Virus record (IMG/VR): IMGVR_UViG_3300035682_000004
Strand: one strand, 5' to 3'
Source of the DNA: a virus
Length of the DNA stretch: 64,000 nucleotides
Made by a program: the position numbers and the translations under genes
Shown: piece after piece, positions 1 to 64,000 of the stretch
How the letters are laid out: the number at the start of each line of letters is the position of its first letter
How positions within the stretch are numbered: the first letter of the stretch is position 1
Notes under the pieces: model-generated
The model's input: the letters and a program-made list of their open reading frames with translations, nothing else
The model's database searches: none
What the model was told of the DNA's origin: nothing

Positions 1-179
1 TTGGTGATAAATTTTCTTGGTATAATGATAAGTATAGAAGTGGTAAAAGGAGATTAAAATTTAGTTGGTTAAGTGATGAGGATAGAGAGAAAGTGTATAA
101 TATTTTAAAAGATAAAGGTTATGATGTAAGAAATTATTTTAATAATTTTGATAGATTAGTTGTTTATTTAAATGATTAA
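1..179 (+). CDS. Partial early hypothetical protein (5'-truncated; ...GDKFSWYNDKYRSGKRRLKF...VVYLND*)
   Basis: Open frame from nt 3 to TAA 177-179, read manually; followed by an early promoter. Confidence 0.7.
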   Translation, partial: GDKFSWYNDKYRSGKRRLKFSWLSDEDREKVYNILKDKGYDVRNYFNNFDRLVVYLND

Positions 180-184
180 AAATG

Positions 185-216
185 TTTGGAAAGTTAAATA
201 ATTTTTATTATATTTA
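185..216 (+). promoter_or_regulatory. Early host-RNAP-type promoter TTTG-N20-TATATTTA
   Basis: TTTG 185-188, TATATTTA 209-216; resembles the Bacteroidota -33 TTTG / -7 TAnnTTTG consensus. Confidence 0.8.
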
Positions 217-261
217 AAATGTTAAGAAAATAAATAAATTAAACCCTTTAAAAAAAAAGAT

Positions 262-678
262 ATGAAAAGATTAAGTAAATTTGAAGTAGATTGTTTAGTA
301 GATGTAGTAGAGAGTAAATTAATGAGAATTGAAAAAGAAAAACTTAAAAAAGAGTGTGGTGAAAAAGTTAAAGAATGGAATAAGGAATTAAAAGAAATTT
401 TAAGTGAAAAGAGGATATTGAGTGATAAACTTGATGAAAGAATTAAGGAAATTAATAAAGAGTTATTAGTTAATGATTGGAATGGTGTTAATGTTTATAA
501 TAATGATTGTTATAGTGTGAAAGGAGATATGGTGATGATTAATGAAAATAAGAGTTATTATGGTGTGATGGGTAATGGTTTAAGAAGTAAAATTAGTAAT
601 GAAATTGTTGTTAATAGTTTAAAAGGAAATGATATTGATAGTTTAATAGATAGTTTAATAGATAAGTTTAAAAGTTAA
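262..678 (+). CDS. Early hypothetical coiled-coil protein, nearly C-free gene
   Basis: 138-aa ORF after promoter and AAAGAT-ATG start; only 2 C in 417 nt. Confidence 0.85.
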   Translation: MKRLSKFEVDCLVDVVESKLMRIEKEKLKKECGEKVKEWNKELKEILSEKRILSDKLDERIKEINKELLVNDWNGVNVYNNDCYSVKGDMVMINENKSYYGVMGNGLRSKISNEIVVNSLKGNDIDSLIDSLIDKFKS

Positions 679-701
679 TTATTAAGGGAGGGTTAAATAT
701 G

Positions 702-733
702 TTTGGCCCTCCCATTAACCTTTATTATATTTA
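702..733 (+). promoter_or_regulatory. Early promoter overlapping the gggagggttaaa/tttggccctccc hairpin
   Basis: TTTG 702-705, 20-nt spacer, TATATTTA 726-733. Confidence 0.8.
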
Positions 734-752
734 GTTAAATAAGAAAAAAGAT

Positions 753-974
753 ATGAAAAAAGAAATGAAGTTTAAGATCGGTGATATGGTTAAACCTACA
801 AATACGGTTTATGGTAAAAGATTTATTGGTAAAATTTGTGATTGTTGGATGAATAAACCTGAAAACATCCAAATTAAAGATGGTGAAATTGTTTATGTAG
901 TAATACATGATAATTATAGAGGTCATATGTTAAGGGAAGTTGATATTAAAGAATCTGATTTGGTTGCTCTATAA
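753..974 (+). CDS. Small early protein, SH3/KOW-like start (MKFKIGDMVK)
   Basis: ORF with own promoter; FKIGDxV start is common in small phage beta-barrel proteins. Confidence 0.75.
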   Translation: MKKEMKFKIGDMVKPTNTVYGKRFIGKICDCWMNKPENIQIKDGEIVYVVIHDNYRGHMLREVDIKESDLVAL

Positions 975-1000
975 TTTATATTAAGGGAGGGTTAAATATG

Positions 1001-1032
1001 TTTGGCCCTTCCATTAATCTTTATTATATTTA
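1001..1032 (+). promoter_or_regulatory. Early promoter
   Basis: TTTG-N20-TATATTTA. Confidence 0.8.
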
Positions 1033-1073
1033 GTTATTAAGAAAATAAGTTAAACACTTTAAAAACATAAGAT

Positions 1074-1277
1074 ATGGCAAATATGAGTTATTGTAGGTTC
1101 AGAAATACTTACTTAGATTTAATTGATTGTTCTAATAATTTAAATGACAAAGATATGTCATTTGATGAAAAAATGGCTAAGAAGAATTTATTAGAATTGT
1201 GTAAGGAAATGATTGAAGATTATGAGTTTAATAATTTAGGTGAGTTAGAAGATGATTTTGATGAGGTTTGGAGTTAA
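1074..1277 (+). CDS. Small acidic early phage protein (MANMSYCRFRNT...)
   Basis: ORF after promoter and AAGAT-ATG. Confidence 0.8.
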   Translation: MANMSYCRFRNTYLDLIDCSNNLNDKDMSFDEKMAKKNLLELCKEMIEDYEFNNLGELEDDFDEVWS

Positions 1278-1282
1278 ATAGA

Positions 1283-1314
1283 TTTGGCCTTCGGGCCAAT
1301 CTTTATTATATTTA
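1283..1314 (+). promoter_or_regulatory. Early promoter with internal ttggcc-TTCG-ggccaa hairpin
   Basis: TTTG-N20-TATATTTA with a UUCG-capped stem. Confidence 0.8.
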
Positions 1315-1334
1315 AATATAAAGAAAAAAAAGAT

Positions 1335-1658
1335 ATGAAAAATCAATCGTATAAAATTATCTCTAAAGAAAATCATAAAAATATTTGTGATGCTTATTGT
1401 TTAGAATTAAATAATGAGACTTATAAAGGATTTAATATTCAAACTAAAGGATATTTACTTTATAATGAAGGAAAAACATTTGATTTAAGTAATAATTTAA
1501 TTAATAAGTATCTAAATTTTGATTTATGGTCAGAAATAAGAGATATTAATGGAGTATTCTTAAAAAGAATTGCAGGTTCTAATCAAGGACATTTAATTAA
1601 TAGTTCTATAAATAGAGTAAAAAAATATATAGATAATAATAGTCATAGATTAAAATAA
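1335..1658 (+). CDS. Early hypothetical protein (start corrected to ATG 1335)
   Basis: Track start 1284 lies inside the promoter; AAAGAT-ATG at 1335 is in frame. Confidence 0.75.
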   Translation: MKNQSYKIISKENHKNICDAYCLELNNETYKGFNIQTKGYLLYNEGKTFDLSNNLINKYLNFDLWSEIRDINGVFLKRIAGSNQGHLINSSINRVKKYIDNNSHRLK

Positions 1659-1659
1659 G

Positions 1660-1691
1660 TTTGGCCTCGCCATGAACTGATGTTATATTTA
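1660..1691 (+). promoter_or_regulatory. Early promoter
   Basis: TTTG-N20-TATATTTA. Confidence 0.8.
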
Positions 1692-1709
1692 GATATAAAG
1701 AAAAAAGAT

Positions 1710-1850
1710 ATGACAGTAGAAGAATTAATTGAAAAATTATCTAAAATTGAAGATAAAACAAAAGAAGTAATGCTTATAGGTGATACTAAAGAGTGGATAA
1801 ATCATAGGATTAAAGAAAAAGAGAATTGTATAATTTTATATAATAATTAA
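1710..1850 (+). CDS. Small early protein, 46 aa (MTVEELIEKLSKIEDK...)
   Basis: Read manually; promoter plus AAAGAT-ATG; below the ORF-track cutoff. Confidence 0.75.
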   Translation: MTVEELIEKLSKIEDKTKEVMLIGDTKEWINHRIKEKENCIILYNN

Positions 1851-1857
1851 ATAAGAT

Positions 1858-2034
1858 ATGAATAAATTAAAATTTGATTTTATGGATGATTTAATATTAA
1901 ATCAAGATCATGAAATTTTAGAAACTGTTATTAACTCTATATGTAAAGAGTTGGGTAAAGAAGGATTTGATAAAGGTGATATTAATAAATTTGTATTGGT
2001 TAAGGTTAAAGAATATTTGGCCTTGGTAAAATAA
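1858..2034 (+). CDS. Small early protein, 58 aa (MNKLKFDFMDDL...)
   Basis: Read manually; AAGAT-ATG start. Confidence 0.7.
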   Translation: MNKLKFDFMDDLILNQDHEILETVINSICKELGKEGFDKGDINKFVLVKVKEYLALVK

Positions 2035-2047
2035 GATGTTATATTTA
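2016..2047 (+). promoter_or_regulatory. Early promoter
   Basis: TTTG-N20-TATATTTA. Confidence 0.8.
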
Positions 2048-2087
2048 GGTATAAAGAAAATAAGTTAAACATTTAAAAAAAAAAGAT

Positions 2088-2273
2088 ATGGGAAGTACAG
2101 TATTTGCAGTTTCAGATTTTGAAGGATCATTTGAAGAATTAGTTCATATTGATAATATCAATATAATTGAGTATATTGAAGAAGGATATGATGGTGGTTT
2201 ACCAAGTGTTAAAGTAATGGATGATGGTGAAGAAGATACTTGGTTTTATATTGATTTAGTAGAAATTGATTAA
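2088..2273 (+). CDS. Small, highly acidic early protein (possible DNA mimic)
   Basis: 61 aa, D/E-rich with a single basic residue; own promoter. Confidence 0.7.
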   Translation: MGSTVFAVSDFEGSFEELVHIDNINIIEYIEEGYDGGLPSVKVMDDGEEDTWFYIDLVEID

Positions 2274-2277
2274 TTTG

Positions 2278-2309
2278 TTTGGAATCCCAATTAATTGATG
2301 TTATATTTA
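2278..2309 (+). promoter_or_regulatory. Early promoter
   Basis: TTTG-N20-TATATTTA. Confidence 0.8.
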
Positions 2310-2327
2310 GGTATAAGAAAAAAAGAT

Positions 2328-2576
2328 ATGATAAACGAAACAGAATTAAAATCAGGTTACTTCATTTATGGTAACAAAGGTAATGTGTGGAGTAACACAG
2401 CACACATTTACAAATCAGGTCAAGGTAACTTATGTGGTACACCAGCACTTGCAACTAACCATGCCAAGTTTAATGGAATTAAAGTGGCGGGTTGTGTAGA
2501 GTGTAGTAAGGAGTATAGTGAGTTAATGGAACATCAATATTGGATTGATAAAAAAGAAGATTTGATAGAAGGTTAA
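2328..2576 (+). CDS. Small early protein with putative Zn site (H..C..CxxC)
   Basis: AHIY...LCG...GCVEC; start corrected to AAAGAT-ATG 2328. Confidence 0.7.
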   Translation: MINETELKSGYFIYGNKGNVWSNTAHIYKSGQGNLCGTPALATNHAKFNGIKVAGCVECSKEYSELMEHQYWIDKKEDLIEG

Positions 2577-2581
2577 ACAGG

Positions 2582-2613
2582 TTTGGCCTTAGGGCCAAAC
2601 TTTATTATATTTA
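2582..2613 (+). promoter_or_regulatory. Early promoter with gtttggcc-ttag-ggccaaac hairpin
   Basis: TTTG-N20-TATATTTA. Confidence 0.8.
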
Positions 2614-2639
2614 ATTATTAAGAAATTAAAGAAAAAGAT

Positions 2640-2816
2640 ATGAAAAGAGATTATTTTCAACACCAGATTTGTTTATTAACTAAACCAAAACATGATTCAA
2701 AGTTATATAAACTTATAACTCAGATGACTGAAGATTTAAGAGAAAAAGGTGTTTGTAAGAAACAAATTAAAGAATATTTAATTTTAGAAGTTAAACAAAT
2801 TATTAGTGAAACATAA
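2640..2816 (+). CDS. Small early protein, 58 aa (MKRDYFQHQIC...)
   Basis: Read manually; promoter plus AAAGAT-ATG. Confidence 0.7.
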   Translation: MKRDYFQHQICLLTKPKHDSKLYKLITQMTEDLREKGVCKKQIKEYLILEVKQIISET

Positions 2817-2821
2817 ATAGG

Positions 2822-2853
2822 TTTGGCCCTCCGGGGTAAGGATGTTATATTTA
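2822..2853 (+). promoter_or_regulatory. Early promoter
   Basis: TTTG-N20-TATATTTA. Confidence 0.8.
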
Positions 2854-2879
2854 AGTATTAAGAAATTAAAGAAAAAGAT

Positions 2880-3764
2880 ATGAACCAAACACAAACTAAA
2901 AGACGCGGTAGACCGTCTAAAAAGAAGGTAGCGCAAAATGTCACATACACGCCATCGTTAATTGATTTCTCGGCTATAACTAAGTTAAATAACTTAAATG
3001 TCGATCCTAAAATGATGGAGACAATGAAGTCAGGTCTAGCATTAGATCACTTTGTAAGTTATGAGGGTGGAGTGCCGAGTGCTTCAAATATGATGATTAT
3101 AGGTGATCCGGGTGTAGGTAAAACAACATTGTTACTTGATCTATTAGCCGCGGTACAAAATAAAAATCGTAAGTGCTTATTCATATCAGGTGAGATGGGC
3201 CGTAAGCAAATGTTTAAATACACACAAAGGTTCCCACAGTTTGGTATAGTAGACACTTTATTTATGAGTGACTATATGAATCATAACACTAAGGATGTAA
3301 TTGAACAAGCGCTTAACATTGGTTATGATTTAGTTTTAATTGATTCCATCGCTGAAATTATTGATGGGGTTAGGGATGATAACAATTGGGATAGAAAAAT
3401 TGCCGAGTCATGGTTAGTAGATGTTTGTGTTAACAATAATAAAGGCGATAATAAAGGAAATAAGTACACATCGTTTCTACTGATTCAACAGGTTACTAAA
3501 GCGGGTGTGTTTGTGGGTTCGAATAAGCTGAAACACTTAACAGACGCAATGTTAGAAATGAGACGTGAGTCAGATAGAAATGGTGGTGGTACATATTTAA
3601 CATTTACTAAGAATAGAAATGGTGAGGCTGGGATGAGAATGAGTTTTCAATTAACAGGTACACAAATATATTACGGCACAATTGAAATTGATTCTGATGG
3701 ATCAGATGAGGAGTTGGAATTAGAAATAACCAACCCGGAGTATCAAAACATTATTTTTTCTTAA
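2880..3764 (+). CDS. RecA-superfamily ATPase, RadA/Sms-like core with N-terminal AT-hook
   Basis: Walker A GDPGVGKT, ISGE, Walker B LVLIDS, KHLTDA and KNRNG (cf. RadA EHxVD, KNRFG); KRRGRPSKK AT-hook. Confidence 0.8.
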   Translation: MNQTQTKRRGRPSKKKVAQNVTYTPSLIDFSAITKLNNLNVDPKMMETMKSGLALDHFVSYEGGVPSASNMMIIGDPGVGKTTLLLDLLAAVQNKNRKCLFISGEMGRKQMFKYTQRFPQFGIVDTLFMSDYMNHNTKDVIEQALNIGYDLVLIDSIAEIIDGVRDDNNWDRKIAESWLVDVCVNNNKGDNKGNKYTSFLLIQQVTKAGVFVGSNKLKHLTDAMLEMRRESDRNGGGTYLTFTKNRNGEAGMRMSFQLTGTQIYYGTIEIDSDGSDEELELEITNPEYQNIIFS

Positions 3765-3769
3765 TATCT

Positions 3770-3816
3770 GAGGTAACTGGTCCTGGCGCGTTTCATATCC
3801 GCCCAGGGCTAACCTC
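3770..3816 (+). terminator. GC-rich stem-loop after the ATPase gene
   Basis: gaggt..tggtcctgg / ccagggcta..acctc pairing. Confidence 0.5.
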
Positions 3817-3819
3817 TTG

Positions 3820-3851
3820 CTTGGCCTCCCGATCAATTGATGTTATATTTA
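3820..3851 (+). promoter_or_regulatory. Early promoter
   Basis: CTTG-N20-TATATTTA. Confidence 0.75.
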
Positions 3852-3869
3852 ATTATAAAGAAAAAAGAT

Positions 3870-4103
3870 ATGACAAACACAAACACTATCATTAAACAAT
3901 TTTTAAAATTAAATTTTCCTAAACAGTTTATTTATTTTAATAATCCAAAATCAATTAAAATTCAATTACCAAACACAATTTCTGAATCATTAATTAATTT
4001 TTTACAATCTCAAAATATTCAATTTAATTCAACACAACCTGAATTAATTCAATATCAATTAACATTTATTAAAAACATGACTCAAATCATAATTAATAAA
4101 TAA
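3870..4103 (+). CDS. Early hypothetical protein, nearly G-free gene (77 aa)
   Basis: AAAGAT-ATG at 3870 after promoter; 5 G in 234 nt. Confidence 0.7.
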   Translation: MTNTNTIIKQFLKLNFPKQFIYFNNPKSIKIQLPNTISESLINFLQSQNIQFNSTQPELIQYQLTFIKNMTQIIINK

Positions 4104-4107
4104 AAAA

Positions 4108-4139
4108 TTTGGCTTCCGGGTCAATTGATGTTATATTTA
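4108..4139 (+). promoter_or_regulatory. Early promoter
   Basis: TTTG-N20-TATATTTA. Confidence 0.8.
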
Positions 4140-4161
4140 GATATAATAAGAAAATAAAGAT

Positions 4162-4596
4162 ATGAAAAAAGAAATTATTATTGCTCAAAAAAACAAAGAT
4201 TTAATCATCACAAACTATAGTGGTGATAGTATGTGTGGTGAAGGTAAGTATAGAGTTATAACAAAATGTCAAGCCGGGTTTATGATTACAAGTGTTAAAC
4301 AAGCTAAAAGTGCGATTGATGTATTTCGTAGTTATAAAATTAAACATGTACATTCAATTGCCTATATAAAAGAAAATGATAAGTTGGGTAGGTATGATTT
4401 TATGGTTTACGCTCGGGTAGGTAAAAAAGTATGGATTGAGGAAGATTTATTACGTGAGTTAGAGATAGGTGATATTAATCAGAGTCTATATAATACAGCT
4501 TTATATTCTCAAGAACAATATAATAAAGTAAATGCTAAGTCATGGGCAAGTAAAGCATATGTGATGAATGGTTCGTTTGAATTTAGTGAGGTCTGA
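4162..4596 (+). CDS. Early hypothetical protein
   Basis: 144-aa ORF with own promoter. Confidence 0.8.
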   Translation: MKKEIIIAQKNKDLIITNYSGDSMCGEGKYRVITKCQAGFMITSVKQAKSAIDVFRSYKIKHVHSIAYIKENDKLGRYDFMVYARVGKKVWIEEDLLRELEIGDINQSLYNTALYSQEQYNKVNAKSWASKAYVMNGSFEFSEV

Positions 4597-4628
4597 TTTG
4601 GCCTCGCTAATAATTGATGTTATATTTA
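4597..4628 (+). promoter_or_regulatory. Early promoter
   Basis: TTTG-N20-TATATTTA. Confidence 0.8.
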
Positions 4629-4647
4629 GATATAATAAGAAACGGAT

Positions 4648-4782
4648 ATGAAAATATTAAACATTTTAGATGTACCAGGTAACGAGTTAGTAGAAGTGTT
4701 ATGGATCGATGATAATGAAATCGAGTTAATACCACTACAAGAGTTTATTAGTAAGTATGGAGTAGACAAATTAAATAAATAA
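4648..4782 (+). CDS. Small early protein, 44 aa (MKILNILDVPGNE...)
   Basis: Read manually; promoter plus GGAT-ATG. Confidence 0.65.
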   Translation: MKILNILDVPGNELVEVLWIDDNEIELIPLQEFISKYGVDKLNK

Positions 4783-4785
4783 GAT

Positions 4786-4980
4786 ATGAATATAATAAAA
4801 TTAGAAACAAGAATAACCACAACGTTTGAGGTGTATTATGAAAGGTATAATTACACAGTGGTTAAAGAACAGTTAAGTAAAAACACATTTAAGTACACTG
4901 TGATAGAAAGTTTTGATCAACCACTTGATGATGACTTTAAATCAAGGTTAGTGATGGAACTAGAAAGTGTAATTGGTTAA
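4786..4980 (+). CDS. Small early hypothetical protein
   Basis: ORF track; AAGAT-ATG. Confidence 0.7.
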   Translation: MNIIKLETRITTTFEVYYERYNYTVVKEQLSKNTFKYTVIESFDQPLDDDFKSRLVMELESVIG

Positions 4981-4982
4981 CC

Positions 4983-5138
4983 ATGAGAAAAACAATCACA
5001 CTATTAGCATTATTAATTGGATTACTAATGTTAACACAATCATGTTCATCACGTCGTTACTATAGACATCACAAGCCTAAACAAGCATGTAAGGGCGGTG
5101 ACTGGGGAGGCAATTTAATGGAAAAACGTATATGGTAA
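4983..5138 (+). CDS. Small lipoprotein, 51 aa (MRKTITLLALLIGLLMLTQSC...)
   Basis: Read manually; signal peptide II with lipobox Cys. Confidence 0.7.
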   Translation: MRKTITLLALLIGLLMLTQSCSSRRYYRHHKPKQACKGGDWGGNLMEKRIW

Positions 5139-5142
5139 TTTG

Positions 5143-5174
5143 TTTGGCTCACCACAATTAGTTTATTATATTTA
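5143..5174 (+). promoter_or_regulatory. Early promoter
   Basis: TTTG-N20-TATATTTA. Confidence 0.8.
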
Positions 5175-5193
5175 AGTATAATAAGAAACGGAT

Positions 5194-5379
5194 ATGAAAA
5201 AAGAACACTTAATAAACAACACCTACCAAGTAGTAGATAATGATGATAATGTATTATTCCAAGGTTCGGAATCGGAATGTAATGAATATATCATGGACCA
5301 AGGTATGGAGAATTTATTAAACCGTATTAATAATAATCCAGAATTATTAGATGTGTTCAAACGATTAAATGATAGATAG
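5194..5379 (+). CDS. Small early hypothetical protein
   Basis: ORF track; own promoter. Confidence 0.75.
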   Translation: MKKEHLINNTYQVVDNDDNVLFQGSESECNEYIMDQGMENLLNRINNNPELLDVFKRLNDR

Positions 5380-5380
5380 G

Positions 5381-5412
5381 TTTGGCTTACCAGGATTAGT
5401 TTATTATATTTA
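5381..5412 (+). promoter_or_regulatory. Early promoter
   Basis: TTTG-N20-TATATTTA. Confidence 0.8.
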
Positions 5413-5434
5413 ATTATAATAAGAAAATAAAGAT

Positions 5435-5590
5435 ATGAACATCGAAAAAACAAAATTAGACATTATTAAAAACACATTAACAGCAGTATTAGAATCTGAT
5501 GTAATAGTAGATAATAATAATTCAGATGCATTTAAATTTGGTTACTTAAAAGGTACCATTAATACAATAATTGAGTTTATAAACGAATAA
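5435..5590 (+). CDS. Small early protein, 51 aa (MNIEKTKLDII...AFKFGYLKGTI...)
   Basis: Read manually; promoter plus AAAGAT-ATG. Confidence 0.7.
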   Translation: MNIEKTKLDIIKNTLTAVLESDVIVDNNNSDAFKFGYLKGTINTIIEFINE

Positions 5591-5595
5591 CAAAT

Positions 5596-5683
5596 AGTCA
5601 AGTGGTGGAATGGTTACCACGGTGGAGGTAGATGCAGCAATGTAATCCCAAAACAGAAACAGGTTCGAATCCTGTCCTGACTA
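5596..5683 (+). ncRNA. tRNA-like RNA 1 lacking a canonical anticodon arm
   Basis: Acceptor AGTCAAG/CCTGACT-A, D-arm GTGG/CCAC, T-arm ACAGG-TTCGAAT-CCTGT; the middle is a GCAA-capped hairpin. Confidence 0.7.
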
Positions 5684-5998
5684 CGAAGAGATAACAATCT
5701 TCCGATATGGCATCCATTCCGTTAATATGGAGAACTTGTTTGGCGGCTCGGAAAGACGAGCATTTATATTTAAAACATTAATCAACATGATAACATTTTT
5801 ATTAGTAGTAGCAATACTATATTTAGCCTCAATTAACAATAACACTAAACACTAAAACCGCAACAACATGTCAGACATCGGAATCGACTTTAGCATCACG
5901 TTAATACTTACTATGGTAGTATTGGTGGTTGGAACAGAATTAATTGACCGTTATAAACAACACAGACGGGTTAAATAATATTTCATATCATATCTTAT

Positions 5999-6030
5999 GG
6001 GGGTCTGGATTTCTAGATCCCCTTTCTTTT
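5999..6030 (+). terminator. Intrinsic terminator closing the early array
   Basis: gggggtctgg-attt-ctagatcccc followed by tttctttt. Confidence 0.75.
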
Positions 6031-6073
6031 GTCTTGTGTGGGTTACATCCCCTATCTGTTTGCGGTATATATA

Positions 6074-6270
6074 CGGTATATGTACGGAGGTAATGCGGTG
6101 GAAATGCGTGCGTTGTTATCCATCGATGCGTGGTATGTGGTATAGTATAAGGGGAATGTAAAAACAGCAAGTAAACGTATACTGCGCGCGGAGCGTATAT
6201 ATTGATATACTACCACTACCTACCATACCACTAACACGCATTAACACCGCTATACTCCGCCCATATCCCG
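6074..6270. repeat. Long imperfect inverted repeat in a non-coding, GC-richer block
   Basis: 6074-6110 pairs with 6235-6270 and 6130-6149 pairs with 6206-6231; G-rich left arm, C-rich right arm. Confidence 0.75.
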
Positions 6271-6408
6271 GCTATAAACGACGAACGATTGTAAAATGCA
6301 TAATGCGTAATTCCATATAGCCCTTTTGGTATAACCGGTTAAAGGCCGGGAACAACTTAGAAGTACAATTTTTCACATCGATGCAAATATATACCTATAT
6401 ACCTTAAG

Positions 6409-6440
6409 TTTGGCTCACCAGGATAAGGATATTATATTTA
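6409..6440 (+). promoter_or_regulatory. Early promoter
   Basis: TTTG-N20-TATATTTA. Confidence 0.8.
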
Positions 6441-6486
6441 AGATGTTAAAAAAGATATAAGTTAAACAATTTAAAAAATAAAGGTT

Positions 6487-7287
6487 ATGCTAGACATTAA
6501 AAACATGGATTTCATCGACAAGTCGGAAATCAAAACAAGAGCAAATTCAATTTTCACAACTACCGGTTCACCTAGTACTTCAGATAAGTACGCTCACATC
6601 TCAACCGAAAAAATTATTGACGATATGGAGTTATTAGGATGGGGTGTGGTTGATGCAAAACAAGTTAAAGCGCGTAAGAGTGTAGGATATCAAAAACACT
6701 TAGTTGTGTTTAGAAATCCAGAAATTGTAATTGATGGGGTAGATGGTGACACAGTTTTCCCTCAAATATTACTTACCAATTCACATGACGGTAAAAATGC
6801 GTTTACATTCACAGCCGGTTTATTTAGAATGATTTGTGAAAATGGTTTAGTGGTTTGTAATCAAGAATTCGAGAATCTAAAAATTAGACACTACGGATAC
6901 GATTTTGAGGAACTAGAAAAAACCATTAATACAATGGTAGAAAAGTTACCGTTAACTGTTGAATCAATGAACCGCTTTAAAACCACGGTTTTGAATTCAA
7001 ACCAAATGCTTGATTTTGCTAAACGCGCATTGAATTCCAGATTTACTGATAGTGAATTAGAGCATATCACCATCGATTTAAATGACTTATTAACTCCGTC
7101 ACGTGAGGAAGATAAGGGTAACGACATGTGGTCAGTGTTTAATACGGTTCAGGAAAAATTAACACACGGGTTATTTAATTACGCTTATGGTTCTAAAAAT
7201 CGTAAGGCACGTAAAATTAAGAACTTCAATAAGGACATGGAGTTAAACAATAAGTTGTACCAATTAGCAAACGAATTCGTCAATTAA
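6487..7287 (+). CDS. DUF932/DUF945-family protein
   Basis: ILLTNSHDG, AGLFRMICENGL, WSVFNTVQE motifs. Confidence 0.85.
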   Translation: MLDIKNMDFIDKSEIKTRANSIFTTTGSPSTSDKYAHISTEKIIDDMELLGWGVVDAKQVKARKSVGYQKHLVVFRNPEIVIDGVDGDTVFPQILLTNSHDGKNAFTFTAGLFRMICENGLVVCNQEFENLKIRHYGYDFEELEKTINTMVEKLPLTVESMNRFKTTVLNSNQMLDFAKRALNSRFTDSELEHITIDLNDLLTPSREEDKGNDMWSVFNTVQEKLTHGLFNYAYGSKNRKARKIKNFNKDMELNNKLYQLANEFVN

Positions 7288-7299
7288 TGACGAGTTCGT
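7271..7299 (+). terminator. Stem-loop over the DUF932 stop codon
   Basis: acgaattcgtca / tgacgagttcgt, 12-bp stem. Confidence 0.6.
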
Positions 7300-7349
7300 A
7301 TATATGTATATTAGTAGATAGGTATACACAAAATTAGCGCGCGAGAACT

Positions 7350-7841
7350 ATGGGAAGTTATAAAACCAATAAACAAGTATTAAAAAAATTAACTGTTGAA
7401 GAAGCACAAGCCTTTATTCCGGTTAGTATGGAAAATTCTGATGAATTAGAAAATGCTTATTTTTATACTATGGTTCCTATGGGTAATGGTTGGGATGAAA
7501 TAAATTATTATACTAACCGAAATACTCAAACTTGGAGACAAGGTAAACATAATAGTTGGATTTATATTTTATCTAATAAAACAATGCCTGGCCTTTTTAA
7601 AATTGGTCATACAACAAAACATCCTGATGAACGGGCAAGAGAAATTTCACGATCAACTGGTGTTCCAATTCCGTTTGAAGTTGAATGGGCGTTTGACTGT
7701 TTTGATTCTGATAGATTAGAAGCAGAAATTCATAGAGCATTAGATTCGTTTAGGTATTCATCAAATAAAGAATTTTTTGAAATATCTTTAAATGAAGCAA
7801 AAGAAACTATAAGGAAACTTGGCTCTGCGTATAGGAGTTAG
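7350..7841 (+). CDS. GIY-YIG-like T5orf172-domain protein
   Basis: WIYILSN..MPGLFKIGHT..P.ERA..STGVP.PF..LE.EIH..KEFF. Confidence 0.85.
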   Translation: MGSYKTNKQVLKKLTVEEAQAFIPVSMENSDELENAYFYTMVPMGNGWDEINYYTNRNTQTWRQGKHNSWIYILSNKTMPGLFKIGHTTKHPDERAREISRSTGVPIPFEVEWAFDCFDSDRLEAEIHRALDSFRYSSNKEFFEISLNEAKETIRKLGSAYRS

Positions 7842-7851
7842 TATATTTATA
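7818..7851 (+). promoter_or_regulatory. Composite early (CTTG-N20-TATATTTA) and late (ATATTTATA) promoter for the lipoprotein/tRNA cluster
   Basis: CTTG 7818-21, TATATTTA 7842-49, ATATTTATA 7843-51. Confidence 0.6.
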
Positions 7852-7892
7852 ATACGATAAATTAAACAAATAAAAACCAATAAAAAAAGAAG

Positions 7893-8045
7893 ATGAAAAA
7901 TCTAATTGCAATCGCAGCTTTAGCTGCAATCGTTTTGACTTCATGTCAATTTAACTCAACAAAAGAAACTACAACTACAGATTCAACTTCTGTTGATTCA
8001 ACAGTAGTGGTAGATTCAGTATCTGTTGATACAGTAACTAAGTAA
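7893..8045 (+). CDS. Small lipoprotein, 50 aa, with four D-(S/T)-x motifs
   Basis: MKNLIAIAALAAIVLTSC lipobox; DST, DST, DSV, DTV; read manually. Confidence 0.85.
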   Translation: MKNLIAIAALAAIVLTSCQFNSTKETTTTDSTSVDSTVVVDSVSVDTVTK

Positions 8046-8053
8046 TTAGTTAC

Positions 8054-8126
<73 letters not shown>

Positions 8127-8237
8127 CCCGGATTCATATAAATCGAGCGCAAAACCAATTGCTCCTTAGGTAGAAATATATGAATAAACAACCCGTCACG
8201 GTATGTTCAAAGAACAGGAGTGAACTAAGGAGAAAAT

Positions 8238-8358
8238 AGTCAGGTGGCGGAATAGTAGACGCAACTAGGTAAGTTAAAGGAATTATTAATTCCATAAGAC
8301 CATTAATTCCGAGATGTAAGAGAAATACATCATACAGGTTCAAATCCTGTCCTGATTA
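8238..8358 (+). ncRNA. tRNA-like RNA 2 with a multi-hairpin insert replacing the anticodon arm
   Basis: Acceptor AGTCAGG/CCTGATT-A, Leu-like D-arm GCG-GAATAGTAGA-CGC, T-arm ACAGG-TTCAAAT-CCTGT; 121 nt. Confidence 0.7.
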
Positions 8359-8363
8359 CACAT

Positions 8364-8436
8364 CGCGGAATAGAGCAGTTGGTAGCTCGCTAGGCTCATA
8401 ACCTAGAGGTCGAAGGTTCGAGCCCTTCTTCCGCTA
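8364..8436 (+). tRNA. trnM: tRNA-Met(CAU), probably initiator
   Basis: Anticodon CAT; C1:U72 mismatch and TAGAGCAG D-arm typical of fMet. Confidence 0.9.
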
Positions 8437-8561
8437 CAAAAGCCCTAAGTACACGGGATCGAAAAGCAGCCGTGGCATACCGTAAGATCTGCTCGCTTAA
8501 TAGCTCCTAATCGTTAGTAGGCACAGTTGACAACTCTGGAGGCGATATAAAAGTTGTAATT

Positions 8562-8647
8562 GGAAGATTGGCAGAGTTGGTCTATCGCGACAGTCTTGAA
8601 AACTGTTGTACTGCAAGGTACCGTAGGTTCGAATCCTACATCTTCCG
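8562..8647 (+). tRNA. trnS: tRNA-Ser(UGA)
   Basis: GGAAGAT/ATCTTCC-G, loop CT-TGA-AA, long variable arm. Confidence 0.95.
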
Positions 8648-8652
8648 CTTCT

Positions 8653-8723
8653 TACCCTTTCGTCTAATGGCAGGACAATTGGTTTTGGTCCAATTAATCG
8701 AGGTTCGAGTCCTTGAGGGGTAA
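8653..8723 (+). tRNA. trnQ: tRNA-Gln(UUG)
   Basis: TACCCTT/AGGGGTA; stem ATTGG/CCAAT; loop TT-TTG-GT. Confidence 0.9.
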
Positions 8724-8725
8724 CT

Positions 8726-9085
8726 GTTCTTTGATATATTGGTAGTATAAAATTATAAGGAGACAAATAAAATGGAAACATTATCATTTATTTTAGGAAT
8801 GTCCTCGGTAGTGGTTATTGCAATTGTAATAGTTGCTGTTATAGGATTTTTTAAGGTTAGAAGTGTTGAAAAACAATTTAATGAATACAGACAAAACTTT
8901 ACTGTTGAGTTTGAAAAAAAAACAAAATATATTCATGATAGTATACATCAAGTAAATGATCAATTACATCGTAGAATTGATAACACAGAACGAGAAGTTT
9001 TTTCCCAATTAGACTCTCGATTAGATAAATTGGAAACTAAATTAACAAGTAAATAAATTAAACCCACTACCAATATATTAAGAAC
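8726..9085. repeat. ~20-bp inverted repeat (8726-8746 / 9066-9085) enclosing an ORF between two tRNAs
   Basis: gttctttgatatattggtagt vs actaccaatatattaagaac. Confidence 0.85.
8772..9056 (+). CDS. Membrane-anchored coiled-coil protein
   Basis: N-terminal TM helix; LDSRLDKLE coiled coil. Confidence 0.8.
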   Translation: METLSFILGMSSVVVIAIVIVAVIGFFKVRSVEKQFNEYRQNFTVEFEKKTKYIHDSIHQVNDQLHRRIDNTEREVFSQLDSRLDKLETKLTSK

Positions 9086-9160
9086 GCTCGGTTCGTCTAG
9101 GGGTTAGGACAGGAGATTTTCATTCTTCAAACAGGGGTTCGATTCCCCTACCGAGTACCA
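9086..9160 (+). tRNA. trnE: tRNA-Glu(UUC) with encoded CCA
   Basis: GCTCGGT/ACCGAGT-A-CCA; loop TT-TTC-AT. Confidence 0.95.
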
Positions 9161-9223
9161 TATTTATCATAAAATAGGTTGTCGTCAATTAGTTATATTT
9201 ATCTTTAAATAATTAAAACGATA

Positions 9224-9472
9224 ATGAAAAATATTATAACCTGGTTAGGTGGTCTTTTCAAAGATGAAAAAGGCACACCATCTTCTAAGAGATTCGTAGG
9301 AATCTTATGCGCATTAACATTATGTATTACTATGTACTCTAATTCGTTTACAGAGGCTCATTTTGCTCCTTCTAAAGAATTAGTTGATGCTGTTGCGTTA
9401 CTTGCATTCGGATGTTTAGGTCTTGCATCTGTAGATAAAATTTGGGGTAAGAAAAAAGAAGGAGAAGAATAA
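9224..9472 (+). CDS. Putative holin (2 TM, SSKR motif, charged C-terminus)
   Basis: Two hydrophobic helices; first gene of the cassette that ends in the endolysin. Confidence 0.55.
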   Translation: MKNIITWLGGLFKDEKGTPSSKRFVGILCALTLCITMYSNSFTEAHFAPSKELVDAVALLAFGCLGLASVDKIWGKKKEGEE

Positions 9473-9759
9473 TGGCAGCACCTAAAAAAACAGAAATTAA
9501 AGTTCCTTCAGCAATGCCTGTATCTTTTGAGCAGTTTAGTAAAGATCCTGTAAAAGGTTTATTATTTATTGTATTAGTAGCTATCGGATATTTATATATA
9601 GATGGTAAGATGAACTATACCAAACAGATAGATAATTATAATACAGAAGTAATTATGCTAAATCAAAAAGTTGATAAATTAACTGAACATATTAGAAAAA
9701 GTGATTCAACTTTAGGATATATGATTTCAAAAGTTGAAATGTTACAAATAATAAAATGA
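9472..9759 (+). CDS. TM plus coiled-coil lysis-cassette protein
   Basis: Single TM then heptads; translationally coupled. Confidence 0.6.
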   Translation: MAAPKKTEIKVPSAMPVSFEQFSKDPVKGLLFIVLVAIGYLYIDGKMNYTKQIDNYNTEVIMLNQKVDKLTEHIRKSDSTLGYMISKVEMLQIIK

Positions 9760-10082
9760 GAATAGCTATTATATTTATACTTTTAATGACTGCTGTTTTG
9801 GCTCAATCGCCAAAAGTAGTAGATCCTAAAGAAAAAGAGTTAGATGCTCTTATGTTAAAATCTCAAAACAGGTTAAAGAAGATTAATGTACTTACAAAGC
9901 AAATTGATAAGATGTCTTCGAGCAAGGTAAATGGGATGAAGGAAAGTATAGAAACATTACAAGAAGAAAAAACACAATTAAAAAATGAACTACAAGAAAC
10001 TAAGGCTATTGTTGAGTATAACTCTCCTGATAAGTCTATCCCATTCAGCCTTGAGCCAATCGTATCCGACTCAACGAATTGA
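9756..10082 (+). CDS. Secreted/anchored coiled-coil protein (spanin-like candidate)
   Basis: Signal-like N-terminus and coiled coil; overlaps the next gene out of frame. Confidence 0.55.
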   Translation: MRIAIIFILLMTAVLAQSPKVVDPKEKELDALMLKSQNRLKKINVLTKQIDKMSSSKVNGMKESIETLQEEKTQLKNELQETKAIVEYNSPDKSIPFSLEPIVSDSTN

Positions 10083-10431
10083 GGGTAAGGATACTGTTGT
10101 TATAATGACTAAGAAGCAAGCGGAGAATATCAATATTGTATTTAAGAATACTAAGACTCAGATTGATAAACTCAAGATAGAAATTGATTCTATTACTAAA
10201 ATTAAACCAACTGTAGTTAAAGATACTATCTATAAGCGTGGCTCTATTCTAATCCCTAATGGGAACTATTTGCTTTATAACTTTAATGAAGCAGAGAATA
10301 GATATGAACTAGATCCTAACTCTGTTATAGCTGCTAAAGGTACAGACGATGATACTACTACAAATCTAGATGCAGTCATTACTACTATAGGATTTGTCAC
10401 TATATTTTCTTTATTTATTTTATTATTATAA
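9985..10431 (+). CDS. Signal peptide plus C-terminal TM protein (spanin-like candidate)
   Basis: Signal peptide ending ALS-Q; hydrophobic C-terminal helix. Confidence 0.55.
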   Translation: MNYKKLRLLLSITLLISLSHSALSQSYPTQRIEGKDTVVIMTKKQAENINIVFKNTKTQIDKLKIEIDSITKIKPTVVKDTIYKRGSILIPNGNYLLYNFNEAENRYELDPNSVIAAKGTDDDTTTNLDAVITTIGFVTIFSLFILLL

Positions 10432-10434
10432 CTT

Positions 10435-10905
10435 ATGCAATTATCAAAGTATTTCACATTAGCTGAATTAACTCCTTCAGGAACAGCGAAACGTTTAGGT
10501 ATTAAAAATGATCCAACTCCTGCACATTTAGAGTGCTTAAAAGGATTATCAGTTAATATATTAGACAAAGTAAGAGAACATTTTGGAAAACCAATTTGGG
10601 TTTCTTCAGGTTACCGTTCTAAAGCTTTAAATGAAGTTACTCCAGGTTCTAGTGCTACCTCACAACACTGTTCAGGTGAAGCAGCTGATTTAGATCAGGA
10701 TGGTAGAGGTACAGGTGTATCTAATAAAATGGTATTCGATTATATCAAGGATCATTTGAATTTTGATCAATTAATTTACGAGTACGGAACTGATGCTAAC
10801 CCTGATTGGGTTCATGTTAGCTGGGAATCTACAGGTAAACAAAGAAAGCAAGTATTACGTTGTACTAGAGTAAACGGTAAACCAGTTTATACACCATATA
10901 AGTAA
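10435..10905 (+). CDS. Endolysin, peptidase M15 family
   Basis: SSGYRS, SQH, AAD and WVHVS Zn-peptidase motifs. Confidence 0.9.
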   Translation: MQLSKYFTLAELTPSGTAKRLGIKNDPTPAHLECLKGLSVNILDKVREHFGKPIWVSSGYRSKALNEVTPGSSATSQHCSGEAADLDQDGRGTGVSNKMVFDYIKDHLNFDQLIYEYGTDANPDWVHVSWESTGKQRKQVLRCTRVNGKPVYTPYK

Positions 10906-10954
10906 TTCAATTACAGCTTGGCATTATGACCACTCTTTATTATATATCAGGAGT

Positions 10955-11395
10955 ATGGACATAGATAAAGTATTTAATTCATTTAATGATGGAGAGTTCC
11001 AAGAGGCAATTAATGACCTCAGGGACACTCCTTCTTATTGGATTGGTATGTTTAAAAAACTAATACACAACTATAATAATGGTTATCAATATTTCATGAA
11101 AAATCTTCTAGACTCACTAGAAGATGAACATGATATAGATAAGGATAAAGTAAAAGACACAGTTGAATACTTAACTTATTCTATAGCATACTCATACATT
11201 AAAAGACTTGATATTACCGATTTATCCCACGTATATTACATTACCTTAGCAACTGACGATATGCTGTTGACTAGTATTAAACGTTGTTTATATTACTTTG
11301 AATCAATAGAAAGATATGAAGATTGTGCATATCTAAAATCACTTGAAACAGAAGTAAACAAAATTCTCCTAAAGTTTGGCTCCCCAAGTAAATAA
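10955..11395 (+). CDS. Hypothetical protein with C-terminal UvrB/C-like motif
   Basis: ERYEDCAYLK; variant promoter CTTG-N20-TATATATC at 10917-10948. Confidence 0.65.
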   Translation: MDIDKVFNSFNDGEFQEAINDLRDTPSYWIGMFKKLIHNYNNGYQYFMKNLLDSLEDEHDIDKDKVKDTVEYLTYSIAYSYIKRLDITDLSHVYYITLATDDMLLTSIKRCLYYFESIERYEDCAYLKSLETEVNKILLKFGSPSK

Positions 11396-11406
11396 CATTA
11401 TATTTT
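11375..11406 (+). promoter_or_regulatory. Early/middle promoter variant
   Basis: TTTG-N20-TATATTTT. Confidence 0.65.
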
Positions 11407-11501
11407 AAATACGGGTTTTAAGGATTAAGAGAGATAGGGAATAAGAACGAAACAAGAACAAAAACACCTAAAGAATAAAATGGGTGGTTATAAATAAACA
11501 T

Positions 11502-11699
11502 ATGAGAAATAGAGAAATTTTTAATAGGAAATTAGAGAATTTAGAGTCTAATTTAACTAAAATGTCTTACTTATTAAGACGTCAAGGAACTAAAGATGAG
11601 TATGATGACATGATCACATCTTGTAGAGATCTAATTGAACAGATGAAATCATATATTAATATGGAACCTGTTACACCTAATGAAATCAATAAGTACTAA
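11502..11699 (+). CDS. Small helical hypothetical protein
   Basis: In-frame ATG at 11502. Confidence 0.7.
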   Translation: MRNREIFNRKLENLESNLTKMSYLLRRQGTKDEYDDMITSCRDLIEQMKSYINMEPVTPNEINKY

Positions 11700-11700
11700 T

Positions 11701-12480
11701 ATGTTACAACCGGAACAAATATTAAATAACTGGGAAGAGTTCTTAGGTTATATAGATATGTACATTATGGGAGACCGTGGTACTAAGTTAAAAGCGTTTT
11801 ATGAACAATATTCTGAACGTTTTATGATGATGCCTGCTGCTCATAAGCCTCAATATCATAATTGTTTTCCTGGTGGTTATGTAGATCATGTTAATAGAGT
11901 AATTCAAGGTGCCATAAAAATAGATCGTGTATGGAGGGAAATGGATGTAATTGATACTTATACTACAGAAGAATTAATATTTTCTGCTCTGAATCATGAT
12001 TTAGGTAAATTTGGAACGTTTAAAGAAGAAGCATATCTACCTCAAACTGACCAATGGAGACGAGAAAAATTAAATGAACCCTATATGTTTAATGATCGTT
12101 TAGAGTTTATGTCTGTTCCTGATCGTGGTTTATATATATTATCTCAACTAGGAATTACAGTCACTAAAAATGAAATGTTAACTATTAAGTTACATGATGG
12201 TCTATATGATGAAGCTAATAAACCATACTTAATGTCATGGATGCCAGAAACTAGACCTCGCACTTCATTAATCTATATAGTTCACCAAGCTGACTTAATG
12301 GCGGCAAGAATTGAATTCGAAAGAGAATGGTTACCTAAATTATTAGGTCCTAAAGCAGAAAATAAAGCAAATTTTAATTTAAAAAAAGAAGATAAGAAGA
12401 CACCAGTTAAATCTAAAGCACTAAGTAGTGTTAAAAGTGAAGGTTTAAAAAATGTAATGTCTAATTTCTTCGACGAATAA
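11701..12480 (+). CDS. HD-domain phosphohydrolase (YhaM-like)
   Basis: HN..PGGYVDH, LNHDLGK, LHDG and HQAD motifs. Confidence 0.85.
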   Translation: MLQPEQILNNWEEFLGYIDMYIMGDRGTKLKAFYEQYSERFMMMPAAHKPQYHNCFPGGYVDHVNRVIQGAIKIDRVWREMDVIDTYTTEELIFSALNHDLGKFGTFKEEAYLPQTDQWRREKLNEPYMFNDRLEFMSVPDRGLYILSQLGITVTKNEMLTIKLHDGLYDEANKPYLMSWMPETRPRTSLIYIVHQADLMAARIEFEREWLPKLLGPKAENKANFNLKKEDKKTPVKSKALSSVKSEGLKNVMSNFFDE

Positions 12481-12482
12481 AA

Positions 12483-12749
12483 ATGATATTAATAATATTA
12501 AGTGTATTGGTTGTGATCTTAGGATTCACGACCTTTAACCTTCTAATGAAAAATGAACAAGCCGAAGATATAATCATGTCTCAAGATACATTTATATCTA
12601 AATTTATGGATACAGTTAATAAAGCTGACGCTAAATTAAAACAAATTGATCATAAAGGTTCATTTGAATCAGATGATGAAATTGGATTCTTTTTTAAAGA
12701 AGTAAAAAATATACAAGCAACACTAAATGAGTTCAATAATAAACGCTAG
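12483..12749 (+). CDS. Membrane-anchored hypothetical protein
   Basis: N-terminal TM helix. Confidence 0.7.
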   Translation: MILIILSVLVVILGFTTFNLLMKNEQAEDIIMSQDTFISKFMDTVNKADAKLKQIDHKGSFESDDEIGFFFKEVKNIQATLNEFNNKR

Positions 12750-13449
12750 TAATTTACCTAAGAACCCAAGTTCTACTAGGTATTTTACTCAAGACACAGA
12801 AGATGCTATCGTTGCTTATAATAAGTCTTTAGACTTTGATGAACGTGATAAGATTTATAATAGAAGAATCCATTATGCTTTCTTTAAGCTAACGGAAAAT
12901 ATTATACATACATTTAAATTTTATTATACTGAGGTAGATAATATTGAAGATTTACAACATGAAATTATAACATTTCTATTAAGTAAAATTCATTTATTTG
13001 ATCAAAGTAAAGGTGCTAAAGCGTACTCTTACTTTGGTACTATTGTAAAACGATATTTAATTATATCTAATACTAAAAATTATAAAAAACGTATAGATAA
13101 AGCACCAATTGAGGATTTAGAACAAGACGAAAAACATTCGTATGAAATTGATGATATCCCGCCTAATGAGCGCTTAAATGAGTTCTTAACACTATATACT
13201 GAATACTGTTCTAATAACTTAAAAACGTTATTTCCTAAAGATGGTGATGCTAAAATAGCTGACGCGATTCTTGAGTTATTCCGTAAACGTGAGGTATTAG
13301 ATATATTTAATAAAAAGGCACTTTATATATACATTCGTGAAATAATTGATGTAAAGACACCTAAAATTACTAAAATAGCTAATAAATTAGGTGATATATT
13401 TAAAGAACATTATTTATTTTATATTGAAAACGGATATACAAATTTCTAA
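12727..13449 (+). CDS. Late-transcription sigma factor, T4 gp55-like
   Basis: Sigma region-2-like DLQHE...FDQSKGAKAYSYFGTIVKRYL; located just before the late genes. Confidence 0.65.
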   Translation: MSSIINASNLPKNPSSTRYFTQDTEDAIVAYNKSLDFDERDKIYNRRIHYAFFKLTENIIHTFKFYYTEVDNIEDLQHEIITFLLSKIHLFDQSKGAKAYSYFGTIVKRYLIISNTKNYKKRIDKAPIEDLEQDEKHSYEIDDIPPNERLNEFLTLYTEYCSNNLKTLFPKDGDAKIADAILELFRKREVLDIFNKKALYIYIREIIDVKTPKITKIANKLGDIFKEHYLFYIENGYTNF

Positions 13450-13454
13450 GTATC

Positions 13455-13463
13455 ATATTTATA
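13455..13463 (+). promoter_or_regulatory. Late promoter motif ATATTTATA. Exact copies at 16031, 26517, 31772, 38678, 43706, 55696, 57612; near-variants at 9160, 29727, 52356; ATATGTATA at 7302 and 61909
   Basis: Recurs in the short intergenic gaps upstream of structural and cargo operons. Confidence 0.75.
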
Positions 13464-13473
13464 AATAAAAATC

Positions 13474-13815
13474 ATGAGTAATTTAGAATCAGTTGTTTTT
13501 GGAAACAAAAAATTCTCTGATATCTTAAGCGAGATATACGATAATCAAAAGAAAAAAGAAAAACAAATATCAACTTTAATAGGTGAACTAAAACCATTAA
13601 TTAATGATATTGGTGACGCTACATTAATTGTACCTTTAATCAAAGAATACTTAGAAATAAGTGTCAAAAATGATGAACAATTAATTAAAATGGCAACTAT
13701 TATCCAACGTGCTTTATCTAACTCAGCGGAGGCAGGTAATGGATTTGATTTATCTGATGAAGAAAAAACACAACTATTAGCCGAGATAGATAAAATAAGT
13801 AAAGATGTCAGTTAA
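13474..13815 (+). CDS. Conserved helical late protein (possible terminase small subunit)
   Basis: 113 aa, helical, first gene after a late promoter; function is a guess. Confidence 0.45.
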   Translation: MSNLESVVFGNKKFSDILSEIYDNQKKKEKQISTLIGELKPLINDIGDATLIVPLIKEYLEISVKNDEQLIKMATIIQRALSNSAEAGNGFDLSDEEKTQLLAEIDKISKDVS

Positions 13816-15076
13816 AGGAACAGAAGGACAAGGTACTGTTATTGATCAAAGTAATGTAGGTAATAGAAGTTACGTTACTGATAATCCTTTATTTTTTAGT
13901 AATATAACATCAGCTTATCGTGTTGTAGATATAGTATTAGATGCTAATCATAAACTTTTTGAAAAAGCAGGAAGATGGCAAGGTATAGGTACTATAGCTT
14001 ATGATTCTGTAATAAATCCAAGTGGTAAAGATTCATTTAGTTTGCCATTAGCTAGACCTATATTATCTAATAATAAGGCATATCCATTAATAGGAGAAAT
14101 TGTTTATATAATTGGAGCTCCAAATACAGGCATAGGAGAAGTAACAACCAGTATAAATAGTTATTATATTAGTACTATAGGATTATGGAACACAGCAAAC
14201 CATAACGCGTATCCTGTTAATTCTAATATACCTCCTCCATCCCAACAAAAAACATATACAATGGCTGAGTTAGGAAGTTTAATAACTGTAACCAGCCAGT
14301 ATACTAAACTTGAACTTGGTAATACATTTATTGAACGTGGTTATATTCATTCATTAGTACCTTATGAAGGTGATATGATTTATGAAGGAAGATGGGGTAA
14401 TAGTATTCGTTTTGGATCAACTATTAAAACTAAAGCTCCTGCAGTTTTTGGTTTAAATAATTGGTCACAAGGACCAAGTGAATCTGGAGATCCTATTACT
14501 ATTATTAGAAATGGTCAACCATTAAAAGAAAATAAAACAGCAGGTTATTTACCTATAGTAGAAAATATTAATGAGGATTTAAGTTCTATTTATTTAACTA
14601 GTACACAAACTATACCATTAAATGCATCTAGTATTAGTTATTTTAGTTATCCTAATAACCCACCTCAAGATATAAATAAATTTAATGGTCCTCAATTAAT
14701 ATATAATTCAGGACGTATAGTATTAAATACAAATCAAGATCACTTACTTTTAAGTTCTATTAAATCAGTAAACTTAAACGCTATAGAATCAGTTAATATT
14801 GATGCACCTACAACTATAATTCAATCAGGTAATATATTATTAGGTTCTAAAAATGCTACTGAATCTGTTTTATTAGGTGATAGTACTATTACTACTTTAG
14901 CATCAATACTTGATAATATGGTAGAATTTTTAGATTCTTTAAAAGGAATAATGTCCACAGGTACTGGAACACCATTAGTTGCATTATCAACTCCCGCGTT
15001 TTTTCTATCAACTAAATTAAATGCAATTAAAGGTAATCTTGAAAAAATAAAATCTAACACTGTTAAAACTGTATAA
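13805..15076 (+). CDS. Baseplate hub/spike protein, gp5/VgrG-like
   Basis: OB-fold YPLIGEIVYI, EGDMIYEGRWGNSIRFG, beta-helix-like C-terminus. Confidence 0.7.
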   Translation: MSVKGTEGQGTVIDQSNVGNRSYVTDNPLFFSNITSAYRVVDIVLDANHKLFEKAGRWQGIGTIAYDSVINPSGKDSFSLPLARPILSNNKAYPLIGEIVYIIGAPNTGIGEVTTSINSYYISTIGLWNTANHNAYPVNSNIPPPSQQKTYTMAELGSLITVTSQYTKLELGNTFIERGYIHSLVPYEGDMIYEGRWGNSIRFGSTIKTKAPAVFGLNNWSQGPSESGDPITIIRNGQPLKENKTAGYLPIVENINEDLSSIYLTSTQTIPLNASSISYFSYPNNPPQDINKFNGPQLIYNSGRIVLNTNQDHLLLSSIKSVNLNAIESVNIDAPTTIIQSGNILLGSKNATESVLLGDSTITTLASILDNMVEFLDSLKGIMSTGTGTPLVALSTPAFFLSTKLNAIKGNLEKIKSNTVKTV

Positions 15077-16026
15077 TGGCAACACCAAAAGAATTAGAAC
15101 AGATTAGATTACAAAAAGCAGCAGATGAACAGTTAGTATTAGCTCAGTCTAATACTACAGCATTAAATGCTACTGAAATTTTAAATGCTACTCCATCTGA
15201 TTTAAAAGCACAAGGTATTGCTAAATTACCATCATTATTATTAGTACTTGGTGATCAAATCAAACAAATTATAGAACCTGCGTTAATAAATTTAATTAAA
15301 ACTTATATACAAAAATATATAGATGCTGGTATTTGTGCTGATCAAGCTACTATAGATAAAATAATACAACAACGAAATTTAATAGTTAATCAATTAAATA
15401 AAATTGTTAAAACTTTAACTATTATCACAATATCATTAGCAGTAGCTATTACATTTTTAGATCTTTTAAAATTAGCTATTAAAGGTATTGATTTAGCTAA
15501 ACTTGTAGCTATTGCAGCCGCTATAATATCTCCACCATTATTTCTTACTTTACCTACTACATTACAACAATTAGATTTAGCTAAAATAAAATTACAAACA
15601 GACGAAGAAGGTAATGCTAAAATAGCTAAATATAAAGCAATAATTGGAGGAGCAGCATTAGTATCATCTATTATTGGTGGATTTGTATTAATAGCTATAG
15701 GATTATTAAGTTCTATTGATATTTTCTTAAAAAAATGCGCCCCAGATCAAGCAAATGAATTAGTTCCTATATCTAAAGAAACACAAGATATAGCAGATGT
15801 TCAAGCTCAAGCAACAATAACACAAAATCAAACAACTTATAAAGGCTTTATTATTGAAATTGAATTAGTACCATATACTTCTACTATAACTCGTAGACGA
15901 GCTATTGGTAAAAATCAAGATAGTATTATATTAATTCAAACCGAATTATCATTTACAACTGATGATCAAACATTAATTGATGAATTAAAACTAATTATTG
16001 ATAGAGATAATTTAAAAGCCTATTAA
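15076..16026 (+). CDS. Hydrophobic helical baseplate/tail-associated protein
   Basis: Located between the spike and gp25; amphipathic/TM helices. Confidence 0.55.
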   Translation: MATPKELEQIRLQKAADEQLVLAQSNTTALNATEILNATPSDLKAQGIAKLPSLLLVLGDQIKQIIEPALINLIKTYIQKYIDAGICADQATIDKIIQQRNLIVNQLNKIVKTLTIITISLAVAITFLDLLKLAIKGIDLAKLVAIAAAIISPPLFLTLPTTLQQLDLAKIKLQTDEEGNAKIAKYKAIIGGAALVSSIIGGFVLIAIGLLSSIDIFLKKCAPDQANELVPISKETQDIADVQAQATITQNQTTYKGFIIEIELVPYTSTITRRRAIGKNQDSIILIQTELSFTTDDQTLIDELKLIIDRDNLKAY

Positions 16027-16044
16027 CTTAATATTTATAACACG

Positions 16045-16398
16045 ATGAAATCAGAAGAATTTAAAAAAATCATTAAAGAAGCCGTTCGTGAAGTATTCAT
16101 TGAAGAAATGAAAGAAATACTTTTAGAAGCGGTTAAAGCACCTAAAGCCTCAGTAGGTCAAGGTGGTTATGGAACTGTTACAGAATCAGTAAAACCAATT
16201 AATTCTAAACCATTAGATCCGAACGCTAAAAAAGCAGTTATGGCTAATATTTTAGGTGATATGGCATCTGGTAGAACAATGACAACAGAAGCTCTTACCG
16301 CTAATACATTTATACCTAGAGGAGGAGACGCTGTTAATGGATCTTTACCTGAAGGTAATGTTGGATTAGATCAAATTATGGGTTTATTAAATAAATAA
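16045..16398 (+). CDS. Virion/head protein with K.xEFKxIIKE leader
   Basis: Late promoter; leader shared with the cargo proteins. Confidence 0.6.
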   Translation: MKSEEFKKIIKEAVREVFIEEMKEILLEAVKAPKASVGQGGYGTVTESVKPINSKPLDPNAKKAVMANILGDMASGRTMTTEALTANTFIPRGGDAVNGSLPEGNVGLDQIMGLLNK

Positions 16399-16400
16399 TA

Positions 16401-16808
16401 ATGGCATACGGTGCACAAAAAATATTTCCTATTGATACTAAAACTGGTACCGCTATTGGTGTTAGTTTAAATTTTAGTAACCCTGGAGTATTTCAGTCCA
16501 CTTATTTAACTAAAGATGCTATTAAAAATAATTTAATAAATTTTTTCTTAACTAATCAACCAGAACGCTATTTAAATCCAACATTTGGTGGCAATTTAAG
16601 AAATTTTATATTTGAACAAATTACAGCTAATAACTTAGATTTTTTAAAACAAGATATTCAAAATCAAATAGGTTTATATTTTCCTAGTGTTATAGTAGCT
16701 AGATTAGATGTTGTTGAATATCCAGATATAAATCAGGTAGTAGTAACATTAAAATATACAATAGCAGACACTAATATAAGTGATCAATTAGATATAGCAT
16801 TCAATTAA
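16401..16808 (+). CDS. gp25: Baseplate wedge protein, gp25-like
   Basis: IKNNLINFFLT...ERYLNPTFGGNL..FIFE. Confidence 0.85.
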   Translation: MAYGAQKIFPIDTKTGTAIGVSLNFSNPGVFQSTYLTKDAIKNNLINFFLTNQPERYLNPTFGGNLRNFIFEQITANNLDFLKQDIQNQIGLYFPSVIVARLDVVEYPDINQVVVTLKYTIADTNISDQLDIAFN

Positions 16809-18664
16809 TGGCAACAATTAAAGATATAAAATACCTAAATAAAGATTTTACAGAGTTAAGATCTAGTTTAGTTAATTACGCTAAAACGTATTTTCCAACT
16901 ACATATAATGATTTTACTCCAGCATCACCAGGTATGATGTTTATGGAAATGGCAGCCTATGTAGGTGATGTTTTGTCATTCTATTTAGATAATCAATTTC
17001 AAGAAACATATTTACAATATGCTCGTCAAACAAATAACTTATATGAGTTAGCTTATATGTTTGGTTATAAACCAAATGTGACAGGAGTAGCATTAGTAGA
17101 TATTAGTTTTTACCAACAAGTACCTGCTATATTATCTGGTTCATCTTATGTTCCTGATTTTAATTATACTTTATATATTGAACCTAACGCTAGAGTAACA
17201 TCTAATCTTAACTCAAATATTTCATTTTTAGTTGAAGATCCAATTGATTTTAGTGTTTCATCTTCCGGTGACCCAACTGAAGTTACTATATATCAAATAG
17301 CAGGATCAACTCCTCAATCATTTTTATTAAAGAAAAATCGTAAAGCTATATCATCTAATATAAATCAAAAACAATATACATTTGATGAACCTGTTCAATT
17401 CGCAACAGTAGATTTAAGTGATGAAAATATTATTGGTATACTAGATTGTTTTGATAGTGATAGTAATCAATGGTATGAAGTTGATTATTTAGCTCAAGAT
17501 ACTATTTACAAGTCAATTAAAAATACTAACACTAACGATCCTTATTTATCACAATATCAAGGTGATACACCTTACTTATTACAATTAGAACAAGTTCAAA
17601 GAAGATTTGTTACTCGTTTTATTGATTCAGGCTCATTACAAATACAATTTGGTGCTGGAACTGCAACAGATAAAGATGAAGAAATTATTCCTAATCCAGA
17701 TAATGTTGGTTTAGGTTTACCATTTGAAAAAGATAGATTAACAGTAGCTTACTCACCTAATAACTTTACTTTTACTCGCACATATGGTATAGCTCCGTCT
17801 AGTACCACATTAACCTTTAGATACTTAACTGGAGGAGGTGTTTCAGCGAATGTGCCATCTAATGATTTAACTCAGTTAACTTCAACTACTAGATTTTTAA
17901 ATAGTAATTTAGATCCAAATACAGCTAATTCAATATTTGCTTCTTTAGCAGTTACTAACCCAGAAGCAGCAAGTGGAGGAGGTAGTGGAGATACAGAAGA
18001 AGAAATTAGACAAAATTCATCAGCTAACTTTGCTTCACAACAACGTACTGTTACTCAAGATGATTATTTAGTTAGAACATTAGCTATGCCCGCTAAATAC
18101 GGTACAGTAGCTAAAGCATATATTGAACCTACTAAAGCACAAACTATATCAGCCGGTGAATCTAATTCAATATTAGATTTATATGTTTTAAGTAATGATT
18201 CTAATGGATATTTAACAACAGCATCTCCCGCTTTAAAACAAAATATAATCACTTATCTATCACAATATAGAATGGTTAATGATTCTATTAATATTAAGGA
18301 TGGATTTATTATTAATATTGGAGTAAATTTTGAAATTATACTTTTACCTAACTATAATAATAATCAAGTATTAACTGCTTGTATCTTAGCATTACAAGAC
18401 TATTTTAAAGTTAGTAATTGGCAAATTAATCAACCTATTATATTACGTAATGTATATATAATTTTAGATAGAATTGAAGGAGTTCAAACAGTAAAGACAG
18501 TAGATATTGTAAATAAAGTTGGAGTTAATCTTGGATACTCGCCTTATGCTTATGATATTACAGGCGCAACAGCAAATAATGTTATTTATCCTAGTTTAGA
18601 TCCATCTATATTTGAAGTAAAATACTTAAACACAGACATTCAAGGTAAAGTAGTACCTTTATAA
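16808..18664 (+). CDS. gp6: Baseplate wedge protein, gp6/baseplate-J-like
   Basis: KDF..LRSSL, AYVGDVLSFYLD, QFGAG, GGG..DT.EEIR, QRTVTQDDY. Confidence 0.9.
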   Translation: MATIKDIKYLNKDFTELRSSLVNYAKTYFPTTYNDFTPASPGMMFMEMAAYVGDVLSFYLDNQFQETYLQYARQTNNLYELAYMFGYKPNVTGVALVDISFYQQVPAILSGSSYVPDFNYTLYIEPNARVTSNLNSNISFLVEDPIDFSVSSSGDPTEVTIYQIAGSTPQSFLLKKNRKAISSNINQKQYTFDEPVQFATVDLSDENIIGILDCFDSDSNQWYEVDYLAQDTIYKSIKNTNTNDPYLSQYQGDTPYLLQLEQVQRRFVTRFIDSGSLQIQFGAGTATDKDEEIIPNPDNVGLGLPFEKDRLTVAYSPNNFTFTRTYGIAPSSTTLTFRYLTGGGVSANVPSNDLTQLTSTTRFLNSNLDPNTANSIFASLAVTNPEAASGGGSGDTEEEIRQNSSANFASQQRTVTQDDYLVRTLAMPAKYGTVAKAYIEPTKAQTISAGESNSILDLYVLSNDSNGYLTTASPALKQNIITYLSQYRMVNDSINIKDGFIINIGVNFEIILLPNYNNNQVLTACILALQDYFKVSNWQINQPIILRNVYIILDRIEGVQTVKTVDIVNKVGVNLGYSPYAYDITGATANNVIYPSLDPSIFEVKYLNTDIQGKVVPL

Positions 18665-18674
18665 TAATTAAATA

Positions 18675-19811
18675 ATGGCAGTATATAAAATATTTCCTAC
18701 TCAAGATGCAACTATGTATTCTATGTTCCCACAGATGAATACAGGTATTGATGAGATCATAGAGGCAACAACAACAACATTTGGTCCATTTGTTCCAAAT
18801 CCTGAAGTTAGTAGATTTTTAATTCAATTCGATTCAAACGAAATGAATAGTATTATTAATACTAGAATAGGAACAAGACAATGGGATGCTTATTTACAAT
18901 GTTATGCCGCAGTTGTAACTGGTTTAAATGAACCTACTACAATAGATATTTTTCCATCTTCACAAAGTTGGAATAATGGTACAGGAAAATATTTAGACCA
19001 ACCAGTAACTACAGATGGAGTTTCTTGGGTATGGACTGATTATTCAGGTTCTATACAATGGACTACAGCATCTTTTAATGCTGGTTCTACAGGTTCATAT
19101 AGTACAACACCTGGAGGAGGAGTATGGTATAGTAATATATCATCATCTCAATTATTTCAATACTCAGACAATATTGATTTAAATGTTAGTGTAAAAAATA
19201 TAGTAAGTGCTTGGTATACAGGTAGTTTAACTAATATCTATAATACTAGTAGTAGTTTACCAAATAAAGGATTTATAGTTAAACAAGCTAATCAAGATGA
19301 ATTTATAGATAATCCTAATGTTCAAGTAGAATTTAAATTTTTCTCAATTGATACTAATACTATCTATCCTCCTCAATTAGAGTTTAGATGGAATGATACA
19401 TCTAGTTATACTGGTTCAACAACTGTTACTACTATTAATACAGACCAAATGACTGTTGTACTAGGAGAAAATCCAGGTACATTCTATTCAGGTAGTATAA
19501 ATAAATTTAGAGTGAATTGTCGACCAACCTACCCACCAGTAGTATTTCAAACAGCTTCAATTTATCTTCAAAATTATTATTTACCTACTGAATCATATTG
19601 GTCATTAAAAGATTTATCTACTAATGAAGTAATTATAGATTTCAGTGATCCATATACTAAATTAAGTACAGATATTTCAGGTAGTTTCTTTACAATGTAT
19701 ATGAATGGTTTAGAACCAGAAAGAAATTACCAAATATTAATTAAAACTATTTTTAGTGGTTCAGTACTTATTTTTAATGATGATTATTACTTTAAGGTAG
19801 TTAATGGATAA
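18675..19811 (+). CDS. Virion structural protein (DNRLRE-like beta domain)
   Basis: PTQDATMYS..P..NTG, SRFLIQFD, PPQLEFRW. Confidence 0.6.
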   Translation: MAVYKIFPTQDATMYSMFPQMNTGIDEIIEATTTTFGPFVPNPEVSRFLIQFDSNEMNSIINTRIGTRQWDAYLQCYAAVVTGLNEPTTIDIFPSSQSWNNGTGKYLDQPVTTDGVSWVWTDYSGSIQWTTASFNAGSTGSYSTTPGGGVWYSNISSSQLFQYSDNIDLNVSVKNIVSAWYTGSLTNIYNTSSSLPNKGFIVKQANQDEFIDNPNVQVEFKFFSIDTNTIYPPQLEFRWNDTSSYTGSTTVTTINTDQMTVVLGENPGTFYSGSINKFRVNCRPTYPPVVFQTASIYLQNYYLPTESYWSLKDLSTNEVIIDFSDPYTKLSTDISGSFFTMYMNGLEPERNYQILIKTIFSGSVLIFNDDYYFKVVNG

Positions 19812-20164
19812 TGGAACAAGTAAATTTAAATAAAAATGTTTTTTTAAAGGATCAATATGAAAAAGTTATTGACACTTCATTTACTCAACTAGTACAGCCA
19901 GCTGCTACTAGTTCAGTTGTTCCTCCATCTATTTTAATAGCTGAATTTTTTACTAATTATCAAACATTATTTTTTGAAATACCTAAATATGGTAATACAA
20001 ATTCACATGAATATTTAATTAAAACAAGTCAAGCTTACGCTGGTGATTTTAGTAATAGTGATGATACTATTCAAGCTTTAATTGAAGAAGTAACTCAATT
20101 AAGACAAGAAAATTTAGATTTACAACAACAAATATTAAATCCTACAGGTAGCATTAATCAATAA
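19811..20164 (+). CDS. Baseplate-associated small protein
   Basis: Coupled gene in the baseplate operon; C-terminal coiled coil. Confidence 0.6.
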   Translation: MEQVNLNKNVFLKDQYEKVIDTSFTQLVQPAATSSVVPPSILIAEFFTNYQTLFFEIPKYGNTNSHEYLIKTSQAYAGDFSNSDDTIQALIEEVTQLRQENLDLQQQILNPTGSINQ

Positions 20165-23100
20165 TGAGTAAAATAGTTAACATACAATCAGTTAATCCTA
20201 TAACCTTTGAATATCAAACATATTCACCTCAGGATGAATCTTTAATATCTAGTTTTGAAGTTACTAATGATTTTAATGTTTCTTCAAGTTATATAGAATA
20301 CTTTATTTATGATTTAAATAATACTATTTTATATAGTAATGAAATTGGTTATAATGGTTATTCATTTCAAGGAGCAAATGTATTAACTATTGATCCTCAA
20401 ATTGATTTAGAAACTCAAGGATATTTAGAAGGTCAATACTATACAGTTTATAATTTTTTAAATCCATTATTATCATCTAATGCTCTTAATAGGTATTATA
20501 TTGACCAAATAAGTTCAGATAGAACTGAAATTAGATTAAACACTACTCAAATACCTAATATTGATGTTGTATCTTCTTCTTTAGATCTACAACTTCAAAT
20601 TAGTCAATCTTTTGGAGGTTATAAAGATTTTTATTTAGATTTTGGATCAAATCAACTTATTATTGCTAATAACGTATTATTAGATAATAGTAATTTAAAT
20701 GATCCTACAGTATTAATTAAATTATATGATCCACTTCCTTTAGATTTTGGTTTACAATCTCAATGTTGGGTAGCAGAAACAATAATTGAACCTTTAGCTT
20801 ATCAAATTGAAATAACTCAAGTATTTCAACCATTAGATGAGTTTATACAATTAAAAGGACCTAATACTAATTTGAATATTAATGATCAAATTAATAATTC
20901 AACAGATTATATTAATTATTCATCATTAAAAGCTACAACTTCCTTAAATAATTCGTCAAGTTTAAAATATCAATTAAATAGTTTACTTGCTGAAAAAGGA
21001 ATTCAAATTAATATAGATTATAATAATTTTAGTAATTTTTGTAATTTCTCATCCGCACAAACTCGTATAGAAAATTTTTATTATAAATTAGTATTAATTG
21101 AACAATATAGTGTTAGTAGTAGTTATACAACAGGTTCAACAAATTATTATACATCAGGTAGCCAAACTATTTGGGATAGTAAAATAAATGATATTATAAC
21201 TAATTTTGATGGTTATGAATATTTTTTATATTATGATTCAGGAAGTAATTCATGGCCTAAATCTAATAACACTCCTCCGTACAATAACTTATCTACAAAT
21301 GCTTCAGCTTCACAAGCTTGGTTAAATATTAAGTTAGTAGAGGCAGAAGAATATGATTTAGAAAATAGTAACAATTTAATTTATAGTATTCCTAGTTATC
21401 TACTAGACGACCCAGCAAACGCTCAATATGAATTATTCATTGAGATGATTGGTCAATACTTTGATGATATTTGGGTTTATATTAAAGATGTTACTAACAA
21501 ATATAATGCTGATAACAGATTAAATTATGGAGTATCTAAAGACTTAGTAGCACAAATATTAAGAGATTTAGGTGTTAAAATTTATCAAAACAATTTCTCA
21601 GTAGATAATTTATATACTGCTTTCTTAGGATTAACTAATTCAGGAAGTTTATATAATATTCCTAATATTACAAATACATTACCTACTCCAACTGGTTTAG
21701 AGTACATTAACCTTATAGTAACCGCCTCTAACACATCATCTCTAGTAGGTACGGATGATGTTAATAAAGAAACTTATAAGCGTATTTATCACAATTTACC
21801 ATTCTTATTAAAGAAAAAAGGTTCATATGAGGGTTTAAGAGCATTAATTACTACATACGGTATTCCTGAAACTATTTTAAGTATAAGTGAATATGGTGGT
21901 AAAGATAAAAATCCTAACACATGGGATTACTTTAAACAAATATATAATTACGCTTTAATCACAGGATCAGGAACAATAAGTACTCCTTGGAACTTAAATC
22001 CAAGTTGGTCAGTAGCTGTGGATTCATCTAATCAAACTCCTTCAACTTTACAATTTAGATTTCAAACTCAAGGTTTACCTACTTCTAATATTCCATATTC
22101 TCAAAGTTTATGGCAATTAAGTAATTTAGGAGCATTAGTATTAACTTATACAGGATCAGGATACACATCAGGTTCATATAGTGGATCAGCTATTGATCCT
22201 TACTATCAATATGCTAAATTAGATTATTATCCAAATAAAAGTATTAGTTTAACTAACACAGCTAGTGTTTATTTACCTTTCTTTGATGGTGGTTGGTGGT
22301 CAGTAATGCTAACTAGAACAGGCAGTAATTATACTTTATACGCAGGTAATCAAATATATCAAGGATTTGAAGGAAATACAATTGGTTTTCTTGCTTCTGG
22401 ATCTACAACATTAAGTAGTCTTAATTGGGATACAACAGGAAATAGTACATTTTATTCTCCTGTAACTATAAATAGTAAAATCTATAATTCATTTACTGGT
22501 TCTTTACAAGAAATTAGATATTACACTACACCTATACCATTAAATAGATTTGAAGATTATGTAATGAATCCTCAATCTATTGAATCAGAAGATACACCTA
22601 ATCAATTAGCTTTTAGAGCTTCATTAGGTGGAGAATTATATACTGCTTCGTTATCAATACATCCTAAAGTAACTGGTTCTTGGATAGCTACATCTTCATT
22701 TGCTGGAGGTAATAATAGTTGGACTTCTAGTTTAACCCCATTATTTACTTCTAATACAGAATATGCTTACTATAATCAACCAGCAGTAGGTATTCAAAAT
22801 CCTATCACTGATAAGATTAAAGTAGTAAGTATGATAATGCCAACAGGTAGTACTTTATCTCCTTATATCTCAATACAACAAAATCCTCCAATATCACAAA
22901 GTTATACTAGAGATATTGATTATGTTGAAGTAGCATTTTCACCTCAAGATGAAATTAATGTTGATATTTACGATCAATTAGGTTACTTTAATATTGGAGA
23001 ATATATTGGTGATCCAAGATTAGTACCTACTAGAGAAGAATCATATCCTCCTTTAGATGATTTAAGAGACGCTTATTTTGAAAAATATACTAGTAACTAT

Positions 23101-24459
23101 GATGAATGGGATTATATAAGACTTATTAAGTTTTTTGACAATTCATTATTTAAAATGTTACAAGATTGGGTTCCAGCTAGAACAAGTTTAGCAGCAGGAG
23201 TTGTTGTAAAACAACATGTTTTAGAACGTAATAAATATCCATTACCTCAAGCTGACATTACTTCATCAATTGCATTTGTAGGTAGTGGTTCAACTAATAT
23301 ACCATATTTAACTGAAAATATTTTAGTTACAGGTTCATCTGTTCAGATGGGTTATATTGAAGGAAGTGAAGGTGGATCAATTCGTAATTCTGAAGTATTA
23401 ATATACCCTTCTGATAGAGTATTAAACTATTTTGTTTCTGCTTCTTATATAGTTGATGGAATTCCATTTCCAAGAACTATACCAGAAGTTTTAACTAATT
23501 ACACAGAAATATCAGATAGTTTAAATTATTTTAACCCTACTACAGGTATATATACAGCTGAAAGTGATTTTGAAATACCTATTACTTTTGTAATTTCAGC
23601 GTCAGTCACAGGCTCAGGAGCTTTTTCAGGATATGATTATATTTATTTATATTCAAATTCAGGAACAGGAAATAATATAGTAGCAGTTGGTACTTCTAGT
23701 TTTGAATTAAATCCATCAATTGGTATTACTAATTCACCTCTTAATTTTTCTTATACTACAACACCAATACAAGGTCAAACATTTTATTTTACTTTTCTCC
23801 CATTAGTAGATTCAACCTTAACATTACAACTTAATGTAACACAATCTACTTTACCTACAACATCATCTGTATTTACTATAGATAATGGAAATACTTTAAC
23901 TTTTAATTTGGGATTAACAGGAGCTATTCGTATCGTTAGTGACATATCATCATCAGCTGGATTTGGTTCAGCAATTATAAAATTTTATAATGGAAGTAGC
24001 ATATCAGATGAGTTAATATATACAACATCTTCAACATCACTTAATTATACATTAAACGAAACATTTAATGTAACAAGTGGATATTTAACTATAGAAAATT
24101 CTAGTAGTGTTAAAGATATTACATTTTCAAATTTTACAATATATTCTGAACCTGATTATTATACAATAAATGTAACACCATATGGTGATTTTGAGCAATT
24201 AGTAACTAATGAATTTGATTATAACGGTGAATTAGAAGGAACAAATCTAGAAGTAACAGATGGTAATTTAAATGGTACTAATACATTTTTACAATATCCT
24301 AAAACACCAACTAATTATTCTCCTGTATTCTATAATTCAGATACAGTATCATCAGGAGATTTTTTATCAAATACAACAATACCAGGATCAGGTCAAATAT
24401 ATTTATTTTATGATACCGGTTCTATATTATCTCCATTTGACAATAGTTCAAATTTATAA
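20164..24459 (+). CDS. Large baseplate wedge/tail protein (gp7/tail-I-like plus LamG-like domain)
   Basis: LLKKKGS..GLRALITTYG; FTGSLQEIRYY; WVPART; 1431 aa. Confidence 0.7.
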   Translation: MSKIVNIQSVNPITFEYQTYSPQDESLISSFEVTNDFNVSSSYIEYFIYDLNNTILYSNEIGYNGYSFQGANVLTIDPQIDLETQGYLEGQYYTVYNFLNPLLSSNALNRYYIDQISSDRTEIRLNTTQIPNIDVVSSSLDLQLQISQSFGGYKDFYLDFGSNQLIIANNVLLDNSNLNDPTVLIKLYDPLPLDFGLQSQCWVAETIIEPLAYQIEITQVFQPLDEFIQLKGPNTNLNINDQINNSTDYINYSSLKATTSLNNSSSLKYQLNSLLAEKGIQINIDYNNFSNFCNFSSAQTRIENFYYKLVLIEQYSVSSSYTTGSTNYYTSGSQTIWDSKINDIITNFDGYEYFLYYDSGSNSWPKSNNTPPYNNLSTNASASQAWLNIKLVEAEEYDLENSNNLIYSIPSYLLDDPANAQYELFIEMIGQYFDDIWVYIKDVTNKYNADNRLNYGVSKDLVAQILRDLGVKIYQNNFSVDNLYTAFLGLTNSGSLYNIPNITNTLPTPTGLEYINLIVTASNTSSLVGTDDVNKETYKRIYHNLPFLLKKKGSYEGLRALITTYGIPETILSISEYGGKDKNPNTWDYFKQIYNYALITGSGTISTPWNLNPSWSVAVDSSNQTPSTLQFRFQTQGLPTSNIPYSQSLWQLSNLGALVLTYTGSGYTSGSYSGSAIDPYYQYAKLDYYPNKSISLTNTASVYLPFFDGGWWSVMLTRTGSNYTLYAGNQIYQGFEGNTIGFLASGSTTLSSLNWDTTGNSTFYSPVTINSKIYNSFTGSLQEIRYYTTPIPLNRFEDYVMNPQSIESEDTPNQLAFRASLGGELYTASLSIHPKVTGSWIATSSFAGGNNSWTSSLTPLFTSNTEYAYYNQPAVGIQNPITDKIKVVSMIMPTGSTLSPYISIQQNPPISQSYTRDIDYVEVAFSPQDEINVDIYDQLGYFNIGEYIGDPRLVPTREESYPPLDDLRDAYFEKYTSNYDEWDYIRLIKFFDNSLFKMLQDWVPARTSLAAGVVVKQHVLERNKYPLPQADITSSIAFVGSGSTNIPYLTENILVTGSSVQMGYIEGSEGGSIRNSEVLIYPSDRVLNYFVSASYIVDGIPFPRTIPEVLTNYTEISDSLNYFNPTTGIYTAESDFEIPITFVISASVTGSGAFSGYDYIYLYSNSGTGNNIVAVGTSSFELNPSIGITNSPLNFSYTTTPIQGQTFYFTFLPLVDSTLTLQLNVTQSTLPTTSSVFTIDNGNTLTFNLGLTGAIRIVSDISSSAGFGSAIIKFYNGSSISDELIYTTSSTSLNYTLNETFNVTSGYLTIENSSSVKDITFSNFTIYSEPDYYTINVTPYGDFEQLVTNEFDYNGELEGTNLEVTDGNLNGTNTFLQYPKTPTNYSPVFYNSDTVSSGDFLSNTTIPGSGQIYLFYDTGSILSPFDNSSNL

Positions 24460-24470
24460 AATATTAACAA

Positions 24471-26498
24471 ATGCCATATACCCCATATTACTCACAAGGT
24501 GTTAAATTTATTAAAATTGCTCGTATAGACGATCAAGGTAAGGATAATACTTTGTCTTTACAAGAAATAAATAGTATTAGAATTGATTATAGTGATACTG
24601 GTATAATAGAATATCCTATTACTTCAATTTCAAAATATGATACTTATTTTTTATTTGGAGTCGCAACAACTAATATTACATCATCAACAGATAACCAAGT
24701 ACTAAACTATAGATTTTCAGCTTCATATACTAGAGATTTTGGAATTACTAGTGGTGATGAAGCATTAACTAATTACGGTACATACGGAACTGAAGCTTGG
24801 GATGATTTAAATTATTTTAATACTTCATCAGGTCGATATACTTTAAGTAATTTAACTAATATTCCTATAACAATAGTATATTCAGCTTCAGTTACTTCAT
24901 CAGATGGTATTCCAACATCAGTTAAATTAATATCTAATATTCAAGGTACAGTGGCTACAAATAGTACTGCTACTCAAGCATTATTAATTGGATCATATAC
25001 TACAACAGCAATATATGGAGAATATTTTTATTTAGCTATAAATAGTACAGTTACTTCTAAATTTACTGGAAGTTTTTATGTTACTCAATCAGTACCTCCT
25101 ACTGCTTCTATTTCAGATTTAGTGGTTTTGCAACCATATATTGATGAAGATTTTTATGTTAGTGAATATAATGTATTAGCAGGAAACGCTGTTATACCTC
25201 GTTATAGCGCACTTTATATGGATGTAGATTACACTACTAATACTATTCAAGCTACAAACTCAGCATCAATTATATCAGGTTCAGCAACTAGAGCAGCAGT
25301 ACAAGACTCAAATTATACAAATACTGGTTGGATTAATGCTAGATATAATGGTACAAAAGTAAGTAGTATAGATTATAATACTTATACTCCTGCTACAGAA
25401 TATACAGGTTCAAAAGGTTATTATTCTTTTACTACTCAACAAGTTACTTTTATATCTGATACTTCTATTTTTGGATATACCGGTTCATGGCCTGGAGATC
25501 AATCATATGGTAAACAAACATCTATTGATATTTATAGTAATTATTTCGCTAAATTTATTAATATAACTTCTTCATCACCTGAAATTTTAGGTGGTAGTAA
25601 TGTTTATATAACTGAATTGATTGATATAAATGGTAATAGATTATCATTAAGTGAAAATAAATATTTACTAGATGTAGCTTATAATTTTTTTAAAGGTACT
25701 GAAGTTAATATATATAACTTTTCAGCAGTTACAGGAAGTGGATTAGTAGCTTCAGCAACTGTATTTGACGCTGGTGCTTATTATCAAACTATATTATCAT
25801 TTAGAGGAAACTTTGGACCTTACCCTAGTAATCCTACTTTTATACCCTATATATGGTATAATGGAAGTTTAGAATATCCACTTTTAGGAGGTTTTACTCC
25901 TACATCTCAAACTACTCTTGGTTTTGCATTATCTTCTTCTAATACTTTAGTAACTTTTAATAGTGATGATTCATATAGTAATTGGTTATCACCATTTTTA
26001 CAATCATATTATGTACCTGCTTCTGGTCCTATAACTAAAGCTCCATTTGCACGAGTAGATGTTGCTCAATCAGCTTCAATTTATAATAAAAATACTAATA
26101 CAATAATAACCGGTAGCTCTACTGCTACTGGATCAGTTTTATGGCAAGATTTAATTAGTCCTATTAAAGCTAATGATTATATAAGACTCAGTACATCGGC
26201 TTCATATTCTTCTTTATTTAACCCATCATCTTCTACAACATATCAAATAATTGACACATACACTCCAGTTAGTAGTGGTGGATATTATTATTCAGGTTCA
26301 TTAATTCTTAATGGAACTATATCTAATCTAGGTTCAATATATTCTCAATCTTATATTATTTATAGAAGAATACCTTCAGAAAACTATGTAGTTATAGATA
26401 AAACTATAACATTAGATAATGAAGGATTATTAATACCTGCTAATTTTAACCCAGATTATGATCCAATAACAATAGCTAGAAGAGCTGGTGTAATATAA
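24471..26498 (+). CDS. Ser/Thr-rich tail/baseplate structural protein
   Basis: Beta-rich, in the tail operon; QDSNYT..GWINARY.G. Confidence 0.65.
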   Translation: MPYTPYYSQGVKFIKIARIDDQGKDNTLSLQEINSIRIDYSDTGIIEYPITSISKYDTYFLFGVATTNITSSTDNQVLNYRFSASYTRDFGITSGDEALTNYGTYGTEAWDDLNYFNTSSGRYTLSNLTNIPITIVYSASVTSSDGIPTSVKLISNIQGTVATNSTATQALLIGSYTTTAIYGEYFYLAINSTVTSKFTGSFYVTQSVPPTASISDLVVLQPYIDEDFYVSEYNVLAGNAVIPRYSALYMDVDYTTNTIQATNSASIISGSATRAAVQDSNYTNTGWINARYNGTKVSSIDYNTYTPATEYTGSKGYYSFTTQQVTFISDTSIFGYTGSWPGDQSYGKQTSIDIYSNYFAKFINITSSSPEILGGSNVYITELIDINGNRLSLSENKYLLDVAYNFFKGTEVNIYNFSAVTGSGLVASATVFDAGAYYQTILSFRGNFGPYPSNPTFIPYIWYNGSLEYPLLGGFTPTSQTTLGFALSSSNTLVTFNSDDSYSNWLSPFLQSYYVPASGPITKAPFARVDVAQSASIYNKNTNTIITGSSTATGSVLWQDLISPIKANDYIRLSTSASYSSLFNPSSSTTYQIIDTYTPVSSGGYYYSGSLILNGTISNLGSIYSQSYIIYRRIPSENYVVIDKTITLDNEGLLIPANFNPDYDPITIARRAGVI

Positions 26499-26543
26499 TA
26501 AAAATAAAATTTAATAATATTTATATATAAATAATAATAACCA

Positions 26544-27203
26544 ATGGGATATTTAAATAATACTATAGTAACAGTTGACGCGATATTAACAACAACAGGT
26601 CGTCAGTTACTAGCTCAAAACGACGGAACGTTTAGAATCACACAATTTGCTTTAGCTGATGATGAAATTGATTATACATTATATAATCCAAACAATCCCT
26701 CAGGTTCTGCTTACTATGGTCAAGCAATTGAAAACATGCCTTTATTAGAGGCGTTTGCTGAAACTACTCAAACTATGAAATATAAGTTAGTAACTTTACC
26801 TCGTGGTACAGCTAGATTACCTATATTATCAGTACCTCCTTCAATTAGTTTACTACAAGGTGCTTCACAAGCAATTTCACCTCAAACATTAAATTATTTA
26901 GGTGCTAACACAGTAGAACCATCAGGATATACATTTACAATTTCAGATGTTCGTTTAATGAGTACATTTGAAGGTGTAGGAGTTAATACACCAGCTGTAA
27001 CAGCTTTAAATGTATCTAATTCAACTACAACATTAGGTACAACAGTGTCTCAAACAGTAGTAGGAACAGTACTTAATTTAAGAGCTACAACAGTAAATAC
27101 ATTATTCCAAACTTATACTCAATTACAAGCTACATTAACAATAGTAGGTAGAGATAGTGGTGCAAGACAAACAATCCCAGTAACAGTAACAAAAACAGCT
27201 TAA
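26544..27203 (+). CDS. Conserved tail/baseplate protein
   Basis: MGYLNN..VDAILT..GRQLLA..ITQFALADDEIDY; late promoter. Confidence 0.65.
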   Translation: MGYLNNTIVTVDAILTTTGRQLLAQNDGTFRITQFALADDEIDYTLYNPNNPSGSAYYGQAIENMPLLEAFAETTQTMKYKLVTLPRGTARLPILSVPPSISLLQGASQAISPQTLNYLGANTVEPSGYTFTISDVRLMSTFEGVGVNTPAVTALNVSNSTTTLGTTVSQTVVGTVLNLRATTVNTLFQTYTQLQATLTIVGRDSGARQTIPVTVTKTA

Positions 27204-27213
27204 TATATAACAT

Positions 27214-28248
27214 ATGTCTTTTAATAGATTAGATCCATCAGATTTTGTAGTAAGTTCAGATTCAATAACAGCAACGTTATGGTCTGGAGCTTTACCTACA
27301 TTAACTACATTTTTTACTTCATCAGTTCAAGAAGCTGGTTCAAGTGGAGATTATTATTTAAACGTTTTCCAAGCTGACCCAGTAGCATCAACTACAGCTT
27401 CAATTCAATTTGCTATAGCTTATGGTAACGCAGCAGGAAGTGGAAGTGCATTATATAACTCAGCAGTAAATGGATTATCACCTACATCAACTATTTATGG
27501 TCAATACCAAAATATAGTGTTAGGAGATGAAAATACAAATTTTGTATTTGGGGCTTATACTTCTTCACAATTTTGGGCTATATCATTTGAAAGAGCAAGA
27601 TATAAACAATCATTATTTCCTGGTTCTTTAACATTAAAATTATCAGGTAGTTTAGGAGTTATTTCATTAACTGATAATAGTAATTATGTTGCCTCTCAAA
27701 CATTTAATGAAGCTGGTAGAGTATTTCAATTAATTTCAGGTTCAGCCGGTGTTGTAACAGTTACAGCAGCTACAACAACAAATGGATATAGTTTAAACTC
27801 AGGTTCATATGGCTGGCTATTGCCAGATATTGGAACTATTTTATTAAATCCTTTTGCCCTAAGTGGTTCATTAGCTTCAGGCGGTATTGGATTAAATTAT
27901 AGTGTAGTATCAAATGCTGATGGAGATAATAATAGTAAATTATATAGAGCTATAAGTGGTTCAACCGCTAAATCATTTACAATTAACTCCCAAGAAACTA
28001 TTTCTTCAGATTATATTTTTGTAAGACCTAGAAGTGCTGAATTTAATTACTCAGAAAATCCATCATTTATTTCAGGTTCAACTGGTGAAGTATTATATCC
28101 TTCATTTATTAATAACCCACAAACATACATTACAACAGTGGGTTTATATAATGACACTAACGAATTATTAGCGGTAGCAAAATTATCTAGACCATTATTA
28201 AAAGACTTTACAAAAGAAGCTCTTATTAGAGTAAAATTAGATTTCTAA
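27214..28248 (+). CDS. Tail-collar/fibre-attachment-like protein
   Basis: C-terminal YITTVGLYND..ELLAVAKLSRP. Confidence 0.6.
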   Translation: MSFNRLDPSDFVVSSDSITATLWSGALPTLTTFFTSSVQEAGSSGDYYLNVFQADPVASTTASIQFAIAYGNAAGSGSALYNSAVNGLSPTSTIYGQYQNIVLGDENTNFVFGAYTSSQFWAISFERARYKQSLFPGSLTLKLSGSLGVISLTDNSNYVASQTFNEAGRVFQLISGSAGVVTVTAATTTNGYSLNSGSYGWLLPDIGTILLNPFALSGSLASGGIGLNYSVVSNADGDNNSKLYRAISGSTAKSFTINSQETISSDYIFVRPRSAEFNYSENPSFISGSTGEVLYPSFINNPQTYITTVGLYNDTNELLAVAKLSRPLLKDFTKEALIRVKLDF

Positions 28249-28251
28249 TGA

Positions 28252-29256
28252 ATGGGCGCTTACAAACAATTTTTAGCATCTGATATCGTAGTAACTCCCT
28301 TCGAAGTGAATAAAGCATTCAACTTCGAGGGAGCGGCCGCATTAACTGCTTCTGGTGTTGGAATTGATAGATTTTTAGGTACAAATATAACAGGTACTTT
28401 TAATCCAACTACAGCTCCTACAACAGGACAAATATCAACTCAATATCAAAGTTTAATTTATAATTCAATTCAAGAATTATATTATTCAAATTACTTAAGT
28501 TCAAGTTATGGTGATAACGTAGCTACAGCTAGTTTAATTCCTGGAGCAGACACAGCCGGAGATAGATATGTAGGTATTACTCAAACACCTAACTATTTTA
28601 ATTATTTACAAACTACTTTATCATATCCAAAATATTTTCCTACAGCGTCTGATGATATTATTGGTGTCATATCTATCCCATCTCGTTTATTTGGAGATTA
28701 TATCCAGCCTAAATCATTTACATTTACAGCTCCTAGTGGTAGTTTAAGAGATGATGGTGAAGGTAATATATTAGATGAAACAGATGATATTGTAGGAAAT
28801 ATATTTTACTATCATGGTTTAATCACAATAGTATCAGAACAAGCAGCTGGTTATGGATTTGTAACTTATGGTACTGCTATTTATGGCGGTGCTACAGGAG
28901 ATAATGATTCTATATTAAATTATATAACAGCATCTAATATAACTTGTTCATTTTCTAGTTCATATAAAATATATGAAACACAATATAAATGTACAATGAG
29001 AGAAAATGAATTTAATTTTTCTCAAAACCCAAGTTTATCCTCAGGTAGTACATTAATATCAAGCTCAATGGGTACTTTCTTTACCCCAGGACAATATTTA
29101 ACAGATAACGTAACAGGTTCTTATTTTTCACCTTATGTTACAACAGTAGGTTTATATGATGAAAATCAAAACTTATTAGCAGTAGGAAAACTATCTCAAC
29201 CCCTACCCGTATCACCTACTACAGATACAACAATATTAATTAATTTAGACAGATAA
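28252..29256 (+). CDS. Tail-collar/fibre-attachment-like protein, paralog of the preceding gene
   Basis: YVTTVGLYDE..NLLAVGKLSQP and EFNxSxNPS shared. Confidence 0.6.
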   Translation: MGAYKQFLASDIVVTPFEVNKAFNFEGAAALTASGVGIDRFLGTNITGTFNPTTAPTTGQISTQYQSLIYNSIQELYYSNYLSSSYGDNVATASLIPGADTAGDRYVGITQTPNYFNYLQTTLSYPKYFPTASDDIIGVISIPSRLFGDYIQPKSFTFTAPSGSLRDDGEGNILDETDDIVGNIFYYHGLITIVSEQAAGYGFVTYGTAIYGGATGDNDSILNYITASNITCSFSSSYKIYETQYKCTMRENEFNFSQNPSLSSGSTLISSSMGTFFTPGQYLTDNVTGSYFSPYVTTVGLYDENQNLLAVGKLSQPLPVSPTTDTTILINLDR

Positions 29257-29714
29257 TGTTAACATTACCAACTTGGGTTTACAATAGTAAGCCCATCACT
29301 AACCTTAACGATTTTCCTAAAGACACATTCGGATTTATTTATATTGTTAAAAATAACGATACTAATAAATCTTATATAGGTAAAAAAGTATTATACCATA
29401 ATAAAAAAGTAAAATTAGGTAAAAAAGAAGTAGCCGAACTAACTGGTGTTGGCCGTAAACCAACTACTAAAATAGTAACTAAAGAATCAGATTGGGAAAC
29501 ATATTACGGTTCTAATAAAGAAGTAATGCAATTAATTAAAGATGGTAAACAAGATTTGTTTACTCGTACTATAATTAAATTAGCTCCTAATAAAAAATTA
29601 CTAACTTACTACGAAACACAAGCACTATTTACCTATAAAGTACTAGAACAACCAGAATCATTCTACAATGATAACATATTAGGTAAGTTCTTTACTAAGG
29701 ATTTTATATCTTAA
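29256..29714 (+). CDS. GIY-YIG endonuclease (T4 EndoII/Seg-like)
   Basis: FGFIYIV....KSYIGKK, DW..YYGS, YNDNI. Confidence 0.85.
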   Translation: MLTLPTWVYNSKPITNLNDFPKDTFGFIYIVKNNDTNKSYIGKKVLYHNKKVKLGKKEVAELTGVGRKPTTKIVTKESDWETYYGSNKEVMQLIKDGKQDLFTRTIIKLAPNKKLLTYYETQALFTYKVLEQPESFYNDNILGKFFTKDFIS

Positions 29715-29749
29715 TTAATTTTACAGGTATTTATAATAAAATTATTAAA

Positions 29750-29989
29750 ATGAAAGACATTACAAGAATGCAACAATTAGCTGGTATAATTAAAGAAGAG
29801 CCAGAATCAGTTGACAGCACCTTGTTTAAACTTAAACAAGAATTCATGCCCGCTTTTGAACAATATGTTGATTTATATGAAATAGAAGTATTTGAAAATC
29901 CTAAAGACGATGAATATCAAAAAATACAAGAAGAATTCGCTAAACAATTAAAAGAAGTATTGTTTACATTACAACATGGAGAATTTTAA
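29750..29989 (+). CDS. Putative internal head protein, RMQQLAGII tag
   Basis: Leader matches the scaffold C-terminus; late promoter. Confidence 0.65.
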   Translation: MKDITRMQQLAGIIKEEPESVDSTLFKLKQEFMPAFEQYVDLYEIEVFENPKDDEYQKIQEEFAKQLKEVLFTLQHGEF

Positions 29990-30010
29990 AATATAAAATT
30001 ATATTAAGTT

Positions 30011-30035
30011 AAGCTTGGGAAACCAAGCTTTTTTT
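30011..30035 (+). terminator. Intrinsic terminator, overlapping a CTTG promoter variant for primase
   Basis: aagcttgg-gaaa-ccaagctt followed by a T-run. Confidence 0.8.
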
Positions 30036-30050
30036 GTTATAGTACAAGGT

Positions 30051-30980
30051 ATGGTAAATCAACTACTTGTAAATTTAGTAAACTCGGTTTTAGGCATTAG
30101 TAAATCTACATCAAAAGGCAACTACGCATATCATTGTCCTTTTTGTAATCACCATAAACCTAAGTTAGAAATCAATTTTACTGAATCAGATAAAAGTGAA
30201 AATCCATGGCATTGTTGGAGTTGTAATAAAAAAGGTAAATCATTAATTAATCTATTTAAAGCAATACATGCCGATCCTGATAAGTTAGCAGAACTAAGAC
30301 CATTAGTTAAGTACACATCAGGTGAAAAAATAGTACAAACTACAACTATTTTAAAATTACCTCAAGAATTTAAACCATTAGCTAATATATCTGATAGTAA
30401 TATCATAGGTAAACATGCTTTAAATTATATTAAAAAACGAGGTATAACAGAAGACGATATATTAAAATATAATATAGGTTATTGTGAGGGTGGTAAATTT
30501 AATAAAATGATTATTTTACCATCATATGATGCTACAGGTAAATTAAATTATTTTACTGCTCGTAATTTTGATAAAACATCAAGCCTTAAATATAAGAATC
30601 CAGATGTGTCACGTAACGTTATACCATTCGAACTGTTTATAAACTGGAATACACCGATTATACTGTGCGAAGGAATGTTTGACGCCATTGCTATTAAACG
30701 AAATGTTATACCGTTATTAGGCAAGAATATACAGTCTACGTTGATGTTAAAGCTAGTAGCATCATCAGTTAAGAAAATTTACGTAGCTTTAGATAGAGAC
30801 GCATTAAGAGAAGCATTACAATTTTGTGAACAATTAATAAATGAAGGCAAAGAAGTATATTTAGTAGATTTAGATGGTAAAGATCCAAGCGAATTAGGAT
30901 TTAGACATTTTACTGAATTGATACAGAACACCTATCCCCTAACCTTCTCAGGCTTACTTGAGAAAAAATTATCATTATGA
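30051..30980 (+). CDS. DNA primase (Zn finger plus TOPRIM)
   Basis: CPFC...HCWSC, LCEGMFDA, ALDRD, KDPSE; start corrected to ATG 30051. Confidence 0.9.
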   Translation: MVNQLLVNLVNSVLGISKSTSKGNYAYHCPFCNHHKPKLEINFTESDKSENPWHCWSCNKKGKSLINLFKAIHADPDKLAELRPLVKYTSGEKIVQTTTILKLPQEFKPLANISDSNIIGKHALNYIKKRGITEDDILKYNIGYCEGGKFNKMIILPSYDATGKLNYFTARNFDKTSSLKYKNPDVSRNVIPFELFINWNTPIILCEGMFDAIAIKRNVIPLLGKNIQSTLMLKLVASSVKKIYVALDRDALREALQFCEQLINEGKEVYLVDLDGKDPSELGFRHFTELIQNTYPLTFSGLLEKKLSL

Positions 30981-31765
30981 TAGAAAAAAATGTAAACATT
31001 AACAAAAAACACGTTAAACGTATTTTAGAAGCGGATGTAGATTCTAAACGAGTTAATATATTAGACAGTAGATTCTATAGTAGAAATGGAAATTATTATC
31101 CATCTGTTACTAATATATTGCAATTTATGCCAAAAAATAAATATTTTGAAAACTGGCTTAAAGATGTAGGACATAACGCAGATATTATTGCTCGTAGAGC
31201 AGCTGAAGAAGGTACTCAAGTACATGACGCTGCTGAAAGATATCTTAAAGGTGAAAAACTACAATGGTTTGATGAGAACGGAACATCTATTTATTCATTA
31301 GATGTATGGAAAATGATTTTAAAATTCCATGATTTTTGGAATACTTATAAACCAACATTAGTAGAAAGCGAAATCCATTTATTTTCAGATCAATTCATAT
31401 ACGCTGGTACTTGCGATTTAGTACTTGAAATTAATGGTGAAAAATGGATGGTAGATATTAAAACATCAAAATCATTACATACAAGTCAAGAATTACAATT
31501 AGCTGCTTACTCACAAGCGTGGAATGAAAATTTTGAAGAAAAAATAGAACGCGCAGGTATATTATGGTTAAAGTCAGCTAAACACGGTCCTGATAAAAAC
31601 AATAAAAAAATCCAAGGTAAAGGTTGGGAATTAGCAGAATCTGAGCGTAGCATTGAAGATAATTTAACATTATTTCATTCAATTCATAATTTATTTAAAT
31701 TAGAAAATCCAAATCCTCGCCCATCATCTGAACAGTATCCTACAGAAATTCAAATAGGAGTATAA
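30977..31765 (+). CDS. PD-(D/E)XK exonuclease
   Basis: YPSVT, GT.VH, E, AGTCD, DIKTS, QLAAY. Confidence 0.85.
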   Translation: MIEKNVNINKKHVKRILEADVDSKRVNILDSRFYSRNGNYYPSVTNILQFMPKNKYFENWLKDVGHNADIIARRAAEEGTQVHDAAERYLKGEKLQWFDENGTSIYSLDVWKMILKFHDFWNTYKPTLVESEIHLFSDQFIYAGTCDLVLEINGEKWMVDIKTSKSLHTSQELQLAAYSQAWNENFEEKIERAGILWLKSAKHGPDKNNKKIQGKGWELAESERSIEDNLTLFHSIHNLFKLENPNPRPSSEQYPTEIQIGV

Positions 31766-31793
31766 GTATTAATATTTATATATAAACATTAAG

Positions 31794-32774
31794 ATGATTT
31801 CTTTAATTGAGCTTTTAAAATCAATAACTTTAGAAGGTGGCAACGTATTTGGCACCACCTCACGTATTAAAAAGGAATATGTTCAACCAACTCTTAAAAA
31901 ATTTACCGCTGAATTAAGTAAAATATATCCAAAAGTAAAATTTAACTTTAATACTTTAGGATCAGCAGGCAAAAGCGAGGATTCAGGTGATATTGATTTA
32001 GGTATGAGTAGTGATCAATTTATAGATGAAAACGGTAATCCATTATTATCTAATTGGGGTATTGATAAAGTTGAATTTAATAGGTTATATGAAAAAATCA
32101 GAAAAAATGCAAAATCTGCAAAAGAAGCTCAAAGTAAATTAAGAGCTATGTTAGAATTAATAGCTATTGATATTGAAAAGAAATCAGATTATATAGATAC
32201 TAATTTAAAATCAGCGGGTAATGGCTCAATATTTTGCAATTTTCCTCAATATAATGAAAAAGGAGAAATACTTAATGATAAAGCAGTACAAATAGATATT
32301 AATGTAGGTGATTTAGATTGGTTAAATTTTAGTTACTATTCTAATACTATTAAAGATAATGTAAAAGGTTTACATAGAACTCAATTAATGGTAGCTATGT
32401 TTAAAGTATTAGATAAAATTTTTAGTCATGGTGTTGGTGTTAAAGATAAAACAACAAAAGAAATAGTAGCAACTAATCCTCAAGAAGCATTAGCTATATT
32501 AAATCAAGGATTTGGACTTAATTTATCTCAAGATGTATTAAATGATTATTTTGAATTAATGGAGGTTTTAAGACAAAGTGTTGAAAATAAAAAATTATCT
32601 GAAAAGACATTTAATCAAATATTAGATGTATATTTAAAAATATTAGACTCAACTAATAGAGCTGATATTCCTTTAGATCTTCAAGAATACTGGATTGCTA
32701 ATCAAAAGCGTTTAGATCTTAAAGGTAAATTACTACCAAAGGATTCTAACTTAATTAAATATAAAATAGCATAA
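31794..32774 (+). CDS. Pol-beta-superfamily nucleotidyltransferase with head-cargo leader
   Basis: LGSAGK..DSGDIDL...VQID; leader MISLIELLKSITLE. Confidence 0.75.
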   Translation: MISLIELLKSITLEGGNVFGTTSRIKKEYVQPTLKKFTAELSKIYPKVKFNFNTLGSAGKSEDSGDIDLGMSSDQFIDENGNPLLSNWGIDKVEFNRLYEKIRKNAKSAKEAQSKLRAMLELIAIDIEKKSDYIDTNLKSAGNGSIFCNFPQYNEKGEILNDKAVQIDINVGDLDWLNFSYYSNTIKDNVKGLHRTQLMVAMFKVLDKIFSHGVGVKDKTTKEIVATNPQEALAILNQGFGLNLSQDVLNDYFELMEVLRQSVENKKLSEKTFNQILDVYLKILDSTNRADIPLDLQEYWIANQKRLDLKGKLLPKDSNLIKYKIA

Positions 32775-35248
32775 TGTCAGGTTCAGCAGGTGGAAATAGA
32801 ATATCTAGGGCGGCGGTAGAAAAAACTGTTCAGGATTATATAGACAATGTATTATCTAAATTCCCTGGATTTAAGGACGCTAAGGCAACTGGTTCTTATA
32901 ACACAGGGACTAAACAAGATTTTGGTGATATTGATTTAATTGTTCATTTAGATAGTAAAGATAAAAAATTAGTTAAACAAGATTTAGCTAAATATTTTGC
33001 TTCTTTGCCCGATTCAGTTATTGTACCTTTTAAAAGTGATAAATATAAAGGAAAAAAATCACTTAGTAGTGGTGAATTAGTAACTGTATTATATCCTATA
33101 AGTGGTGTACCTGATGAATTTGTTCAAATAGATAACATTGTTTCTATTAGTGAAGAAGAATCAACATTTAAAAATACATTCTTAGACTACCCAGCTGAAG
33201 TACAAGGTTTACTTTTAGGTTTAGCTAAAGTAATTTGTTTAGAAGAAGATCCTAAAAAAATATTCGCTAGATTAGGTATTACTAATGTACCTGAACTTGA
33301 AGCAAATCAAGAATATGAATTCAATTTATCAAGCGCTGGATTAACATTACGTATAGTAACATTAGATAATTTTAAAGAACTTGATAGAACTGAGGTTTGG
33401 AAATCTTCAAATTGGAGTGTTGTTAAAAAATTATTCGACAATTACAATATAGATGGTGATTTTAAAACATTATTACAAGATTTAAAATCTAAATTAAAAA
33501 ACGAACGTTCTAAAAATAGAATAAAAGGTATATTTAAATCAATGGTATCTATTAAAAGTGGAGAAGTTGATACACCTAAAGGTGATAATAAACAAGCAGC
33601 ATTAGATGCTGTTAGTAGTTTATTAGAAAATAAATTATTTAAAGGATTAGTTAGAGAATTAATCTTGCCTTTAATTGAAGCAGATTCAAAGAAAACAGTA
33701 GCAATTTATCCAGGTGGTTTTAAACCACCTCATAAAGGTCATTTTAAAGCTGTTAAAATAGTATTAGAAAAATTTCCACAAATAAATAAATTTATTATTT
33801 ATGTCGGATCAGGAACAAGAAATGGAATTACTTCACTTGAATCAAAAGATATTTGGGAAATCTATGAAAAATATTTACCTTCAAACATAGAAATACAATT
33901 AACTAGTTCACCAGTTAAAGCAACTTATAAGTATGCTGAGACTCATCCTGATGAACATATAATATGGGTTGAAGGAGTTCGCCCAAACAATAGTAAAGAT
34001 TTAGCAGACATAGCGTCAAAAACAGGAGCTATAAGTGATTATAAAAATATTGAATTAGCTATTATTGATACTCAATTAGATGAAAGTGGAACAGACGCTC
34101 GTCAAGCATTAAAAAAAGGACAAGAAGCATTTTTGCCTTTTATTCCTGAAGAAGTAAAAGAAAAAACAAAAATATTTAATACTTTATCTAAAGTAGTTAC
34201 AGAACTAGTAACAAACACAAAAGTTATTTGTGATAAATGTGGTTGGACCTGGAAAATAGCTGATGGAGGTAAAGATTTATATATATGTCATAACAAATTA
34301 CCAGATGGTAGTATATGTGAACATGATAATAATCCTAATTTAAATGAAGGAACTTGTGATTATGATACAGATGTTAAAACAGGTAAAAAATTAGATACAC
34401 CTGGTGGATTAGAAGAAGGTAAGCAAGTTGGTCCTTTATATCACTACACATCAGCCGATGGATTAAAAGGCATCCTTCAGTCTAATAAAATAAATACCTC
34501 TGAAGAAAATTATTTAGGTAATGAATTATATTATATTTCATTTACTCGTAATAAAAATTTCTATAAAAAAGGATCTAATTTTGGAGTAAAAACAGATTAT
34601 AGAATTACATTAGATGGAGACAAATTATCTGACAAATATAAAATAACACCTTTTGCCTACAGACCGGGATGGAACTATGAAGACAATTGGGAATATAATT
34701 GGTTAGAAGATGAACCTGAAAGTGTAGTAAGAGATTTCTTTAATAATACTGGTGATTATGATGAACAAGAAGAAAGAATATCTTTTAAAGGTCCTGAAGA
34801 TGGAATTGATAACATAAAAAATTATATCTTAGCTGTTAATAAAGTAGAAGATTTAAAAGAAGGTAAAGAAAATAATGACTATAAAAAATATATTCCTGGA
34901 TTAACTAAATATATGATTGATCAAGGAATGAATATTAAACCATTACCTGTTGTTAAATTTATTAACAATGATAAAGCTAATGCTGAAAACGTATTTGGTA
35001 AAACAGCATTTTACAACCCAGAAGAAAAATCAATTACTTTATTTACTATGAATAGACATCCTAAAGATGTTTTACGTTCATTTTCACATGAAATGGTACA
35101 TCATATGCAAAATTTAGAAAATAGATTAAATAATATTAACACTACTAATACAAACGAAGACGGAGATTTACCTGAAATTGAAGAAGAAGCTTACAAATTA
35201 GGAAATATGATGTTACGTACATATGAAGACAGTAAAAAAAATAAATAA
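32774..35248 (+). CDS. Multidomain polyprotein: NTase, HxGH nucleotidylyltransferase, Zn finger, ART-like domain and zincin
   Basis: GSY..DFGDID..VQID; PGGFKPPHKGH; CDKC..C..C; LYHYT..ISFTR..EQEE; HEMVH. Confidence 0.7.
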   Translation: MSGSAGGNRISRAAVEKTVQDYIDNVLSKFPGFKDAKATGSYNTGTKQDFGDIDLIVHLDSKDKKLVKQDLAKYFASLPDSVIVPFKSDKYKGKKSLSSGELVTVLYPISGVPDEFVQIDNIVSISEEESTFKNTFLDYPAEVQGLLLGLAKVICLEEDPKKIFARLGITNVPELEANQEYEFNLSSAGLTLRIVTLDNFKELDRTEVWKSSNWSVVKKLFDNYNIDGDFKTLLQDLKSKLKNERSKNRIKGIFKSMVSIKSGEVDTPKGDNKQAALDAVSSLLENKLFKGLVRELILPLIEADSKKTVAIYPGGFKPPHKGHFKAVKIVLEKFPQINKFIIYVGSGTRNGITSLESKDIWEIYEKYLPSNIEIQLTSSPVKATYKYAETHPDEHIIWVEGVRPNNSKDLADIASKTGAISDYKNIELAIIDTQLDESGTDARQALKKGQEAFLPFIPEEVKEKTKIFNTLSKVVTELVTNTKVICDKCGWTWKIADGGKDLYICHNKLPDGSICEHDNNPNLNEGTCDYDTDVKTGKKLDTPGGLEEGKQVGPLYHYTSADGLKGILQSNKINTSEENYLGNELYYISFTRNKNFYKKGSNFGVKTDYRITLDGDKLSDKYKITPFAYRPGWNYEDNWEYNWLEDEPESVVRDFFNNTGDYDEQEERISFKGPEDGIDNIKNYILAVNKVEDLKEGKENNDYKKYIPGLTKYMIDQGMNIKPLPVVKFINNDKANAENVFGKTAFYNPEEKSITLFTMNRHPKDVLRSFSHEMVHHMQNLENRLNNINTTNTNEDGDLPEIEEEAYKLGNMMLRTYEDSKKNK

Positions 35249-35267
35249 AACAAAATAAAAAGATAAT

Positions 35268-35663
35268 ATGAAAAAATTAATTGACCTTTTAAGAGAAAAT
35301 TTGGAAGAAAAAACAATGGAAGTAAAAGAAGTTATCACTAAAGACTACGATGTGGTTGATGAAGTAGGTAAATTCTTTGTTGTTATTAAACCAGACACTA
35401 AATCAACTAAAGAAAATATTTTATTTGATGCTGATGCATTCAAATTTGCTGATAAAATTAAAGGCGGATTAAAATTTGAAAATGTATTAGGTATGTTCAA
35501 AAATAAATCAGACGCTAGTAGAACAGCAACTGAAGCTTTAAAAGCTCGTGATACCCAAATTGATGACTTAAAAACATCAATGGATGAATTTAGAACATCT
35601 AGAGAGGATATTAAAACTAAAAAAGAAAAAGCTCAAGAATTAATTAAAAAATTACAGCAGTAA
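35268..35663 (+). CDS. Putative head cargo protein (MKKLIDLLRE leader)
   Basis: Leader family. Confidence 0.6.
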   Translation: MKKLIDLLRENLEEKTMEVKEVITKDYDVVDEVGKFFVVIKPDTKSTKENILFDADAFKFADKIKGGLKFENVLGMFKNKSDASRTATEALKARDTQIDDLKTSMDEFRTSREDIKTKKEKAQELIKKLQQ

Positions 35664-35664
35664 T

Positions 35665-36621
35665 ATGGCTTACAAATACAAATTAAGAGAAGCAGAAGCA
35701 GAAGCTACACCTTCAAATCGTGAACAAGTAGATTACGATATTATACTTACTCCTAAAGGTGTTTCTGTAGAAGATACAATTAAAGCTTTAGAAAATATAG
35801 ATAATTACGGAATATATATTTCTAATCTGAATAATAATGATCCAAAAATGAGAAAAGCAAAAGAGGCTTATTTTGGAACACCCGCTGAGCGTAGAGTAAA
35901 AGCGAATCAAGGTAAATTTCCTGAATTCACTAATTCATCTAATCTTGCTTTTATTAAAGCATTTAATAGTAAATCTACATTATTAAAATATAAAGCTAAA
36001 GATGATACTATTGTTTTCCCTAAATCAGGAAATCCATCTAAAAATTTAACTAAAAAAATGATTGATGTAGTAATGAAAAATGCTAAAATTGATTATTCAG
36101 TAGCTGATAAGGAAGCAGTAGATGAAGCAATGGTAAATAAAGAAAATTTAAAAATTACAAGTCGTAAAGATAAAAACGACCCAAACGTCTTTTTAATCAA
36201 TATCGAATATCCATCTGGTCCTGGATTTTCAACTGCTTTAGGTTCTAAGACTATGTCAGGTCAAGAAAGCGAAAAAGGTGCTAAATTAGCATTAGAAAAA
36301 GGTAATAAGATTGTTGATAAATTATCAACAAAATACAATATTGAGGATCATGATATAAATGATTTAAAAAATGGTACAGTACAAGTATACATTAGATCAA
36401 ATGATTTTGCTAAAATGTCTTCACCTTCAATTGATGAAACTAAAAATGATGAAATAGATCCAGACTCTGAAGAAGCAAAAGTATATTTTATGCAACAATT
36501 TAAATTAGGTAATATTGAAAAAATACCTGATAATCCTAAAGCAGAATACATGAAAATCAAAATGACTAAAGAAGAATTAAAAGAAGTCATTAGAGAACAA
36601 ATAAAAAGTCTAATAAAATAA
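35665..36621 (+). CDS. Putative modular head protein
   Basis: LRE/VDE/IDE junctions; C-terminal MTKEELKEVIREQI. Confidence 0.6.
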   Translation: MAYKYKLREAEAEATPSNREQVDYDIILTPKGVSVEDTIKALENIDNYGIYISNLNNNDPKMRKAKEAYFGTPAERRVKANQGKFPEFTNSSNLAFIKAFNSKSTLLKYKAKDDTIVFPKSGNPSKNLTKKMIDVVMKNAKIDYSVADKEAVDEAMVNKENLKITSRKDKNDPNVFLINIEYPSGPGFSTALGSKTMSGQESEKGAKLALEKGNKIVDKLSTKYNIEDHDINDLKNGTVQVYIRSNDFAKMSSPSIDETKNDEIDPDSEEAKVYFMQQFKLGNIEKIPDNPKAEYMKIKMTKEELKEVIREQIKSLIK

Positions 36622-36624
36622 TAA

Positions 36625-37194
36625 ATGTCAGAATCAGTTTTAAAAAAAGAATTTAAAGAAAAAGATGTACAACGTCTTCGTAATTTAGTTCAAGGTAAAT
36701 ATGGTGAAAAAACTAGTACTAGTATTGGTTTTACCAAACAACAAGAGTTTCATAATGAAGGAGATGTATGGGAAGAAGATGGTCGTAAATGGACCATTAA
36801 AAATGGTATAAAACAAAATGTTACAAAATTGGATAAAGCAAAAGCTCAAATCCATTTACCATTATTTTGCCCTGAATGTTCTCAAGTAATGAAACATCGT
36901 TATGATAAACAGTTTTATATTCAATATAACAGATGCTTTAACTGCCAGATAGAATTTGAAGGTACAATAAAAGCAAAAGGATTATGGGTTGAATATGAAA
37001 AAAATATATTAAATTCTGATATTGATAGTATAATTAAAGATTTTAATATTTGGATTGATGAAAAAATAGATACCAAAATGGAATCTTATATTACAGAGGC
37101 AGGAGATGTGGAATCATGGAATGGCTCAGATAAAGCACAATTATTAAAGAATAAAGAACAAACAATAGAATACCTACAAAGTTTAAAAAAGTAA
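36625..37194 (+). CDS. Conserved Zn-finger protein
   Basis: CPEC...CFNC; EGDVWEE.GRKWTIKNG. Confidence 0.7.
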   Translation: MSESVLKKEFKEKDVQRLRNLVQGKYGEKTSTSIGFTKQQEFHNEGDVWEEDGRKWTIKNGIKQNVTKLDKAKAQIHLPLFCPECSQVMKHRYDKQFYIQYNRCFNCQIEFEGTIKAKGLWVEYEKNILNSDIDSIIKDFNIWIDEKIDTKMESYITEAGDVESWNGSDKAQLLKNKEQTIEYLQSLKK

Positions 37195-37799
37195 TGGATA
37201 TAATAACGGCAGTGATAGTTGCATTTATAACAGCGGTAATAGGACCAATAGCAATGACATGGGTTAAAAATAAATTAGAGAGAAAAAAGCAAGACCCATT
37301 AGCTGAGGCTATTGAACATAATGCATTAATCGACCATCAAGTTGATAATTTATTTGATCAATTAAATTGTGATCGTGTATGGATATCACAATTCCATAAT
37401 GGTGGGCATTTATATCCTACAGGTAAATCATTACAAAAATTCTCAATATTATATGAAAAAGTAGGTATTGATGTAGCATCTGTTAAAGAAGTATACCAAA
37501 ATATTCCCACATCATTATTTAGTAAAGCATTTTCTACATTATATAAAGAAGGTGAAATTACATTACCTCATTATGATATTGATAAAGCTCAAAATTTATT
37601 CCCAGTAGATAAAACATGTGGTACTAAATCATTTTACGCTCTTGCTATATATGATTTGCATGACCAGTTTATAGGTGTGTTAGTTATTGATTATGTTAAT
37701 CAAGGTCATGTATTAACGCTAGAAGAATGGATATTTATAAGACAGAAGGTAGGTGCTATAGGTACACTACTAAGTAATTATTTAAAAAATAAAAAATAA
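37194..37799 (+). CDS. Single-TM plus GAF-like protein (T4 holin T-like architecture)
   Basis: N-terminal TM; DRVWISQFHNG...KSFYALAI.....IGVLVIDY. Confidence 0.55.
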   Translation: MDIITAVIVAFITAVIGPIAMTWVKNKLERKKQDPLAEAIEHNALIDHQVDNLFDQLNCDRVWISQFHNGGHLYPTGKSLQKFSILYEKVGIDVASVKEVYQNIPTSLFSKAFSTLYKEGEITLPHYDIDKAQNLFPVDKTCGTKSFYALAIYDLHDQFIGVLVIDYVNQGHVLTLEEWIFIRQKVGAIGTLLSNYLKNKK

Positions 37800-38008
37800 T
37801 GAGTACTTTTAATACATATAAATACTTTAACAACCGTCGTTTAGTTGAAAATAATGAGATGATGGAAGAAGATATATTAAATCCTGTAATTAAATTTGAT
37901 GTTAGTGAAAAACTGTACAAAATATTAAAGGATAATCCTGATTTATTAGATAATGATAAATTTTATTCACAATTTCACTACAGAATTAATGATCTATTAA
38001 GCAAATAA
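37799..38008 (+). CDS. Small hypothetical protein (MSTFNTYKY leader)
   Basis: Coupled ORF. Confidence 0.6.
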   Translation: MSTFNTYKYFNNRRLVENNEMMEEDILNPVIKFDVSEKLYKILKDNPDLLDNDKFYSQFHYRINDLLSK

Positions 38009-38009
38009 C

Positions 38010-38396
38010 ATGAGCATAATTAAAGAAGACGCTTTTGAAGATGTAGCGCGTGAAAACTTAAAATTAATTCCAAAACTAATTAATCCTTCTAATCAAGGTA
38101 ATGTTAAGAATTTATTAAAAGGTAAAGATCTTAATTCATTATCTGCGAAAAATGATTTTGTTCTTATTAATAAAATATATAATATTATTAAACCTAAACC
38201 TAAACAAAATAACTTAAAAGAGCGCATTGATAATATATTAAATGAAATATTAACTGAAAAACTTTGCCCTAAAGGCGAAGCATATCGTCAACGTAGACTT
38301 GCAGCTGGCGAAAAATCTTCAGCTTATTTATCAGGACGTGGTATTAAAGTTTGTAAAGGCTTAATGTCAGGTAAGAAAAAGAAAAAGAAAAAATAA
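38010..38396 (+). CDS. Basic protein with C..G/SAY.SG..VC module
   Basis: LTE|KLCPKG...SSAYLSGRGIKVCKG, K-rich tail. Confidence 0.65.
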   Translation: MSIIKEDAFEDVARENLKLIPKLINPSNQGNVKNLLKGKDLNSLSAKNDFVLINKIYNIIKPKPKQNNLKERIDNILNEILTEKLCPKGEAYRQRRLAAGEKSSAYLSGRGIKVCKGLMSGKKKKKKK

Positions 38397-38674
38397 TGGA
38401 TAATAATCGCTTAAAAGAATTAGTATCTGAATCATTATACGACTGGTTTAAAAAAGAAAAATGGGTCCGTATAAATACTCAAGGTAAGATCGCAGGTGAC
38501 TGTGGTACAATGCCTAAAGGTAAAGCAACACAACGTTGTTTACCATCAGCTAAAGCTAAAAGCTTAACTAAAGCTGAACGTGCTGCAACAACACGCAAAA
38601 AAATTGAGGGAGATAAAAAAGGTAAACAATTTGTACCTAACACAAAAAAAGCAAAAGTTAAGTTTAACAAATAA
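38396..38674 (+). CDS. Basic Cys-containing phage protein (SL.DWFK.EKWV)
   Basis: Module I recall from T4-like aquatic phages; not verified. Confidence 0.65.
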   Translation: MDNNRLKELVSESLYDWFKKEKWVRINTQGKIAGDCGTMPKGKATQRCLPSAKAKSLTKAERAATTRKKIEGDKKGKQFVPNTKKAKVKFNK

Positions 38675-38705
38675 TACATATTTATAATATATAACTATAT
38701 AAAAC

Positions 38706-40052
38706 ATGAAACCAACATTAAATGAACAATTAGCTCGCATGCAAAAATTAGCGGGTATTATTAAAGAAAATCAATTAAACAAAGATCCAAAAGTAAGTTT
38801 TGGTAAATTTAAAAATGTTGAATACTATAAAGTAGATAATGAACTTTATTTAGTTGTTACTAACAGTGATAATTTTAAAGAAATAGAAAATTCTATGGAT
38901 TTTGGTGATAGAGATTATTTAAAAGATAAAGAAAAATCATTTTTAAATAATACAGTAGATAAATTAGCAGATGAAATGAGTAATTATTTAACTTCTATTG
39001 GAGTAAAAAATGAAGTAGGTGATAGTCCAATAGGATATGGTCAAGAAATTGATAATTTAATAGTTGTTATTAATCCAAATGATTTATCTAAATTAAATAA
39101 TACACAAATGAGCGAAGGTGAAGGTGCTTACGAATATGAAAAAGGTAAAGCAGCTGGTAAAAAAATTGAAAAAGAAAAGATGACTAAATCTAAACTTAAA
39201 GAGCAAATCAAAGAAATGATTTTAGCTGAATTAAATGAAGATTCTACAGAAGATGTTAATATCAATGACACTAGTAATGCTTACGATTTTAATGAATCAA
39301 AAATAGCTGAAGCAGAAGATGGTAATTACAAACTTTTAGATATAAATGATGTTGATCTTGGATCAATTGATGTAGAAGGTAATATATATGATACTGGTTA
39401 TATTTCTTCAGCTAAATTTAACAATGGTGACGAGCTTTCTCTTAACCAACGTGTAGAATTAGAAGATCTATTAGGTAAAGATGAAATAGCTAAATTAATT
39501 AACCTTAATGAAGCTAAAAAAGATAAAGAAGAAGTTGAAGATGTAACAGTAGATGATACTGAAGTAGTTGATGCTCCTGAATCAGATATGATGGCTGGTG
39601 AATCAGCTGAAGTATCAGGTATTCAAGCTAACTTACAAGCGGCATATGCTGAAGCAAAAGCATTAGGTGATGAAAAATTAATCACTCAAATTGCTAATAC
39701 AATTACTTATTTTACTAAAGCTCATATCTTAGATACAGCTCCAATTAATGAAGCTATAAATGATGATAGTGCTAATGCTATATATGATATTTTATCAAAC
39801 ATGGACAATGAAGACATAATAAATGATATGTTTACAGCAATACAGAAAAATCCAGAAATGAAATTAGAAGATTTCTTAAATCAGTATGATGCTGGAGACA
39901 ATCCAGGTGATGATAATGATGATAATTATGATGACAGTATGGATGTTTATGATGATAGTTATCCTAACATAGCTGAAGCTAAAAAAGCTAAAGGTAAATT
40001 AGATCAAATTAATGAAAATATGTTTCCAATGTTAAAAAGAATTTTAAGATAA
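38706..40052 (+). CDS. Acidic modular head polyprotein, RMQKLAGII tag
   Basis: Tag plus many (L/I)-x-E junctions; late promoter. Confidence 0.7.
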   Translation: MKPTLNEQLARMQKLAGIIKENQLNKDPKVSFGKFKNVEYYKVDNELYLVVTNSDNFKEIENSMDFGDRDYLKDKEKSFLNNTVDKLADEMSNYLTSIGVKNEVGDSPIGYGQEIDNLIVVINPNDLSKLNNTQMSEGEGAYEYEKGKAAGKKIEKEKMTKSKLKEQIKEMILAELNEDSTEDVNINDTSNAYDFNESKIAEAEDGNYKLLDINDVDLGSIDVEGNIYDTGYISSAKFNNGDELSLNQRVELEDLLGKDEIAKLINLNEAKKDKEEVEDVTVDDTEVVDAPESDMMAGESAEVSGIQANLQAAYAEAKALGDEKLITQIANTITYFTKAHILDTAPINEAINDDSANAIYDILSNMDNEDIINDMFTAIQKNPEMKLEDFLNQYDAGDNPGDDNDDNYDDSMDVYDDSYPNIAEAKKAKGKLDQINENMFPMLKRILR

Positions 40053-41428
40053 TGAAACAAAGCATCACTGAAAGACTATTAACTCCTAAGGAATTAGAAA
40101 AACGTGATCAGGTTATTAAACAACTTAAAACAAAAAAATCATCGTTAGTAAAACGTTATGGTAATATTGCTGAAAAAGTAATGTATGGACGTGCTACTAA
40201 TATAGCTAAAAAAACAGTAGAAAACATGAATAAAGATAAAGTACGTGAAATGATTAAGAAGACTCTTATGGGTCCCGTAGGTGGTGAATTCCCTGACTTA
40301 AGTGGTGATAATGAAGTGACTCGAAAAGATATTCTAATAGGCAGAGGAGTTAAATTTAAAAACGAAGACATTGATTTAGGTCATCAAGATGATGAACCAG
40401 ATATGTTAAAAGCATCTGTTTATCGTATAGCACAATACGCTGCTGGTTTATATAAAATGCTAGACAAGTATGATCAAATGGATCAAGAAGTTGATTTTCC
40501 TGATTGGTGGCAAGAAAAAATTCATTTAGCTGCTGATTATATGGACAAAGCTAAACATTATTTAGAATTTGAAGAAAAACAACCAGCTTTAGATGCTATG
40601 ATTCAAGAAGAATCTAAATTTTTCGCATCAAAAGAAAATGTTAATCTTGAATTAGTACAAAAAGTAGAAGACTTTATTAGAGAAGTAGCTCAAGATTATG
40701 GTTACGGTGTTGATGATGCTTACTTTGCTATTATGCAGGTTCTTAAAGCTGGTTTAGTAAACGAAGGAGTAAATGAAGAAGAAGCAGAAGCTAAAGATGC
40801 AGTAGATACAGTTACTATGGATGTACCTTTATTTATTCGTATGTTAGAATTTGCTCGTGAAGACGCTAAAGCAGATATGGATTTACATGATGTAGCTGAA
40901 AAAGCTATTGAAATTAATAAAAGTAAAGAAACATTATCAATGCAGGATTACGAAGATATTATCCCAGTAATGGATGAACCAATGGATGAGGCTACTGATG
41001 CACAAGAAGAATATAGAGTTAAATCATCTAAACCAACACAATTTAAACAGGATATTGCAGCAGCTAAAAAAATGATTGATGCTGGAAAATCGGAAAAAGA
41101 AGTAGTGTCAAAATATAGTCAAGCAGTTTTCAATGCTGTAAATGCACAGAACATGGATGAAGTTAAATCTTCAACAAACTCAACATTAGCTGAAAAGATA
41201 ATGGCTAAACTTAAAAAACCAATGGTTAAAGAAGAAGCCACAGAAGGTGAAAAGTGGGTAGTATGGATCAATGTAGATAAAACCGGTAAAAAATTAAGAC
41301 ATACTTTAAATTCAAAAGCTGAAGCTCAAAAAATAGGCCAACGAGTAAAAAATAATTATTATGATGATTATGATACTGAAGTAGGTATGATGAGTTTATC
41401 AGACTGGAACAAAGAAAATAAAAACTAA
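40052..41428 (+). CDS. Acidic modular head polyprotein including an EF-hand/dockerin-like loop
   Basis: PDLSGDNEVTRKDIL; WWQEKI..A.DY; MDVPLFIRMLE modules separated by xxE. Confidence 0.65.
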   Translation: MKQSITERLLTPKELEKRDQVIKQLKTKKSSLVKRYGNIAEKVMYGRATNIAKKTVENMNKDKVREMIKKTLMGPVGGEFPDLSGDNEVTRKDILIGRGVKFKNEDIDLGHQDDEPDMLKASVYRIAQYAAGLYKMLDKYDQMDQEVDFPDWWQEKIHLAADYMDKAKHYLEFEEKQPALDAMIQEESKFFASKENVNLELVQKVEDFIREVAQDYGYGVDDAYFAIMQVLKAGLVNEGVNEEEAEAKDAVDTVTMDVPLFIRMLEFAREDAKADMDLHDVAEKAIEINKSKETLSMQDYEDIIPVMDEPMDEATDAQEEYRVKSSKPTQFKQDIAAAKKMIDAGKSEKEVVSKYSQAVFNAVNAQNMDEVKSSTNSTLAEKIMAKLKKPMVKEEATEGEKWVVWINVDKTGKKLRHTLNSKAEAQKIGQRVKNNYYDDYDTEVGMMSLSDWNKENKN

Positions 41429-41907
41429 TGGTAAAAGAAGACTTTAAAAATAGAATACGCGCTATTGTAAAGCAAGTTTACAAAGCCCAATCTAAAATAG
41501 ATTTAGATGTTCCTAAAACAGATATTTCTTTAGATTTGGATAAGTTTCCTATTTTAGCTAAATTCCCTACATTACGTGATTCTATCATTCAATTATTAAC
41601 AACTCAATATAAAGATTTTGTTAGTGAGATACAATGGATAGCACCTAAACCAACAACATTTAAAATATTATTAGCAAACAATCAATTCTTTTACTTACTA
41701 TACGATGACATCACATGGATTTGTAAATCAGAAGGTAAAAAATATTGGTTAAATGATATAAAAGACGAAGGGCGGGCTACAGAGTCTATAGCTAGATTAT
41801 TATCATATGGTGCTTCAAAAGATGCAAACGCATCATTTAAAGATTCAGGTGATGAAGCAGCTACAGAACCAGGCCCAGCAGAAGCATCGGTTCCAGCAGA
41901 AGCATAA
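41428..41907 (+). CDS. Hypothetical head-associated protein
   Basis: Coupled ORF; IAPKPTTFKI. Confidence 0.6.
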   Translation: MVKEDFKNRIRAIVKQVYKAQSKIDLDVPKTDISLDLDKFPILAKFPTLRDSIIQLLTTQYKDFVSEIQWIAPKPTTFKILLANNQFFYLLYDDITWICKSEGKKYWLNDIKDEGRATESIARLLSYGASKDANASFKDSGDEAATEPGPAEASVPAEA

Positions 41908-41913
41908 TAAACT

Positions 41914-42624
41914 ATGGCTAATTTAGAAACATACGGTGATTTAAAAAAAGCTATTAGAAATATACAGCTAACCAAGAAAACAGGAAGTGTTGGCTCTAAA
42001 GCATTAGATGTAGGAATAGAAGCAGCTATAGATGCTGCTAAAACAATAATACCGGGTATAGGGACAGCAAAATCAGCAGTTGACTTTATTAGAGCATTTG
42101 TTAAAGCCCCAGATACTAAAAAAACAAAAACTTGGTTAGATAAATTACAAGTAGATGATGAAACAAGTGCTATAATTGATGATACTGTTGAAAATGGATT
42201 TATACAATTAATAACTAAAGCTATTGAATCTGAGCCAGATACAAAATCTTTAGAAGATGATTTTAATATGAATGCTAAACTAGTAGATTATCTTAAAAAT
42301 ACATACGCAGGTAGAACAATAACCGGAATACAAGAAAATATTATGAAAAAGTCAGAACTTAAAACATTAATAAAAGAACAAATTTTAGAAATCACTATTG
42401 ACAGTCCAAAACTTCAAGGTCAAATTAAAACAGATGTATGGGACGATTTAAAAATTAAAGATTTTAATCGTTCAAACTTTAATAATACTATTAGTTTAGT
42501 AAAAAATAAAAAAATGTTAAATACAGCTGCTAACACAATATTAGCGAATACTTTTATTGCTTTATTAAACGCTAATGATGAACAATTACGAAATGCATTT
42601 AATAATTTAAAACAATTTAAATAA
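41914..42624 (+). CDS. Hypothetical fusion protein with internal MKKSELKTLIKE tag
   Basis: ORF track. Confidence 0.6.
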   Translation: MANLETYGDLKKAIRNIQLTKKTGSVGSKALDVGIEAAIDAAKTIIPGIGTAKSAVDFIRAFVKAPDTKKTKTWLDKLQVDDETSAIIDDTVENGFIQLITKAIESEPDTKSLEDDFNMNAKLVDYLKNTYAGRTITGIQENIMKKSELKTLIKEQILEITIDSPKLQGQIKTDVWDDLKIKDFNRSNFNNTISLVKNKKMLNTAANTILANTFIALLNANDEQLRNAFNNLKQFK

Positions 42625-42651
42625 TAATTTAAAGCAATTTAAAACAAAATA

Positions 42652-43704
42652 ATGGATCCAATCGATAAGTTTTTAAAACAATATTCTTATAAATTTCCTA
42701 AAGGATATCCTGACATGAAGAATGAACAGGATATTTTATTAATGGAATCATTATTAAATAATTTAGGTATTAGTTTAAAAGAAGAAGAAAAAAATTATGA
42801 TGATGAAATTTTAAATCTTTTAACATCTTTATCTGATGATGAATCTAAAAAGAAAGTAGTTAATTTTTTAAATAAAATAAACAGCAAAGAAGATAAAGAA
42901 GACGAAAAGTTAGAAGAAAATATAACAAAGGAACTTAATAAAAAAAATATAACAGGCAATGTAGCAGATCAAATTATATTTTACGCTGACAAAGCAAATC
43001 AATTAGATGAATTATCAACCTATATGTCTAAACCAACAGTTAATCATTCTGATTTATTAAATAATAATAATCTTTTAAAATTATTTTCTCCAATTCCTCT
43101 TTCAGATACATTTAAAGATAAAATAATTGATATGCCTGGAGCAATAAACAATGTTACTTTTGGTAAAGGCGAATTAGCATTAATTACATTTTTAAAAGAC
43201 GCAGTAAAATATAAATCAGGCAAAGATAGTGAAGATACAAGCGGTGATATAGGTATAGATGGTCATGTATTAGAAGTAAAAAGAGGTAAATCTATTATAG
43301 CATCCGCTAATTATATTAGCAGAGCAAAAAAAGTAGATCTTTTTAAAGGAGATAAATCTAAAAAATTTATTGAAGAATATAATATTGACCTTAAACCAGG
43401 AACACCTTGGATAAAATTAGTTCAACAAACTGGAGCAGATAAAACTGAAATAGAAGATATATTAACAGAATTATATCCAGGGTTAAAAATTAACGTAGAT
43501 ATATCAACTCCTAAATCTTTAAATGATTCTATAGGATTGGCATTAGCTGAAGGTTATTTAAAAAATAAAGAGTTATTATTTATAAATGATCAAAATAATT
43601 ATATTTGTATTGAAAGTTTTAATAAATTTAAAGAAGCAATAGAAAATGGTATACTAGTATTCCAACTAGCATCAGATATTAATCCTAGATGTTATTTAGC
43701 TTAA
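42652..43704 (+). CDS. Restriction-endonuclease-like PD-(D/E)XK protein with head leader
   Basis: GKGELAL...GDI.IDG..LEVK; leader ends LKE|E. Confidence 0.6.
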   Translation: MDPIDKFLKQYSYKFPKGYPDMKNEQDILLMESLLNNLGISLKEEEKNYDDEILNLLTSLSDDESKKKVVNFLNKINSKEDKEDEKLEENITKELNKKNITGNVADQIIFYADKANQLDELSTYMSKPTVNHSDLLNNNNLLKLFSPIPLSDTFKDKIIDMPGAINNVTFGKGELALITFLKDAVKYKSGKDSEDTSGDIGIDGHVLEVKRGKSIIASANYISRAKKVDLFKGDKSKKFIEEYNIDLKPGTPWIKLVQQTGADKTEIEDILTELYPGLKINVDISTPKSLNDSIGLALAEGYLKNKELLFINDQNNYICIESFNKFKEAIENGILVFQLASDINPRCYLA

Positions 43705-43717
43705 CATATTTATAATC

Positions 43718-44365
43718 ATGAATAAATTAAAACAACTTATCTCAGAAACTTTGCAAAATTACAAAGTAACCGATTCATGCAAACACTGCAATACACCGCC
43801 TTTACTCGTAGAGTCTAAGCAGTACAATATGGCGATATCTGAGGCGATGCGTTACCATATAGACAGTAAAATACAGCTTACTGAGAATATATACCGCCCA
43901 GGCAGTTTCGCTCATCAAAAATTATTGACTGAAGCGAGAATGTTATGGTCTAAAGGTATTATTGAATTACAAGGTACAGATAAAAAAATATTTGAACGAA
44001 CAGATATTGGTAGATGGGCAAAATATGAAGGTGAATTTGTACCTTTAGATTTACCATTAATGGAAATAATAACTGAAGCTAAATACCAAGGTAAAGAAGT
44101 AGCATTAGGTAAACCAAAACGTGGTGGATCTAAAAAATTCTACGTTTATGTTAAAGACGGTGATAAAGTTAAAAAAATATCATTTGGCATGGCTGGTGGA
44201 GCTTTAAGAGCAAAACTAAACAATCCTAAAGCACGTAAAGCATTTTCAGACAGAATGAATTGCCCACAAGCTAAAGATAAAACAACAGCACGTTACTGGT
44301 CATGTAGATTACCTCGTTATGCTAACTTATTAGGATTTAAAACTACATTTACCGGTTTTTGGTAA
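43718..44365 (+). CDS. Two-module protein; C-terminal basic module (KKF.VYV..KKISFG..ARYWSC)
   Basis: ITE|AKYQGK junction; late promoter. Confidence 0.65.
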   Translation: MNKLKQLISETLQNYKVTDSCKHCNTPPLLVESKQYNMAISEAMRYHIDSKIQLTENIYRPGSFAHQKLLTEARMLWSKGIIELQGTDKKIFERTDIGRWAKYEGEFVPLDLPLMEIITEAKYQGKEVALGKPKRGGSKKFYVYVKDGDKVKKISFGMAGGALRAKLNNPKARKAFSDRMNCPQAKDKTTARYWSCRLPRYANLLGFKTTFTGFW

Positions 44366-44376
44366 TACTTACAATT

Positions 44377-44745
44377 ATGAAACTATCAGAAATTAAAAAA
44401 GCAATTAAAGAAGAATATTCATCATCAAAAAAAGTATTAGCTATTGGTGGTGTAATTGTTATCAATCCTAAAGTTGCTAAAATGAAATACATTTTATCTG
44501 ATGTTAGAGCTGTGTTAGGCGTAACTATTGTTAATAATAGAGAATATCAATCAGGTAATCCATCATCACAATATGAATATGCTTATTTAGATATTAAAAT
44601 TGATCCATCACCATTCCCTAAAGGATTAAATGATACAGCTACTATTGTAACTAAAGTAGAAAAAGATATTAAATCAATTCGTGGTGTAGTTACATTTAAA
44701 TTAAAAGAAAAAGCACGTGATGCTAAAACTTGGACTATATCATAA
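44377..44745 (+). CDS. Small ferredoxin-fold-like protein, MKLSEIKKAIKE leader
   Basis: SDVRAVLGVT..DIKSIRGV internal symmetry; start corrected. Confidence 0.55.
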   Translation: MKLSEIKKAIKEEYSSSKKVLAIGGVIVINPKVAKMKYILSDVRAVLGVTIVNNREYQSGNPSSQYEYAYLDIKIDPSPFPKGLNDTATIVTKVEKDIKSIRGVVTFKLKEKARDAKTWTIS

Positions 44746-45797
44746 TGATTAAGTTAATTAATTTATTAAAAGAAGCATTAAATAAACAAGAAATTGTTAA
44801 TATTGCTAATGAATTTATAAAATCTAACAGTTATAATAAATCTCATGATTGTAAACGTTCAACTTTTGAATTTATAAAGTGGGTAAAGAAAAATAAAGGA
44901 TTTGAACCTGACGCTTTATTATTAGCTCCACCTAAAGATATTAAAAAATTTCCAGGTAAATCAGGTGATGGTGATTCACATATATTTTCTATTGTAGATG
45001 GATTTGGCATTGATTTTACAGCTAACCAATTTCCAGGAGTATCTGAACCATTAAAAATTACACCTGAATCTCAAATATCTTCAGAATATAAAAAAATAGG
45101 TGGGTATTATACACTGTTTCCAGATTGGTTTCCTGAAGAAGCTAATGGAGGTAAATCATCTTTAAAAGCTAAATTTAATAGTTTACCACAATGGTTTCGT
45201 GATGGACTTGAAAAAGAAGGATTTAAACCAGAAATAACTGAAGGTGCTTCAGATGAAGCATGGGAGTTAGTAGGGCAAAAAGATCCTAATATATCTAAAA
45301 TAGTAAAAGATGCAGGATATAAGTATGATGAAGAATCGGTTAGTAAACTAACACCTATTATTGAAAAAACACCAATAACTAATATTTCACCGTCTCAAAT
45401 ATTAAAACTTAAAAATTTTAATCATAAACCAGGACAAGAATCTCTTATAAATGATATAGTTAACATAAGTAAGTCTAAAGATCCAAAACAAGGATATATA
45501 GATTTAATGGCTAAGAGAGATAAAAAAGATGATAATAGACAAAGAGGATACGATATTGGAAACTTATATGACCAAGTAGTAAAAGGAAATTATGAATCTC
45601 CTGTGTTAATTGAAATTAAAGGAGTATTATATGTTATTGGTGGAAGAACTAGATTATACGCTGGTTTAGCATCTAATAAAAATATAAATGTAAAAATTAT
45701 AAAGATTTCTCAATTAAAAGAAACTCCAGATCCTCAATCTGGCAAATCAGCTCCATATGGTTCAGGATATGCTCCATTTAAAAAAATAAAAAAATGA
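44745..45797 (+). CDS. Polyprotein: papain/transglutaminase-like plus ParB-like domain
   Basis: C..H..D (HDCK, SHIF, IDFTANQF); ITE| junction; P.......VIGGRTR; leader MIKLINLLKE. Confidence 0.55.
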   Translation: MIKLINLLKEALNKQEIVNIANEFIKSNSYNKSHDCKRSTFEFIKWVKKNKGFEPDALLLAPPKDIKKFPGKSGDGDSHIFSIVDGFGIDFTANQFPGVSEPLKITPESQISSEYKKIGGYYTLFPDWFPEEANGGKSSLKAKFNSLPQWFRDGLEKEGFKPEITEGASDEAWELVGQKDPNISKIVKDAGYKYDEESVSKLTPIIEKTPITNISPSQILKLKNFNHKPGQESLINDIVNISKSKDPKQGYIDLMAKRDKKDDNRQRGYDIGNLYDQVVKGNYESPVLIEIKGVLYVIGGRTRLYAGLASNKNINVKIIKISQLKETPDPQSGKSAPYGSGYAPFKKIKK

Positions 45798-46111
45798 TTA
45801 ATCTTATTCAATTATTAACTGAAGCTAAAGAAAGTTTTGAAACATTTGCTAAAAATCGTTTAGCAGGCGCTGAAAAAATCATAGCAAATGCTAAAGAAAA
45901 AGGCGGCGATGCTTTATTAACTTACACTCACTTTAATGTAAAACCATCTTACTATAAAAAAGCTATAAAAGGTAAATTTGATAAAGAAGCAGCTAAAAAA
46001 GAATTTGATGAAACCTATAAAAAAATATCATTAGATATGACTCAAAATGAATTCCAACGTGAAGTTGGTCGTTTAGAAGTATTAGGTGAATTGTTAATTA
46101 GAGAAAAATAA
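45794..46111 (+). CDS. Putative head cargo protein (MINLIQLLTE leader)
   Basis: Leader family. Confidence 0.6.
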   Translation: MINLIQLLTEAKESFETFAKNRLAGAEKIIANAKEKGGDALLTYTHFNVKPSYYKKAIKGKFDKEAAKKEFDETYKKISLDMTQNEFQREVGRLEVLGELLIREK

Positions 46112-46116
46112 ATAAA

Positions 46117-46551
46117 ATGAGTAACTTTGATTTAAGAAAGTATTTAGCTGAAGGTAAATTATATGAGGCTGCTATGGCTTGTCCTTTACCTACTCAAAAT
46201 TTAGAACTTAATACTAAAAATAGAGACTCAGCTATTAAAGCAGATTATATTAAATATGGTCCATTAAATGTTGATGAACCTGGAGACTTTTGGGATGAAT
46301 TAGCAGAACATTGGGACACAACAGTTGAAGCAGCTGAACAATCTTTATGTGGTAATTGTGCGGCTTTTGATATTTCTCCAAGAATGGAAGACTGTATGCC
46401 TGGCCCACTATCAGATGATGATGGTAGATTAGGATACTGTTGGATGCATAGTTTTAAATGTCACTCAGCTCGTACTTGTAGAACATGGGCTAAAGGAGGT
46501 CCTATAGTTAAAGATGTTATATCTTATGACTGGCAAGAACGTAAAGGATAA
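46117..46551 (+). CDS. Cys-rich metal-binding (HiPIP-like) protein, MSNFDLRKYLAE leader
   Basis: CGNC...GYC....KC....TC..W. Confidence 0.55.
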   Translation: MSNFDLRKYLAEGKLYEAAMACPLPTQNLELNTKNRDSAIKADYIKYGPLNVDEPGDFWDELAEHWDTTVEAAEQSLCGNCAAFDISPRMEDCMPGPLSDDDGRLGYCWMHSFKCHSARTCRTWAKGGPIVKDVISYDWQERKG

Positions 46552-47081
46552 TGATCAAACTTATTAATTTATTAACAGAAAGTTATTCATTCACAGGTCC
46601 TAAAAAAACAAGTGATGGTGTACGTTATAATTTTATAAATAAAAAAGGAAACAATATTTTTGTTTCTATAGATAATTCATATGAAGATTACTGGATATCT
46701 TTAGTAAATTCTAAAGCTAAACCTGAAGATATAACTAATGATAATTTAATATTAGATGTTAGTTTTGGTTTAAATAAAGGAAATCCATGGGCTCAAACGG
46801 AATCAGGAGACGGCATAGCAGTATTAAATACTGTTGCTGATATTTTAAAAAAATTTATTGCAATTGACTTTAAAGGCTATGGTGAATTTACATTAGAATG
46901 TCATCCGGCTAATGAGGCGGATGAAGAAACAAGTAGAAACAGTAAACGAGATAGAATATATCAAAATCTAGCTGAAAAAATGATGAAACAATTACCATAT
47001 GTGACTAAAGTTGAATCTTTAGGCGGCGGTTGGGGAGATGATGAATATAAATTATATATATTAATAAATAAAAATATATAA
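46551..47081 (+). CDS. Putative head cargo protein (MIKLINLLTE leader)
   Basis: Leader family. Confidence 0.6.
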   Translation: MIKLINLLTESYSFTGPKKTSDGVRYNFINKKGNNIFVSIDNSYEDYWISLVNSKAKPEDITNDNLILDVSFGLNKGNPWAQTESGDGIAVLNTVADILKKFIAIDFKGYGEFTLECHPANEADEETSRNSKRDRIYQNLAEKMMKQLPYVTKVESLGGGWGDDEYKLYILINKNI

Positions 47082-47085
47082 TTAA

Positions 47086-47346
47086 ATGAGACCATACACT
47101 GACATAGAAGTTACAGATGAATATATTATTCGTGAATTTAATGAAAATATAGACCCAATTGAACTAATGTGGCATCGTGATGATGAAGATAGAACAGTTG
47201 AAGTAATAGGTAAAACAGATTGGCAATTACAACTTGAAAACCAATTGCCAACTTCTATAAATCAGCCCATATTTATACCAAGACACGAATGGCATAGAGC
47301 CATTAAAGGAACAGGAAATTTAAAATTAAAGATATATAAAAAATGA
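47086..47346 (+). CDS. Cupin-fold protein
   Basis: WHRD..DR...IFIP..EWHR.IKG. Confidence 0.7.
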   Translation: MRPYTDIEVTDEYIIREFNENIDPIELMWHRDDEDRTVEVIGKTDWQLQLENQLPTSINQPIFIPRHEWHRAIKGTGNLKLKIYKK

Positions 47347-47612
47347 AACCAACATTAAACGAACAATTTATCCGCATGCAAAAAATAGCAGGTGTAATTA
47401 ATGAAAACCAAATTAATGAAGATGATATATTTAATAATCAATATTCAGTTAGTAATGAAGCATATGGAATGATGGATAGTTTAGTTAATGAAAATGACTA
47501 TGATAACTTTATTCAATCCGCTACTAATATAATGACTACATTAACAGATAATGATTTTGAACCAAAAGACGTATTTTACTATCTTTACACTAGATTAACA
47601 GCTGAAGTATAA
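47343..47612 (+). CDS. Putative internal head protein, RMQKIAGVI tag
   Basis: Leader matches the scaffold C-terminus. Confidence 0.65.
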   Translation: MKPTLNEQFIRMQKIAGVINENQINEDDIFNNQYSVSNEAYGMMDSLVNENDYDNFIQSATNIMTTLTDNDFEPKDVFYYLYTRLTAEV

Positions 47613-47623
47613 TAATTAAACAT

Positions 47624-48673
47624 ATGAAACAACTATTAAACGAACAATTCCTTAGAATGCAAAAATTGGCAGGAATTATTACGGAAAATCAATATAGAAA
47701 AGTATTATTAACTGAAGTAACTGACCAGATATCAGGAAAAGATGGTGTTATTATTTTAGTATCAGATTATGCTAAAAAACATATTATGGAGCATAATAAA
47801 CCAGGTATGGGTTCAGTATTTAAAACTGGTGTTACTGAGGATGAAATAATAAATATGGTTAAAGAAGTAGCTCCTAAAGTATCAGGAGACGGTGGGGCCT
47901 ATGAATTAAATAAATCAAGTATAGGATATGATCTAGTTTTACCTATGGATAAAGCTAAAGCATTAAAAGACGCTAAAGAAGATGAAGTAGAAAAACAAGA
48001 AGGTCCTAATAAAGTAAAAGTTTCTTCAATTACAACATCACAACCTTTATCTGATTTTTCATCTAATAGAATATCATTAATTATTAGAAAATCTAACCCT
48101 CAGTTCTTACCTGATGATATTAAAACAGACACTGAAATAGCTAAAAAAATTGAAGAAGGTAAATGTTACTCATTATTAACCGCGTTTCCTGGTAATCCTG
48201 ATATTCCAAAAGCATCAGAATGGAATGGAAAATTTGCAATAATTATTCCTAGTGGAATTAAAGAAAACATGGATAATTGGGGAAATGAGACAGATGATCG
48301 TGGTGGAAATGAACAAGATTATAAACCAAAACCTAGCTTAGCTGATTTTGATTATAATAAAGAAGAGTATAAAAAATACATGGAAAAATACTTCCCAGAA
48401 GAACCATTAAATGAAGGAAGGCAATATTTTCATAATGGAGCTGAAATGAATCAAATTATTAATTATGATGATAGTGATATAATAGATGATCTAGAAGCAT
48501 TAGGCCAAGGATCAATGGATGGACAAGACTTTAAACCAGGAGAAACATATGATATTGGTGGAAATGAATACAAAATAGAATCTCAAGGAGATGAATTTAA
48601 ACTTGTATTAGCGGAATCAATTAATTCAATAGTAAATAAAGCTTTAAAATCTTATCGTAAATTAAATAACTAA
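47624..48673 (+). CDS. Putative internal head polyprotein, RMQKLAGII tag; first module possibly toxin RNase-like
   Basis: KHI..H...LTAFP pattern; LTE/IKE/LNE/LAE junctions. Confidence 0.6.
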   Translation: MKQLLNEQFLRMQKLAGIITENQYRKVLLTEVTDQISGKDGVIILVSDYAKKHIMEHNKPGMGSVFKTGVTEDEIINMVKEVAPKVSGDGGAYELNKSSIGYDLVLPMDKAKALKDAKEDEVEKQEGPNKVKVSSITTSQPLSDFSSNRISLIIRKSNPQFLPDDIKTDTEIAKKIEEGKCYSLLTAFPGNPDIPKASEWNGKFAIIIPSGIKENMDNWGNETDDRGGNEQDYKPKPSLADFDYNKEEYKKYMEKYFPEEPLNEGRQYFHNGAEMNQIINYDDSDIIDDLEALGQGSMDGQDFKPGETYDIGGNEYKIESQGDEFKLVLAESINSIVNKALKSYRKLNN

Positions 48674-48679
48674 CATACA

Positions 48680-48750
48680 GACAGATTCATAGCCTGTCAA
48701 TTTTATAAAATATTATGGAGCTGTGGCCCACCCTAAAAAAGGTGGGCCAC
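48680..48750 (+). ncRNA. Candidate structured RNA: H-type pseudoknot plus 10-bp hairpin
   Basis: gacag/ctgtc, ttcatag/ttatgga, gtggcccacc/ggtgggccac. Confidence 0.45.
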
Positions 48751-48755
48751 CTTAG

Positions 48756-48787
48756 TTTGGCCTTTAGTTAAAAATTAATTATATTAA
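48756..48787 (+). promoter_or_regulatory. Host-type promoter for the metabolic cluster
   Basis: TTTG-N20-TATATTAA, ATG 5 nt downstream (near-leaderless). Confidence 0.7.
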
Positions 48788-48792
48788 AATAT

Positions 48793-50115
48793 ATGAAGAA
48801 AATTGTAATCGTTGGAGCTGGAGTAGCAGGCATTAATGCTGTAACTAAATTAGTAGATAATGGATATGATGGTAGTTTAATTACTATTATTGATATGGGT
48901 AAAGACCCATATAACCGCTTACCTGAAGAGGTAATGACAGGAATGTTAGGCGCTGGTGGATGGAGTGATGGTAAATTAACATATCATACAGCTATTGGTG
49001 GCCAATTAGCTAAATATACAGGCGAGGAAAAAGCAATGGAATTAATGGATCAAGTTATTACTAACTTTAAACGTTTCCACCCTAAACCTGAAGAAGTACA
49101 ATGCTCAAATCCAATTGCTGAACCAGATTTTATTAAACCACATTTCGGTTTACGTTTATTTCCGGTATGGCACGTTGGTACAGATTACCTATCTGAAATT
49201 GCTAAAAATTGGTACAATTATTTAGTGTCTAAAGGTGTTAAATTTATTTGGGAACATAAAGTAGAACAAATTGATTTCGAAAATAATTTAGTTTCATATT
49301 ATTGGAATAATGAAGCTGCTAAAGAAACCAAACATAAATACTATAATGAACTTATATTTGCTGTAGGTAAATCAGGTATTGATTTCGCTCAACAATTAGC
49401 TAATCAATATGAACTACCAGACGAGCCTAAATCAGTACAAATTGGAGTTCGATTTGAAGCCCCACAAGAACACTTTCAGAAATTAATTGATATTAGTTAC
49501 GATTTTAAATTGTATCGTAAATTTGATAATGGTGTTTCATTACGTTCATTTTGTACAAATAATAATGCGGCTTATGTAGCTGTAGAAGAAACATATGGTG
49601 ATGTTACTTACAATGGTCACGCTAAAAAAGATCCTAAATATTTAAATAGAATGACTAATTTTGGTATCATTATGGAAATTAAGGATATTGAAGATCCATT
49701 TAAATGGTGTAGAGAATTAGTAAATAAATTACAAATTAAACCTAACAATACCGGTTTATATTATTCACCTAATGGTACTCGTAATCCATCAACCACATCT
49801 GAAGGAACTCTTATTAATACAGCCCAAGTTGATGAGATTGGATTAAAAGATATAAAACAAGAATTTCAAGGATATTTCCAATACATTGAAGATTTTATTG
49901 AGGATATGAAAAAAGTATTTCCAACATTAGGTGATGATTGGGGAATTTACATACCAGAAGTAAAATATTTATCACCAGAACCATTAGTTAACTATACTAA
50001 TTTATCATTAACTAAATATCCAAATGTACATTTTGTTGGAGACGCATTAAGTGCAAGAGGTATAACAGTTAGTGGTGCACATGGTATTTATGTTGCCGAA
50101 TCATTATTAAAATAA
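48793..50115 (+). CDS. FAD-dependent oxidoreductase
   Basis: IVGAGVAG, GAGGWSDGKL, AVGKSG, IGVRFE, SFCTN..., FVGDA. Confidence 0.85.
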   Translation: MKKIVIVGAGVAGINAVTKLVDNGYDGSLITIIDMGKDPYNRLPEEVMTGMLGAGGWSDGKLTYHTAIGGQLAKYTGEEKAMELMDQVITNFKRFHPKPEEVQCSNPIAEPDFIKPHFGLRLFPVWHVGTDYLSEIAKNWYNYLVSKGVKFIWEHKVEQIDFENNLVSYYWNNEAAKETKHKYYNELIFAVGKSGIDFAQQLANQYELPDEPKSVQIGVRFEAPQEHFQKLIDISYDFKLYRKFDNGVSLRSFCTNNNAAYVAVEETYGDVTYNGHAKKDPKYLNRMTNFGIIMEIKDIEDPFKWCRELVNKLQIKPNNTGLYYSPNGTRNPSTTSEGTLINTAQVDEIGLKDIKQEFQGYFQYIEDFIEDMKKVFPTLGDDWGIYIPEVKYLSPEPLVNYTNLSLTKYPNVHFVGDALSARGITVSGAHGIYVAESLLK

Positions 50116-50116
50116 T

Positions 50117-50818
50117 ATGAAAACATTAGTAATGTCTGACCTACATATAGGTTCTAAAGGCTGTAATACTAAAGCCATCATAAACCTACTTAAAACTGTA
50201 GAATACGACCGCTTAATATTAGTAGGCGATATTATTGATGGGTGGTTATTCCAGCGTTATAAGAAGTTTAGCGCGGAACATAACAAAGTAATACGTAAGT
50301 TGTTTAAAATATCTAAAGAAAAAGAAATTATTTGGATATCAGGTAACCATGATGAATTCTTAAGAAAATACACACCTATGCAATTAGGTAATATTAAAAT
50401 AGTAGACGAATTTATTGAAGGTGGTATTTGGTTTTGTCATGGAGATAAATACGATGGTATTATTAAAATGCATTGGTTAGGTATGTTAGGTTCAATTGGT
50501 TATGATGCTGCTATTGTTATTGATAGACTATTAAAGAAAATTAATAAGAAAACAAGTTTATCTAAGTATTTAAAAGACAATGTTAAAGCTGCTGTTTCAT
50601 TTATGGTTGATTATGAGCATGAAATGATTAGACAAGCTAAAAAACGCAATTGCCATACTGTTATTTGTGGACATATTCACACACCAGCAGACAAAACTAT
50701 AGATAATATTAGGTATATCAATACAGGAGATTGGATTGAAAATCAATCATATGTATTATATGAACTATCTAATTATGAAATAGGTAGTGGAACCTTAAAA
50801 TTATACAATAATAACTAA
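50117..50818 (+). CDS. Calcineurin-like metallophosphoesterase, LpxH-like
   Basis: SDLH, GDIID, GNHD, HGD, GHIH, NTGDW. Confidence 0.8.
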   Translation: MKTLVMSDLHIGSKGCNTKAIINLLKTVEYDRLILVGDIIDGWLFQRYKKFSAEHNKVIRKLFKISKEKEIIWISGNHDEFLRKYTPMQLGNIKIVDEFIEGGIWFCHGDKYDGIIKMHWLGMLGSIGYDAAIVIDRLLKKINKKTSLSKYLKDNVKAAVSFMVDYEHEMIRQAKKRNCHTVICGHIHTPADKTIDNIRYINTGDWIENQSYVLYELSNYEIGSGTLKLYNNN

Positions 50819-50819
50819 T

Positions 50820-51149
50820 ATGGATTTATATACCGCAGGACTTCTACCAATGATATTTGGTGTTACTTTATCACTAGTGTTTGTTGGTGGATTAATTTGG
50901 TTTGTTAATTATAAAATTAGCGGACATTTATCACAAAAAGAATGGTTAACTAGATTTGTTGCTTTAATGTTAACAGCATTTTTAGGTTTATTTTTAGTTG
51001 ATAAGTTAGTGTCATTTAAAACACCTTTATTAACTCCGGAAATGAGTAATGGGTTATTTGAATTAATAAAAAATATTGTGTTGATTGTATTTGGATATCA
51101 ATTCCATACAGCCGATAAAGGTAAAGAAAATAAAGAAACTGAAGATTAA
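50820..51149 (+). CDS. Three-TM membrane protein
   Basis: Three hydrophobic helices. Confidence 0.7.
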   Translation: MDLYTAGLLPMIFGVTLSLVFVGGLIWFVNYKISGHLSQKEWLTRFVALMLTAFLGLFLVDKLVSFKTPLLTPEMSNGLFELIKNIVLIVFGYQFHTADKGKENKETED

Positions 51150-51159
51150 TGTTTATATA

Positions 51160-51483
51160 ATGTTAATAACAGATAAAGCTAGAGACAGAATAAAAGCAAT
51201 CAAATTAGAATCTAATTTTGATGAAACATACTTCCTCCGTGTATCAGTACAAGGAGGAGGTTGTTCTGGCTTATCTTATAAATTAGACTTTGACAATACT
51301 ATTAAATCAGGTGACCAGGAATTTGAAGATAACGGAGAAAAATTAGTGTTAGATATGAAATCATTCCTATATCTAGCGGGTACTGAACTTGATTTTTCAG
51401 ATGGGTTAAATGGTAAAGGATTTCAATTCAATAATCCAAATGCAACACGAACATGTGGATGTGGTGAAAGTTTTGCAGTATAA
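51160..51483 (+). CDS. iscA: Fe-S cluster carrier, IscA/HesB family
   Basis: GGGCSGLSY, NPNA..TCGCGESF; start corrected to 51160. Confidence 0.95.
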   Translation: MLITDKARDRIKAIKLESNFDETYFLRVSVQGGGCSGLSYKLDFDNTIKSGDQEFEDNGEKLVLDMKSFLYLAGTELDFSDGLNGKGFQFNNPNATRTCGCGESFAV

Positions 51484-51484
51484 G

Positions 51485-51516
51485 TTTGGCCTCCTACTAA
51501 TTGGATGTTATATTTA
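51485..51516 (+). promoter_or_regulatory. Host-type promoter
   Basis: TTTG-N20-TATATTTA. Confidence 0.8.
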
Positions 51517-51521
51517 ATTAT

Positions 51522-51773
51522 ATGGAAAATAAAAAATTTGAACCAACTAAAAAATTAACAAAAGCAGACGGAACAATCGCATATGTTTGGGAAGGTAAGT
51601 ACCATAACTGGGATGGACCAGCATTAATACCTCAAGGTGAAAGAAAAAAACGTGAGTATTATCTATATGGTATTAAATATACTGAAAAGTTATTTAAAGA
51701 ACATTGTAAACAACGTGAAGGTTTACCATGGTTCAAATCATCAACTGGCAATGCAGCTGGTTCTAGAGTTTAA
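51522..51773 (+). CDS. Small protein with an H-x-x-DGPA repeat unit
   Basis: GKYHNWDGPALI...EYYLYG. Confidence 0.7.
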   Translation: MENKKFEPTKKLTKADGTIAYVWEGKYHNWDGPALIPQGERKKREYYLYGIKYTEKLFKEHCKQREGLPWFKSSTGNAAGSRV

Positions 51774-51825
51774 ACAAATTAATTACAACTTGGTCTCATT
51801 AGAGATTTTACATACATTATAATAT

Positions 51826-52356
51826 ATGAAAATAGGTTTTTGTGGAACAATGAGTGTTGGTAAAACAACATTAGTAAAATCATTAGGTGAATTACCTGAA
51901 TTTAAAGACTACTATGTTACAACTGAACGTAGTAAATATTTAAAGGATTTAGGTATTCCATTAAATACTGATAGTACTTTAAATGGTCAAACTATATTTT
52001 TAGCGGAACGTGTTAGTGAATTAATGCGTCCTAAATTAATTACTGATAGAACAGTTATTGATGTTATAGCATTTGCTAAATGTGCTAAATCTATTAATGT
52101 TTTAGATAAAGAAGCGTTTGAAGATTATGCTAAATTATTTGTTAGTCAATATGATTATATATTTTATGTAAATCCTATTGGAACAGTTATGGAAAATAAC
52201 GGAGTACGTGAAACTGATAATGAGTTTAGAAAAACAATTGATTTCTTTATTCAAAGAATTGCTGATAGATATTCACATCGTATGAAAAATTTTGTAGAAA
52301 TTAGCGGAACTAATGAAGAACGTGTTAAAAAAGTTAAAGAGACAATATTTTCATAA
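51826..52356 (+). CDS. NadR/AAA_28-like P-loop nucleoside/nucleotide kinase
   Basis: GTMSVGKTT, ITDRTVID, YD.IFY, NGVR. Confidence 0.8.
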   Translation: MKIGFCGTMSVGKTTLVKSLGELPEFKDYYVTTERSKYLKDLGIPLNTDSTLNGQTIFLAERVSELMRPKLITDRTVIDVIAFAKCAKSINVLDKEAFEDYAKLFVSQYDYIFYVNPIGTVMENNGVRETDNEFRKTIDFFIQRIADRYSHRMKNFVEISGTNEERVKKVKETIFS

Positions 52357-52377
52357 TATTTATCAGAAAAATATAAC

Positions 52378-53448
52378 ATGAAAATCAAAGAATTTAAATC
52401 TTTTATACGTGAAGAAATTATTTCTACATTGTCAGAAAATATAGGAGTTAGAATACAAGGCAAATCAGGTAAAGAAACAGTAACTTCATTTAAAGATTTA
52501 GCAGATGCTAATAAATTTAGACAGGAAAATCCTAATATAACAAAAATTACACCATTAGAAGAAGATAATAATTTAACCCTATTACAACAAGCAGTATACG
52601 AGTTTGAATCAGAAGTATCTCCAAACCCAGATGAATTTATTGAGGATATTAAAAAATTAAATTCAGTTAAAGATGTTTATGATTATTATGCTACTAAAAG
52701 AGGATGGTTACAAGATAAAGATCTTAAATACTCTTTAAAAGAGTTACTTAAATATCTTGTAAAGAAAAAATTAACAACTACAGCTGAATTAAAACAATTA
52801 TTGCTTAATGAAGAAAATAATTTAAATGAAATGGCTGTATCTTATAATTTAAATGTAGATAAAGCTCAAGAGTTAAAAGATATAATTGATAAAGCTAAAG
52901 AAGGTAATACAAAAAAAGTATTAAACTATCTTTTAGATAAAGAAGTAATACCATCTATGAAAACTGTAGCTAATGATTTAGGTTTACCTGATTCAGCTAG
53001 TTTTAATACTCGTGCCTTTAGAGACTTTATGCTTATGTTAAAAGATAAAGGTATAGTATCAATGGGTGGAGCTGCTCCAAAAGCAGCAGCTGTTAAACCA
53101 TCTAAAGAAAAAATAGAAAAAACAGTTAAAGCGATAGAAAAAGATATGGAGACAGGTGAAGAAGAAGCAGACAACTACTATAAAGTAAGCGACGAAGATT
53201 CAGCACCAGATGAAACAGCTATTGATAAACAAGCAACTCAAAAAGCTAATAAATTAACTAAACGTACTTCTGAATTAGATATAAACTTAAAAAAGAAAAT
53301 TAAAATAGAAGCAGAAATTCAAGCATTACTTGATAAATATAAAGAGGCTAAAGGTGACGAAAAATCAAATTTAGCAGCTAAATTAAAAGAAAAAAACAAC
53401 GAAAAGAAAGAAGTAGAAGCTTTAATAAATACATTTGATGTTGTATAA
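52378..53448 (+). CDS. Modular head-associated protein (MKIKEFKSFIREE leader)
   Basis: LSE/LEE/LNE junctions; late promoter. Confidence 0.6.
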   Translation: MKIKEFKSFIREEIISTLSENIGVRIQGKSGKETVTSFKDLADANKFRQENPNITKITPLEEDNNLTLLQQAVYEFESEVSPNPDEFIEDIKKLNSVKDVYDYYATKRGWLQDKDLKYSLKELLKYLVKKKLTTTAELKQLLLNEENNLNEMAVSYNLNVDKAQELKDIIDKAKEGNTKKVLNYLLDKEVIPSMKTVANDLGLPDSASFNTRAFRDFMLMLKDKGIVSMGGAAPKAAAVKPSKEKIEKTVKAIEKDMETGEEEADNYYKVSDEDSAPDETAIDKQATQKANKLTKRTSELDINLKKKIKIEAEIQALLDKYKEAKGDEKSNLAAKLKEKNNEKKEVEALINTFDVV

Positions 53449-53785
53449 AGAAATTCTTAAATTTTTAGGATACATAGGATTAGTGTTATTAATTGTAAAT
53501 ATTCTTAACATTAATCCTAATTTCCGTTTGGCTAAAGAAAACGAAGCATTAAATAATAAAATAGATTCACTACAAGCAAATATTGACTCTACTAAAATTA
53601 AAATTGCCCAATTAGATTCAGTTGCTACTGTTTATAAAAAACAAGTAATTGAAAATAAAACCAAATTATCGGGTTTAAAATATAAAGCCGATTTATATAA
53701 AACTAAATACAATGAAGAACATAATCGTATTAATAACTTGTCTAATGATGCCCTTGTTAGTGAGTTCACAAACGCTTTCAACTGA
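53435..53785 (+). CDS. TM plus coiled-coil protein (spanin-like candidate)
   Basis: N-terminal TM, heptads; overlaps the next gene out of frame. Confidence 0.55.
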   Translation: MMLYKEILKFLGYIGLVLLIVNILNINPNFRLAKENEALNNKIDSLQANIDSTKIKIAQLDSVATVYKKQVIENKTKLSGLKYKADLYKTKYNEEHNRINNLSNDALVSEFTNAFN

Positions 53786-54122
53786 GGATTTAGTTACAGT
53801 TCCTGCTAAAACATTAAAAAACGCTTTAATTGTAAAAAATGAACGTGATTATCTTAAAAATCAAATCACAGTAGTTAGAGATTCAGTTAATATTTTAGTT
53901 ACAATTACAAATAATCAAGATTCTATTATAAAAAATCAAGACACATCAATTTCATTATATAAAAAAATTGATACAGATCGTCAAAAACAATTAGAATATA
54001 AAGATAATATTATTACTGATAAAGATAATATTATTACTGATTACCAAAACCAAATAAAAAAATTCAAATTAAAGTTTATAGTTAGTTCTATTGCTTTTGT
54101 TGGTATTTTACTAGTTATATGA
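53712..54122 (+). CDS. Signal peptide, coiled coil and C-terminal TM protein (spanin-like candidate)
   Basis: Same architecture as 9985-10431. Confidence 0.55.
   Translation: MKNIIVLITCLMMPLLVSSQTLSTEDLVTVPAKTLKNALIVKNERDYLKNQITVVRDSVNILVTITNNQDSIIKNQDTSISLYKKIDTDRQKQLEYKDNIITDKDNIITDYQNQIKKFKLKFIVSSIAFVGILLVI
53999..54040 (+). repeat. Perfect 21-bp tandem duplication (one heptad, KDNIITD x2)
   Basis: taaagataatattattactga twice. Confidence 0.95.
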
Positions 54123-55696
54123 GTCAAGACTTACGTGAAGTTATAAGACAGGAATATGTAAAATGTGCCTCTGATCCGGCTCATTTTATGAAGAAATACT
54201 GTTATATCCAACATCCTCAAAGAGGAAGAATCATGTTTAATCTATATCCATTCCAGGATAAAGTATTAAATTTATGGAAAGACAATCCATACAGTATAGT
54301 ACTTAAATCAAGACAATTAGGTATTTCAACACTATCTGCTGGTTATTCTTTATGGTTAATGTTATTCCATAAAGATAAAAACGTACTTTGTATTGCTACA
54401 AAGCAAGAAACCGCTAAAAACATGGTAACTAAGGTAAAATTTATGTATGAAAATTTACCATCATGGTTGAAAGTAACAGCGGATGAAAATAATAAACTTA
54501 CATTACGATTAAATAACGGATCTCAAATTAAAGCAGTATCAGCTGCTGGTGATGCAGGTAGATCTGAAGCTGTATCTTTGCTACTAATTGACGAGGCCGC
54601 ATTTATTGAAGGTATTGACACAATTTGGGCTTCTGCTCAACAAACCTTAGCTACAGGTGGTGGTGCTATTGTATTATCTACTCCTTATGGTACAGGTAAT
54701 TGGTTCCATCAAACATGGGTTAAGGCTGAAGCACAACAAAACGATTTCTTACCTATTAAATTACCTTGGTTTGTCCATCCTGAAAGAAATGAAGCATGGA
54801 GAAAAAAACAAGACGAATTATTAGGTGATCCTAGATTAGCATCTCAAGAGTGTGATTGTGATTTTAGTACTTCAGGAGATACAGTATTTTATTCAGAATG
54901 GATTGAATTTATATCTCAAACTACAATAAAAGAACCGCTAGAACGCCGCGGAGTTGACCGTAACTTATGGATATGGGAACCGGCGGACTACACTCAATCA
55001 TATATGGTTATAGCCGATGTAGCACGGGGTGACGGCAAGGATTTTTCCGCAGCTCATGTTATACATGTTGAATCAAATACACAAGTAGCAGAATATAAAG
55101 GTCAATTACCACCTAAAGAATTTGGATTTTTCTTAGTTGGCTTAGCTACAGAATACAATCAAGCTTTATTAGTAGTAGAAAATGCTAATATTGGTTGGTC
55201 AACATTAGACGCAGTTCAAGAACGTGGATATAAGAATTTATATTTTTCGCCTAAAAGTGATGCTGGAAATAATGCTGATGCTTATTTTGACCAATATATG
55301 GATAATTCAAAATTAGTACCTGGTTTTACAACATCACTGAAAACTCGTCCTTTAATAGTTAATAAATTTAGAGAGTATATAGGTGATAAAAGTGTTGTTA
55401 TTCAATCTAAACGTTTACTAGAAGAAATGAAAGTATTCATTTGGAAAAATGGTCGTCCTGAAGCACAATCAGGATACAATGATGACTTAATTATGAGTTT
55501 TGCAATTGGAATGTATTTAAGAGATACATCATTAAGATTTAAATCACAAAACCTAGAAATGTCTAGAGCAACATTAAGTAATATGTCTGTTAACAGAACA
55601 GGATTTACAGGTGCTTATGGTTCTAATGTTCCTAACCCATATAGTATAGAAAATGGTATGGGTGGAAATGAAGACATTAGTTGGTTAATACGATAA
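54119..55696 (+). CDS. terL: Terminase large subunit, T4 gp17-like
   Basis: LYPFQ, KSRQLGIST, LLIDEAAF, STPYG, ADVARG.GKD, NDDLIMS. Confidence 0.95.
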   Translation: MSQDLREVIRQEYVKCASDPAHFMKKYCYIQHPQRGRIMFNLYPFQDKVLNLWKDNPYSIVLKSRQLGISTLSAGYSLWLMLFHKDKNVLCIATKQETAKNMVTKVKFMYENLPSWLKVTADENNKLTLRLNNGSQIKAVSAAGDAGRSEAVSLLLIDEAAFIEGIDTIWASAQQTLATGGGAIVLSTPYGTGNWFHQTWVKAEAQQNDFLPIKLPWFVHPERNEAWRKKQDELLGDPRLASQECDCDFSTSGDTVFYSEWIEFISQTTIKEPLERRGVDRNLWIWEPADYTQSYMVIADVARGDGKDFSAAHVIHVESNTQVAEYKGQLPPKEFGFFLVGLATEYNQALLVVENANIGWSTLDAVQERGYKNLYFSPKSDAGNNADAYFDQYMDNSKLVPGFTTSLKTRPLIVNKFREYIGDKSVVIQSKRLLEEMKVFIWKNGRPEAQSGYNDDLIMSFAIGMYLRDTSLRFKSQNLEMSRATLSNMSVNRTGFTGAYGSNVPNPYSIENGMGGNEDISWLIR

Positions 55697-55723
55697 TATT
55701 TATAATTAATAACATATAATAAA

Positions 55724-57601
55724 ATGGCAGACAAAGGCTTATTTTCACGATTACAACGACTATTCTCTACTGATGTAGTGATGAGAAATCAGGGTGGTGA
55801 TCAATTAAAAGTAATGGACGTTAACACCATACAACAAACTGGTGATATCGCTACTAACTCATTAATGGATAGATATAATAGAATCTATTCAACTAATGCA
55901 TCTTCACTTTATGGAGCTCAATTAAATTTAAATTACCAATACTTACGTACCCAATTATATTCAGACTATGATATCATGGATCAGGATGCAATTGTTGGTT
56001 CAGCATTAGATATTGTAGCTGATGAATCTACATTAAAAGATGATATGGGTGAAGTATTATCTATTCGTTCATCAGACGAAAACATTCAAAGAATTTTATA
56101 TAACTTATTTTATGATGTATTAAACATTGAATTTAATTTATGGTCTTGGATTCGTCAAATGTGCAAATATGGTGACTTTTTCTTAAGATTAGAAATTGCT
56201 GAAAAATTTGGTGTATATAATGTTATTCCATACACAGCATATCATATTGAAAGACAAGAAAATTATGACAAAGACAAACCAGCATCTGTTCGTTTCCAAT
56301 TCAGACCTGAAGGATTTTTATCAGGTGATGGTTATTACAACACACCTAATTTAGGTCGTCAAAATGAACCAGGTATTTTCTTTGAAAACTATGAGGTAGC
56401 TCACTTTAGATTAATCACAGATGTTAACTATTTACCATATGGTAGATCTTATCTAGAACCAGCTCGTCGTTTATATAAACAATACGCATTAATGGAAGAT
56501 GCAATGTTAATCCATCGTGTAGTTCGTTCACCAGAAAAACGTACTTTCTTTATTAATGTTGGTTCTATCCCGCCTAATGAAGTTGAAGCATTTATGCAGA
56601 AAACTATTAGTTCAATGAAACGTACTCCATTAATGGATCAAAAGACAGGTGAATATAATGTTAAATATAATATGCAAAACTTACTAGAAGATTTTTATAT
56701 TCCAGTAAGAGGTAATGATCAGGCGACACGTATTGAAAATACTAAAGGTTTAGATTACGATGGTATTCAAGACGTTGCATATTTAAGAGATAAGTTATTC
56801 GCAGCATTAAAGGTACCTAAAGCATTTTTAGGTTACGATAAAGACTTACAAGGTAAAGCAACATTAGCAGCAGAAGATATTCGTTTTGCTCGTACAATCG
56901 ATCGTATTCAACGTATTACATTATCTGAATTATATAAAATTGCATTAGTACATTTATATGTTCAAGGTTATACTAACGATGAATTAACTAACTTTGAGTT
57001 ATCATTAACTACACCGTCTATTATATACGATCAAGAACGTATCATGTTAATGAAGGAAAAAGTTGATTTAGCTAAAAACATCATTGAAACTAAATTAATG
57101 CCTACTGATTGGGTTTATGACAATGTATTCAGATTCTCTGAAGATTCATATGATGAATATAGAGATATGATGATTGAAGATGCAAAACGTGAATTTAGAA
57201 TTGCACAAATTAGAGAAGAAGGTAATGACCCAGTAGAAACAGGTAAATCTTATGGTACACCACATGATTTAGCTAGTTTATATAGCAAAAACGGCGGACC
57301 AGAAGGTGAATTGCCACCAGGATATGACAATGATACACAATTAGGTCGTCCAAAAGAAAGAGTATCTAATATTAATACACAGGATAACGCATTAGGTCGC
57401 GATAGATTAGGTGTTAAAGATATGAAATCTGATGACCAATCAGGATATGGTAAATCAACAGCTAAACCATTTGCTTTAGAAAGTGCTAAATCAGCTTTTG
57501 CAAGAAATAAACGTTTGTTTGAACAAGTTGACAAAAAATTATGTCTTAGTCAAGAAAAACCAGGAGATTCGCTATTAGATGAATCCCAAATTAGAGAATA
57601 A
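55724..57601 (+). CDS. gp20: Portal protein, T4 gp20-like
   Basis: LMEDAMLIHR..RSPEKR.F.I.VG, EDFYIP.RG, ALKVPKAFL. Confidence 0.95.
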   Translation: MADKGLFSRLQRLFSTDVVMRNQGGDQLKVMDVNTIQQTGDIATNSLMDRYNRIYSTNASSLYGAQLNLNYQYLRTQLYSDYDIMDQDAIVGSALDIVADESTLKDDMGEVLSIRSSDENIQRILYNLFYDVLNIEFNLWSWIRQMCKYGDFFLRLEIAEKFGVYNVIPYTAYHIERQENYDKDKPASVRFQFRPEGFLSGDGYYNTPNLGRQNEPGIFFENYEVAHFRLITDVNYLPYGRSYLEPARRLYKQYALMEDAMLIHRVVRSPEKRTFFINVGSIPPNEVEAFMQKTISSMKRTPLMDQKTGEYNVKYNMQNLLEDFYIPVRGNDQATRIENTKGLDYDGIQDVAYLRDKLFAALKVPKAFLGYDKDLQGKATLAAEDIRFARTIDRIQRITLSELYKIALVHLYVQGYTNDELTNFELSLTTPSIIYDQERIMLMKEKVDLAKNIIETKLMPTDWVYDNVFRFSEDSYDEYRDMMIEDAKREFRIAQIREEGNDPVETGKSYGTPHDLASLYSKNGGPEGELPPGYDNDTQLGRPKERVSNINTQDNALGRDRLGVKDMKSDDQSGYGKSTAKPFALESAKSAFARNKRLFEQVDKKLCLSQEKPGDSLLDESQIRE

Positions 57602-57636
57602 TAATCCTTATATATTTATAATAAAACACTTTAGGA

Positions 57637-58491
57637 ATGATTGTTAAACATTCAAAATACAAGAATACTGGCATTTTATTTGAGCTTTTAGTTAGACAAA
57701 TCACGTCTGATACATTGTCAGGCGTAGACTCAAAAGCGGCAACTATTCTAAAAAAACACTTTGTAAAAACAGAGTTAGGAAAAGAGTATAAGTTATATGA
57801 AACGTTGTTAAACAACATTAGACTAAGCGAAGGCAAAGCAGATATCATTATTAATACTTTATTAGAAAGTGGTAAATATTTAAACAGATCAGCATTACGT
57901 CGTCAAAAATATAATTTAATTAAAGAAATTAAAGCAAATTATAACGTTGATGAATTTTTTAAAACTAAACTCCCTAATTACAAAACACAAGCAGCGTTCT
58001 ATACATTATTAGAAATGTATGATGGTATTAACCAACCAGAAGCTAATCAAGTAATCTCAAATAAATTAATTCTATTAGAACATTTAACTTCAGCACCACT
58101 TACAACAGTTGCTAAAGATACATTAATGGAAGAATTTAAGTCATACGATAAAGATATTCGTATGTTAACTTATAGAGCGTTATTAGAAAAATTTAATTCT
58201 AAATACGCTAATTTAAATGAAGGACAAAAATCAGTATTAAAAGAATTTATCAATAGTGTTGATAATCCATCTAAATTAAAAGATTTTTACAATACTAAAG
58301 TAACAGAAATTAAATCTGACTTAACTAAATTAAATAAAAAAGTTAAAGACAAGACAACTCAAATTAAAATTAATGAGGTGTCTAATATTTTAGTTACATT
58401 AGAAAAAAATGACAAAATTAGTAATGATGATATGACTAATTTACTTCATTACTATGAATTACTAGAAGAATTACATAAAGTAAATGGATAA
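57637..58491 (+). CDS. Conserved head-assembly protein
   Basis: KHSKYKNTGILFELL; located between portal and protease; late promoter. Confidence 0.6.
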   Translation: MIVKHSKYKNTGILFELLVRQITSDTLSGVDSKAATILKKHFVKTELGKEYKLYETLLNNIRLSEGKADIIINTLLESGKYLNRSALRRQKYNLIKEIKANYNVDEFFKTKLPNYKTQAAFYTLLEMYDGINQPEANQVISNKLILLEHLTSAPLTTVAKDTLMEEFKSYDKDIRMLTYRALLEKFNSKYANLNEGQKSVLKEFINSVDNPSKLKDFYNTKVTEIKSDLTKLNKKVKDKTTQIKINEVSNILVTLEKNDKISNDDMTNLLHYYELLEELHKVNG

Positions 58492-59029
58492 TTTAAAACG
58501 TATTATTAAAGATACATTAAAAAAGATATCTGAAGAGTCAGGCACAGGAGGTGGAGCATCAGCTGGTGCTTTTAGCCCAGGTGAAGGACCACAAACAGCA
58601 GAAAAAGTAAAAAAAGAAGGAACCGATGCTGCTTATAAAAAAAATACTAATTCTAAAGGTACAACAAATAATATTTATGTTAAAAACTTTAAATATAAGT
58701 TAGTTAACCAAAAAGCATTAAATAAACAGGCAAAGGGAATTGAAGTTAAACAAATGTGGAAAGAAAATGTAAACGAAGCACAATTAGATGTAGACGCTTA
58801 TATTGATTCTTTAAACATAGATAAACCAGAATTAAAAACATTTATCAAATCTAGATTAGAAGGATTTGATACATTAGAACAAAAATTAAACGAATTATTA
58901 CCATTATTACAAAACGCAAAACAAAAAACATTAGATTACTATAAAAATAATCCTAATTTTAATGTATTATATGGTACTGATTTAGCAAACGATTATTTAA
59001 ACGACTTAATAAACTTATTTAAAGACTAA
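58484..59029 (+). CDS. Head-associated protein (MDNLKRIIKD leader)
   Basis: ISE| and VNE| junctions. Confidence 0.55.
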   Translation: MDNLKRIIKDTLKKISEESGTGGGASAGAFSPGEGPQTAEKVKKEGTDAAYKKNTNSKGTTNNIYVKNFKYKLVNQKALNKQAKGIEVKQMWKENVNEAQLDVDAYIDSLNIDKPELKTFIKSRLEGFDTLEQKLNELLPLLQNAKQKTLDYYKNNPNFNVLYGTDLANDYLNDLINLFKD

Positions 59030-59030
59030 T

Positions 59031-59255
59031 ATGGCAAATATACCTGTTAACACAACCGGAATAGTAACTACAACATCAATCACTGGTTCATACGCTGGCT
59101 TTACAGTAGTATCAGGCTCAGCTACCTTCACTGGTATAAAAGATTTTAATGGAAATTCATTAACAACTCCTTGGGTTGTACCTGCAGGATTTACTGTACC
59201 TATTTATGTAACTAGCGCTTCTTTATCTTCAGGAGCAGTATTATTTTACAATTAA
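59031..59255 (+). CDS. Small Ser/Thr/Gly-rich beta protein (candidate capsid decoration)
   Basis: 74 aa, almost uncharged; TGS, SGS and SAS motifs. Confidence 0.55.
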   Translation: MANIPVNTTGIVTTTSITGSYAGFTVVSGSATFTGIKDFNGNSLTTPWVVPAGFTVPIYVTSASLSSGAVLFYN

Positions 59256-59268
59256 TAACTCATTATAA

Positions 59269-60636
59269 ATGAAAACATTACAAGAACAATACATCCTTAT
59301 TAAAGAAGGAAAAGGAAATAAAGATCATTTCTTAAAACAAGCAAAAAATCTATTTCCTGAATATATTAATCAGTATTCTAGCTACGATTCTACAGTAAGT
59401 GTACTTAAATCAAAAAGTATCTTAAGTGAAGGTATTGGTGGTGTGATTAGTCACAAACCATCTCCATCATGGTTAGAAATATTTAGAGAAAATACAAATA
59501 ATGAAGCAGTAGATATGACTTCAGCTCCTTCTGGTCCATTTGGAGATGCTATAGGTTGGATATCACGAAGTAATGAGTATGGTAAAAACTTATTAATGAG
59601 TAACGGTATTACTAAAGCGGATGACGCTATTATTTTATTTAAAGCACTTAAATCCGGAAAAATTACAGAAGAAAATCTTAGTAAGGTTATAATGGCTGGT
59701 GGAAAGAGATTTACTGATACTGAAACATGGATAAAAGATATGAAACCTCTTTTAAAAAAGGCTAATGAACCAAATACAGTGAAAGAAGGTAATAATCTTA
59801 GTGTTAAATTAAGTGATGGTTCTGAAATCCAAAAAGGTAGTAAAGCTAAAATAAATGACGAAGTAGTAACAATTGTAAATATTACTAAAGTTGGTAACCT
59901 TAAGCATATTACAGGTAAAACTAAAGATGGTAGAGAATTATTAGCAAAAGGTAGTGCTTATGTATCTTCATATGACTCTAAAGAAGAAAATCTATCAGAA
60001 GTTATTGGTGTTCCAAATAGAAAAACATACGGTGACTATGATGAGTTTGCAAAACCATCTAAACAAGTTCAAAAAGATTTAGCTGATCAATTTGATAATG
60101 AAGATAAGAAAAATATTGACAATGTTTATGGTACATCTTTCTTAAATGGCTACTATGCTGAAATGAAAGATCCTAAAAACAAAACTAAAACAGTAGACGA
60201 ATTAAAACAAATTGTACTTAAAAACATGGTTAAAGACATAAACTATTATGCTAAAAATGCTATGTTTGGAACTAAAGGAGTAGGATTTAAAACTGAAAAA
60301 TTAACAATTGCACCTAAAGGTAAATATAAGTCAAGCGGATATGGTGATTTACCTAAAACTAAAACTATTAAAGAAAGTATCCATGACCTAGATATATTAT
60401 TAAGACCTCTTTCAAACCCAGATTTTCCACCATTAACGCGATCACCTGAAGAGTTAGGTAAAGAGGCAGATAATAGATCTGAAAACATGTTGTTAATGAA
60501 ATACCAAAAGCAAATTAATGATCGTAATATAACAGATGATGAATTGAGAGATATATTAAGTGGTCAAGGTGTTAAGGGATTTGGAGGAAGAAAAAATGCA
60601 ATTGAAAAAATTATAAGTAATAGAAATACAAATTAA
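59269..60636 (+). CDS. Modular head-associated protein
   Basis: LSE/NNE/VKE/LSE/IKE junctions. Confidence 0.55.
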   Translation: MKTLQEQYILIKEGKGNKDHFLKQAKNLFPEYINQYSSYDSTVSVLKSKSILSEGIGGVISHKPSPSWLEIFRENTNNEAVDMTSAPSGPFGDAIGWISRSNEYGKNLLMSNGITKADDAIILFKALKSGKITEENLSKVIMAGGKRFTDTETWIKDMKPLLKKANEPNTVKEGNNLSVKLSDGSEIQKGSKAKINDEVVTIVNITKVGNLKHITGKTKDGRELLAKGSAYVSSYDSKEENLSEVIGVPNRKTYGDYDEFAKPSKQVQKDLADQFDNEDKKNIDNVYGTSFLNGYYAEMKDPKNKTKTVDELKQIVLKNMVKDINYYAKNAMFGTKGVGFKTEKLTIAPKGKYKSSGYGDLPKTKTIKESIHDLDILLRPLSNPDFPPLTRSPEELGKEADNRSENMLLMKYQKQINDRNITDDELRDILSGQGVKGFGGRKNAIEKIISNRNTN

Positions 60637-60642
60637 CGTAAT

Positions 60643-61248
60643 ATGAGACAAGTATTAATTGAAACACAATTATTCTCACCCAAAGCTGTTAGCTTAACTG
60701 AAGGAACTAATCCTGGAGGTAACCTATTAGTAAAAGGTGTATTAGCTACTGTCGAAGTAAAAAACGGTAATGGTAGATATTACGCTAAAGAATTATGGGA
60801 ACGTGAAATGGATCGCTACATGGAATCAATTCGTGAGAATAGAGCTTTAGGTGAATTAGACCACCCAGATTCTTCAATTATTAACTTAAAAAATGTTTCA
60901 CATAATATTAAAAAATGCTGGTGGGATGGAAATAATGTAATGGGTATGATTGAAATCTTACCTACTCCATCTGGTAACATTTTAAAAGCATTAATCGATA
61001 GTGGTATTACAGTAGGTGTATCATCAAGAGGAATGGGTTCATTAGAACAAAAAGGTAATGTAATGGAAGTACAAGATGACTTTGAATTACTATGTTGGGA
61101 TTTCGTTTCAACACCTTCTAATCCGGGTTCATGGATGCTACCAACTAGCTTAAATGAATCATATATTCCTAGTATAAATCAATACAGTAAAATTAATTCA
61201 ATTATTACTGATATTTTATGTGCTAATGGATCATGTCCGTTATTCTAA
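60643..61248 (+). CDS. gp21: Prohead core protease, T4 gp21-like
   Basis: KNGNGRYY, ALGELDHP, VSH, GVSSRGMGS, DFVSTPS. Confidence 0.95.
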   Translation: MRQVLIETQLFSPKAVSLTEGTNPGGNLLVKGVLATVEVKNGNGRYYAKELWEREMDRYMESIRENRALGELDHPDSSIINLKNVSHNIKKCWWDGNNVMGMIEILPTPSGNILKALIDSGITVGVSSRGMGSLEQKGNVMEVQDDFELLCWDFVSTPSNPGSWMLPTSLNESYIPSINQYSKINSIITDILCANGSCPLF

Positions 61249-61249
61249 C

Positions 61250-61843
61250 ATGAAAAATTTATTTCTAGTAATATTAATTTGTCTATCAACAGTAGTTTTT
61301 GGACAAACTAAATTAAGAGATAGTGTTAACTATCAAACTCCTAACTTCCGTATTGTTTATTCTGAAATTTTAGAACAACCTAAATGGGTTACCTACACAG
61401 TTAAATGTCCTACAGGTACTGCTTCTAGAGCAAGTATGGAATTCTACACAGACAAAAATATTAAAACATCTGATAACGAAGATTATGTTAATAATGAATG
61501 GGATAAAGGACATATTGCTCCTGCTGCTTCATTTAATTGTACTAAAGAAATGTTATACTCAACATTTACCTATATTAACTCAGCAATGCAACAACAATCA
61601 CTTAATCGTGGTCCTTGGAAAACATTAGAAATATGGGAACGTGAACAAGCTAAAACTACAACAGTATCAGTATATGTTAGATTAGATTATGATAAAGTAC
61701 CTAAACGTGTACCTACAAACGCGGCGATACCTAAAGGATTTTATAAAGAATTAAAAGTAGGTAATACTAAGTATTGTTATTATTTTCCTAACATCGCCCC
61801 TACATCAAAAGACTTAAATACGTTTAAGTGCAATTGTAAATAA
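61250..61843 (+). CDS. Secreted DNA/RNA non-specific endonuclease (beta-beta-alpha-Me)
   Basis: Signal peptide MKNLFLVILICLSTVVFG; WDKGHIAPA, N...Q...LNRG.W..LE, IPKGFYK. Confidence 0.85.
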   Translation: MKNLFLVILICLSTVVFGQTKLRDSVNYQTPNFRIVYSEILEQPKWVTYTVKCPTGTASRASMEFYTDKNIKTSDNEDYVNNEWDKGHIAPAASFNCTKEMLYSTFTYINSAMQQQSLNRGPWKTLEIWEREQAKTTTVSVYVRLDYDKVPKRVPTNAAIPKGFYKELKVGNTKYCYYFPNIAPTSKDLNTFKCNCK

Positions 61844-61918
61844 AACATGGCTCTTCCAAAAGAAGAGCTTTTTCTTTGCACTTCTGTGCATTTTTAGAAA
61901 ATCCGGACATATGTATAT

Positions 61919-61990
61919 TAGAATATACTGCCCGCAATCGCATTTGCAGTATCTATAAATAACAATTCTATTACACTTCAAATAAGTGTA
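61919..61990 (+). promoter_or_regulatory. Structured 5' leader of the scaffold/capsid operon
   Basis: tagaat/attcta enclosing atactgc/gcagtat, then tacactt/aagtgta; follows ATATGTATA at 61909. Confidence 0.55.
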
Positions 61991-62015
61991 TTTCCCAAAC
62001 AAAATTTTAGGACAA

Positions 62016-63104
62016 ATGAGTAAAAACAGAGATTTGCTTAAAGAAGCAATCGAAGATGCTAAAGTTGTTAAAGAAACAGCAATAGCAAGCGCAAAAGCTG
62101 CTCTTGAAGAACACTTTACTCCACAATTAAAATCTATGCTATCAGCTAAACTTGCAGAAATGGAAGAAAAGGAAGAGGCAGAAATGGACGATAATATGGA
62201 AGAAATGTATTCTAAAAAAGATGAAAACTTAATGGGCTACAAACCAGTTAAAAAAGAAGAAATTGAGTATGATCACGGTAACATCGACACAGAAGAAGGT
62301 AACCCGTTAGATGAACTTAATCTTGAAGAATTATTAGCTGAATTAGAAGAAGACATGGAAAAAGAATCCGCGTATGAAGCTAAAGAAGACGACAAAATGA
62401 AGAAAGAAGAATTAAACGAAGCAGAAGGTGAAGAAGAAGTTGAAACTGAAGAAGAAATCAACATCGAGGACATGACTGAAGAAGAGTTAAAATCATTCAT
62501 TGAAGACGTAATTAAAGACATGGTTGAAGCTGGTGAATTAGAAGCTGGTGAAGGCATGGAAGACATGAAAGGTGAAGAAGGTGAAGAAATGGAAAGTGAA
62601 GAAGAAGAAATTTCAATTGATGAAATTTTAGCTGAAATCGAATTAGATGAAGCTAAAAGAAAAAAACTAATTAAATCAAAAGACGAAGACAAAAAAGACA
62701 AAGAAGACGAAGAAGACAAAAAAGAAATCAAAAAACTTAAAAATGAGTTAGAAGAAGCTATGTCTACTATTTCTACTATGAGATCTGATATCAATGAAGT
62801 TAATTTGTTAAATGCGAAATTACTTTACACTAACAAAATTTTCAAAGCTAAAAACTTAACCGAGTCACAAAAAGTAAAGGTTTTAAATGCATTTGATAAA
62901 GCATCAACAGTAAAAGAAACTAAATTAGTATTCGAAACATTATCAGAAGGATTAAAAGAAACTTCTAAATCACATGTTAATGAATCATTAAAAACTAGTT
63001 TAGCATCTAAAACAACAGGTATCATGCCAACAGCAAGAAAGCCTATTGTAGAAGTTAATGACACATTCAAAAGAATGCAAAAAATAGCAGGAATTATTAA
63101 ATAA
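62016..63104 (+). CDS. Prohead scaffold protein
   Basis: Very acidic coiled coil between protease and MCP; LLKEAI.DAK, EVNLLNAKLLY.NK; start corrected to 62016. Confidence 0.85.
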   Translation: MSKNRDLLKEAIEDAKVVKETAIASAKAALEEHFTPQLKSMLSAKLAEMEEKEEAEMDDNMEEMYSKKDENLMGYKPVKKEEIEYDHGNIDTEEGNPLDELNLEELLAELEEDMEKESAYEAKEDDKMKKEELNEAEGEEEVETEEEINIEDMTEEELKSFIEDVIKDMVEAGELEAGEGMEDMKGEEGEEMESEEEEISIDEILAEIELDEAKRKKLIKSKDEDKKDKEDEEDKKEIKKLKNELEEAMSTISTMRSDINEVNLLNAKLLYTNKIFKAKNLTESQKVKVLNAFDKASTVKETKLVFETLSEGLKETSKSHVNESLKTSLASKTTGIMPTARKPIVEVNDTFKRMQKIAGIIK

Positions 63105-63131
63105 AACAATTTAAAAAAAAATTTTAAAAAA

Positions 63132-64000
63132 ATGAGCACAATTCAATCATTATTAGAATCAGCTAGTCCTTGGAAATCACTCCAAAGTGACGCAGCTAAA
63201 TTGTCTTCTAAATGGAACAAAACGGGTCTATTAGAAGGCTTAACAAATGTAGAGGCAAACAACATGTCTTTATTATTAGAAAACCAAGCTAAGCAATTAG
63301 TTATGGAACAATCAGATACAGGTGGAGGTTCATCAGCAGGTTCATTCTCTGTTGGTCAATCAGAAAACTGGGCTGGTATCGCTTTACCTTTAGTACGTAA
63401 AGTATTTGCTCAAATTGCAGCAAAAGAATTTGTTTCAGTTCAACCAATGTCAATGCCTTCAGGTCTTGTGTTCTTCTTAGATTTCCAATACGGAACAGCT
63501 AAAGATCCATTTGCAGTAGGTAGTTCATTGTATGGTAACAGAAATGCAACAGGTGAATTCCCGTTTGCAACTCCAGCACCATCAGGTGGTTTATACGGAA
63601 CAGGTCGTTTCACTTACTCTACTAACCAATTCTCATCATCTGCAATCACAATTGCAACTGGTTCACTTATCGTTTCAGGTACAGCTGCTACAACTAACTT
63701 TGATTCAAATTATTCAGCTTCAGTTACTGCAGGTCAAATTAAAGCGATCACTTTAATTAGTGCTTCTACAAACATCCCTTCATTTGATATGGATGCTGTT
63801 AGAGGTTTCTTAATTTTATCAGGTTCAGCTATTACTGCTGCTAATAACTTACAACAGTTTACTACATTTGATTACACAAACAACACAATTACATTCTTTG
63901 TAAGTGCTTCTACAGCTGCAATTGCTAACGCAGGTGATTATACAATTTTGTATAACAAAGCTACTCAAATGAGCCCGTATAACGTAGGTGATTTTGAAGA
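63132..64000 (+). CDS. gp23: Major capsid protein, T4 gp23-like (runs off the window)
   Basis: Read manually: KW.KTGLLEGL, LLENQ, ALPLVRKVF, VSVQPMSMPSGLVFFLDF. Confidence 0.95.
   Translation, partial: MSTIQSLLESASPWKSLQSDAAKLSSKWNKTGLLEGLTNVEANNMSLLLENQAKQLVMEQSDTGGGSSAGSFSVGQSENWAGIALPLVRKVFAQIAAKEFVSVQPMSMPSGLVFFLDFQYGTAKDPFAVGSSLYGNRNATGEFPFATPAPSGGLYGTGRFTYSTNQFSSSAITIATGSLIVSGTAATTNFDSNYSASVTAGQIKAITLISASTNIPSFDMDAVRGFLILSGSAITAANNLQQFTTFDYTNNTITFFVSASTAAIANAGDYTILYNKATQMSPYNVGDFE

Follow-up and report, generated by a model that had tools for sequence, protein, structure and literature searches.

A two-gene phage unit kept almost free of cytosine on its sense strand

Why would a phage write two neighbouring genes almost without cytosine and give up five amino acids in their products? 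The question is raised by the first 700 nt of the window (by which we mean the whole 64-kb stretch of DNA analysed). The sense strand of these 700 nt contains 307 A, 241 T, 146 G and only 6 C, at positions 16, 244-246, 343 and 430, where ~91 C would be expected at the 13.0% C of the whole window. The original prediction had counted 6 C in nt 1-700 and 2 C in the 417-nt gene at 262-678, and had noted that Ala, Pro, Thr, Gln and His are missing from the product of this gene (gene D) and from that of the partial gene in front of it (gene C). Our recount gave the same two numbers, and the five residues were absent from both products.

Base composition and selection on the sense strand

The two longest C-free runs of the 64 kb begin in this stretch (276 nt at 431-706 and 227 nt at 17-243), and the third longest measures 110 nt. 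We estimated the chance of a 276-nt C-free run in 64 kb at ~1e-12 (0.87^276 x 64,000); the depletion of C in 1-700 cannot be chance. The region is composed of 44% A, 34% T and 21% G, compared with 39%, 31% and 16% in the whole window, and G reaches 21-30% in C-free genes. The mean C content per ORF is 12.3% (sd 3.4%, n = 90 called ORFs), and that of gene D is 0.5%. Purines make up 65% of the region, with G above C; the entire window is also purine-rich with more G than C, and the GC skew drops gradually from 0.89 at 1-500 to ~0.04 across the first 6 kb. A sequencing artefact had been named as one way in which the observation might fail, but the identical C-free sequence was found in independent assemblies from many lake samples, so it is not an artefact of this kind.

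The codons of gene D indicate at which level the depletion is set. With the codon usage of 31 long window genes applied to its own amino-acid sequence, synonymous choice should give ~21 C-containing codons, and the gene has 2 (log10 P for none ~-13), which agrees with the earlier view that the reduced alphabet is imposed on the nucleotides. All Ser codons of gene D are AGT, compared with 74% C-containing Ser codons elsewhere, and its product has 0 A/P/T/Q/H residues where 29 would be expected. Among seven orthologues, 6 of the 165 variable sites of gene D involve C, compared with 54 of 103 in the RecA-like gene that lies 2 kb further downstream in these genomes. Variable positions fall on all three codon sites (59 first, 50 second and 56 third, in 138 codons), and dN/dS is ~0.7-1.3 for gene D versus 0.02-0.07 for the RecA-like gene; gene D evolves fast.

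In relatives L002-L005, C is absent from runs of 671-675 nt that take in the whole of gene D, its leader, the internal promoter and the greater part of gene C. A distant relative, L038, has a C-free run of 1,527 nt that includes three genes with their promoters; its limits are the TTTG of the first promoter and the descending terminator arm, and C is frequent in the next gene. Since the C-free runs extend from promoter to terminator across genes, the transcription unit is the unit of selection. These comparisons show that purifying selection excludes C from the sense strand all the way from promoter to ascending hairpin arm, at the cost of five amino acids.

The same data bear on whether the deficit could come from faulty assembly or from a mutation bias at this locus, for instance C deamination coupled to transcription. 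Deamination can remove C from sense strands that are highly transcribed. However, T is not enriched here and A and G have taken the place of the lost C, so the pattern is not one of C-to-T decay. The change from no C to frequent C at a hairpin of L038 is sharp, and relative L006 carries a chimeric gene D (89-526) in which an unrelated N-terminal part of 45 residues with ordinary C adjoins a C-free remainder. Moreover, the 138-codon ORF stays free of stops, where ~13% of random codons of such composition would be stops, and many independent assemblies agree. We consider mutation bias or artefact scarcely credible.

We also analyzed the context of C in 49 partly depleted genes (2.5-7% C) and found equal loss across dinucleotides. 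The O/E values of C before A, T and C were 1.15, 1.04 and 1.66, similar to those in ordinary genes, which argues that the target is the base and not a motif. A short-motif RNase such as MazF was rejected as the cause on these grounds. An apparent pattern among the residual C, with CT tolerated and CA purged, was likewise dropped; its counts were dominated by a few orthologous sites, and the larger, partly depleted class had no context effect.

The two-gene unit in an array of early cassettes

The first 700 nt of the window are the last 700 nt of a ~0.9-kb two-gene early unit, composed of gene C (73 aa) and gene D (138 aa), both on the plus strand. Position 1 is no natural boundary and cuts through gene C, of which the 3' part lies at 1-179; the partial ORF 3-179 represents the final 58 of 73 codons, and its single C belongs to a conserved TCT Ser codon at position 16. 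The gene is complete in relatives, for example at 9447-9226 of L001 (minus strand) and 3700-3921 of L014, and shares 92-97% identity with them. An internal early promoter follows at 185-216 on the plus strand (TTTGGAAAG), with a TTTG box at 185-188, a 20-nt spacer and TATATTTA at 209-216; its boxes resemble the Bacteroidota promoter consensus. As the original prediction had remarked, it is without the GGCC found at its neighbours, where this forms a stem-loop. There is no stem-loop between gene C and gene D and therefore no terminator, so that the two genes form one unit.

The leader of gene D contains a mini-palindrome (TTAAA-CCC-TTTAA, 239-251, plus strand) that holds 3 of the 6 C and is C-free in L002-L005. 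A conserved leader element of the form (G)TTAAAC-N-TTTAAAAA was found in several cassettes (236-251, 1049-1062, 2064-2076 and 6461-6473); it makes a 5-bp A/T mini-hairpin, and the only C of the leader lie in its loop. Gene D occupies 262-678 on the plus strand (417 nt, 138 aa), and its 2 C belong to CTT Leu codons at 343 and 430. The unit is closed by a stem-loop at 686-713 on the plus strand, with GGGAGGG (686-692) and CCCTCCC (707-713) as its arms, and C reappears exactly at the descending arm. The loop bears the TTTG box of the next cassette's promoter, giving a composite of the PeSL (promoter-early/stem-loop) type, and the same arrangement occurs in L002 and L038.

The gene D product is predicted to consist of one 66-residue helix and a small C-terminal helical domain, and it had no match among Pfam, PHROG or PDB folds. 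No function could be assigned to gene C or gene D with Pfam, PHROGs, the ESM Atlas or a PDB fold search. Neither megablast of 1-3000 nor tblastn of gene D found a match in cultured phages.

The C-poor block extends upstream in relatives by a further ~0.45 kb (L014/L015) to ~0.8 kb (L001), behind ordinary genes. In L001 and L014, two small, moderately C-poor genes lie 5' of gene C, preceded by a G+C-rich spacer and a terminator, and L014 carries 3.1 kb of ordinary same-strand genes 5' of the C-poor block, spacer and terminator. The spacer is non-coding (L001 10420-10300, minus strand; L014 ~2890-3110) and contains a repeated GGGGGATCGCCG motif just 5' of the first early promoter; it comes after the terminator and a small helix-turn-helix-like gene. 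It might have a regulatory function or serve as an origin, marking where the early array starts.

The window belongs to an AT-rich (29% G+C) myovirus, and all its genes lie on one strand. Pfam searches identified a T4-type portal (gp20; Portal_T4, 1.5e-64) and a large terminase (Terminase_6N, 1.9e-11). The nearest cultured relative is Flavobacterium phage vB_FspM_immuto (160 kb; hereafter immuto), with which it shares 61% identity in the portal. The phage is a T4-like, Immutovirus-related Flavobacterium phage. The order early array, baseplate, terminase is common to the window and immuto. DUF932 (6487-7287) and T5orf172 (7350-7841) genes come after the early array, as they do in immuto (63189-64007 and 75473-76105).

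One-gene cassettes make up the first 6.4 kb; in each, a TTTG-N20-TATATTTA promoter is followed by an A-rich leader, devoid of a Shine-Dalgarno sequence, and a small ORF. In most cassettes a G/C stem-loop overlaps the TTTG box of the promoter, and the form TTTGG(CC)..N..TATATTTA with an embedded hairpin occurs in 11-15 copies between 689 and 6454. Six further one-gene early cassettes at 753-2273 (plus strand) are partly depleted, with 3.5-6.8% C compared with the gene mean of 12.3%. BLAST comparisons of L001 and L014-L016 with the window showed that cassettes are re-ordered, inserted, duplicated and replaced among relatives whose backbones are 93-98% identical. In L038 the gene pair is found 4.7 kb 3' of the RecA-like gene and not on its upstream side. 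The comparisons show that the C-free state travels with the cassette wherever it is moved.

Cassettes of this kind have been described in T4-type phages as PeSL cassettes (Arbiol et al. 2010, PMC2839356; Comeau et al. 2014, PMC4122927). Both arrays are made of small ORFs behind a composite of stem-loop and early promoter, and in both single cassettes are shuffled between relatives. The present array differs in that its promoter boxes are of the Bacteroidota type (TTTG-N20-TATATTTA), and in that two or three cassettes have lost their internal stem-loops and make up one C-free unit. We found no description of a base-free cassette in the PeSL literature searched.

Other features of the array were recorded as well. 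A G-poor early gene at 3870-4103 (plus strand) has 3% G and is conserved in L002, L003, L006, L013-L015 and L026; N, Q, I, F, K and T are abundant in its 77-aa product. It was considered as a mirror case and given little weight; 1 G-containing codon was found where 3.5 were expected, its synonymous sites do not show selection against G, and it encodes a conserved protein of odd composition. The RecA-like ATPase has AT-hook-like (K/R)GRP motifs at its N-terminus (window 2880-2930), and such motifs are also present in small basic proteins 5' of the early array in relatives (L014 2347-2508; L046 106-411). Near-identical DNA over window 1-4200 was recovered from lake water in at least 14 metagenome runs (2020 and 2024), so that the phage is abundant and persistent. 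A freshwater RNA library contained a relative's contigs over 54-676, a weak hint of expression of the unit, since DNA carry-over is possible and such contigs carry no information on transcript ends, strand or level; uncovered positions are equally uninformative. Freshwater metatranscriptome libraries also contained relatives' contigs over several early cassettes.

Restriction, relatives and a possible modification of the template

The original prediction explained the missing C as a generic anti-restriction design for first-entering DNA, on the argument that a strand without C has no G/C-containing palindromes. Phages of the T7 and T5 type avoid restriction sites in early-entering DNA, and the likeness is that the stretch carries early genes and has no G/C-containing 4- or 6-bp palindromes in 1-700. 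Here, however, the location is not terminal. The unit is internal in every assembly, behind the 3.1 kb of ordinary genes in L014, and its position varies, as in L038; in the records of the complete relatives G004 and immuto, a C-poor gene lies 25 kb and 68 kb inside. From what is typical of the family, the T4-type portal and terminase would mean headful packaging without a fixed end.

Nor is there general site avoidance. The O/E values of 4-mer palindromes across the window were 0.65-1.40, and that of GGCC was 1.39. GGCC stem-loops flank the unit, recur every ~300 bp in the array and sit in the adjoining promoters, and 13 GGCC sites lie in 701-6400. Non-palindromic sites remain, and ~1 kb of site-free DNA would be too little to protect a genome of ~160 kb, a size estimated from the cultured relative. 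Because the unit is internal, variable in position and flanked by GGCC, and because palindromes are not avoided, the anti-restriction reading is unsupported, and we consider it very improbable.

The original prediction had asked whether orthologues located elsewhere in related phages regain the five residues, and they do. A profile search of 1.84 billion representatives gave 76 relatives of gene D, and profile scans of IMG/VR gave only short or already found contigs. The A/P/T/Q/H content of 66 near-full-length members was bimodal: 39 had less than 4.5%, and 24, among them members in other phages, had 9-23%. Such homologues also speak against an anti-restriction design. In the sample series of the window, an equally AT-rich T4-like contig (L044) carries a gene D homologue of ordinary composition. 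Judged from these homologues and from the chimeric gene D of L006, the gene D protein is excluded as the cause of the C-free state. On a quick tree the C-free and ordinary states were clustered, with at least 2-3 switches on well-supported branches, for example between P0064 (2% A/P/T/Q/H) and its neighbour P0090 (11%); as such a tree is subject to compositional attraction, we used it only to say that the states are clustered with some switches. Tandem gene D paralogues (131-132 aa and 138 aa), both C-free, occur in L005 (2079-2990), L007 (314-1225) and L016 (1775-2683).

A C-free message means a G-free template, which suggests a second explanation. If G in the phage DNA were replaced by a 7-deazaguanine (DpdA/preQ0), the host polymerase would never meet the modified base while reading such a unit in freshly injected DNA that is modified throughout. 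This would account for a base rather than a motif as the target, and for early genes being the ones affected. Among the complete relatives, immuto (which encodes QueC, QueD, QueE, QueF, FolE and DpdA) and G004 (DpdA and QueC) each have one C-poor early gene, and G005 is without DpdA, QueC and a C-poor gene, having no gene below 2.5% C. However, G007, G009 and G010 are DpdA-positive and their contigs include the early array, and they have no ORF below 7% C; in this comparison of seven genomes, DpdA therefore does not appear to impose the trait. The 64-kb window itself contains no DpdA/preQ0 homologue. Furthermore, only 1-5 cassettes are C-free among many early ones, and 7-deaza substitution leaves Watson-Crick pairing intact and is generally read by polymerases. 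Avoidance of G in the template is accordingly unlikely in our judgement.

Possible agents acting on cytosine in the message

The strand-specific composition could also be the extreme form of a G>C and purine bias that shields sense transcripts from Rho when ribosomes lag, which is plausible in Bacteroidota, without Shine-Dalgarno sequences, as long as the phage does not yet control the cell. The RNA targeted by Rho is rich in C and T and poor in G, and in Bacillus subtilis the composition of sense strands is shaped by the avoidance of Rho (Dierksheide et al. 2026, PMC13323073). Both biases are strand-specific and tied to transcription, affect codon and amino-acid usage and disfavour C. The purine-rich, G>C composition of the whole window, the gradual fall of its GC skew over 6 kb and the high G content of the C-free genes are consistent with this explanation. 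The published bias (PMC13323073), however, is genome-wide and mild (54% purine), whereas here one base is excluded absolutely from 1-5 genes in some phage lineages. Evasion of Rho needs C below G and not zero C, and the loss of five amino acids is not obviously justified by it. TC, part of the YC ligand of Rho, is not preferentially lost (O/E 1.12 in partly depleted versus 0.92 in ordinary genes), relatives whose hosts presumably bear Rho show no depletion, and the cassettes are short and each have their own promoter. We regard Rho evasion as a rather remote explanation.

Unstructured mRNA was one of two alternatives that the original prediction had named besides restriction, the other being a C-specific agent, and both are still live. 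Without C there are no G:C pairs, and an open message could be translated at once without a Shine-Dalgarno sequence. Prediction of the folding energy gave -0.11 kcal/mol per nt for the unit and -0.18 to -0.24 for ordinary genes, and the leaders are A-rich and without Shine-Dalgarno sequences. The G-poor gene at 3870-4103 would obey the same logic, but it is without evident nucleotide-level selection. Initiation requires openness only near the start codon, predicted pairing through G:U and A:U still involves 54-57%, and purging single C over 1.5 kb seems out of proportion to the benefit. Selection for structure-free mRNA is therefore improbable as the explanation.

We prefer the C-specific agent and infer, with a probability of about 0.4, that C-free first-line messages are immune to a putative agent acting on C in RNA synthesis or in RNA. 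The ~0.9-kb unit of gene C and gene D would be an immediate-early unit in a hyperplastic array of promoter/stem-loop cassettes, read by the host RNA polymerase from Bacteroidota-type promoters. The selected property would be one of the message or of its synthesis, and RNA without C would be completed and intact where C is the vulnerable letter. The putative host factor might provide chain-terminating CTP analogues (viperin-type ddhCTP), starve the cell of CTP, or cut or mark RNA at C. Under such a block a few fast-evolving first-line phage proteins, probably with counter-defence roles, could still be made. Within the transcript, C would be confined to the 3' terminator arm, downstream of everything that codes for protein, and a block there should be harmless.

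A C-directed block fits a target that is a base and not a motif, strand-specific, confined to the domain from promoter to terminator, and patchy by lineage and cassette; the patchiness points to a host-specific rather than a universal agent. The arms-race-like fast evolution and the tandem paralogues of gene D fit as well. That an antidote must itself be immune is an assumption of this reading. Neighbouring early genes are also partly C-depleted, however, and a general pressure on early transcription, by Rho or a template effect, would also explain that. A narrower version, in which the three-letter messages are a counter-defence, transcribed to completion and intact while the host poisons or starves CTP (for example by viperin-type ddhCTP) or attacks C in RNA, with gene C and gene D as inhibitors of that defence, is doubtful.

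Two known systems resemble the proposed block. ACA-less mRNAs resist the mRNA interferase MazF, and the common logic is that a message needed while an RNA-directed agent is active has no target of that agent. In contrast to MazF, the target here would be every C and not a 3-5-nt motif, and the depletion is not confined to a short motif. Synthetic C-less and G-less cassettes are transcribed in vitro without the corresponding NTP, and they share with the phage unit the absence of one base from the promoter to a defined end, in L038 exactly from promoter to terminator. The phage unit differs in that it occurs in nature, encodes proteins, evolves and is under selection.

The feature is real, under selection and explained by no known system. 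Full-text literature searches for cytosine-free phage genes and CTP-directed anti-phage defences gave no published description of natural cytosine-free genes. New here are the bimodality of the gene D family, the exact promoter-to-terminator domain in L038, the lack of a dinucleotide context effect, the DpdA-positive relatives without depletion and the cultured carrier immuto. Genes that code with three bases and 15 amino acids and are kept so by selection would amount to a novel type of coding-sequence constraint, and codon bias, site avoidance and Rho-linked purine bias are all far weaker. The constraint implies an agent in infected flavobacteria that would act on each C of the message or each G of the template; its discovery would uncover either a novel defence of the host or a price paid for hypermodified phage DNA. 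Composition alone would also flag immediate-early and probably counter-defence genes.

Because a cultured carrier exists, immuto on Flavobacterium sp. LMO8, the question can be tested directly. The C-poor early gene of immuto, immuto26A_128 (MW353175.1 68330-68686; L048 18330-18686), contains 1.4% C and encodes 118 aa. It has a hairpin-less promoter, and its product belongs to a protein family distinct from those of gene C and gene D.

Follow-up and report, generated by a model that had tools for sequence, protein, structure and literature searches.

The DNA analysed here, referred to as the window, is a stretch of 64,000 nucleotides from the virus record IMGVR_UViG_3300035682_000004, in which all genes lie on the plus strand. 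A match to Portal_T4 (E = 1.5e-64) together with a T4-type terminase placed the phage among the T4-type myoviruses. In its early region, a gene for a RecA-like ATPase is followed by a stem-loop, a predicted early promoter, an A-rich leader and a 77-codon gene that is written almost without guanine (the G-poor gene), directly after which the promoter of the next cassette is predicted (Table 1). The G-poor gene stands alone as an early cassette of this T4-type phage from fresh water, and all of its relatives came from freshwater metagenomes. Searches of phage records returned no DNA match for positions 1-8000 and no protein match for the G-poor gene; the ATPase had distant matches only in these records, and no cultured relative was found there.

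Table 1. Positions and base counts of features in the window and in contigs carrying relatives of the G-poor gene (L numbers)
Sequence	Feature	Positions	Strand	Description
Window	C-poor block	1..710	+	gene 262-678: 2 C/417 nt
Window	RecA-like ATPase gene	2880..3764	+	G195, C120, ordinary composition; PHROG matches; PF00154 on orthologues
Window	Stem-loop	3770..3816	+	3' of ATPase gene; stem-loop half of a PeSL-like cassette boundary
Window	Early promoter (predicted)	3820..3851	+	CTTG 3820-3823, 20-nt spacer, TATATTTA 3844-3851
Window	A-rich leader	3852..3869	+	ends in GAT, abutting the start codon
Window	G-poor gene	3870..4103	+	77 codons + TAA; small alpha/beta protein; 5 G/234 nt
Window	Promoter of next cassette (predicted)	4108..4139	+	5 nt after stop; serves gene 4162-4596
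Window	tRNA genes	5596-9160		two Ser, one each Thr, Met, Gln, Glu
L135	C-free block	1-1234	+	three ORFs with promoters and spacers
L135	Family gene	1287-1523		first C in its promoter; 24 G/237 nt
L137	C-free block	1-524	+	
L137	Family gene	558-782		
L134	C-free block	1-256	+	
L134	Family gene	484-741		32-35 G/258 nt (range with L158)
L158	C-free block	454-2220	+	1,767 nt, four ORFs
L158	Family gene	2511-2768		past a hairpin and one small gene; 32-35 G/258 nt (range with L134)
L153	Family gene	1280-1504		2 G/225 nt
L140, L149, L151, L152	Family gene			4 G/225-237 nt
L014	Family gene			6 G/225 nt
L013	Family gene			8 G/237 nt
L133	Family gene			14 G/252 nt
L136	Family gene			19 G/264 nt

The promoter assigned to the G-poor gene is of a repeated early type, (T/C)TTG-N20-TATATTTA followed by an A-rich leader, which is also found before other small early ORFs, the C-poor gene included, and in relatives of the G-poor gene; a role as promoter is predicted from the motif. 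A small GGCC hairpin is located at the -33 box, and the A-rich leader ending in GAT-ATG is kept before nearly all early cassettes. The RNA of the region 3765-3840 was predicted to fold with an energy of -28 kcal/mol (z = -2.7 in comparison to shuffles), and the hairpin 3' of the G-poor gene (4100-4135) is weak, with -4 kcal/mol. In nearly all lineages the family gene has an early promoter of its own and is followed immediately by another promoter. The preliminary description had placed the G-poor gene on the same strand and under the same promoter type as C-free genes 3 kb away, and this was confirmed for the C-poor gene 262-678, which lies 3.2 kb upstream. The conserved promoter (3837-3869, and also at 1680 and 2295) holds an in-frame ATG or TTG, and several cassette ORFs carry a shared false N-terminus, MLYL.IKKKD, that was added by gene callers. 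Because the ATG in the promoter is in frame, many database entries of the family are 87 instead of 77 residues long.

Parts of the early region were present in three freshwater metatranscriptome studies. One contig of 151 nt covers positions 3865-4015; it could be DNA carry-over, and neither transcription nor its strand or level can be read from such contigs. Metatranscriptome contigs of relatives join across 2573-2814 and 4169-4611, each skipping exactly one cassette (gene 2640-2816 and gene 4162-4596, respectively), as recombination among the repeated promoter elements would produce.

Counting of the bases in the G-poor gene (A110 T83 C36 G5) confirmed the 5 G in 234 nt reported for it. Of these, two belong to ATG codons (the start and an internal one), two to GAA codons and one to a CAG. 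The 77-residue product indeed lacks Gly, Ala, Val, Asp, Arg, Cys and Trp, and it lacks His as well. At the G frequency of the window (0.162), a stretch of 234 nt should contain 38 G (binomial P(<=5) = 1.7e-12), and the probability is still about 1e-7 once the 64,000 positions of the window are allowed for. Only one stretch of the 64-kb window, 3861-4111, has at most 3 G per 120 nt, and it corresponds to the ORF plus a few bases. As a control of composition, we drew 1,713 ORFs (60 codons or longer) from unrelated AT-rich viral contigs that total about 1 Mb; these contigs came from a scan of viral contigs for the promoter 15-mer, which returned almost solely such unrelated contigs with one match each. 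The lowest G fraction among the control ORFs was 0.048 and the lowest C fraction 0.038. The G-poor gene, with a G fraction of 0.021, lies under the minimum of all 1,713, and the C fraction of the C-poor genes is 0.003-0.008, compared with the control minimum of 0.038. The G-poor gene contains one GC-containing 4-mer palindrome, versus 4.4 per 234 nt at the window average, and this paucity is a consequence of its base composition. Either skew had been noted to remove GC-containing palindromes; avoidance of restriction palindromes does not fit, since the genes on either side are of ordinary composition and leave the region unprotected.

One of the six reading frames is open at the G-poor gene, the other five containing 7-13 stops each, and at the local composition chance would leave 77 codons open with a probability of about 0.001. 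A test by dN/dS had been suggested to settle the coding status; the pairwise values were 0.14-0.4 at pS of 0.3-0.7 and, together with a confident AlphaFold fold, they established that the gene is coding. The alternative that the ORF is an inverted remnant of a C-free gene was ruled out, as every minus-strand frame is interrupted by 7-13 stops and neither a paralogue nor an inverted copy occurs in the window. When compared with the remaining window sequence by blastn and tblastx, the gene gave short AT-rich chance matches only.

Homologues of the G-poor gene product formed 30 clusters at 61-100% identity. A profile search of 1.8 billion representatives added six more distant members, and a metagenome scan added 24 further family loci. 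The family comprises a conserved alpha/beta protein of 74-87 residues with relatives in at least ten lineages. The AlphaFold model, built from only 18 sequences (pLDDT 92, pTM 0.78), shows a helix-strand-strand-helix-four-strand domain. The product had no match in PHROGs and none above the cut-off in Pfam. Fold searches returned only generic ferredoxin-like alpha/beta matches (Foldseek, E of at least 0.01; VIA-align 2, Z of at most 7; Atlas, TM-score of at most 0.69), ESM Atlas features and the four fold libraries yielded nothing specific, and longer fused versions of the protein were sought without success. The invariant or nearly invariant residues of the family include P34, P57 and Q32, and none of the conserved residues needs G except M1. 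In the family tree, 9 of 19 inner branches were without resolution, the protein being too short to polarise the changes of G content. In four clades, though not throughout the family, the RecA-like ATPase gene directly precedes the family gene (orthologues in L013, L132, L133 and L138), and the neighbourhood of the family gene varies (as in L014, L013/L132, L140, L158 and L135). The ATPase is a possible functional partner of the G-poor gene product.

Throughout the family, C exceeds G in every member and G exceeds C in the flanks, and the G fraction ranges from 0.009 to 0.136, in comparison to 0.16-0.28 in the flanks. In the most extreme member (L153), the two G are those of the start ATG and of one GAA, and one run of 159 nt is free of G. 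Silent sites were poorer in G than the codon usage of the same phage predicts in 13 out of 15 lineages (P <= 0.014); pooled, 152 G were observed versus 256 expected (P<1e-5). The number of C among G-minimal codons was slightly higher than expected (623 versus 590). For the window gene alone, 5 G were observed versus 7.9-8.3 expected from codon usage, with a minimum of 4 (P = 0.05-0.08), and in this gene itself the effect on G is exerted almost entirely via the amino-acid alphabet. G-free codons were replaced by G-containing ones in 18% of cases in the family versus 56% in the adjacent ATPase gene; the comparison was made in the same six phages at similar divergence, and, the pairs not being independent, it is the effect size that counts and not a P value. 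The only trait common to the missing residues (Gly, Ala, Val, Asp, Arg, Cys and Trp) is the G in their codons. The fold is independent of the reduced alphabet, since distant homologues place Val, Asp, Glu, Arg, Ala and Gly at positions that vary. Within the ORF, G is scarcest in the two 5'-most fifths (23 and 17 G versus 47-59 in the later ones), a gradient that is confounded with the conserved core of the protein.

The opposite skews of the G-poor gene and its C-free neighbours on one strand had been taken to argue against a regional mutation bias of replication or transcription. Such a bias is excluded, because the dip in G tracks the gene, ends with the ORF bounds, recurs in all contexts amid G-rich flanks and is kept despite synonymous turnover. 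The near-absence of G is confined to the gene and is held at silent as well as replacement sites. We are therefore highly confident that this is a coding gene under selection against G in the sense strand, which acts both on the choice of amino acids and on silent sites. The tRNA set of the phage was considered as a reason for the codons used and was rejected: its six tRNAs cover about a third of the codons of the G-poor gene (counted by hand from the codon table), and the C-free blocks of relatives extend into non-coding DNA, which makes a cause at the level of translation unlikely. GAA and ATG, the only codon types of the gene in which G is obligatory, are read by the Glu and Met tRNAs, a match that we judged to be a coincidence.

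In 328 ORFs of related loci the coding-strand GC skew centres around +0.2, and ORFs below -0.2 belong to this family only. The bimodal distribution of C-free and G-free genes that had been anticipated among relatives is absent; the skew is unimodal with a C-poor tail. In four remote contigs from three lineages, the family gene is located just 3' of zero-C blocks of 256 to 1,767 nt (Table 1). These blocks contain 3-4 ORFs and about 31-36% G, promoters and spacers included, and hairpin terminators return only where C returns. One protein encoded in the L135 block is homologous to the C-poor protein 262-678 of the window (34% identity, E = 3e-7). The family genes downstream of zero-C blocks are moderately G-poor, with G fractions of 0.04-0.14: those of L135, L134 and L158 have 24-35 G with 44-46 C (10-14% G and 17-19% C), whereas that of L137 is an exception with 10 G and 47 C. 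The most G-free members (L153 and L152) stand beside ordinary neighbours. The adjacency to C-free blocks may be an inherited gene order of the early region, and therefore we read no functional coupling into it.

The possibility that the G-poor message pairs in antisense with the G-rich RNA of the blocks was examined in four phages and rejected, as the best duplex energies were equal to those of shuffles (z of -0.6 to +0.1). Directly 5' of the C-free block of L158 lies a GC-rich non-coding region of about 250 nt (190-450) with repeated GCCGGCCTGCC-like motifs, whose role could be that of an origin, packaging site or genome terminus; it contained no tRNA. A second G-poor stretch, in L136 (6301-6450, plus strand; G6 and C42 in 150 nt), adjoins gene calls on the minus strand and is probably a C-poor gene on that other strand.

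As the cause of the avoidance of G, we tentatively favour selection for a three-letter message without G:C pairing. An mRNA composed of A, C and U only would form neither G:C nor G:U pairs and would be essentially free of structure from the first minute of infection; such an unstructured mRNA would be easy for ribosomes to load and invisible to readers of RNA helices. The neighbouring cassettes would be C-free under the same pressure, with the protein deciding which of the two letters is dropped. Since a C-free alphabet keeps 15 amino acids and a G-free alphabet only 11, most genes would drop C. In this family, Pro and Gln (Pro34, Pro57 and Gln32) need C, while G would be indispensable only at the start Met and at Glu58; G could thus be the only letter that the family can give up, because Pro and Gln need C and few residues need G. 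This argument from the alphabets is partly circular.

Predicted folding is consistent with a message selected to be free of pairing. The G-poor mRNA is the least structured of the 81 ORFs of the window (mean MFE of -5.7 kcal/mol per 120 nt, versus a median of -17.2), and the mRNA of the C-poor gene is the third least structured. For 251 nt of the G-poor RNA the MFE is -16.5 kcal/mol, and the frequency of the MFE structure in the ensemble is 0.0003. The unit of depletion is the ORF or transcript, with which the dip in G coincides, and G-poor genes are far rarer than C-poor ones, being limited to one family among the 328 ORFs. Selection against the co-occurrence of G and C, as put forward in the preliminary description, is a candidate, but it was weakened by the family genes of L135, L134 and L158, which carry both letters. 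As both are kept there beside zero-C blocks, no common pressure of equal strength to avoid pairing is seen. Moreover, the C-free blocks lack this letter completely over as much as 1,767 nt, even in promoters and spacers, which seems stricter than anything that selection on RNA folding would call for.

The extension of the C-free blocks of relatives over promoters and spacers would suit a rule that acts on a strand of the DNA. If all G in the virion were 7-deazaguanine, a gene that lacks C or G would confine the modified base to one strand of the duplex, to the template strand only in the G-poor gene and to the non-template strand only in the C-free genes, and early expression within the first minute or the survival of injected DNA would have to need such confinement. 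Complete replacement of G is known from DpdA3-type phages, including Flavobacterium and Cellulophaga phages (PMC10516641). We nevertheless consider this explanation unlikely: the family members with 10-14% G and 17-19% C break a one-strand rule, there is no known mechanism by which confinement to one strand would matter, and the version in which modified bases in the template block the host RNA polymerase predicts C-free genes only and makes the G-poor gene, with 36 template G, the worst case. QueC was found in none of five related fragments, but these are only 7-46% complete, so that its absence from them carries no weight. The liability could instead reside in the G of the message, each G being a hit that is costly for this gene only, if its product is needed when a G-directed agent acts. 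Candidate agents would be a G-preferring endoribonuclease, ddhGTP made by a viperin, or a drain of GTP into 7-deazaguanine synthesis, and the gene would encode an antidote spelled without the poisoned letter. It is consistent with this proposal that the avoidance of G is the robust signal and the enrichment of C is weak, that the trait accompanies the gene in whatever context it is located, as a link to the role of the gene would predict, and that the G left over fall on residues under constraint (start Met and Glu58, which account for both G of L153). Prokaryotic viperins make ddhCTP, ddhUTP and ddhGTP, which act as terminators of RNA chains (10.1101/2023.09.13.557418). However, the action of viperin products was shown on a phage polymerase, whereas the promoters here look host-type. 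An agent directed at G would strike the neighbouring early genes, with 23-36% G, hardest; none is known for the host, and the G-poor protein has neither a recognisable function nor a catalytic motif. An antidote of this kind is, in our judgement, decidedly unlikely.

The G-poor, C-containing transcript also resembles a target of Rho. A minimal rut site is a single-stranded, C-containing and G-poor RNA of 60-80 nt or more (PMC6144790), and a C/G ratio of 7.2 over 234 nt, 19 YC dinucleotides and almost no structure fit this definition. The cassette could then be a built-in Rho-sensitive element, serving as a translation-dependent attenuator or insulator, and the C-free neighbours would be Rho-proof. 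In bacteria with runaway transcription, genes have a purine bias that is driven by avoidance of Rho (PMC13323073), and in L135 and L137 the family gene is the first C-containing unit past a C-free block without hairpins. A role in Rho control is nonetheless quite improbable, because C is barely enriched after the avoidance of G is accounted for, the pyrimidine content of 51% is equalled by several late genes, and the next promoter is only 5 nt past the stop in the window; there is little to attenuate downstream, since a separate promoter for the following gene comes right after the stop in almost all lineages. The protein is under purifying selection, and therefore the ORF is more than a mere leader. 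Finally, the composition might require no selection at the nucleotide level and reflect an odd protein, a local mutation bias or a recent transfer. The silent-site test of the window gene is indeed marginal, the phage seldom uses G-ending codons anyway, and the conserved core is built of residues that have no need for G. Against this, the avoidance at silent sites is significant relative to own usage in nearly all lineages, the missing residues share only the G in their codons and are used by remote homologues, the replacement spectrum is more than threefold off that of the neighbouring gene, and synonymous turnover (pS 0.5-0.7) has proceeded without a gain of G. An explanation by composition or mutation bias alone is largely refuted, and we consider it extremely improbable.

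A symmetric rule, by which the early genes of these T4-type aquatic phages would use only one of G and C per strand, with the G-poor gene as the uncommon instance in which G is given up, be it as a consequence of 7-deazaguanine replacement or of pairing-free first messages, is conceivable but doubtful. If it were true, DNA hypermodification or expression in the first minute would dictate which amino acids are permitted, a constraint previously undescribed, and natural proteins would be made from 11 or 15 amino acids. Viral genes are known to be selected for nucleotide content, as in the purine bias of Rho avoidance or in dinucleotide avoidance, but 2-8 G per about 230 nt over many lineages is far more extreme than the known cases. 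Because the G-poor gene points in the direction opposite to its C-free neighbours, the explanation of C-free phage genes cannot be a simple ban on C. The gene encodes a confidently folding protein on an alphabet of about 12 amino acids, a natural reduced-alphabet protein that can be used in folding studies, and its 234 nt form a compact object for testing which features are to be avoided in early phage messages or in hypermodified DNA. A full-text literature search found no description of phage genes that lack one nucleotide.

Synthetic G-less and C-less cassettes are used for in vitro transcription without the need of one NTP. The G-poor gene is similar to them in being a transcribed stretch without one nucleotide, for which the respective NTP is not needed; however, those cassettes are artificial and non-coding, whereas the G-poor gene is natural, protein-coding and maintained in evolution. 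With the 7-deazaguanine-modified phages it has in common that they are aquatic and that the letter concerned is G, but theirs is a genome-wide modification of DNA that is not known to be connected with coding alphabets.

Among published systems, the nearest parallels are the PeSL (promoter-early stem-loop) cassettes for the architecture and the purine bias of Rho avoidance for selection on the coding strand. As in the T4-type phages RB49 and phi1, in which PeSL cassettes were described (Arbiol et al. 2010, PMC2839356), tiny orphan early genes are arrayed in a T4-type phage, here recognised from sequence alone; each gene stands behind a repeated host-type promoter and a stem-loop (here a motif match and an RNA fold), and the cassettes are gained, lost and shuffled among relatives. 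PeSL, however, concerns regulatory boundaries, and its description (PMC2839356) reports no three-letter coding; the promoters here are of a TTTG / TAnnTTT type, with an A-rich leader in place of a Shine-Dalgarno sequence. The resemblance to the bias of Rho avoidance (PMC13323073) lies in a selection on the coding strand that would act via the nascent RNA and reach the choice of codons, and the neighbours, poor in C and rich in G, resemble an extreme form of that purine bias. The G-poor gene differs from it in direction, being C-containing and hence Rho-prone, and in extremity, its depletion being near-total and restricted to one family.

What the first reader, a model, noticed from the sequence alone, without database searches (positions are those of the whole stretch)
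29750..63104. Scaffold-mimic address tags: cargo proteins begin with the scaffold's own C-terminal peptide
Seen: the scaffold ends FKRMQKIAGIIK*. Four otherwise unrelated late proteins start with the same peptide followed by I-x-E: 29750 RMQQLAGIIKE, 38706 RMQKLAGIIKE, 47343 RMQKIAGVINE and 47624 RMQKLAGIITE. The 38706 and 47343 leaders are also similar at DNA level (atgaaaccaacattaaa.gaacaatt....cgcatgcaaaaa.tagc.ggt). Known: scaffold C-termini bind coat protein in P22 and herpesviruses. T4 gp21 cleaves after (L/I)-x-E, and T4 internal proteins use a short cleaved capsid-targeting sequence. Inference: a portable tag that docks any payload on the scaffold's coat-binding site, is clipped at maturation, and doubles as a recombination anchor for swapping payloads. 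This would be a programmable protein-injection system.
Basis: partly seen in the sequence, partly recalled or inferred. Interest (0 to 1): 0.9.

Follow-up and report, generated by a model that had tools for sequence, protein, structure and literature searches.

The report
Cargo tags copying the scaffold tail
In this uncultured T4-like phage, four unrelated proteins begin with a copy of the short peptide that ends the head-scaffold protein, each followed by a head-protease cut site; this is most likely a clip-off label that loads them into the capsid, and the same label sits on over two thousand protein groups in related phages, but no experiment shows loading yet.

Summary
The peptide RMQ[KQ][IL]AG[IV]I occurs five times in the six-frame translation, against 0 in shuffles. 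Four are at the N-termini of ORFs 29750, 38706, 47343 and 47624. One is the very C-terminus of the gp22-like scaffold (62016-63104), which lies between a gp21-type protease and gp23.

The window is a 29% GC T4-like myophage related to Flavobacterium phage immuto.

The motif is a conserved scaffold tail in a large uncultured clade. I found 83 M-type and 94 W-type tails in IMG/VR.

- The tail is a predicted terminal helix plus GIIK "hook" on a disordered tether.
- An [ILV]xE protease site sits exactly 7 residues upstream in 66 of 83 tails.
- In cargo the same peptide is N-terminal, sometimes C-terminal or internal, and the cut site always lies between anchor and body.
- A tag profile hits 2187 protein clusters.

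One payload family carries this tag, a T4-CTS-like leader or a third leader, exchanged exactly at the predicted cut. Tagged loci are replaced between near-identical relatives.

Best reading: a T4-CTS-like prohead-loading tag that mimics the scaffold's capsid-docking helix-and-hook, as CpmB mimics the 80alpha scaffold. Binding partner, packaging, cleavage and injection are untested, and residue-level co-variation is not strict.

The scan has already noted this on other genomes.

The parts
62016..63104 (+). gp22-like head scaffold protein (362 aa from ATG 62016; the ORF listing starts it at GTG 61986)
   Evidence: Lies between the S77 protease and gp23. Acidic and rich in [LI]xE sites. N-terminus MSKNRDLLKEAIEDAK resembles T4 gp22 MLKEQLIAEAQK. 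C-terminal 115 aa are conserved in 76 IMG/VR scaffolds (A2).
63054..63101 (+). Scaffold tail VNDTFKRMQKIAGIIK: the anchor peptide (predicted helix plus GIIK hook), released by the IVE site at 63045-63053
   Evidence: The AlphaFold model of A2 shows a 3-helix domain, a disordered linker of about 36 residues, a terminal helix at 102-111 and then GIIK. An [ILV]xE site lies exactly 7 aa before the M in 66 of 83 tails.
29750..29797 (+). Tag MKDITRMQQLAGIIKE of the 79-aa ORF 29750-29989 (payload 63 aa, pI 4.3)
   Evidence: The whole ORF is absent from near relative G001.
38706..38768 (+). Tag MKPTLNEQLARMQKLAGIIKE of the 448-aa ORF 38706-40052 (payload pI 4.2)
   Evidence: The G001 homolog has identical tag DNA, then a 104-aa insertion directly after the tag.
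47343..47405 (+). Tag MKPTLNEQFIRMQKIAGVINE of the 89-aa ORF 47343-47612 (payload pI 4.1)
   Evidence: Homology to G001 ends 28 nt into this ORF.
47624..47686 (+). Tag MKQLLNEQFLRMQKLAGIITE of the 349-aa ORF 47624-48673. The payload core (about residues 30-210) folds with pLDDT above 90 and resembles BECR-type RNase toxins (lead only).
60643..61248 (+). gp21-type prohead serine protease, the presumed enzyme cutting after [LIV]-x-E
   Evidence: Pfam Peptidase_S77 E 4.9e-30; phrog_207 E 9.8e-57.
63132..63998 (+). gp23-like major capsid protein (3' end outside the window), the candidate receptor of the anchor. Its N-terminal propeptide has four invariant L-x-E glutamates.
   Evidence: Pfam Gp23 E 2.3e-12. 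In the alignment of 44 MCPs, E9, E35, E50 and E59 are invariant.

Best explanation
The scaffold of this phage clade ends in a tethered docking peptide. It is an amphipathic basic helix (xNDxFxR-M/W-QKLA) followed by a short hook (GII, usually +K), joined to the scaffold body by a disordered linker that carries a prohead-protease site ([ILV]-x-E). Cargo proteins carry a copy of this peptide, usually at the N-terminus and followed at once by I-x-E. I infer that the copy docks cargo inside the assembling prohead at the site the scaffold tail uses. By analogy with the 80alpha scaffold/CpmB helix-and-hook, that site is most likely the inner face or N-arm of the gp23-like capsid protein. When the gp21-type protease is activated it would cut between anchor and body in both scaffold and cargo. 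The scaffold fragments and anchor peptides would then leave, and the free payloads would stay in the head, possibly to be ejected with the DNA as T4 internal proteins are.

Shown here: the shared motif, its wide conservation, the cut-site geometry, its portability, and payload turnover.

Inferred: docking in the prohead (about 0.75), cleavage after Glu (about 0.7), the receptor being the capsid protein rather than the scaffold core (about 0.5), and injection (about 0.4).
For: (1) The motif occurs five times in the window and 0 times in shuffles.

(2) The IMG/VR scan for the M-type motif gave 83 scaffold C-termini (43 directly followed by a full gp23-like gene), 29 N-terminal leaders and 9 internal copies. 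The W-type scan (RWQKLAG) gave 94 tails and about 17 leaders. The same DNA pattern in 596 Gb of bacterial genomes gave 1 tail or tag context in the 120 listed hits.

(3) Cut-site geometry. An [ILV]xE site lies exactly 7 aa upstream of the M in 66 of 83 tails and within 4-7 aa in 80 of 83. Tails end II or IIK in 77 of 83. 27 of 29 leaders continue [IV]-I-x-E. Among the best 149 profile hits, 150 of 152 non-terminal motifs are followed by x-E. R at -1 and E at +9 were not imposed by the search pattern and use several synonymous codons, so selection acts on the peptide.

(4) Portability. The tag profile finds 2187 clusters at E<=1e-3 in 1.84 billion representatives. 105 payloads fall into 55 unrelated groups.

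(5) Interchangeable leaders on one payload family, joined at the predicted cut: P0049 ..RWQKLANILTE|AVEVP.. against P0052 MIKLLDLLKE|AVEVP.., with a third leader on P0047 and anchors at both ends of P0025.

(6) Head context. In L281 a tagged payload sits between the S77 protease and the scaffold.

(7) Predicted structure of the scaffold C-terminus: a 3-helix domain, a disordered linker of about 36 residues with the IVE site, a terminal 10-residue helix and then GIIK. This matches the 80alpha scaffold's '11-residue amphipathic helix followed by a 5-residue hook' with its RIIK motif, which is seen bound to the capsid protein N-arm and is copied by CpmB (PMC5644958). The 80alpha scaffold ends ..NLAEIARQKRIIKN.

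(8) The phage encodes a gp21-type protease. T4 gp21 cuts after L/I-x-E, and 10-19-residue N-terminal CTS propeptides load T4 internal proteins (PMC9026906).

(9) Tagged loci are hypervariable between the window and G001.
Against: There is no virion proteomics, N-terminal sequencing or binding data for any member of the clade; the only cultured carriers are the immuto phages. Residue-level co-variation between tail and tags is not strict. Complete or large genomes such as G002, Mel-JY01 and LR756508 have the tail and no tags, so the tags are an optional add-on. In N-terminal tags the hook is not at a free C-terminus, unlike in the scaffold. The T4 literature places CTS affinity in the core, not the shell. 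The protease specificity is inferred from family membership and conserved sites, not measured. The window's class-B payloads are acidic, unlike the basic T4 internal proteins.
Confidence: 0.6

Rival explanations
1. The anchor binds the scaffold core, not the capsid shell. The basic amphipathic tail helix would mediate scaffold-scaffold or scaffold-acidic-region contacts, and tagged cargo would co-assemble into the core as T4 CTS proteins are thought to do. The clip-off logic stays the same; only the receptor differs.
For: The T4 literature describes CTS propeptides as having affinity for the core, and internal proteins co-purify with gp22 (PMC9026906). The tail is basic (K/R at four positions) and the scaffold middle is 29% acidic.
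Against: Solved examples of scaffold C-terminal helices bind capsid protein (80alpha SP and CpmB, PMC5644958). The tether-plus-terminal-helix layout is what is seen for shell-docking tails. Nothing here tests self-binding.
Confidence: 0.22
2. The motif is a recognition or docking element for the prohead protease (an exosite that makes the adjacent Glu site cleavable, or that recruits or activates the protease), not an address tag.
For: The motif is always next to an [ILV]xE site. The protease gene is adjacent to the scaffold, and in L281 adjacent to a tagged gene.
Against: The cut site lies upstream of the motif in scaffolds (7 aa) and downstream in cargo (2 aa). This is hard to reconcile with one enzyme-substrate geometry but is as expected for an anchor to be severed from its body. 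The scaffold and MCP propeptide have many other [LI]xE sites without the motif.
Confidence: 0.08
3. The shared leader is a by-product of cassette-like gene mobility (a portable promoter, ribosome-binding-site and start region used for recombination), and the peptide itself has no role.
For: The 38706 and 47343 leaders and their upstream bases are alike at the DNA level. Homology breakpoints with G001 fall at the tags.
Against: Conservation is at the amino-acid level, with free synonymous change across hundreds of loci. The same peptide occurs at C-termini and inside proteins, where no start region is needed. It is identical to a conserved functional end of the scaffold.
Confidence: 0.05

Closest known systems
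Phage T4 capsid targeting sequence (CTS) of internal proteins IPI, IPII, IPIII and Alt, removed by gp21 (Mullaney and Black 1996, as reviewed in PMC9026906 and PMC5694885)
   Same: A short N-terminal leader on unrelated proteins that ends in L/I-x-E, in a phage with a gp21-type protease. Hypervariable payload genes. The window also has T4-like 10-residue leaders (MIKLINLLKE and similar) on five other ORFs, and one payload family uses either leader type.
   Different: The sequence is unrelated to MKTYQEFIAE and about twice as long (16-22 aa). It is a copy of the scaffold's C-terminal tail. It also works at C-terminal and internal positions. It sits on over 2000 protein clusters. What the T4 CTS binds is not known, whereas this tag points to a specific site.
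Helix-and-hook (RIIK) C-terminal motif of the Staphylococcus phage 80alpha scaffold and its mimic CpmB of SaPI1 (PMC5644958; PDB 6B0X, 6B23)
   Same: The scaffold ends in an amphipathic helix of about 11 residues plus a hook ending I-I-K, on a flexible tether. A second, unrelated protein carries the same motif and uses the scaffold's site on the capsid protein. The hydrophobic spacing (L194/I197 ... I203 I204 K205 against F/M ... I I K) lines up.
   Different: There is no detectable sequence homology and the phage family is different. CpmB is a satellite's alternative scaffold that changes capsid size, not cargo. 80alpha processing is by a host-type Prp enzyme at N-termini, not a gp21 cut next to the anchor. 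Binding is solved there and only inferred here.
Herpesvirus and lambda/P2-type nested protease-scaffold genes that share one C-terminal capsid-binding tail, cut off at maturation (established knowledge, not checked with tools here)
   Same: A non-scaffold protein enters the procapsid by carrying the scaffold's C-terminal tail. A maturation cleavage just upstream of the tail releases the scaffold from the shell.
   Different: There the sharing comes from in-frame nested genes and concerns only the protease. Here the peptide has been transplanted, mostly to N-termini, onto thousands of unrelated proteins. The window's protease lacks the tail (ends ..CANGSCPLF).
Encapsulin cargo-loading peptides and engineered P22 scaffold-fusion cargo loading (PMC9962691)
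   Same: A short terminal peptide, or a scaffold C-terminal fragment, suffices to load arbitrary cargo inside an HK97-fold shell. The P22 system is a man-made version of what this phage appears to do naturally.
   Different: Encapsulin peptides are not removed and no scaffold exists. P22 fusions are artificial and are not clipped by a protease.

Membership tests
T4-type capsid targeting propeptide (CTS) | Short N-terminal leader shared by otherwise unrelated proteins of one phage | tested here: met
   Four ORFs share only residues 1-26. 55 unrelated payload groups were found among 105 tagged proteins.
T4-type capsid targeting propeptide (CTS) | Leader ends in the L/I-x-E motif cut by a gp21-family protease encoded by the phage | tested here: met
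   IKE, IKE, INE and ITE in the window; 27 of 29 and 150 of 152 elsewhere. Peptidase_S77 lies at 60643-61248. Cleavage itself is not testable here.
T4-type capsid targeting propeptide (CTS) | Leader is sufficient to load a protein into the prohead and is removed there | not testable with these tools
   Needs virion proteomics or a tag-reporter packaging assay.
T4-type capsid targeting propeptide (CTS) | Sequence likeness to the T4 CTS MKTYQEFIAE | tested here: not met
   The RMQKLAGII tag has no likeness to it. Other leaders in the window do (MIKLINLLKE; MKTLQEQYILIKEG at 59269).
Scaffold C-terminal helix-and-hook capsid-docking motif (80alpha SP / CpmB type) | Terminal amphipathic helix plus short hook ending I-I-K, on a flexible tether at the scaffold C-terminus | tested here: met
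   The AlphaFold model of A2 has helix 102-111, then GIIK, with linker 66-101 at low pLDDT. Tails end II or IIK in 77 of 83. The 80alpha SP ends ..IARQKRIIKN.
Scaffold C-terminal helix-and-hook capsid-docking motif (80alpha SP / CpmB type) | Motif binds the capsid protein (N-arm helix and the A/P-domain cleft) | not tested
   Needs cryo-EM of uncleaved proheads or peptide-binding assays.
Scaffold C-terminal helix-and-hook capsid-docking motif (80alpha SP / CpmB type) | Sequence homology to 80alpha SP/CpmB | tested here: not met
   Profile and peptide searches of PDB sequences do not recover 6B0X or 6B23 chains. The likeness is of pattern only.
T4 gp22-like scaffolding core protein | Gene between the prohead protease and the major capsid protein; acidic, helical, rich in L/I-x-E sites | tested here: met
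   Synteny. 29% Asp+Glu and 17 [LI]xE sites, 4.6 per 100 aa against a median of 1.3.
T4 gp22-like scaffolding core protein | Detectable sequence similarity to T4 gp22 | tested here: inconclusive
   BLASTP E 0.16 over LNxxxxYxN..K(N/D)LTESQKxKV. The N-termini are alike. No Pfam or PHROG hit.

The most novel reading that the evidence does not exclude
A very abundant clade of aquatic T4-like phages runs a natural, modular cargo-loading code. Any protein that acquires the scaffold's 15-residue capsid-docking helix-and-hook, at either end or inside and bracketed by protease sites, is loaded into the prohead in competition with the scaffold, is freed by the head protease and is delivered to the host with the DNA. 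The more than 2000 tagged protein clusters, including BECR-type RNase-like and small acidic proteins, would then be a large unexplored repertoire of injected host-takeover or anti-defence effectors. The tag would also identify the long-unknown receptor of CTS-type signals.
Probability: 0.4. Interest if true: 0.8.

Novelty: new variant of a known kind. Interest (0 to 1): 0.65.

Why it matters
How T4-type heads choose their protein contents is still unresolved: the T4 CTS works, but its receptor is unknown. Here the tag is a recognisable copy of a defined scaffold element, which makes the question directly testable by peptide competition, cryo-EM of protease-dead proheads, and tag-reporter packaging in the cultured immuto phage. 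It also gives a simple sequence rule for listing candidate packaged or injected proteins, over 2000 clusters and almost all without annotation, in a clade common in marine and freshwater viromes. Finally it offers a natural counterpart to engineered scaffold-fusion cargo loading.

Tried and rejected
(1) Complex prediction. I ran the capsid protein (A1, 558 aa, 43-row alignment) with the scaffold tail (A2 residues 72-115). The score was 0.00 and the verdict was 'no answer'. It is neither support nor evidence against. A monomeric MCP may not present the site.

(2) Fold searches.
- Foldseek of the scaffold C-terminal model against PDB gave only generic three-helix bundles, with no E<=0.001.
- Foldseek of the 47624 payload model against PDB gave nothing at E<=0.001. 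The VIA wide search gave only moderate matches to BECR toxins, Z 4-6.8, which I keep as a lead.

(3) Sequence searches.
- Profile and peptide searches of PDB sequences did not find 80alpha SP/CpmB or any scaffold.
- Pfam and PHROGs gave no family for the four tagged proteins or the scaffold.
- Among 149 tagged representatives only 7 had any Pfam hit.
- megablast of the head region against cultured phages found no match. Short-peptide tblastn found only immuto and, for the tail, Mel-JY01.

(4) Literature. Full-text search for MQKLAGI, MQQLAGI, MQKIAGI and QKLAGII returned 0 papers.

(5) T4 late-promoter box. TATAAATA is not enriched (32 against 28.5 expected), so 'late' genes is not shown.

(6) Strict tail-tag co-variation was rejected.
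- W/W pairs: L281 and G010.
- W tail with M tags: immuto.
- M tail with W tag: the L057/L344 contig.
- F tail with M tags: G003.
- Mixed tags in one genome: G013.

(7) The whole genome of the window is not held, and relatives cannot be drawn for virus records.


Full report
**What the window is.** All genes run on the + strand and G+C is 29%. The 3' part holds a T4-type head module:
- terminase and portal-region ORFs;
- a Peptidase_S77/gp21-like protease (60643-61248; Pfam E 4.9e-30, phrog_207 E 9.8e-57);
- an Endonuclease_NS gene (61220-61843);
- a 362-aa acidic protein (62016-63104);
- the start of a gp23-like major capsid protein (63132-; Pfam Gp23 E 2.3e-12).

The nearest cultured relative is Flavobacterium phage vB_FspM_immuto, with 56% identity over parts of the scaffold. 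No cultured phage matches at the DNA level. Two IMG/VR contigs, G001 (74 kb) and G005 (64 kb), are about 92% identical to the window.

MQ[KQ][IL]AG[IV]I occurs five times in the six-frame translation and never in 200 shuffles. Four copies are in the N-terminal 16-21 residues of ORFs 29750, 38706, 47343 and 47624, each followed by I-x-E. One is the last 12 residues of the protein between protease and capsid gene.

The four proteins have no other similarity and no Pfam or PHROG family. The DNA-level likeness of the 38706 and 47343 leaders is real.

The 62016-63104 protein is a gp22-type scaffold on these grounds:
- synteny with the T4 and immuto head modules;
- 29% acidic residues;
- an [LI]xE density 3.6 times the window median;
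- an N-terminus like that of T4 gp22;
- a weak local match to T4 gp22.

**The motif is first of all a conserved scaffold tail.** Of the 121 matches:
- 83 are the C-terminus of a 320-500-aa ORF, which in 43 cases is followed within 200 nt by a complete gp23-like gene;
- 29 are N-terminal leaders;
- 9 are internal.

A second scan for RWQKLAG gave 94 more scaffold tails and about 17 leaders, some on contigs of 200-300 kb.

As a control I ran the first pattern over 596 Gb of bacterial genomes, where about 150 chance hits are expected. It gave one scaffold tail among 120 listed hits, on a probable phage contig in a MAG.

Several genomes have the tail and no tags: Microcystis phage Mel-JY01 (..ERMKKLAGIVK), a 484-kb uncultured phage (..SRMQKLADIS), and the complete 166-kb contig G002. 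So the tail is the ancestral feature and the tags are a derived copy, which justifies 'scaffold mimic'.

**Anatomy of the anchor.** In 66 of 83 tails an [ILV]-x-E site lies exactly 7 residues before the Met, and in 80 of 83 it lies within 4-7 residues. In the window this reads KPIVE|VNDTFKRMQKIAGIIK. 77 of 83 tails end in II or IIK. 27 of 29 leaders continue [IV]-I-x-E.

Arg at -1 (83 of 83 tails) and Glu at +9 (35 of 38 tags) were not imposed by the search pattern. They are encoded by several synonymous codons, as are L, A, G and I within the motif, so selection acts on the peptide.

The cut site therefore always lies between anchor and body. It is upstream in the scaffold, downstream in N-terminal tags, and on both sides of internal copies.

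An AlphaFold model of the last 115 scaffold residues (76-row alignment, mean pLDDT 79) shows:
- a confident three-helix domain;
- a disordered linker of about 36 residues that carries the IVE site;
- a 10-residue terminal helix (DTFKRMQKIA);
- a non-helical GIIK end.

[quoted passage not shown] The satellite protein CpmB carries the same C-terminal motif and competes for the same site (PMC5644958). The 80alpha scaffold ends ..NLAEIARQKRIIKN. Aligned from the end with ..NDTFKRMQKIAGIIK, the I-I-K hook and the two upstream hydrophobic contact positions coincide.

This is a likeness of pattern and predicted shape, not detectable homology. It makes the capsid protein the most likely receptor. My one complex prediction (MCP monomer plus tail) gave no answer (see Tried and rejected).

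**Portability.** A profile of 30 N-terminal tags, searched against 1.84 billion cluster representatives, gave 2187 proteins at E<=1e-3 and 85 at E<=1e-10. Of the best 149:
- 144 carry the tag at residues 1-30;
- 150 of 152 non-terminal motifs are followed by x-E;
- 105 payloads of at least 60 residues fall into 55 unrelated BLASTP groups;
- only seven have any Pfam family (TnsA-like endonuclease N, HD, MlaD, PBECR4, DUF6576, AHD).

Homologs of the 47624 payload are the most telling. The same domain is preceded by different leaders in different phages:
- the M-type tag (P0002, P0003, P0016, P0027);
- a W/N variant (P0049, P0101: MTQLINEAKRWQKLANILTE);
- a T4-CTS-like 10-mer (P0052: MIKLLDLLKE);
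- a third leader (P0047: MDNFDLRKYLAENRLLKE);
- anchors at both ends (P0025).

P0049 and P0052 share the payload start AVEVP.. immediately after ..ILTE and ..LLKE. The modules are therefore joined exactly at the predicted cleavage site, and the scaffold-tail tag is interchangeable with a T4-type CTS. I regard this as the best indirect evidence that it is a prohead-loading propeptide.

In contig L281 such a tagged payload lies inside the head operon, between the S77 protease and the scaffold.

**Payload turnover.** Against G001, homology is interrupted precisely at the tag genes:
- ORF 29750 is absent from G001.
- The 38706 homolog has identical tag DNA and then a 104-aa insertion.
- Window 47371-48658 (two tagged genes) is replaced by three other genes. 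One is a 371-aa frame with a class-A-like N-terminus (VKQSELKQLIKEVKKE, GTG start) and a C-terminal anchor (..INESLSLEFIRMQKLAGI*). The other two are different N-tagged proteins.

This parallels the hyperplastic internal-protein loci of T-even phages mentioned in PMC9026906.

| Genome | Scaffold tail | Tags | Match at M/W/F position |
|---|---|---|---|
| L281 | RWQMLAGITKY | RWQKLANILIE | yes |
| G010 | RWQMLAGIKKH | RWQKLAGILVE | yes |
| immuto | RWQKLAGIIK | RMQ[FK]LAGIITE | no |
| L057/L344 (one contig) | RMQKLAGIIK | RWQKLAGILKE | no |
| G003 | RFQKLAGIK | MQKLAGIITE | no |

G013 mixes M and W tags in one genome. M, W and F at that position look interchangeable. The receptor is presumably as conserved as the capsid protein, which shows 54-70% identity to the window-type capsid protein across the 42 more distant MCPs in the alignment.

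**What the payloads may be.** The window's four class-B payloads are acidic, with pI 4.1-4.8. Two are only 63 and 68 residues with net charge about -10.

The 47624 core domain models well (residues 30-210, pLDDT above 90). In a Foldseek-independent search it resembles BECR-fold RNase toxins: CdiA-CT domains, RelE/ParE, colicin D, BrnT and T4 RegB, with Z 4-6.8 and rmsd about 4 Å. Language-model leads point the same way, to RNAse_A_bac, EndoU and PBECR2.

These Z values are in the range where chance arrangements occur, so this is a lead, not an assignment.

**Verdict.** The finding is a real and widespread feature. It is best filed as a new variant of the T4 capsid-targeting principle, in which the address tag is a transplanted copy of the scaffold's tethered helix-and-hook tail.

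What is new relative to the literature I could search (no paper contains the motif) is:
- the identity of tag and scaffold tail;
- the cut-site logic;
- the positional flexibility;
- the scale.

Nothing about binding, packaging, cleavage or injection has been shown. Earlier notes of this scan describe the same idea on other genomes. My tests here were made independently on this window and its relatives.

Noticed in passing
window 31794, 35268, 44745, 45794, 46551 (ORF starts): A second leader class. Five other unrelated ORFs start M-x-x-L-I-x-L-L-x-E (MIKLINLLKE, MINLIQLLTE, MKKLIDLLRE, MIKLINLLTE, MISLIELLKS). This resembles the T4 gp24 propeptide MAKINELLRE and the N-terminus of this clade's capsid protein (M.IN.LLES). 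It is probably a T4-type CTS, so the phage seems to use at least two tag types.
   Followed up: partly
window 46117-46551: A third leader, MSNFDLRKYLAEGKL. The same leader precedes homologs of the 47624 payload in other phages (P0047, P0075).
   Followed up: partly
window 59269-60636: A 455-aa protein just upstream of the protease begins MKTLQEQYILIKEG, close to the T4 CTS MKTYQEFIAE. Its counterpart in L281 (6139-7767) carries Pfam DUF5661. It is possibly a core or internal head protein.
   Followed up: no
window 61220-61843: A DNA/RNA non-specific endonuclease (Pfam E 3.6e-23) with a signal-peptide-like N-terminus (MKNLFLVILICLSTVVFGQ) sits between the prohead protease and the scaffold. This is the slot where relative L281 has a tagged payload. 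It carries no tag.
   Followed up: no
window 32774-35248: An 824-aa protein with a weak, below-cut-off match to the ADP-ribosyltransferase family Tox-ART-HYD1 (E 4.5e-4, 21.2 bits against cut-off 25). T4 packages the ADP-ribosyltransferase Alt, so this may be worth a fold.
   Followed up: no
window 63132-63310 and alignment A1: The capsid protein propeptide has four invariant glutamates in L-x-E context (E9, E35, E50, E59) across 44 relatives. It also has a KW.K..LLEG motif shared with T4 gp23 (LLNKWKPLLEGEG). This is consistent with multi-site cleavage by a T4-type protease.
   Followed up: partly
proteins P0242, P0244, P0247: Proteins of 870-1005 aa carry the tag at the N-terminus and again about 25-95 residues before the C-terminus, each followed by x-E, as if a large cargo were anchored at both ends.
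   Followed up: no
window 5596-9160: A cluster of six tRNA genes: Ser-AGA, Thr-TGT, Met-CAT, Ser-TGA, Gln-TTG and Glu-TTC (anticodons).
   Followed up: no
L125 (T4) 8118-8160 and 11324-11353: T4's own scaffold starts MLKEQLIAE, close to the CTS MKTYQEFIAE, and T4 gp24 starts MAKINELLRE. So copying of head-protein termini by cargo leaders may also apply to T4, at the scaffold's N-terminus rather than its C-terminus.
   Followed up: no

Follow-up and report, generated by a model that had tools for sequence, protein, structure and literature searches.

The proteins that phage T4 delivers from its capsid are its first move against host defences, and to our knowledge those known are few, single and small. 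The T4 protease gp21 cuts after L/I-X-E, and the 10-residue CTS of T4 loads unrelated proteins into the head (PMC9026906; PMC8442874). In the giant phages phiKZ, 201phi2-1 and SPN3US, gp21-related proteases also process many proteins inside the head, including large enzymes, after a short x-x-E motif (PMC9026906). In this work, we analysed 64,000 nucleotides of viral DNA (IMG/VR record IMGVR_UViG_3300035682_000004; the window), whose nearest named relative is Flavobacterium phage immuto. Two ORFs that overlap via ATGA encode a protein of 326 residues, P326 (31794-32774), and one of 824 residues (32774-35248); these and all features below lie on the + strand. We propose that both are transcribed as a single unit in a T4-like phage infecting aquatic bacteria. 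The ORFs and motifs described in an earlier note on this DNA were all recovered at the coordinates given here.

The gene pair directly follows genes for a primase and a PD-(D/E)XK exonuclease, a synteny kept in immuto and L085. A terminator-like hairpin (30011-30030) upstream of the primase gene separates the latter from the preceding unit. The promoter-like 8-mer TATTTATA (31773..31780) is found 21 nt upstream of the P326 ORF. In total, 10 + strand genes, P326 and nine others, are preceded by it at a distance of 11-27 nt; the nine include the portal gene (55724) and genes of the baseplate/tail region (13474, 16045, 26544). The earlier note credited the operon with a late promoter. The motif is indeed present and common to the portal gene; its late character we infer from the genes downstream of it. 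The T4 late-promoter word TATAAATA was dropped as the relevant promoter word in favour of TATTTATA, as it shows no enrichment (32 matches versus 28.5 expected), and a sigma-70 promoter scan remained at chance level.

The first ~300 residues of the 824-residue protein look like the palm and thumb of a family X DNA polymerase. The AlphaFold model of this module, NT1 (residues 1-285; 32774..33628), has a pLDDT of 89.3 and also comprises a C-terminal helical part. With this model, Foldseek retrieved Pol lambda and Pol beta at E 2e-7, and VIA-align matched model residues 1-234 to Pol beta, TdT, Pol lambda and ASFV Pol X (Z 10.1-11.3, 163-181 residues aligned). NT1 has the family X palm, with the GS motif and three carboxylates, followed by the thumb. 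Its motifs are G40-S41, D52xD54 and VQID120, and G40, S41, D52, D54 and D120 are invariant in homologues, which match Pfam DNA_pol_B_palm weakly. Direct sequence searches with NT1 and P326 against PDB chains returned nothing, and tblastn of NT1 against 50,697 phage records found immuto phages only. A polymerase-X-like NT1 points to nucleic-acid ends as possible substrates, not to signalling nucleotides.

Of the two adjacent Pol-beta-type NTases announced earlier, NT1 has a fold supported by its model, whereas the assignment of P326 rests on motifs only. Its body (31836..32774) is probably a Pol-beta-superfamily NTase, with G56-S57, D66xD68 and VQID168, of which G56-S57, D66xD68 and Q166-x-D168 are invariant across 35 homologues. 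P326 has no Pfam or PDB sequence match, and a Pfam scan of the 35 homologues gave noise only; one Atlas cluster carries NTP_transf_2 on 33% of its members. The GS..GDIDL region aligns weakly with NT1 (BLAST E 0.013; hhalign E 0.013 but probability 3%). With a profile-profile probability of only 3%, the comparison does not support paralogy of P326 and NT1 beyond the active-site motifs.

P326 begins with a 14-residue leader, MISLIELLKSITLE (31794..31835), which ends just before the invariant GGNVF. This is the 'family-B leader' noticed earlier, and it does resemble the leaders at 44745, 45794 and 46551. In homologues the leaders read MI(S/K)L..LL..I.xE↓GGNVF (↓, predicted cut) or, in a T4-like form, MKSFKTFLTE↓GGNVF, and many have Glu at both 10 and 14. 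Other homologues, including the immuto orthologue, are leaderless and begin directly at MGGNVF, at the position of the predicted cut. As immuto and a whole subgroup have a leaderless P326, capsid loading cannot be universal for the gene pair.

Downstream of NT1, the conserved sites LLE285 and LIE302 enclose a 17-residue spacer, NKLFKGLVRELILPLIE (33629..33679). It is missing in the L039-L053 group (TLTE↓AEG...), and split HxGH genes have its counterpart in their N-terminal leader, MNQLVRELVKGLFE. By its motifs, PHKGH (319-323) and SGTDAR (438-443), and by the Pfam scores of its homologues, the HxGH domain (residues 303-477; 33680..34204) is a predicted nucleotidylyltransferase of the cytidylyltransferase-like superfamily. 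The window's own copy scores 17.4 bits against PF01467 (cut-off 21), homologues score 26-26.7 bits with the full model covered, and in the Atlas the closest clusters consist of viral cytidylyltransferase-like proteins. The earlier note named NMN adenylyltransferases among HxGH enzymes; we considered this identity for the domain and dropped it as unproven, since the best score against NadD/NadM/NadR, 24 bits, is far from the equivalog cut-offs of 127-409. The NCBIfam NMNAT and PPAT models give similar scores and match only ~40 N-terminal residues of the domain, and sequence matches to PDB chains are only marginal (PPAT, E 0.14).

The Zn ribbon that follows (residues 478-525; 34205..34348; C486xxC489 ... 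C505 ... C514) matches Pfam Zn_ribbon_recom weakly. Its CxxCGWxW is preceded by [LIV]xE in 39/39 distinct contexts, and stand-alone Zn ribbons start with MIKLIELLDE↓DIIDGEIECGKCGW. A 23-residue insert, GTCDYDTDVKTGKKLDTPGGLEE (34349..34417), then separates LNE525 from LEE548. In P0002-P0004 it is missing and LNE directly joins GKQVG; the indel thus falls exactly between two xxE sites.

The ART-like module, which had been placed at about 34418-34860, corresponds to residues 549-696 (34418..34861), and its model (pLDDT 81) supports the fold of an ADP-ribosyltransferase, with Tpt1 and DarT as the nearest structures. Its key residues, H557, S589-x-T591-R592 and E664-x-E666-E667, belong to the motifs LYHYT (555-559), ISFTR (588-592) and DEQEER (663-668). 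The best VIA-align match is Tpt1 (Z 9.2, rmsd 2.8, 95 residues aligned; also 8.5), alongside DarT (7.4-6.5) and Scabin (7.2). The list continues with TreX, Tne2, TreTu and diphtheria toxin, and all these matches, Tpt1 included, lie in model residues 11-162. Known ART-fold enzymes make up most of the roughly 19 VIA-align rows (of 50) that cover this module, and its model has the ART fold. Foldseek on a model of the ART module plus the zincin gave no match below E 0.04; the fold calls for these two modules are based on VIA-align Z-scores, motifs and Pfam. Against Tox-ART-HYD1 (PF15633), the window's copy reaches E 4.5e-4 (21.2 bits; cut-off 25), and its relatives P0255 and P0261 pass the cut-off with 31.6 and 39.9 bits. 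H557 and the acidic residues E664 and E666 are conserved; the Tyr of H-Y-[EDQ] is not evident. The ART-like domain has 844 metagenome relatives. In 50,697 phage records, tblastn found only weak Dickeya jumbo phage matches (E 6e-4), so that no cultured system with this module is at hand. The earlier note had made its proposal depend on the ART and NTase folds, and both are supported by models, the NTase being NT1.

The last module (residues 697-824, plus the stop codon; 34862..35248) is supported by its model as a small Wss1/SprT-like zincin, and it is present in nearly all homologues. H772-E773-x-x-H776 (HEMVH, 772-776), E803 and E805 are invariant, and a downstream Glu would provide the third zincin ligand. 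VIA-align matched Wss1 (Z 8.0, 102 residues aligned), PprI (7.8), SPRTN (7.1), ArdC (6.5) and many other zincins, and Foldseek gave probabilities of 0.96 for PprI and 0.93 for SPRTN. HExxH, a candidate third ligand and the zincin fold are found together in this module.

A gp21-type site had been claimed for each boundary. The xxE sites are there at all of them (LLE at E285, LIE at E302, VTE at E477, LNE at E525, LEE at E548 and LKE at E696), but the HxGH-to-Zn-ribbon site, VTE↓L, departs from the L/I-x-E consensus, most homologues having LQE or IQE at this point. Overall, [LI]xE is not enriched in the 824-residue protein (14 versus 10.1 expected). [LI]xE[AGS] occurs five times, and four of these sites (302, 525, 548, 696) are inside the junction zones, which were defined from homology break points and cover ~10% of the protein (P ~6e-4). 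Across >80 diverse homologues, [L/I]xE is kept just before each module. A junction Glu with a hydrophobic P3 precedes the ART module in 12/12 contexts. The NT1 junction has one or two sites in nearly all of 87 distinct sequences, the few exceptions having a single site or, where a short C-terminal tail follows, no site, and forms with NT1 alone and no zincin still keep the site. The Zn-ribbon-to-zincin junction has no LxE in the 640-residue class, and the Glu ahead of KQVG may belong to the ART fold instead of being a cut site. As the earlier note had anticipated, the comparison of orthologues places indels exactly between sites: the spacers of 17 and 23 residues are gained or lost between site pairs.

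Each module is also found as a separate gene with a leader. The ~10-residue leaders of these stand-alone modules fit the T4 CTS pattern exactly (hydrophobic residues at 4, 7 and 8, Glu at 10), of which the P326 leader is a 14-residue variant. In the ART family, the commonest form has Glu at position 10 (11 residues including P1'), as in MKPYKQFIAE↓A and MKSFKEFITE↓A; the T4 CTS reads MKTYQEFIAE↓A. The leader most like that of T4 belongs to the stand-alone homologue P0288, the context of which is a 2-kb contig only. Among 164 ART domain copies, Glu occupies P1 in 160, L or I occupies P3 in 142, and P1' is one of A, G and S in 155; in tandem ART arrays of 1200-1985-residue proteins a site lies ahead of every copy. 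CTS-like N-termini are found on 5/92 ORFs of the window versus 0.25 expected.

The presumed processing enzyme, a T4 gp21-type prohead protease (Peptidase_S77), is encoded at 60643..61248. It is 93% identical to an ORF of G001 that matches PF03420 (E 8e-33), and it matches phrog_207, head maturation protease (E 1e-56). The S77 family is present in 5/5 other tested genomes with the gene pair. The window also has genes for a scaffold and for a gp23-like capsid protein, whose N-termini (..RDLLKE↓A and ..IQSLLE↓S, respectively) resemble the leaders. The S77 gene, conserved sites, indels and leaders considerably strengthen the case for the cleavable polyprotein put forward earlier, while cleavage, virion presence and injection are extrapolated from T4. 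We found no virion proteome of any relative, and the papers mentioning immuto cover other topics.

These observations suggest that the gene pair may encode capsid cargo, processed in the head and ejected into the next host, a reading that we consider about as probable as its negation. P326 would be made with a 14-residue CTS-like leader, and the S77 protease would remove it after Glu14 to leave the N-terminus GGNVF. The 824-residue protein would be a precursor with [L/I]xE ahead of each of five modules: a polymerase-X-like NTase, an HxGH nucleotidylyltransferase, a Zn ribbon, an ART-HYD1/Tpt1-like ADP-ribosyltransferase and a Wss1/SprT-like zincin. It would enter the prohead, perhaps bound to P326 as a paralogous partner, where the S77 protease would cut it into separate enzymes that are then ejected with the DNA. 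As long as it is uncut, the precursor might keep a toxin-type ART and a protease harmless to the producing cell. Judged by the structural neighbours, the targets might be nucleic-acid ends or bases and NAD+; the earlier note had conjectured NAD+ restoration, RNA-end repair or decoy nucleotides.

An argument against a cargo role is that the 824-residue protein has no leader of its own and that its N-terminus, MSGSAGGN, is itself highly conserved. Its position after the primase and exonuclease genes would suit a replication or repair enzyme as well. It might be an uncut, cytoplasmic multi-domain enzyme that acts with its partner in DNA replication/repair or in nucleotide/NAD+ metabolism, the [L/I]xE motifs being leader remnants or ordinary linker. 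We regard this as rather unlikely, even though the synteny with immuto and L085, the polymerase-X-like fold of NT1, the leaderless immuto P326 and an overall LxE density near chance all fit it. Remnants would not be expected to stay invariant in linkers across homologues of 40-100% identity with differing domain orders, and A, G or S at P1' in 155/164 copies is the protease consensus. Moreover, leadered and leaderless P326 proteins share the predicted mature N-terminus, and the pair has a separate promoter-like motif common to structural genes.

It is quite improbable that the leaders and junction peptides are other tags that merely look like the T4 CTS and serve for docking, for instance to a chaperone of the phage, to a membrane or to a replication compartment. 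Such amphipathic peptides could have many partners, but these leaders have the protease motif at their end, agree with the T4 CTS determinants in length and at positions 4, 7, 8 and 10, and are like the N-termini of the phage's own scaffold and capsid proteins. Least probable of all is a precursor cut in the cytoplasm, without involvement of the capsid, by its own C-terminal zincin acting in cis or in trans. Self-cleavage is known for Wss1/SprT-like proteases, and the module is nearly universal in the family with its catalytic residues intact, but the junction motif is the gp21 consensus, the same motif ends the leaders of zincin-free proteins, and NT1-alone forms without the zincin retain the site.

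Returning to capsid cargo, we tentatively extend the proposal, at somewhat less than an even chance, to aquatic T4-like phages that would load enzyme sets as inactive polyproteins, from which the prohead protease would free the active parts: polymerase-X-like NTases, an NAD+-linked transferase, a toxin-type ADP-ribosyltransferase for nucleic acids and a protease. Within that extension, it is likewise conceivable, if a little doubtful, that these sets travel with the DNA as a first-strike kit of modular, exchangeable parts, with the ~10-residue LxE leader as a universal adaptor through which any gene could join, alone or fused. The large protein has >1400 metagenome homologues; if the proposal is true, a very common environmental phage group delivers multi-enzyme precursors. 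The leader/junction rule L/I-x-E-(A/G/S) would then predict capsid cargo from sequence in thousands of uncultured phages. It would also mean a new phage-borne ART family and polymerase-X-like enzyme pair, and natural leaders would become available for packing foreign proteins into phage heads.

How do the modules compare with described enzymes? Like family X polymerases such as ASFV Pol X, NT1 has a palm and thumb with GS and a DxD...D triad, and it shares with the minimal ASFV Pol X the absence of an 8-kDa or fingers domain. However, its sequence similarity to family X is only ~10-19%, it has the extra C-terminal helical part, and it is always paired with a second, more divergent NTase gene. 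The ART module shares the fold and the first-motif His with Tre23, Tpt1/KptA and DarT, and its nearest structures act on RNA or DNA. Tre23, for instance, ADP-ribosylates 23S rRNA (PMC8661411). Unlike HYD1, Tpt1 and DarT, the module has SxTR in place of a conserved Tyr as its second motif and ExEE as its third; it has no adjoining immunity gene, and the N-terminal RNA-binding lobe of Tpt1 is absent. The zincin resembles Wss1, SPRTN and ArdC in its HExxH, downstream Glu and minimal fold (Z 8.0-6.5), but it has no detectable sequence similarity to them and lacks SHP or ssDNA-binding domains. ArdC is carried into a new cell with DNA, as the zincin here would be.

As for delivery, we know of no giant-phage ejection proteins that are chains of unrelated enzyme modules also existing as leader-tagged genes. 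The motif of the giant-phage protease differs as well, few determinants besides the Glu being described in the work cited (PMC9026906). The closest parallel is with IPI-III and Alt of T4: an S77 protease is shared, as is the cut motif, L/I-x-E with A, G or S behind it, and some leaders here are almost identical to MKTYQEFIAE. As in T4, where Alt is delivered, the cargo would include an ADP-ribosyltransferase; the one predicted here is on the H-Y-[EDQ]/HYD1-Tpt1-DarT side, whereas Alt is of the R-S-E type. Unlike that of T4, the cargo here would also include polymerase-X-like NTases, an HxGH transferase and a zincin. Finally, T4 cargo consists of single proteins cut once or twice, whereas the protein described here is an 824-residue chain of five modules with a site before each.

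The two genes lie on the + strand and overlap by an ATGA. The first (31794-32774) encodes P326, a 326-aa protein, and the second (32774-35248) an 824-aa protein whose modules are, in order, a first NTase domain (NT1), an HxGH domain, a Zn ribbon, an ART module and a zincin. All the motifs and xxE sites claimed in the earlier note were found in these two ORFs. The phage has a low GC content (~29%) and every gene on the + strand. Among named phages it is closest to Flavobacterium phage vB_FspM_immuto, a myovirus of 160 kb cultured on Flavobacterium sp. LMO8. The order of primase, PD-(D/E)XK exonuclease, ~300-aa ORF and ~900-aa ORF is identical in immuto, in which the ~900-aa ORF is annotated as 'NMN adenylyltransferase'. 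Among 80 viral loci, P326 adjoins NT1 on its upstream side in all those for which upstream sequence is available. NT1 is a separate gene in loci L036, L068, L069 and L078. Between separate genes for NT1 and for HxGH-zincin, L036 and L037 carry a homologue of a 131-aa, leader-bearing gene of the window (35268-35663; L036:4690-5066), so that the protein fused in the window is split in these two loci.

Also in the window are genes for a prohead protease of the T4 gp21 type, for a scaffold protein and for a capsid protein resembling gp23. In T4, gp21 cuts after L/I-X-E (PMC9026906; PMC8442874). Six sets of observations, on junctions and on leaders, connect the gene pair with this system. The Glu residues at the module junctions are kept across homologues of 40-100% identity and in varied domain contexts. 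Such a Glu precedes the Zn ribbon in 39/39 distinct contexts and the ART module in 12/12, and on the C-terminal side of NT1 nearly every one of 87 distinct sequences has one or two sites. Most architectures have it ahead of the zincin as well, the 640-aa class lacking it. In the 907-aa orthologue of immuto, the predicted junctions include TLAE|ALDDGSEVV, RLPE|GAEQEK and VMAE|GRYDTV (the bar marks the predicted cut). The earlier note suggested looking in orthologues for module indels at xxE sites; two peptides, one of 17 residues (E285 to E302) and one of 23 (E525 to E548), are each present or absent among homologues, exactly between two such sites. Four of the five [LI]xE[AGS] motifs of the 824-aa protein are at junctions (P ~6e-4 by our own arithmetic, with zones of ~10% of the length), and plain [LI]xE is not enriched in this protein (14 observed, 10.1 expected). 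Among 164 ART-like copies from 150 cluster representatives, Glu occupies P1 in 160, Leu or Ile P3 in 142, and Ala, Gly or Ser P1' in 155. Proteins of 1200-1985 residues harbour 3-6 ART-like copies, and every copy has a site of its own. Ahead of modules in several architectures (P0060, P0076, L057, L059, L064 and P0119) there is a recurrent linker, (K/G)xAPYGSGYxP[LV]xE|, which could serve as an extended element for recognition or docking. The HxGH-to-Zn-ribbon junction of the window, VTE|L, is off consensus, a point against processing in the head.

The 10-residue capsid targeting sequence (CTS) of T4, MKTYQEFIAE, puts unrelated proteins into the head, its residues 4 and 7 being required for targeting and 8 and 10 for processing (PMC8442874; PMC9026906). 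Each module of the 824-aa protein is also found as a separate gene, and then has a leader that ends in the junction Glu. Examples are MIKLINLLKEITE|GKQVG and MIKLLDLIE|AKQVG for separate ART genes, MIKLIELLDE|DIIDGEIECGKCGW for a separate Zn-ribbon gene, and MNQLVRELVKGLFE|QEKPK and MSSLGKFLADSLLE|VEEQKK for separate HxGH genes. The leader peptides include MISLIELLKSITLE, MIKLINLLKE and MKSFKEFITE. In ART-like proteins the commonest leader has its Glu at position 10, and some leaders, such as MKPYKQFIAE|A and MKTFKQFISE|A, are nearly equal to the T4 CTS. Homologues of P326 start with MI(S/K)L..LL..I.xE|GGNVF, with the T4-like MKSFKTFLTE|GGNVF or, lacking a leader, at MGGNVF. Predicted cutting would thus yield the N-terminus that leaderless forms have naturally. 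The main rival reading, that the 824-aa protein is an uncut cytoplasmic enzyme, gains from the lack of a leader in the 824-aa protein itself, and in P326 of immuto and of a whole subgroup.

CTS-like N-termini are enriched in the window (5/92 ORFs vs 0.25 expected, P 6e-6). Leaders of the MIKLINLLKE|A type are present at 44745, 45794, 46551, 35268 and 43718, in unrelated ORFs with no PHROG match, and because of this enrichment we regard these ORFs as further candidate capsid cargo. The scaffold protein (62016-63104) ends in RMQKIAGIIK. The ORFs at 29750, 38706, 47343 and 47624 have nearly this sequence at their start, followed by IxE.

More than 1486 metagenomic homologues of the 824-aa protein were found. 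Their constant core consists of NT1 and the HxGH domain, nearly always with a zincin; some have the Zn ribbon too, and only a few the ART module. Many have extra C-terminal domains, and in P0076 the order is changed, with ART after the zincin. The ART module of L003 (5971-9360) is 99% identical to that of the window but its HxGH domain just 66%, so modules are exchanged, in this case probably recently as the sequences indicate; ~300 additional residues separate ART from zincin in this protein. At the equivalent position in L085 (5591-11080), after GIY-YIG, primase and exonuclease genes, an 1829-aa protein comprises DUF5661, five ART-HYD1-like copies, each preceded by [LI]xE|[AG], a NUDIX domain and a weak NTase match. 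For a 1200-aa protein with six ART-like copies (L084:1992-5594), the database sequence is recovered only when TGA codes for Trp, which points to stop-codon recoding in this phage. The MIKLIELLDE leader is borne by stand-alone Zn-ribbon proteins (L030:10162-10650, L067:6774-7268, L020:11143-11742) in which a basic C-terminal domain (..KFKVYVKNPKTGKVVKVNFG..) is conserved.

The folds predicted by modelling agree with the NTase (for NT1), ART and zincin assignments of the earlier note. The confident model of NT1 (residues 1-300, pLDDT 89.3) best matches family X DNA polymerases, with palm and thumb both covered. Foldseek found Pol lambda and Pol beta at E 2e-7, and VIA-align aligned 163-181 residues with Pol beta, TdT, Pol lambda, Leishmania Pol beta, Thermus PolX and ASFV Pol X (Z 10.1-11.3); TUTases, CD-NTases and similar enzymes reached Z <=9.4, with the palm alone matched. 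G40, S41, D52, D54 and D120 are unchanged across 32 homologues, and three homologues give weak Pfam DNA_pol_B_palm matches. P326 has the three motifs of NT1 in the same order (GS, GDIDL, VQID), invariant in 35 homologues. Its similarity to NT1 is marginal and searches against Pfam and PDB sequences returned no match; on its motifs, it is a probable NTase. The HxGH domain contains PHKGH and SGTDAR, and close homologues score above the Pfam threshold for cytidylyltransferase-like proteins. With NMNAT and PPAT models, the match is limited to the first ~40 residues and the scores are far under the cut-offs.

The first half of the model of residues 535-824 (pLDDT 81) is predicted to adopt an ADP-ribosyltransferase fold, with VIA-align matches to Tpt1 (Z 9.2 and 8.5), DarT (7.4-6.5) and Scabin (7.2), followed by Rhs ART toxins, Tne2 and diphtheria toxin; the same model residues are covered in each case. 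The ART copy of the window is slightly below the cut-off of Pfam Tox-ART-HYD1, and relatives score above it. The one characterised HYD1 enzyme, Tre23, ADP-ribosylates 23S rRNA (PMC8661411). The second half is a minimal zincin (Wss1, Z 8.0; PprI, 7.8; SPRTN, 7.1; ArdC, 6.5), whose H772, E773, H776, E803 and E805 are invariant in homologues.

As for expression, TATTTATA is present at 31773 on the + strand, 21 nt ahead of P326, and 11-27 nt, or 11-49 nt by the list of sites given here, upstream of nine other + strand genes (sites at 7844, 13456, 16032, 26518, 29728, 38679, 43707, 55697 and 57613), including the portal gene and genes of the baseplate/tail region. It is probably the late-promoter element of this phage; the T4 word TATAAATA shows no enrichment in the window. 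A terminator-like hairpin (30011-30030, or 30011-30040 with a T run) divides the primase gene from the preceding unit. As it lies just ahead of the gene, the primase probably starts at ATG 30051, not at TTG 30015.

We give about even chances to the processing of P326 and the 824-aa protein in the head. The main rival, an uncut cytoplasmic enzyme, which the position beside replication genes would also fit, seems less likely; both estimates reflect the missing leaders, this gene position and VTE|L. If processing does take place in the head, the leaderless 824-aa protein would have to reach the inside of the prohead in complex with P326 or by another route. The structural neighbours, Pol X, Tpt1, DarT, Tre23, Wss1/SPRTN and ArdC, act on nucleic-acid ends or bases, and NAD+. 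Our best guess is that the pair represents a kit that would modify host or incoming nucleic acids and handle NAD+/ADP-ribose. The ART-like domain, with 844 relatives, is a new family largely confined to uncultured phages. Compared with the CTS/internal-protein/Alt system of T4, we would be dealing with a variant that has a polyprotein as cargo and new types of enzymes.
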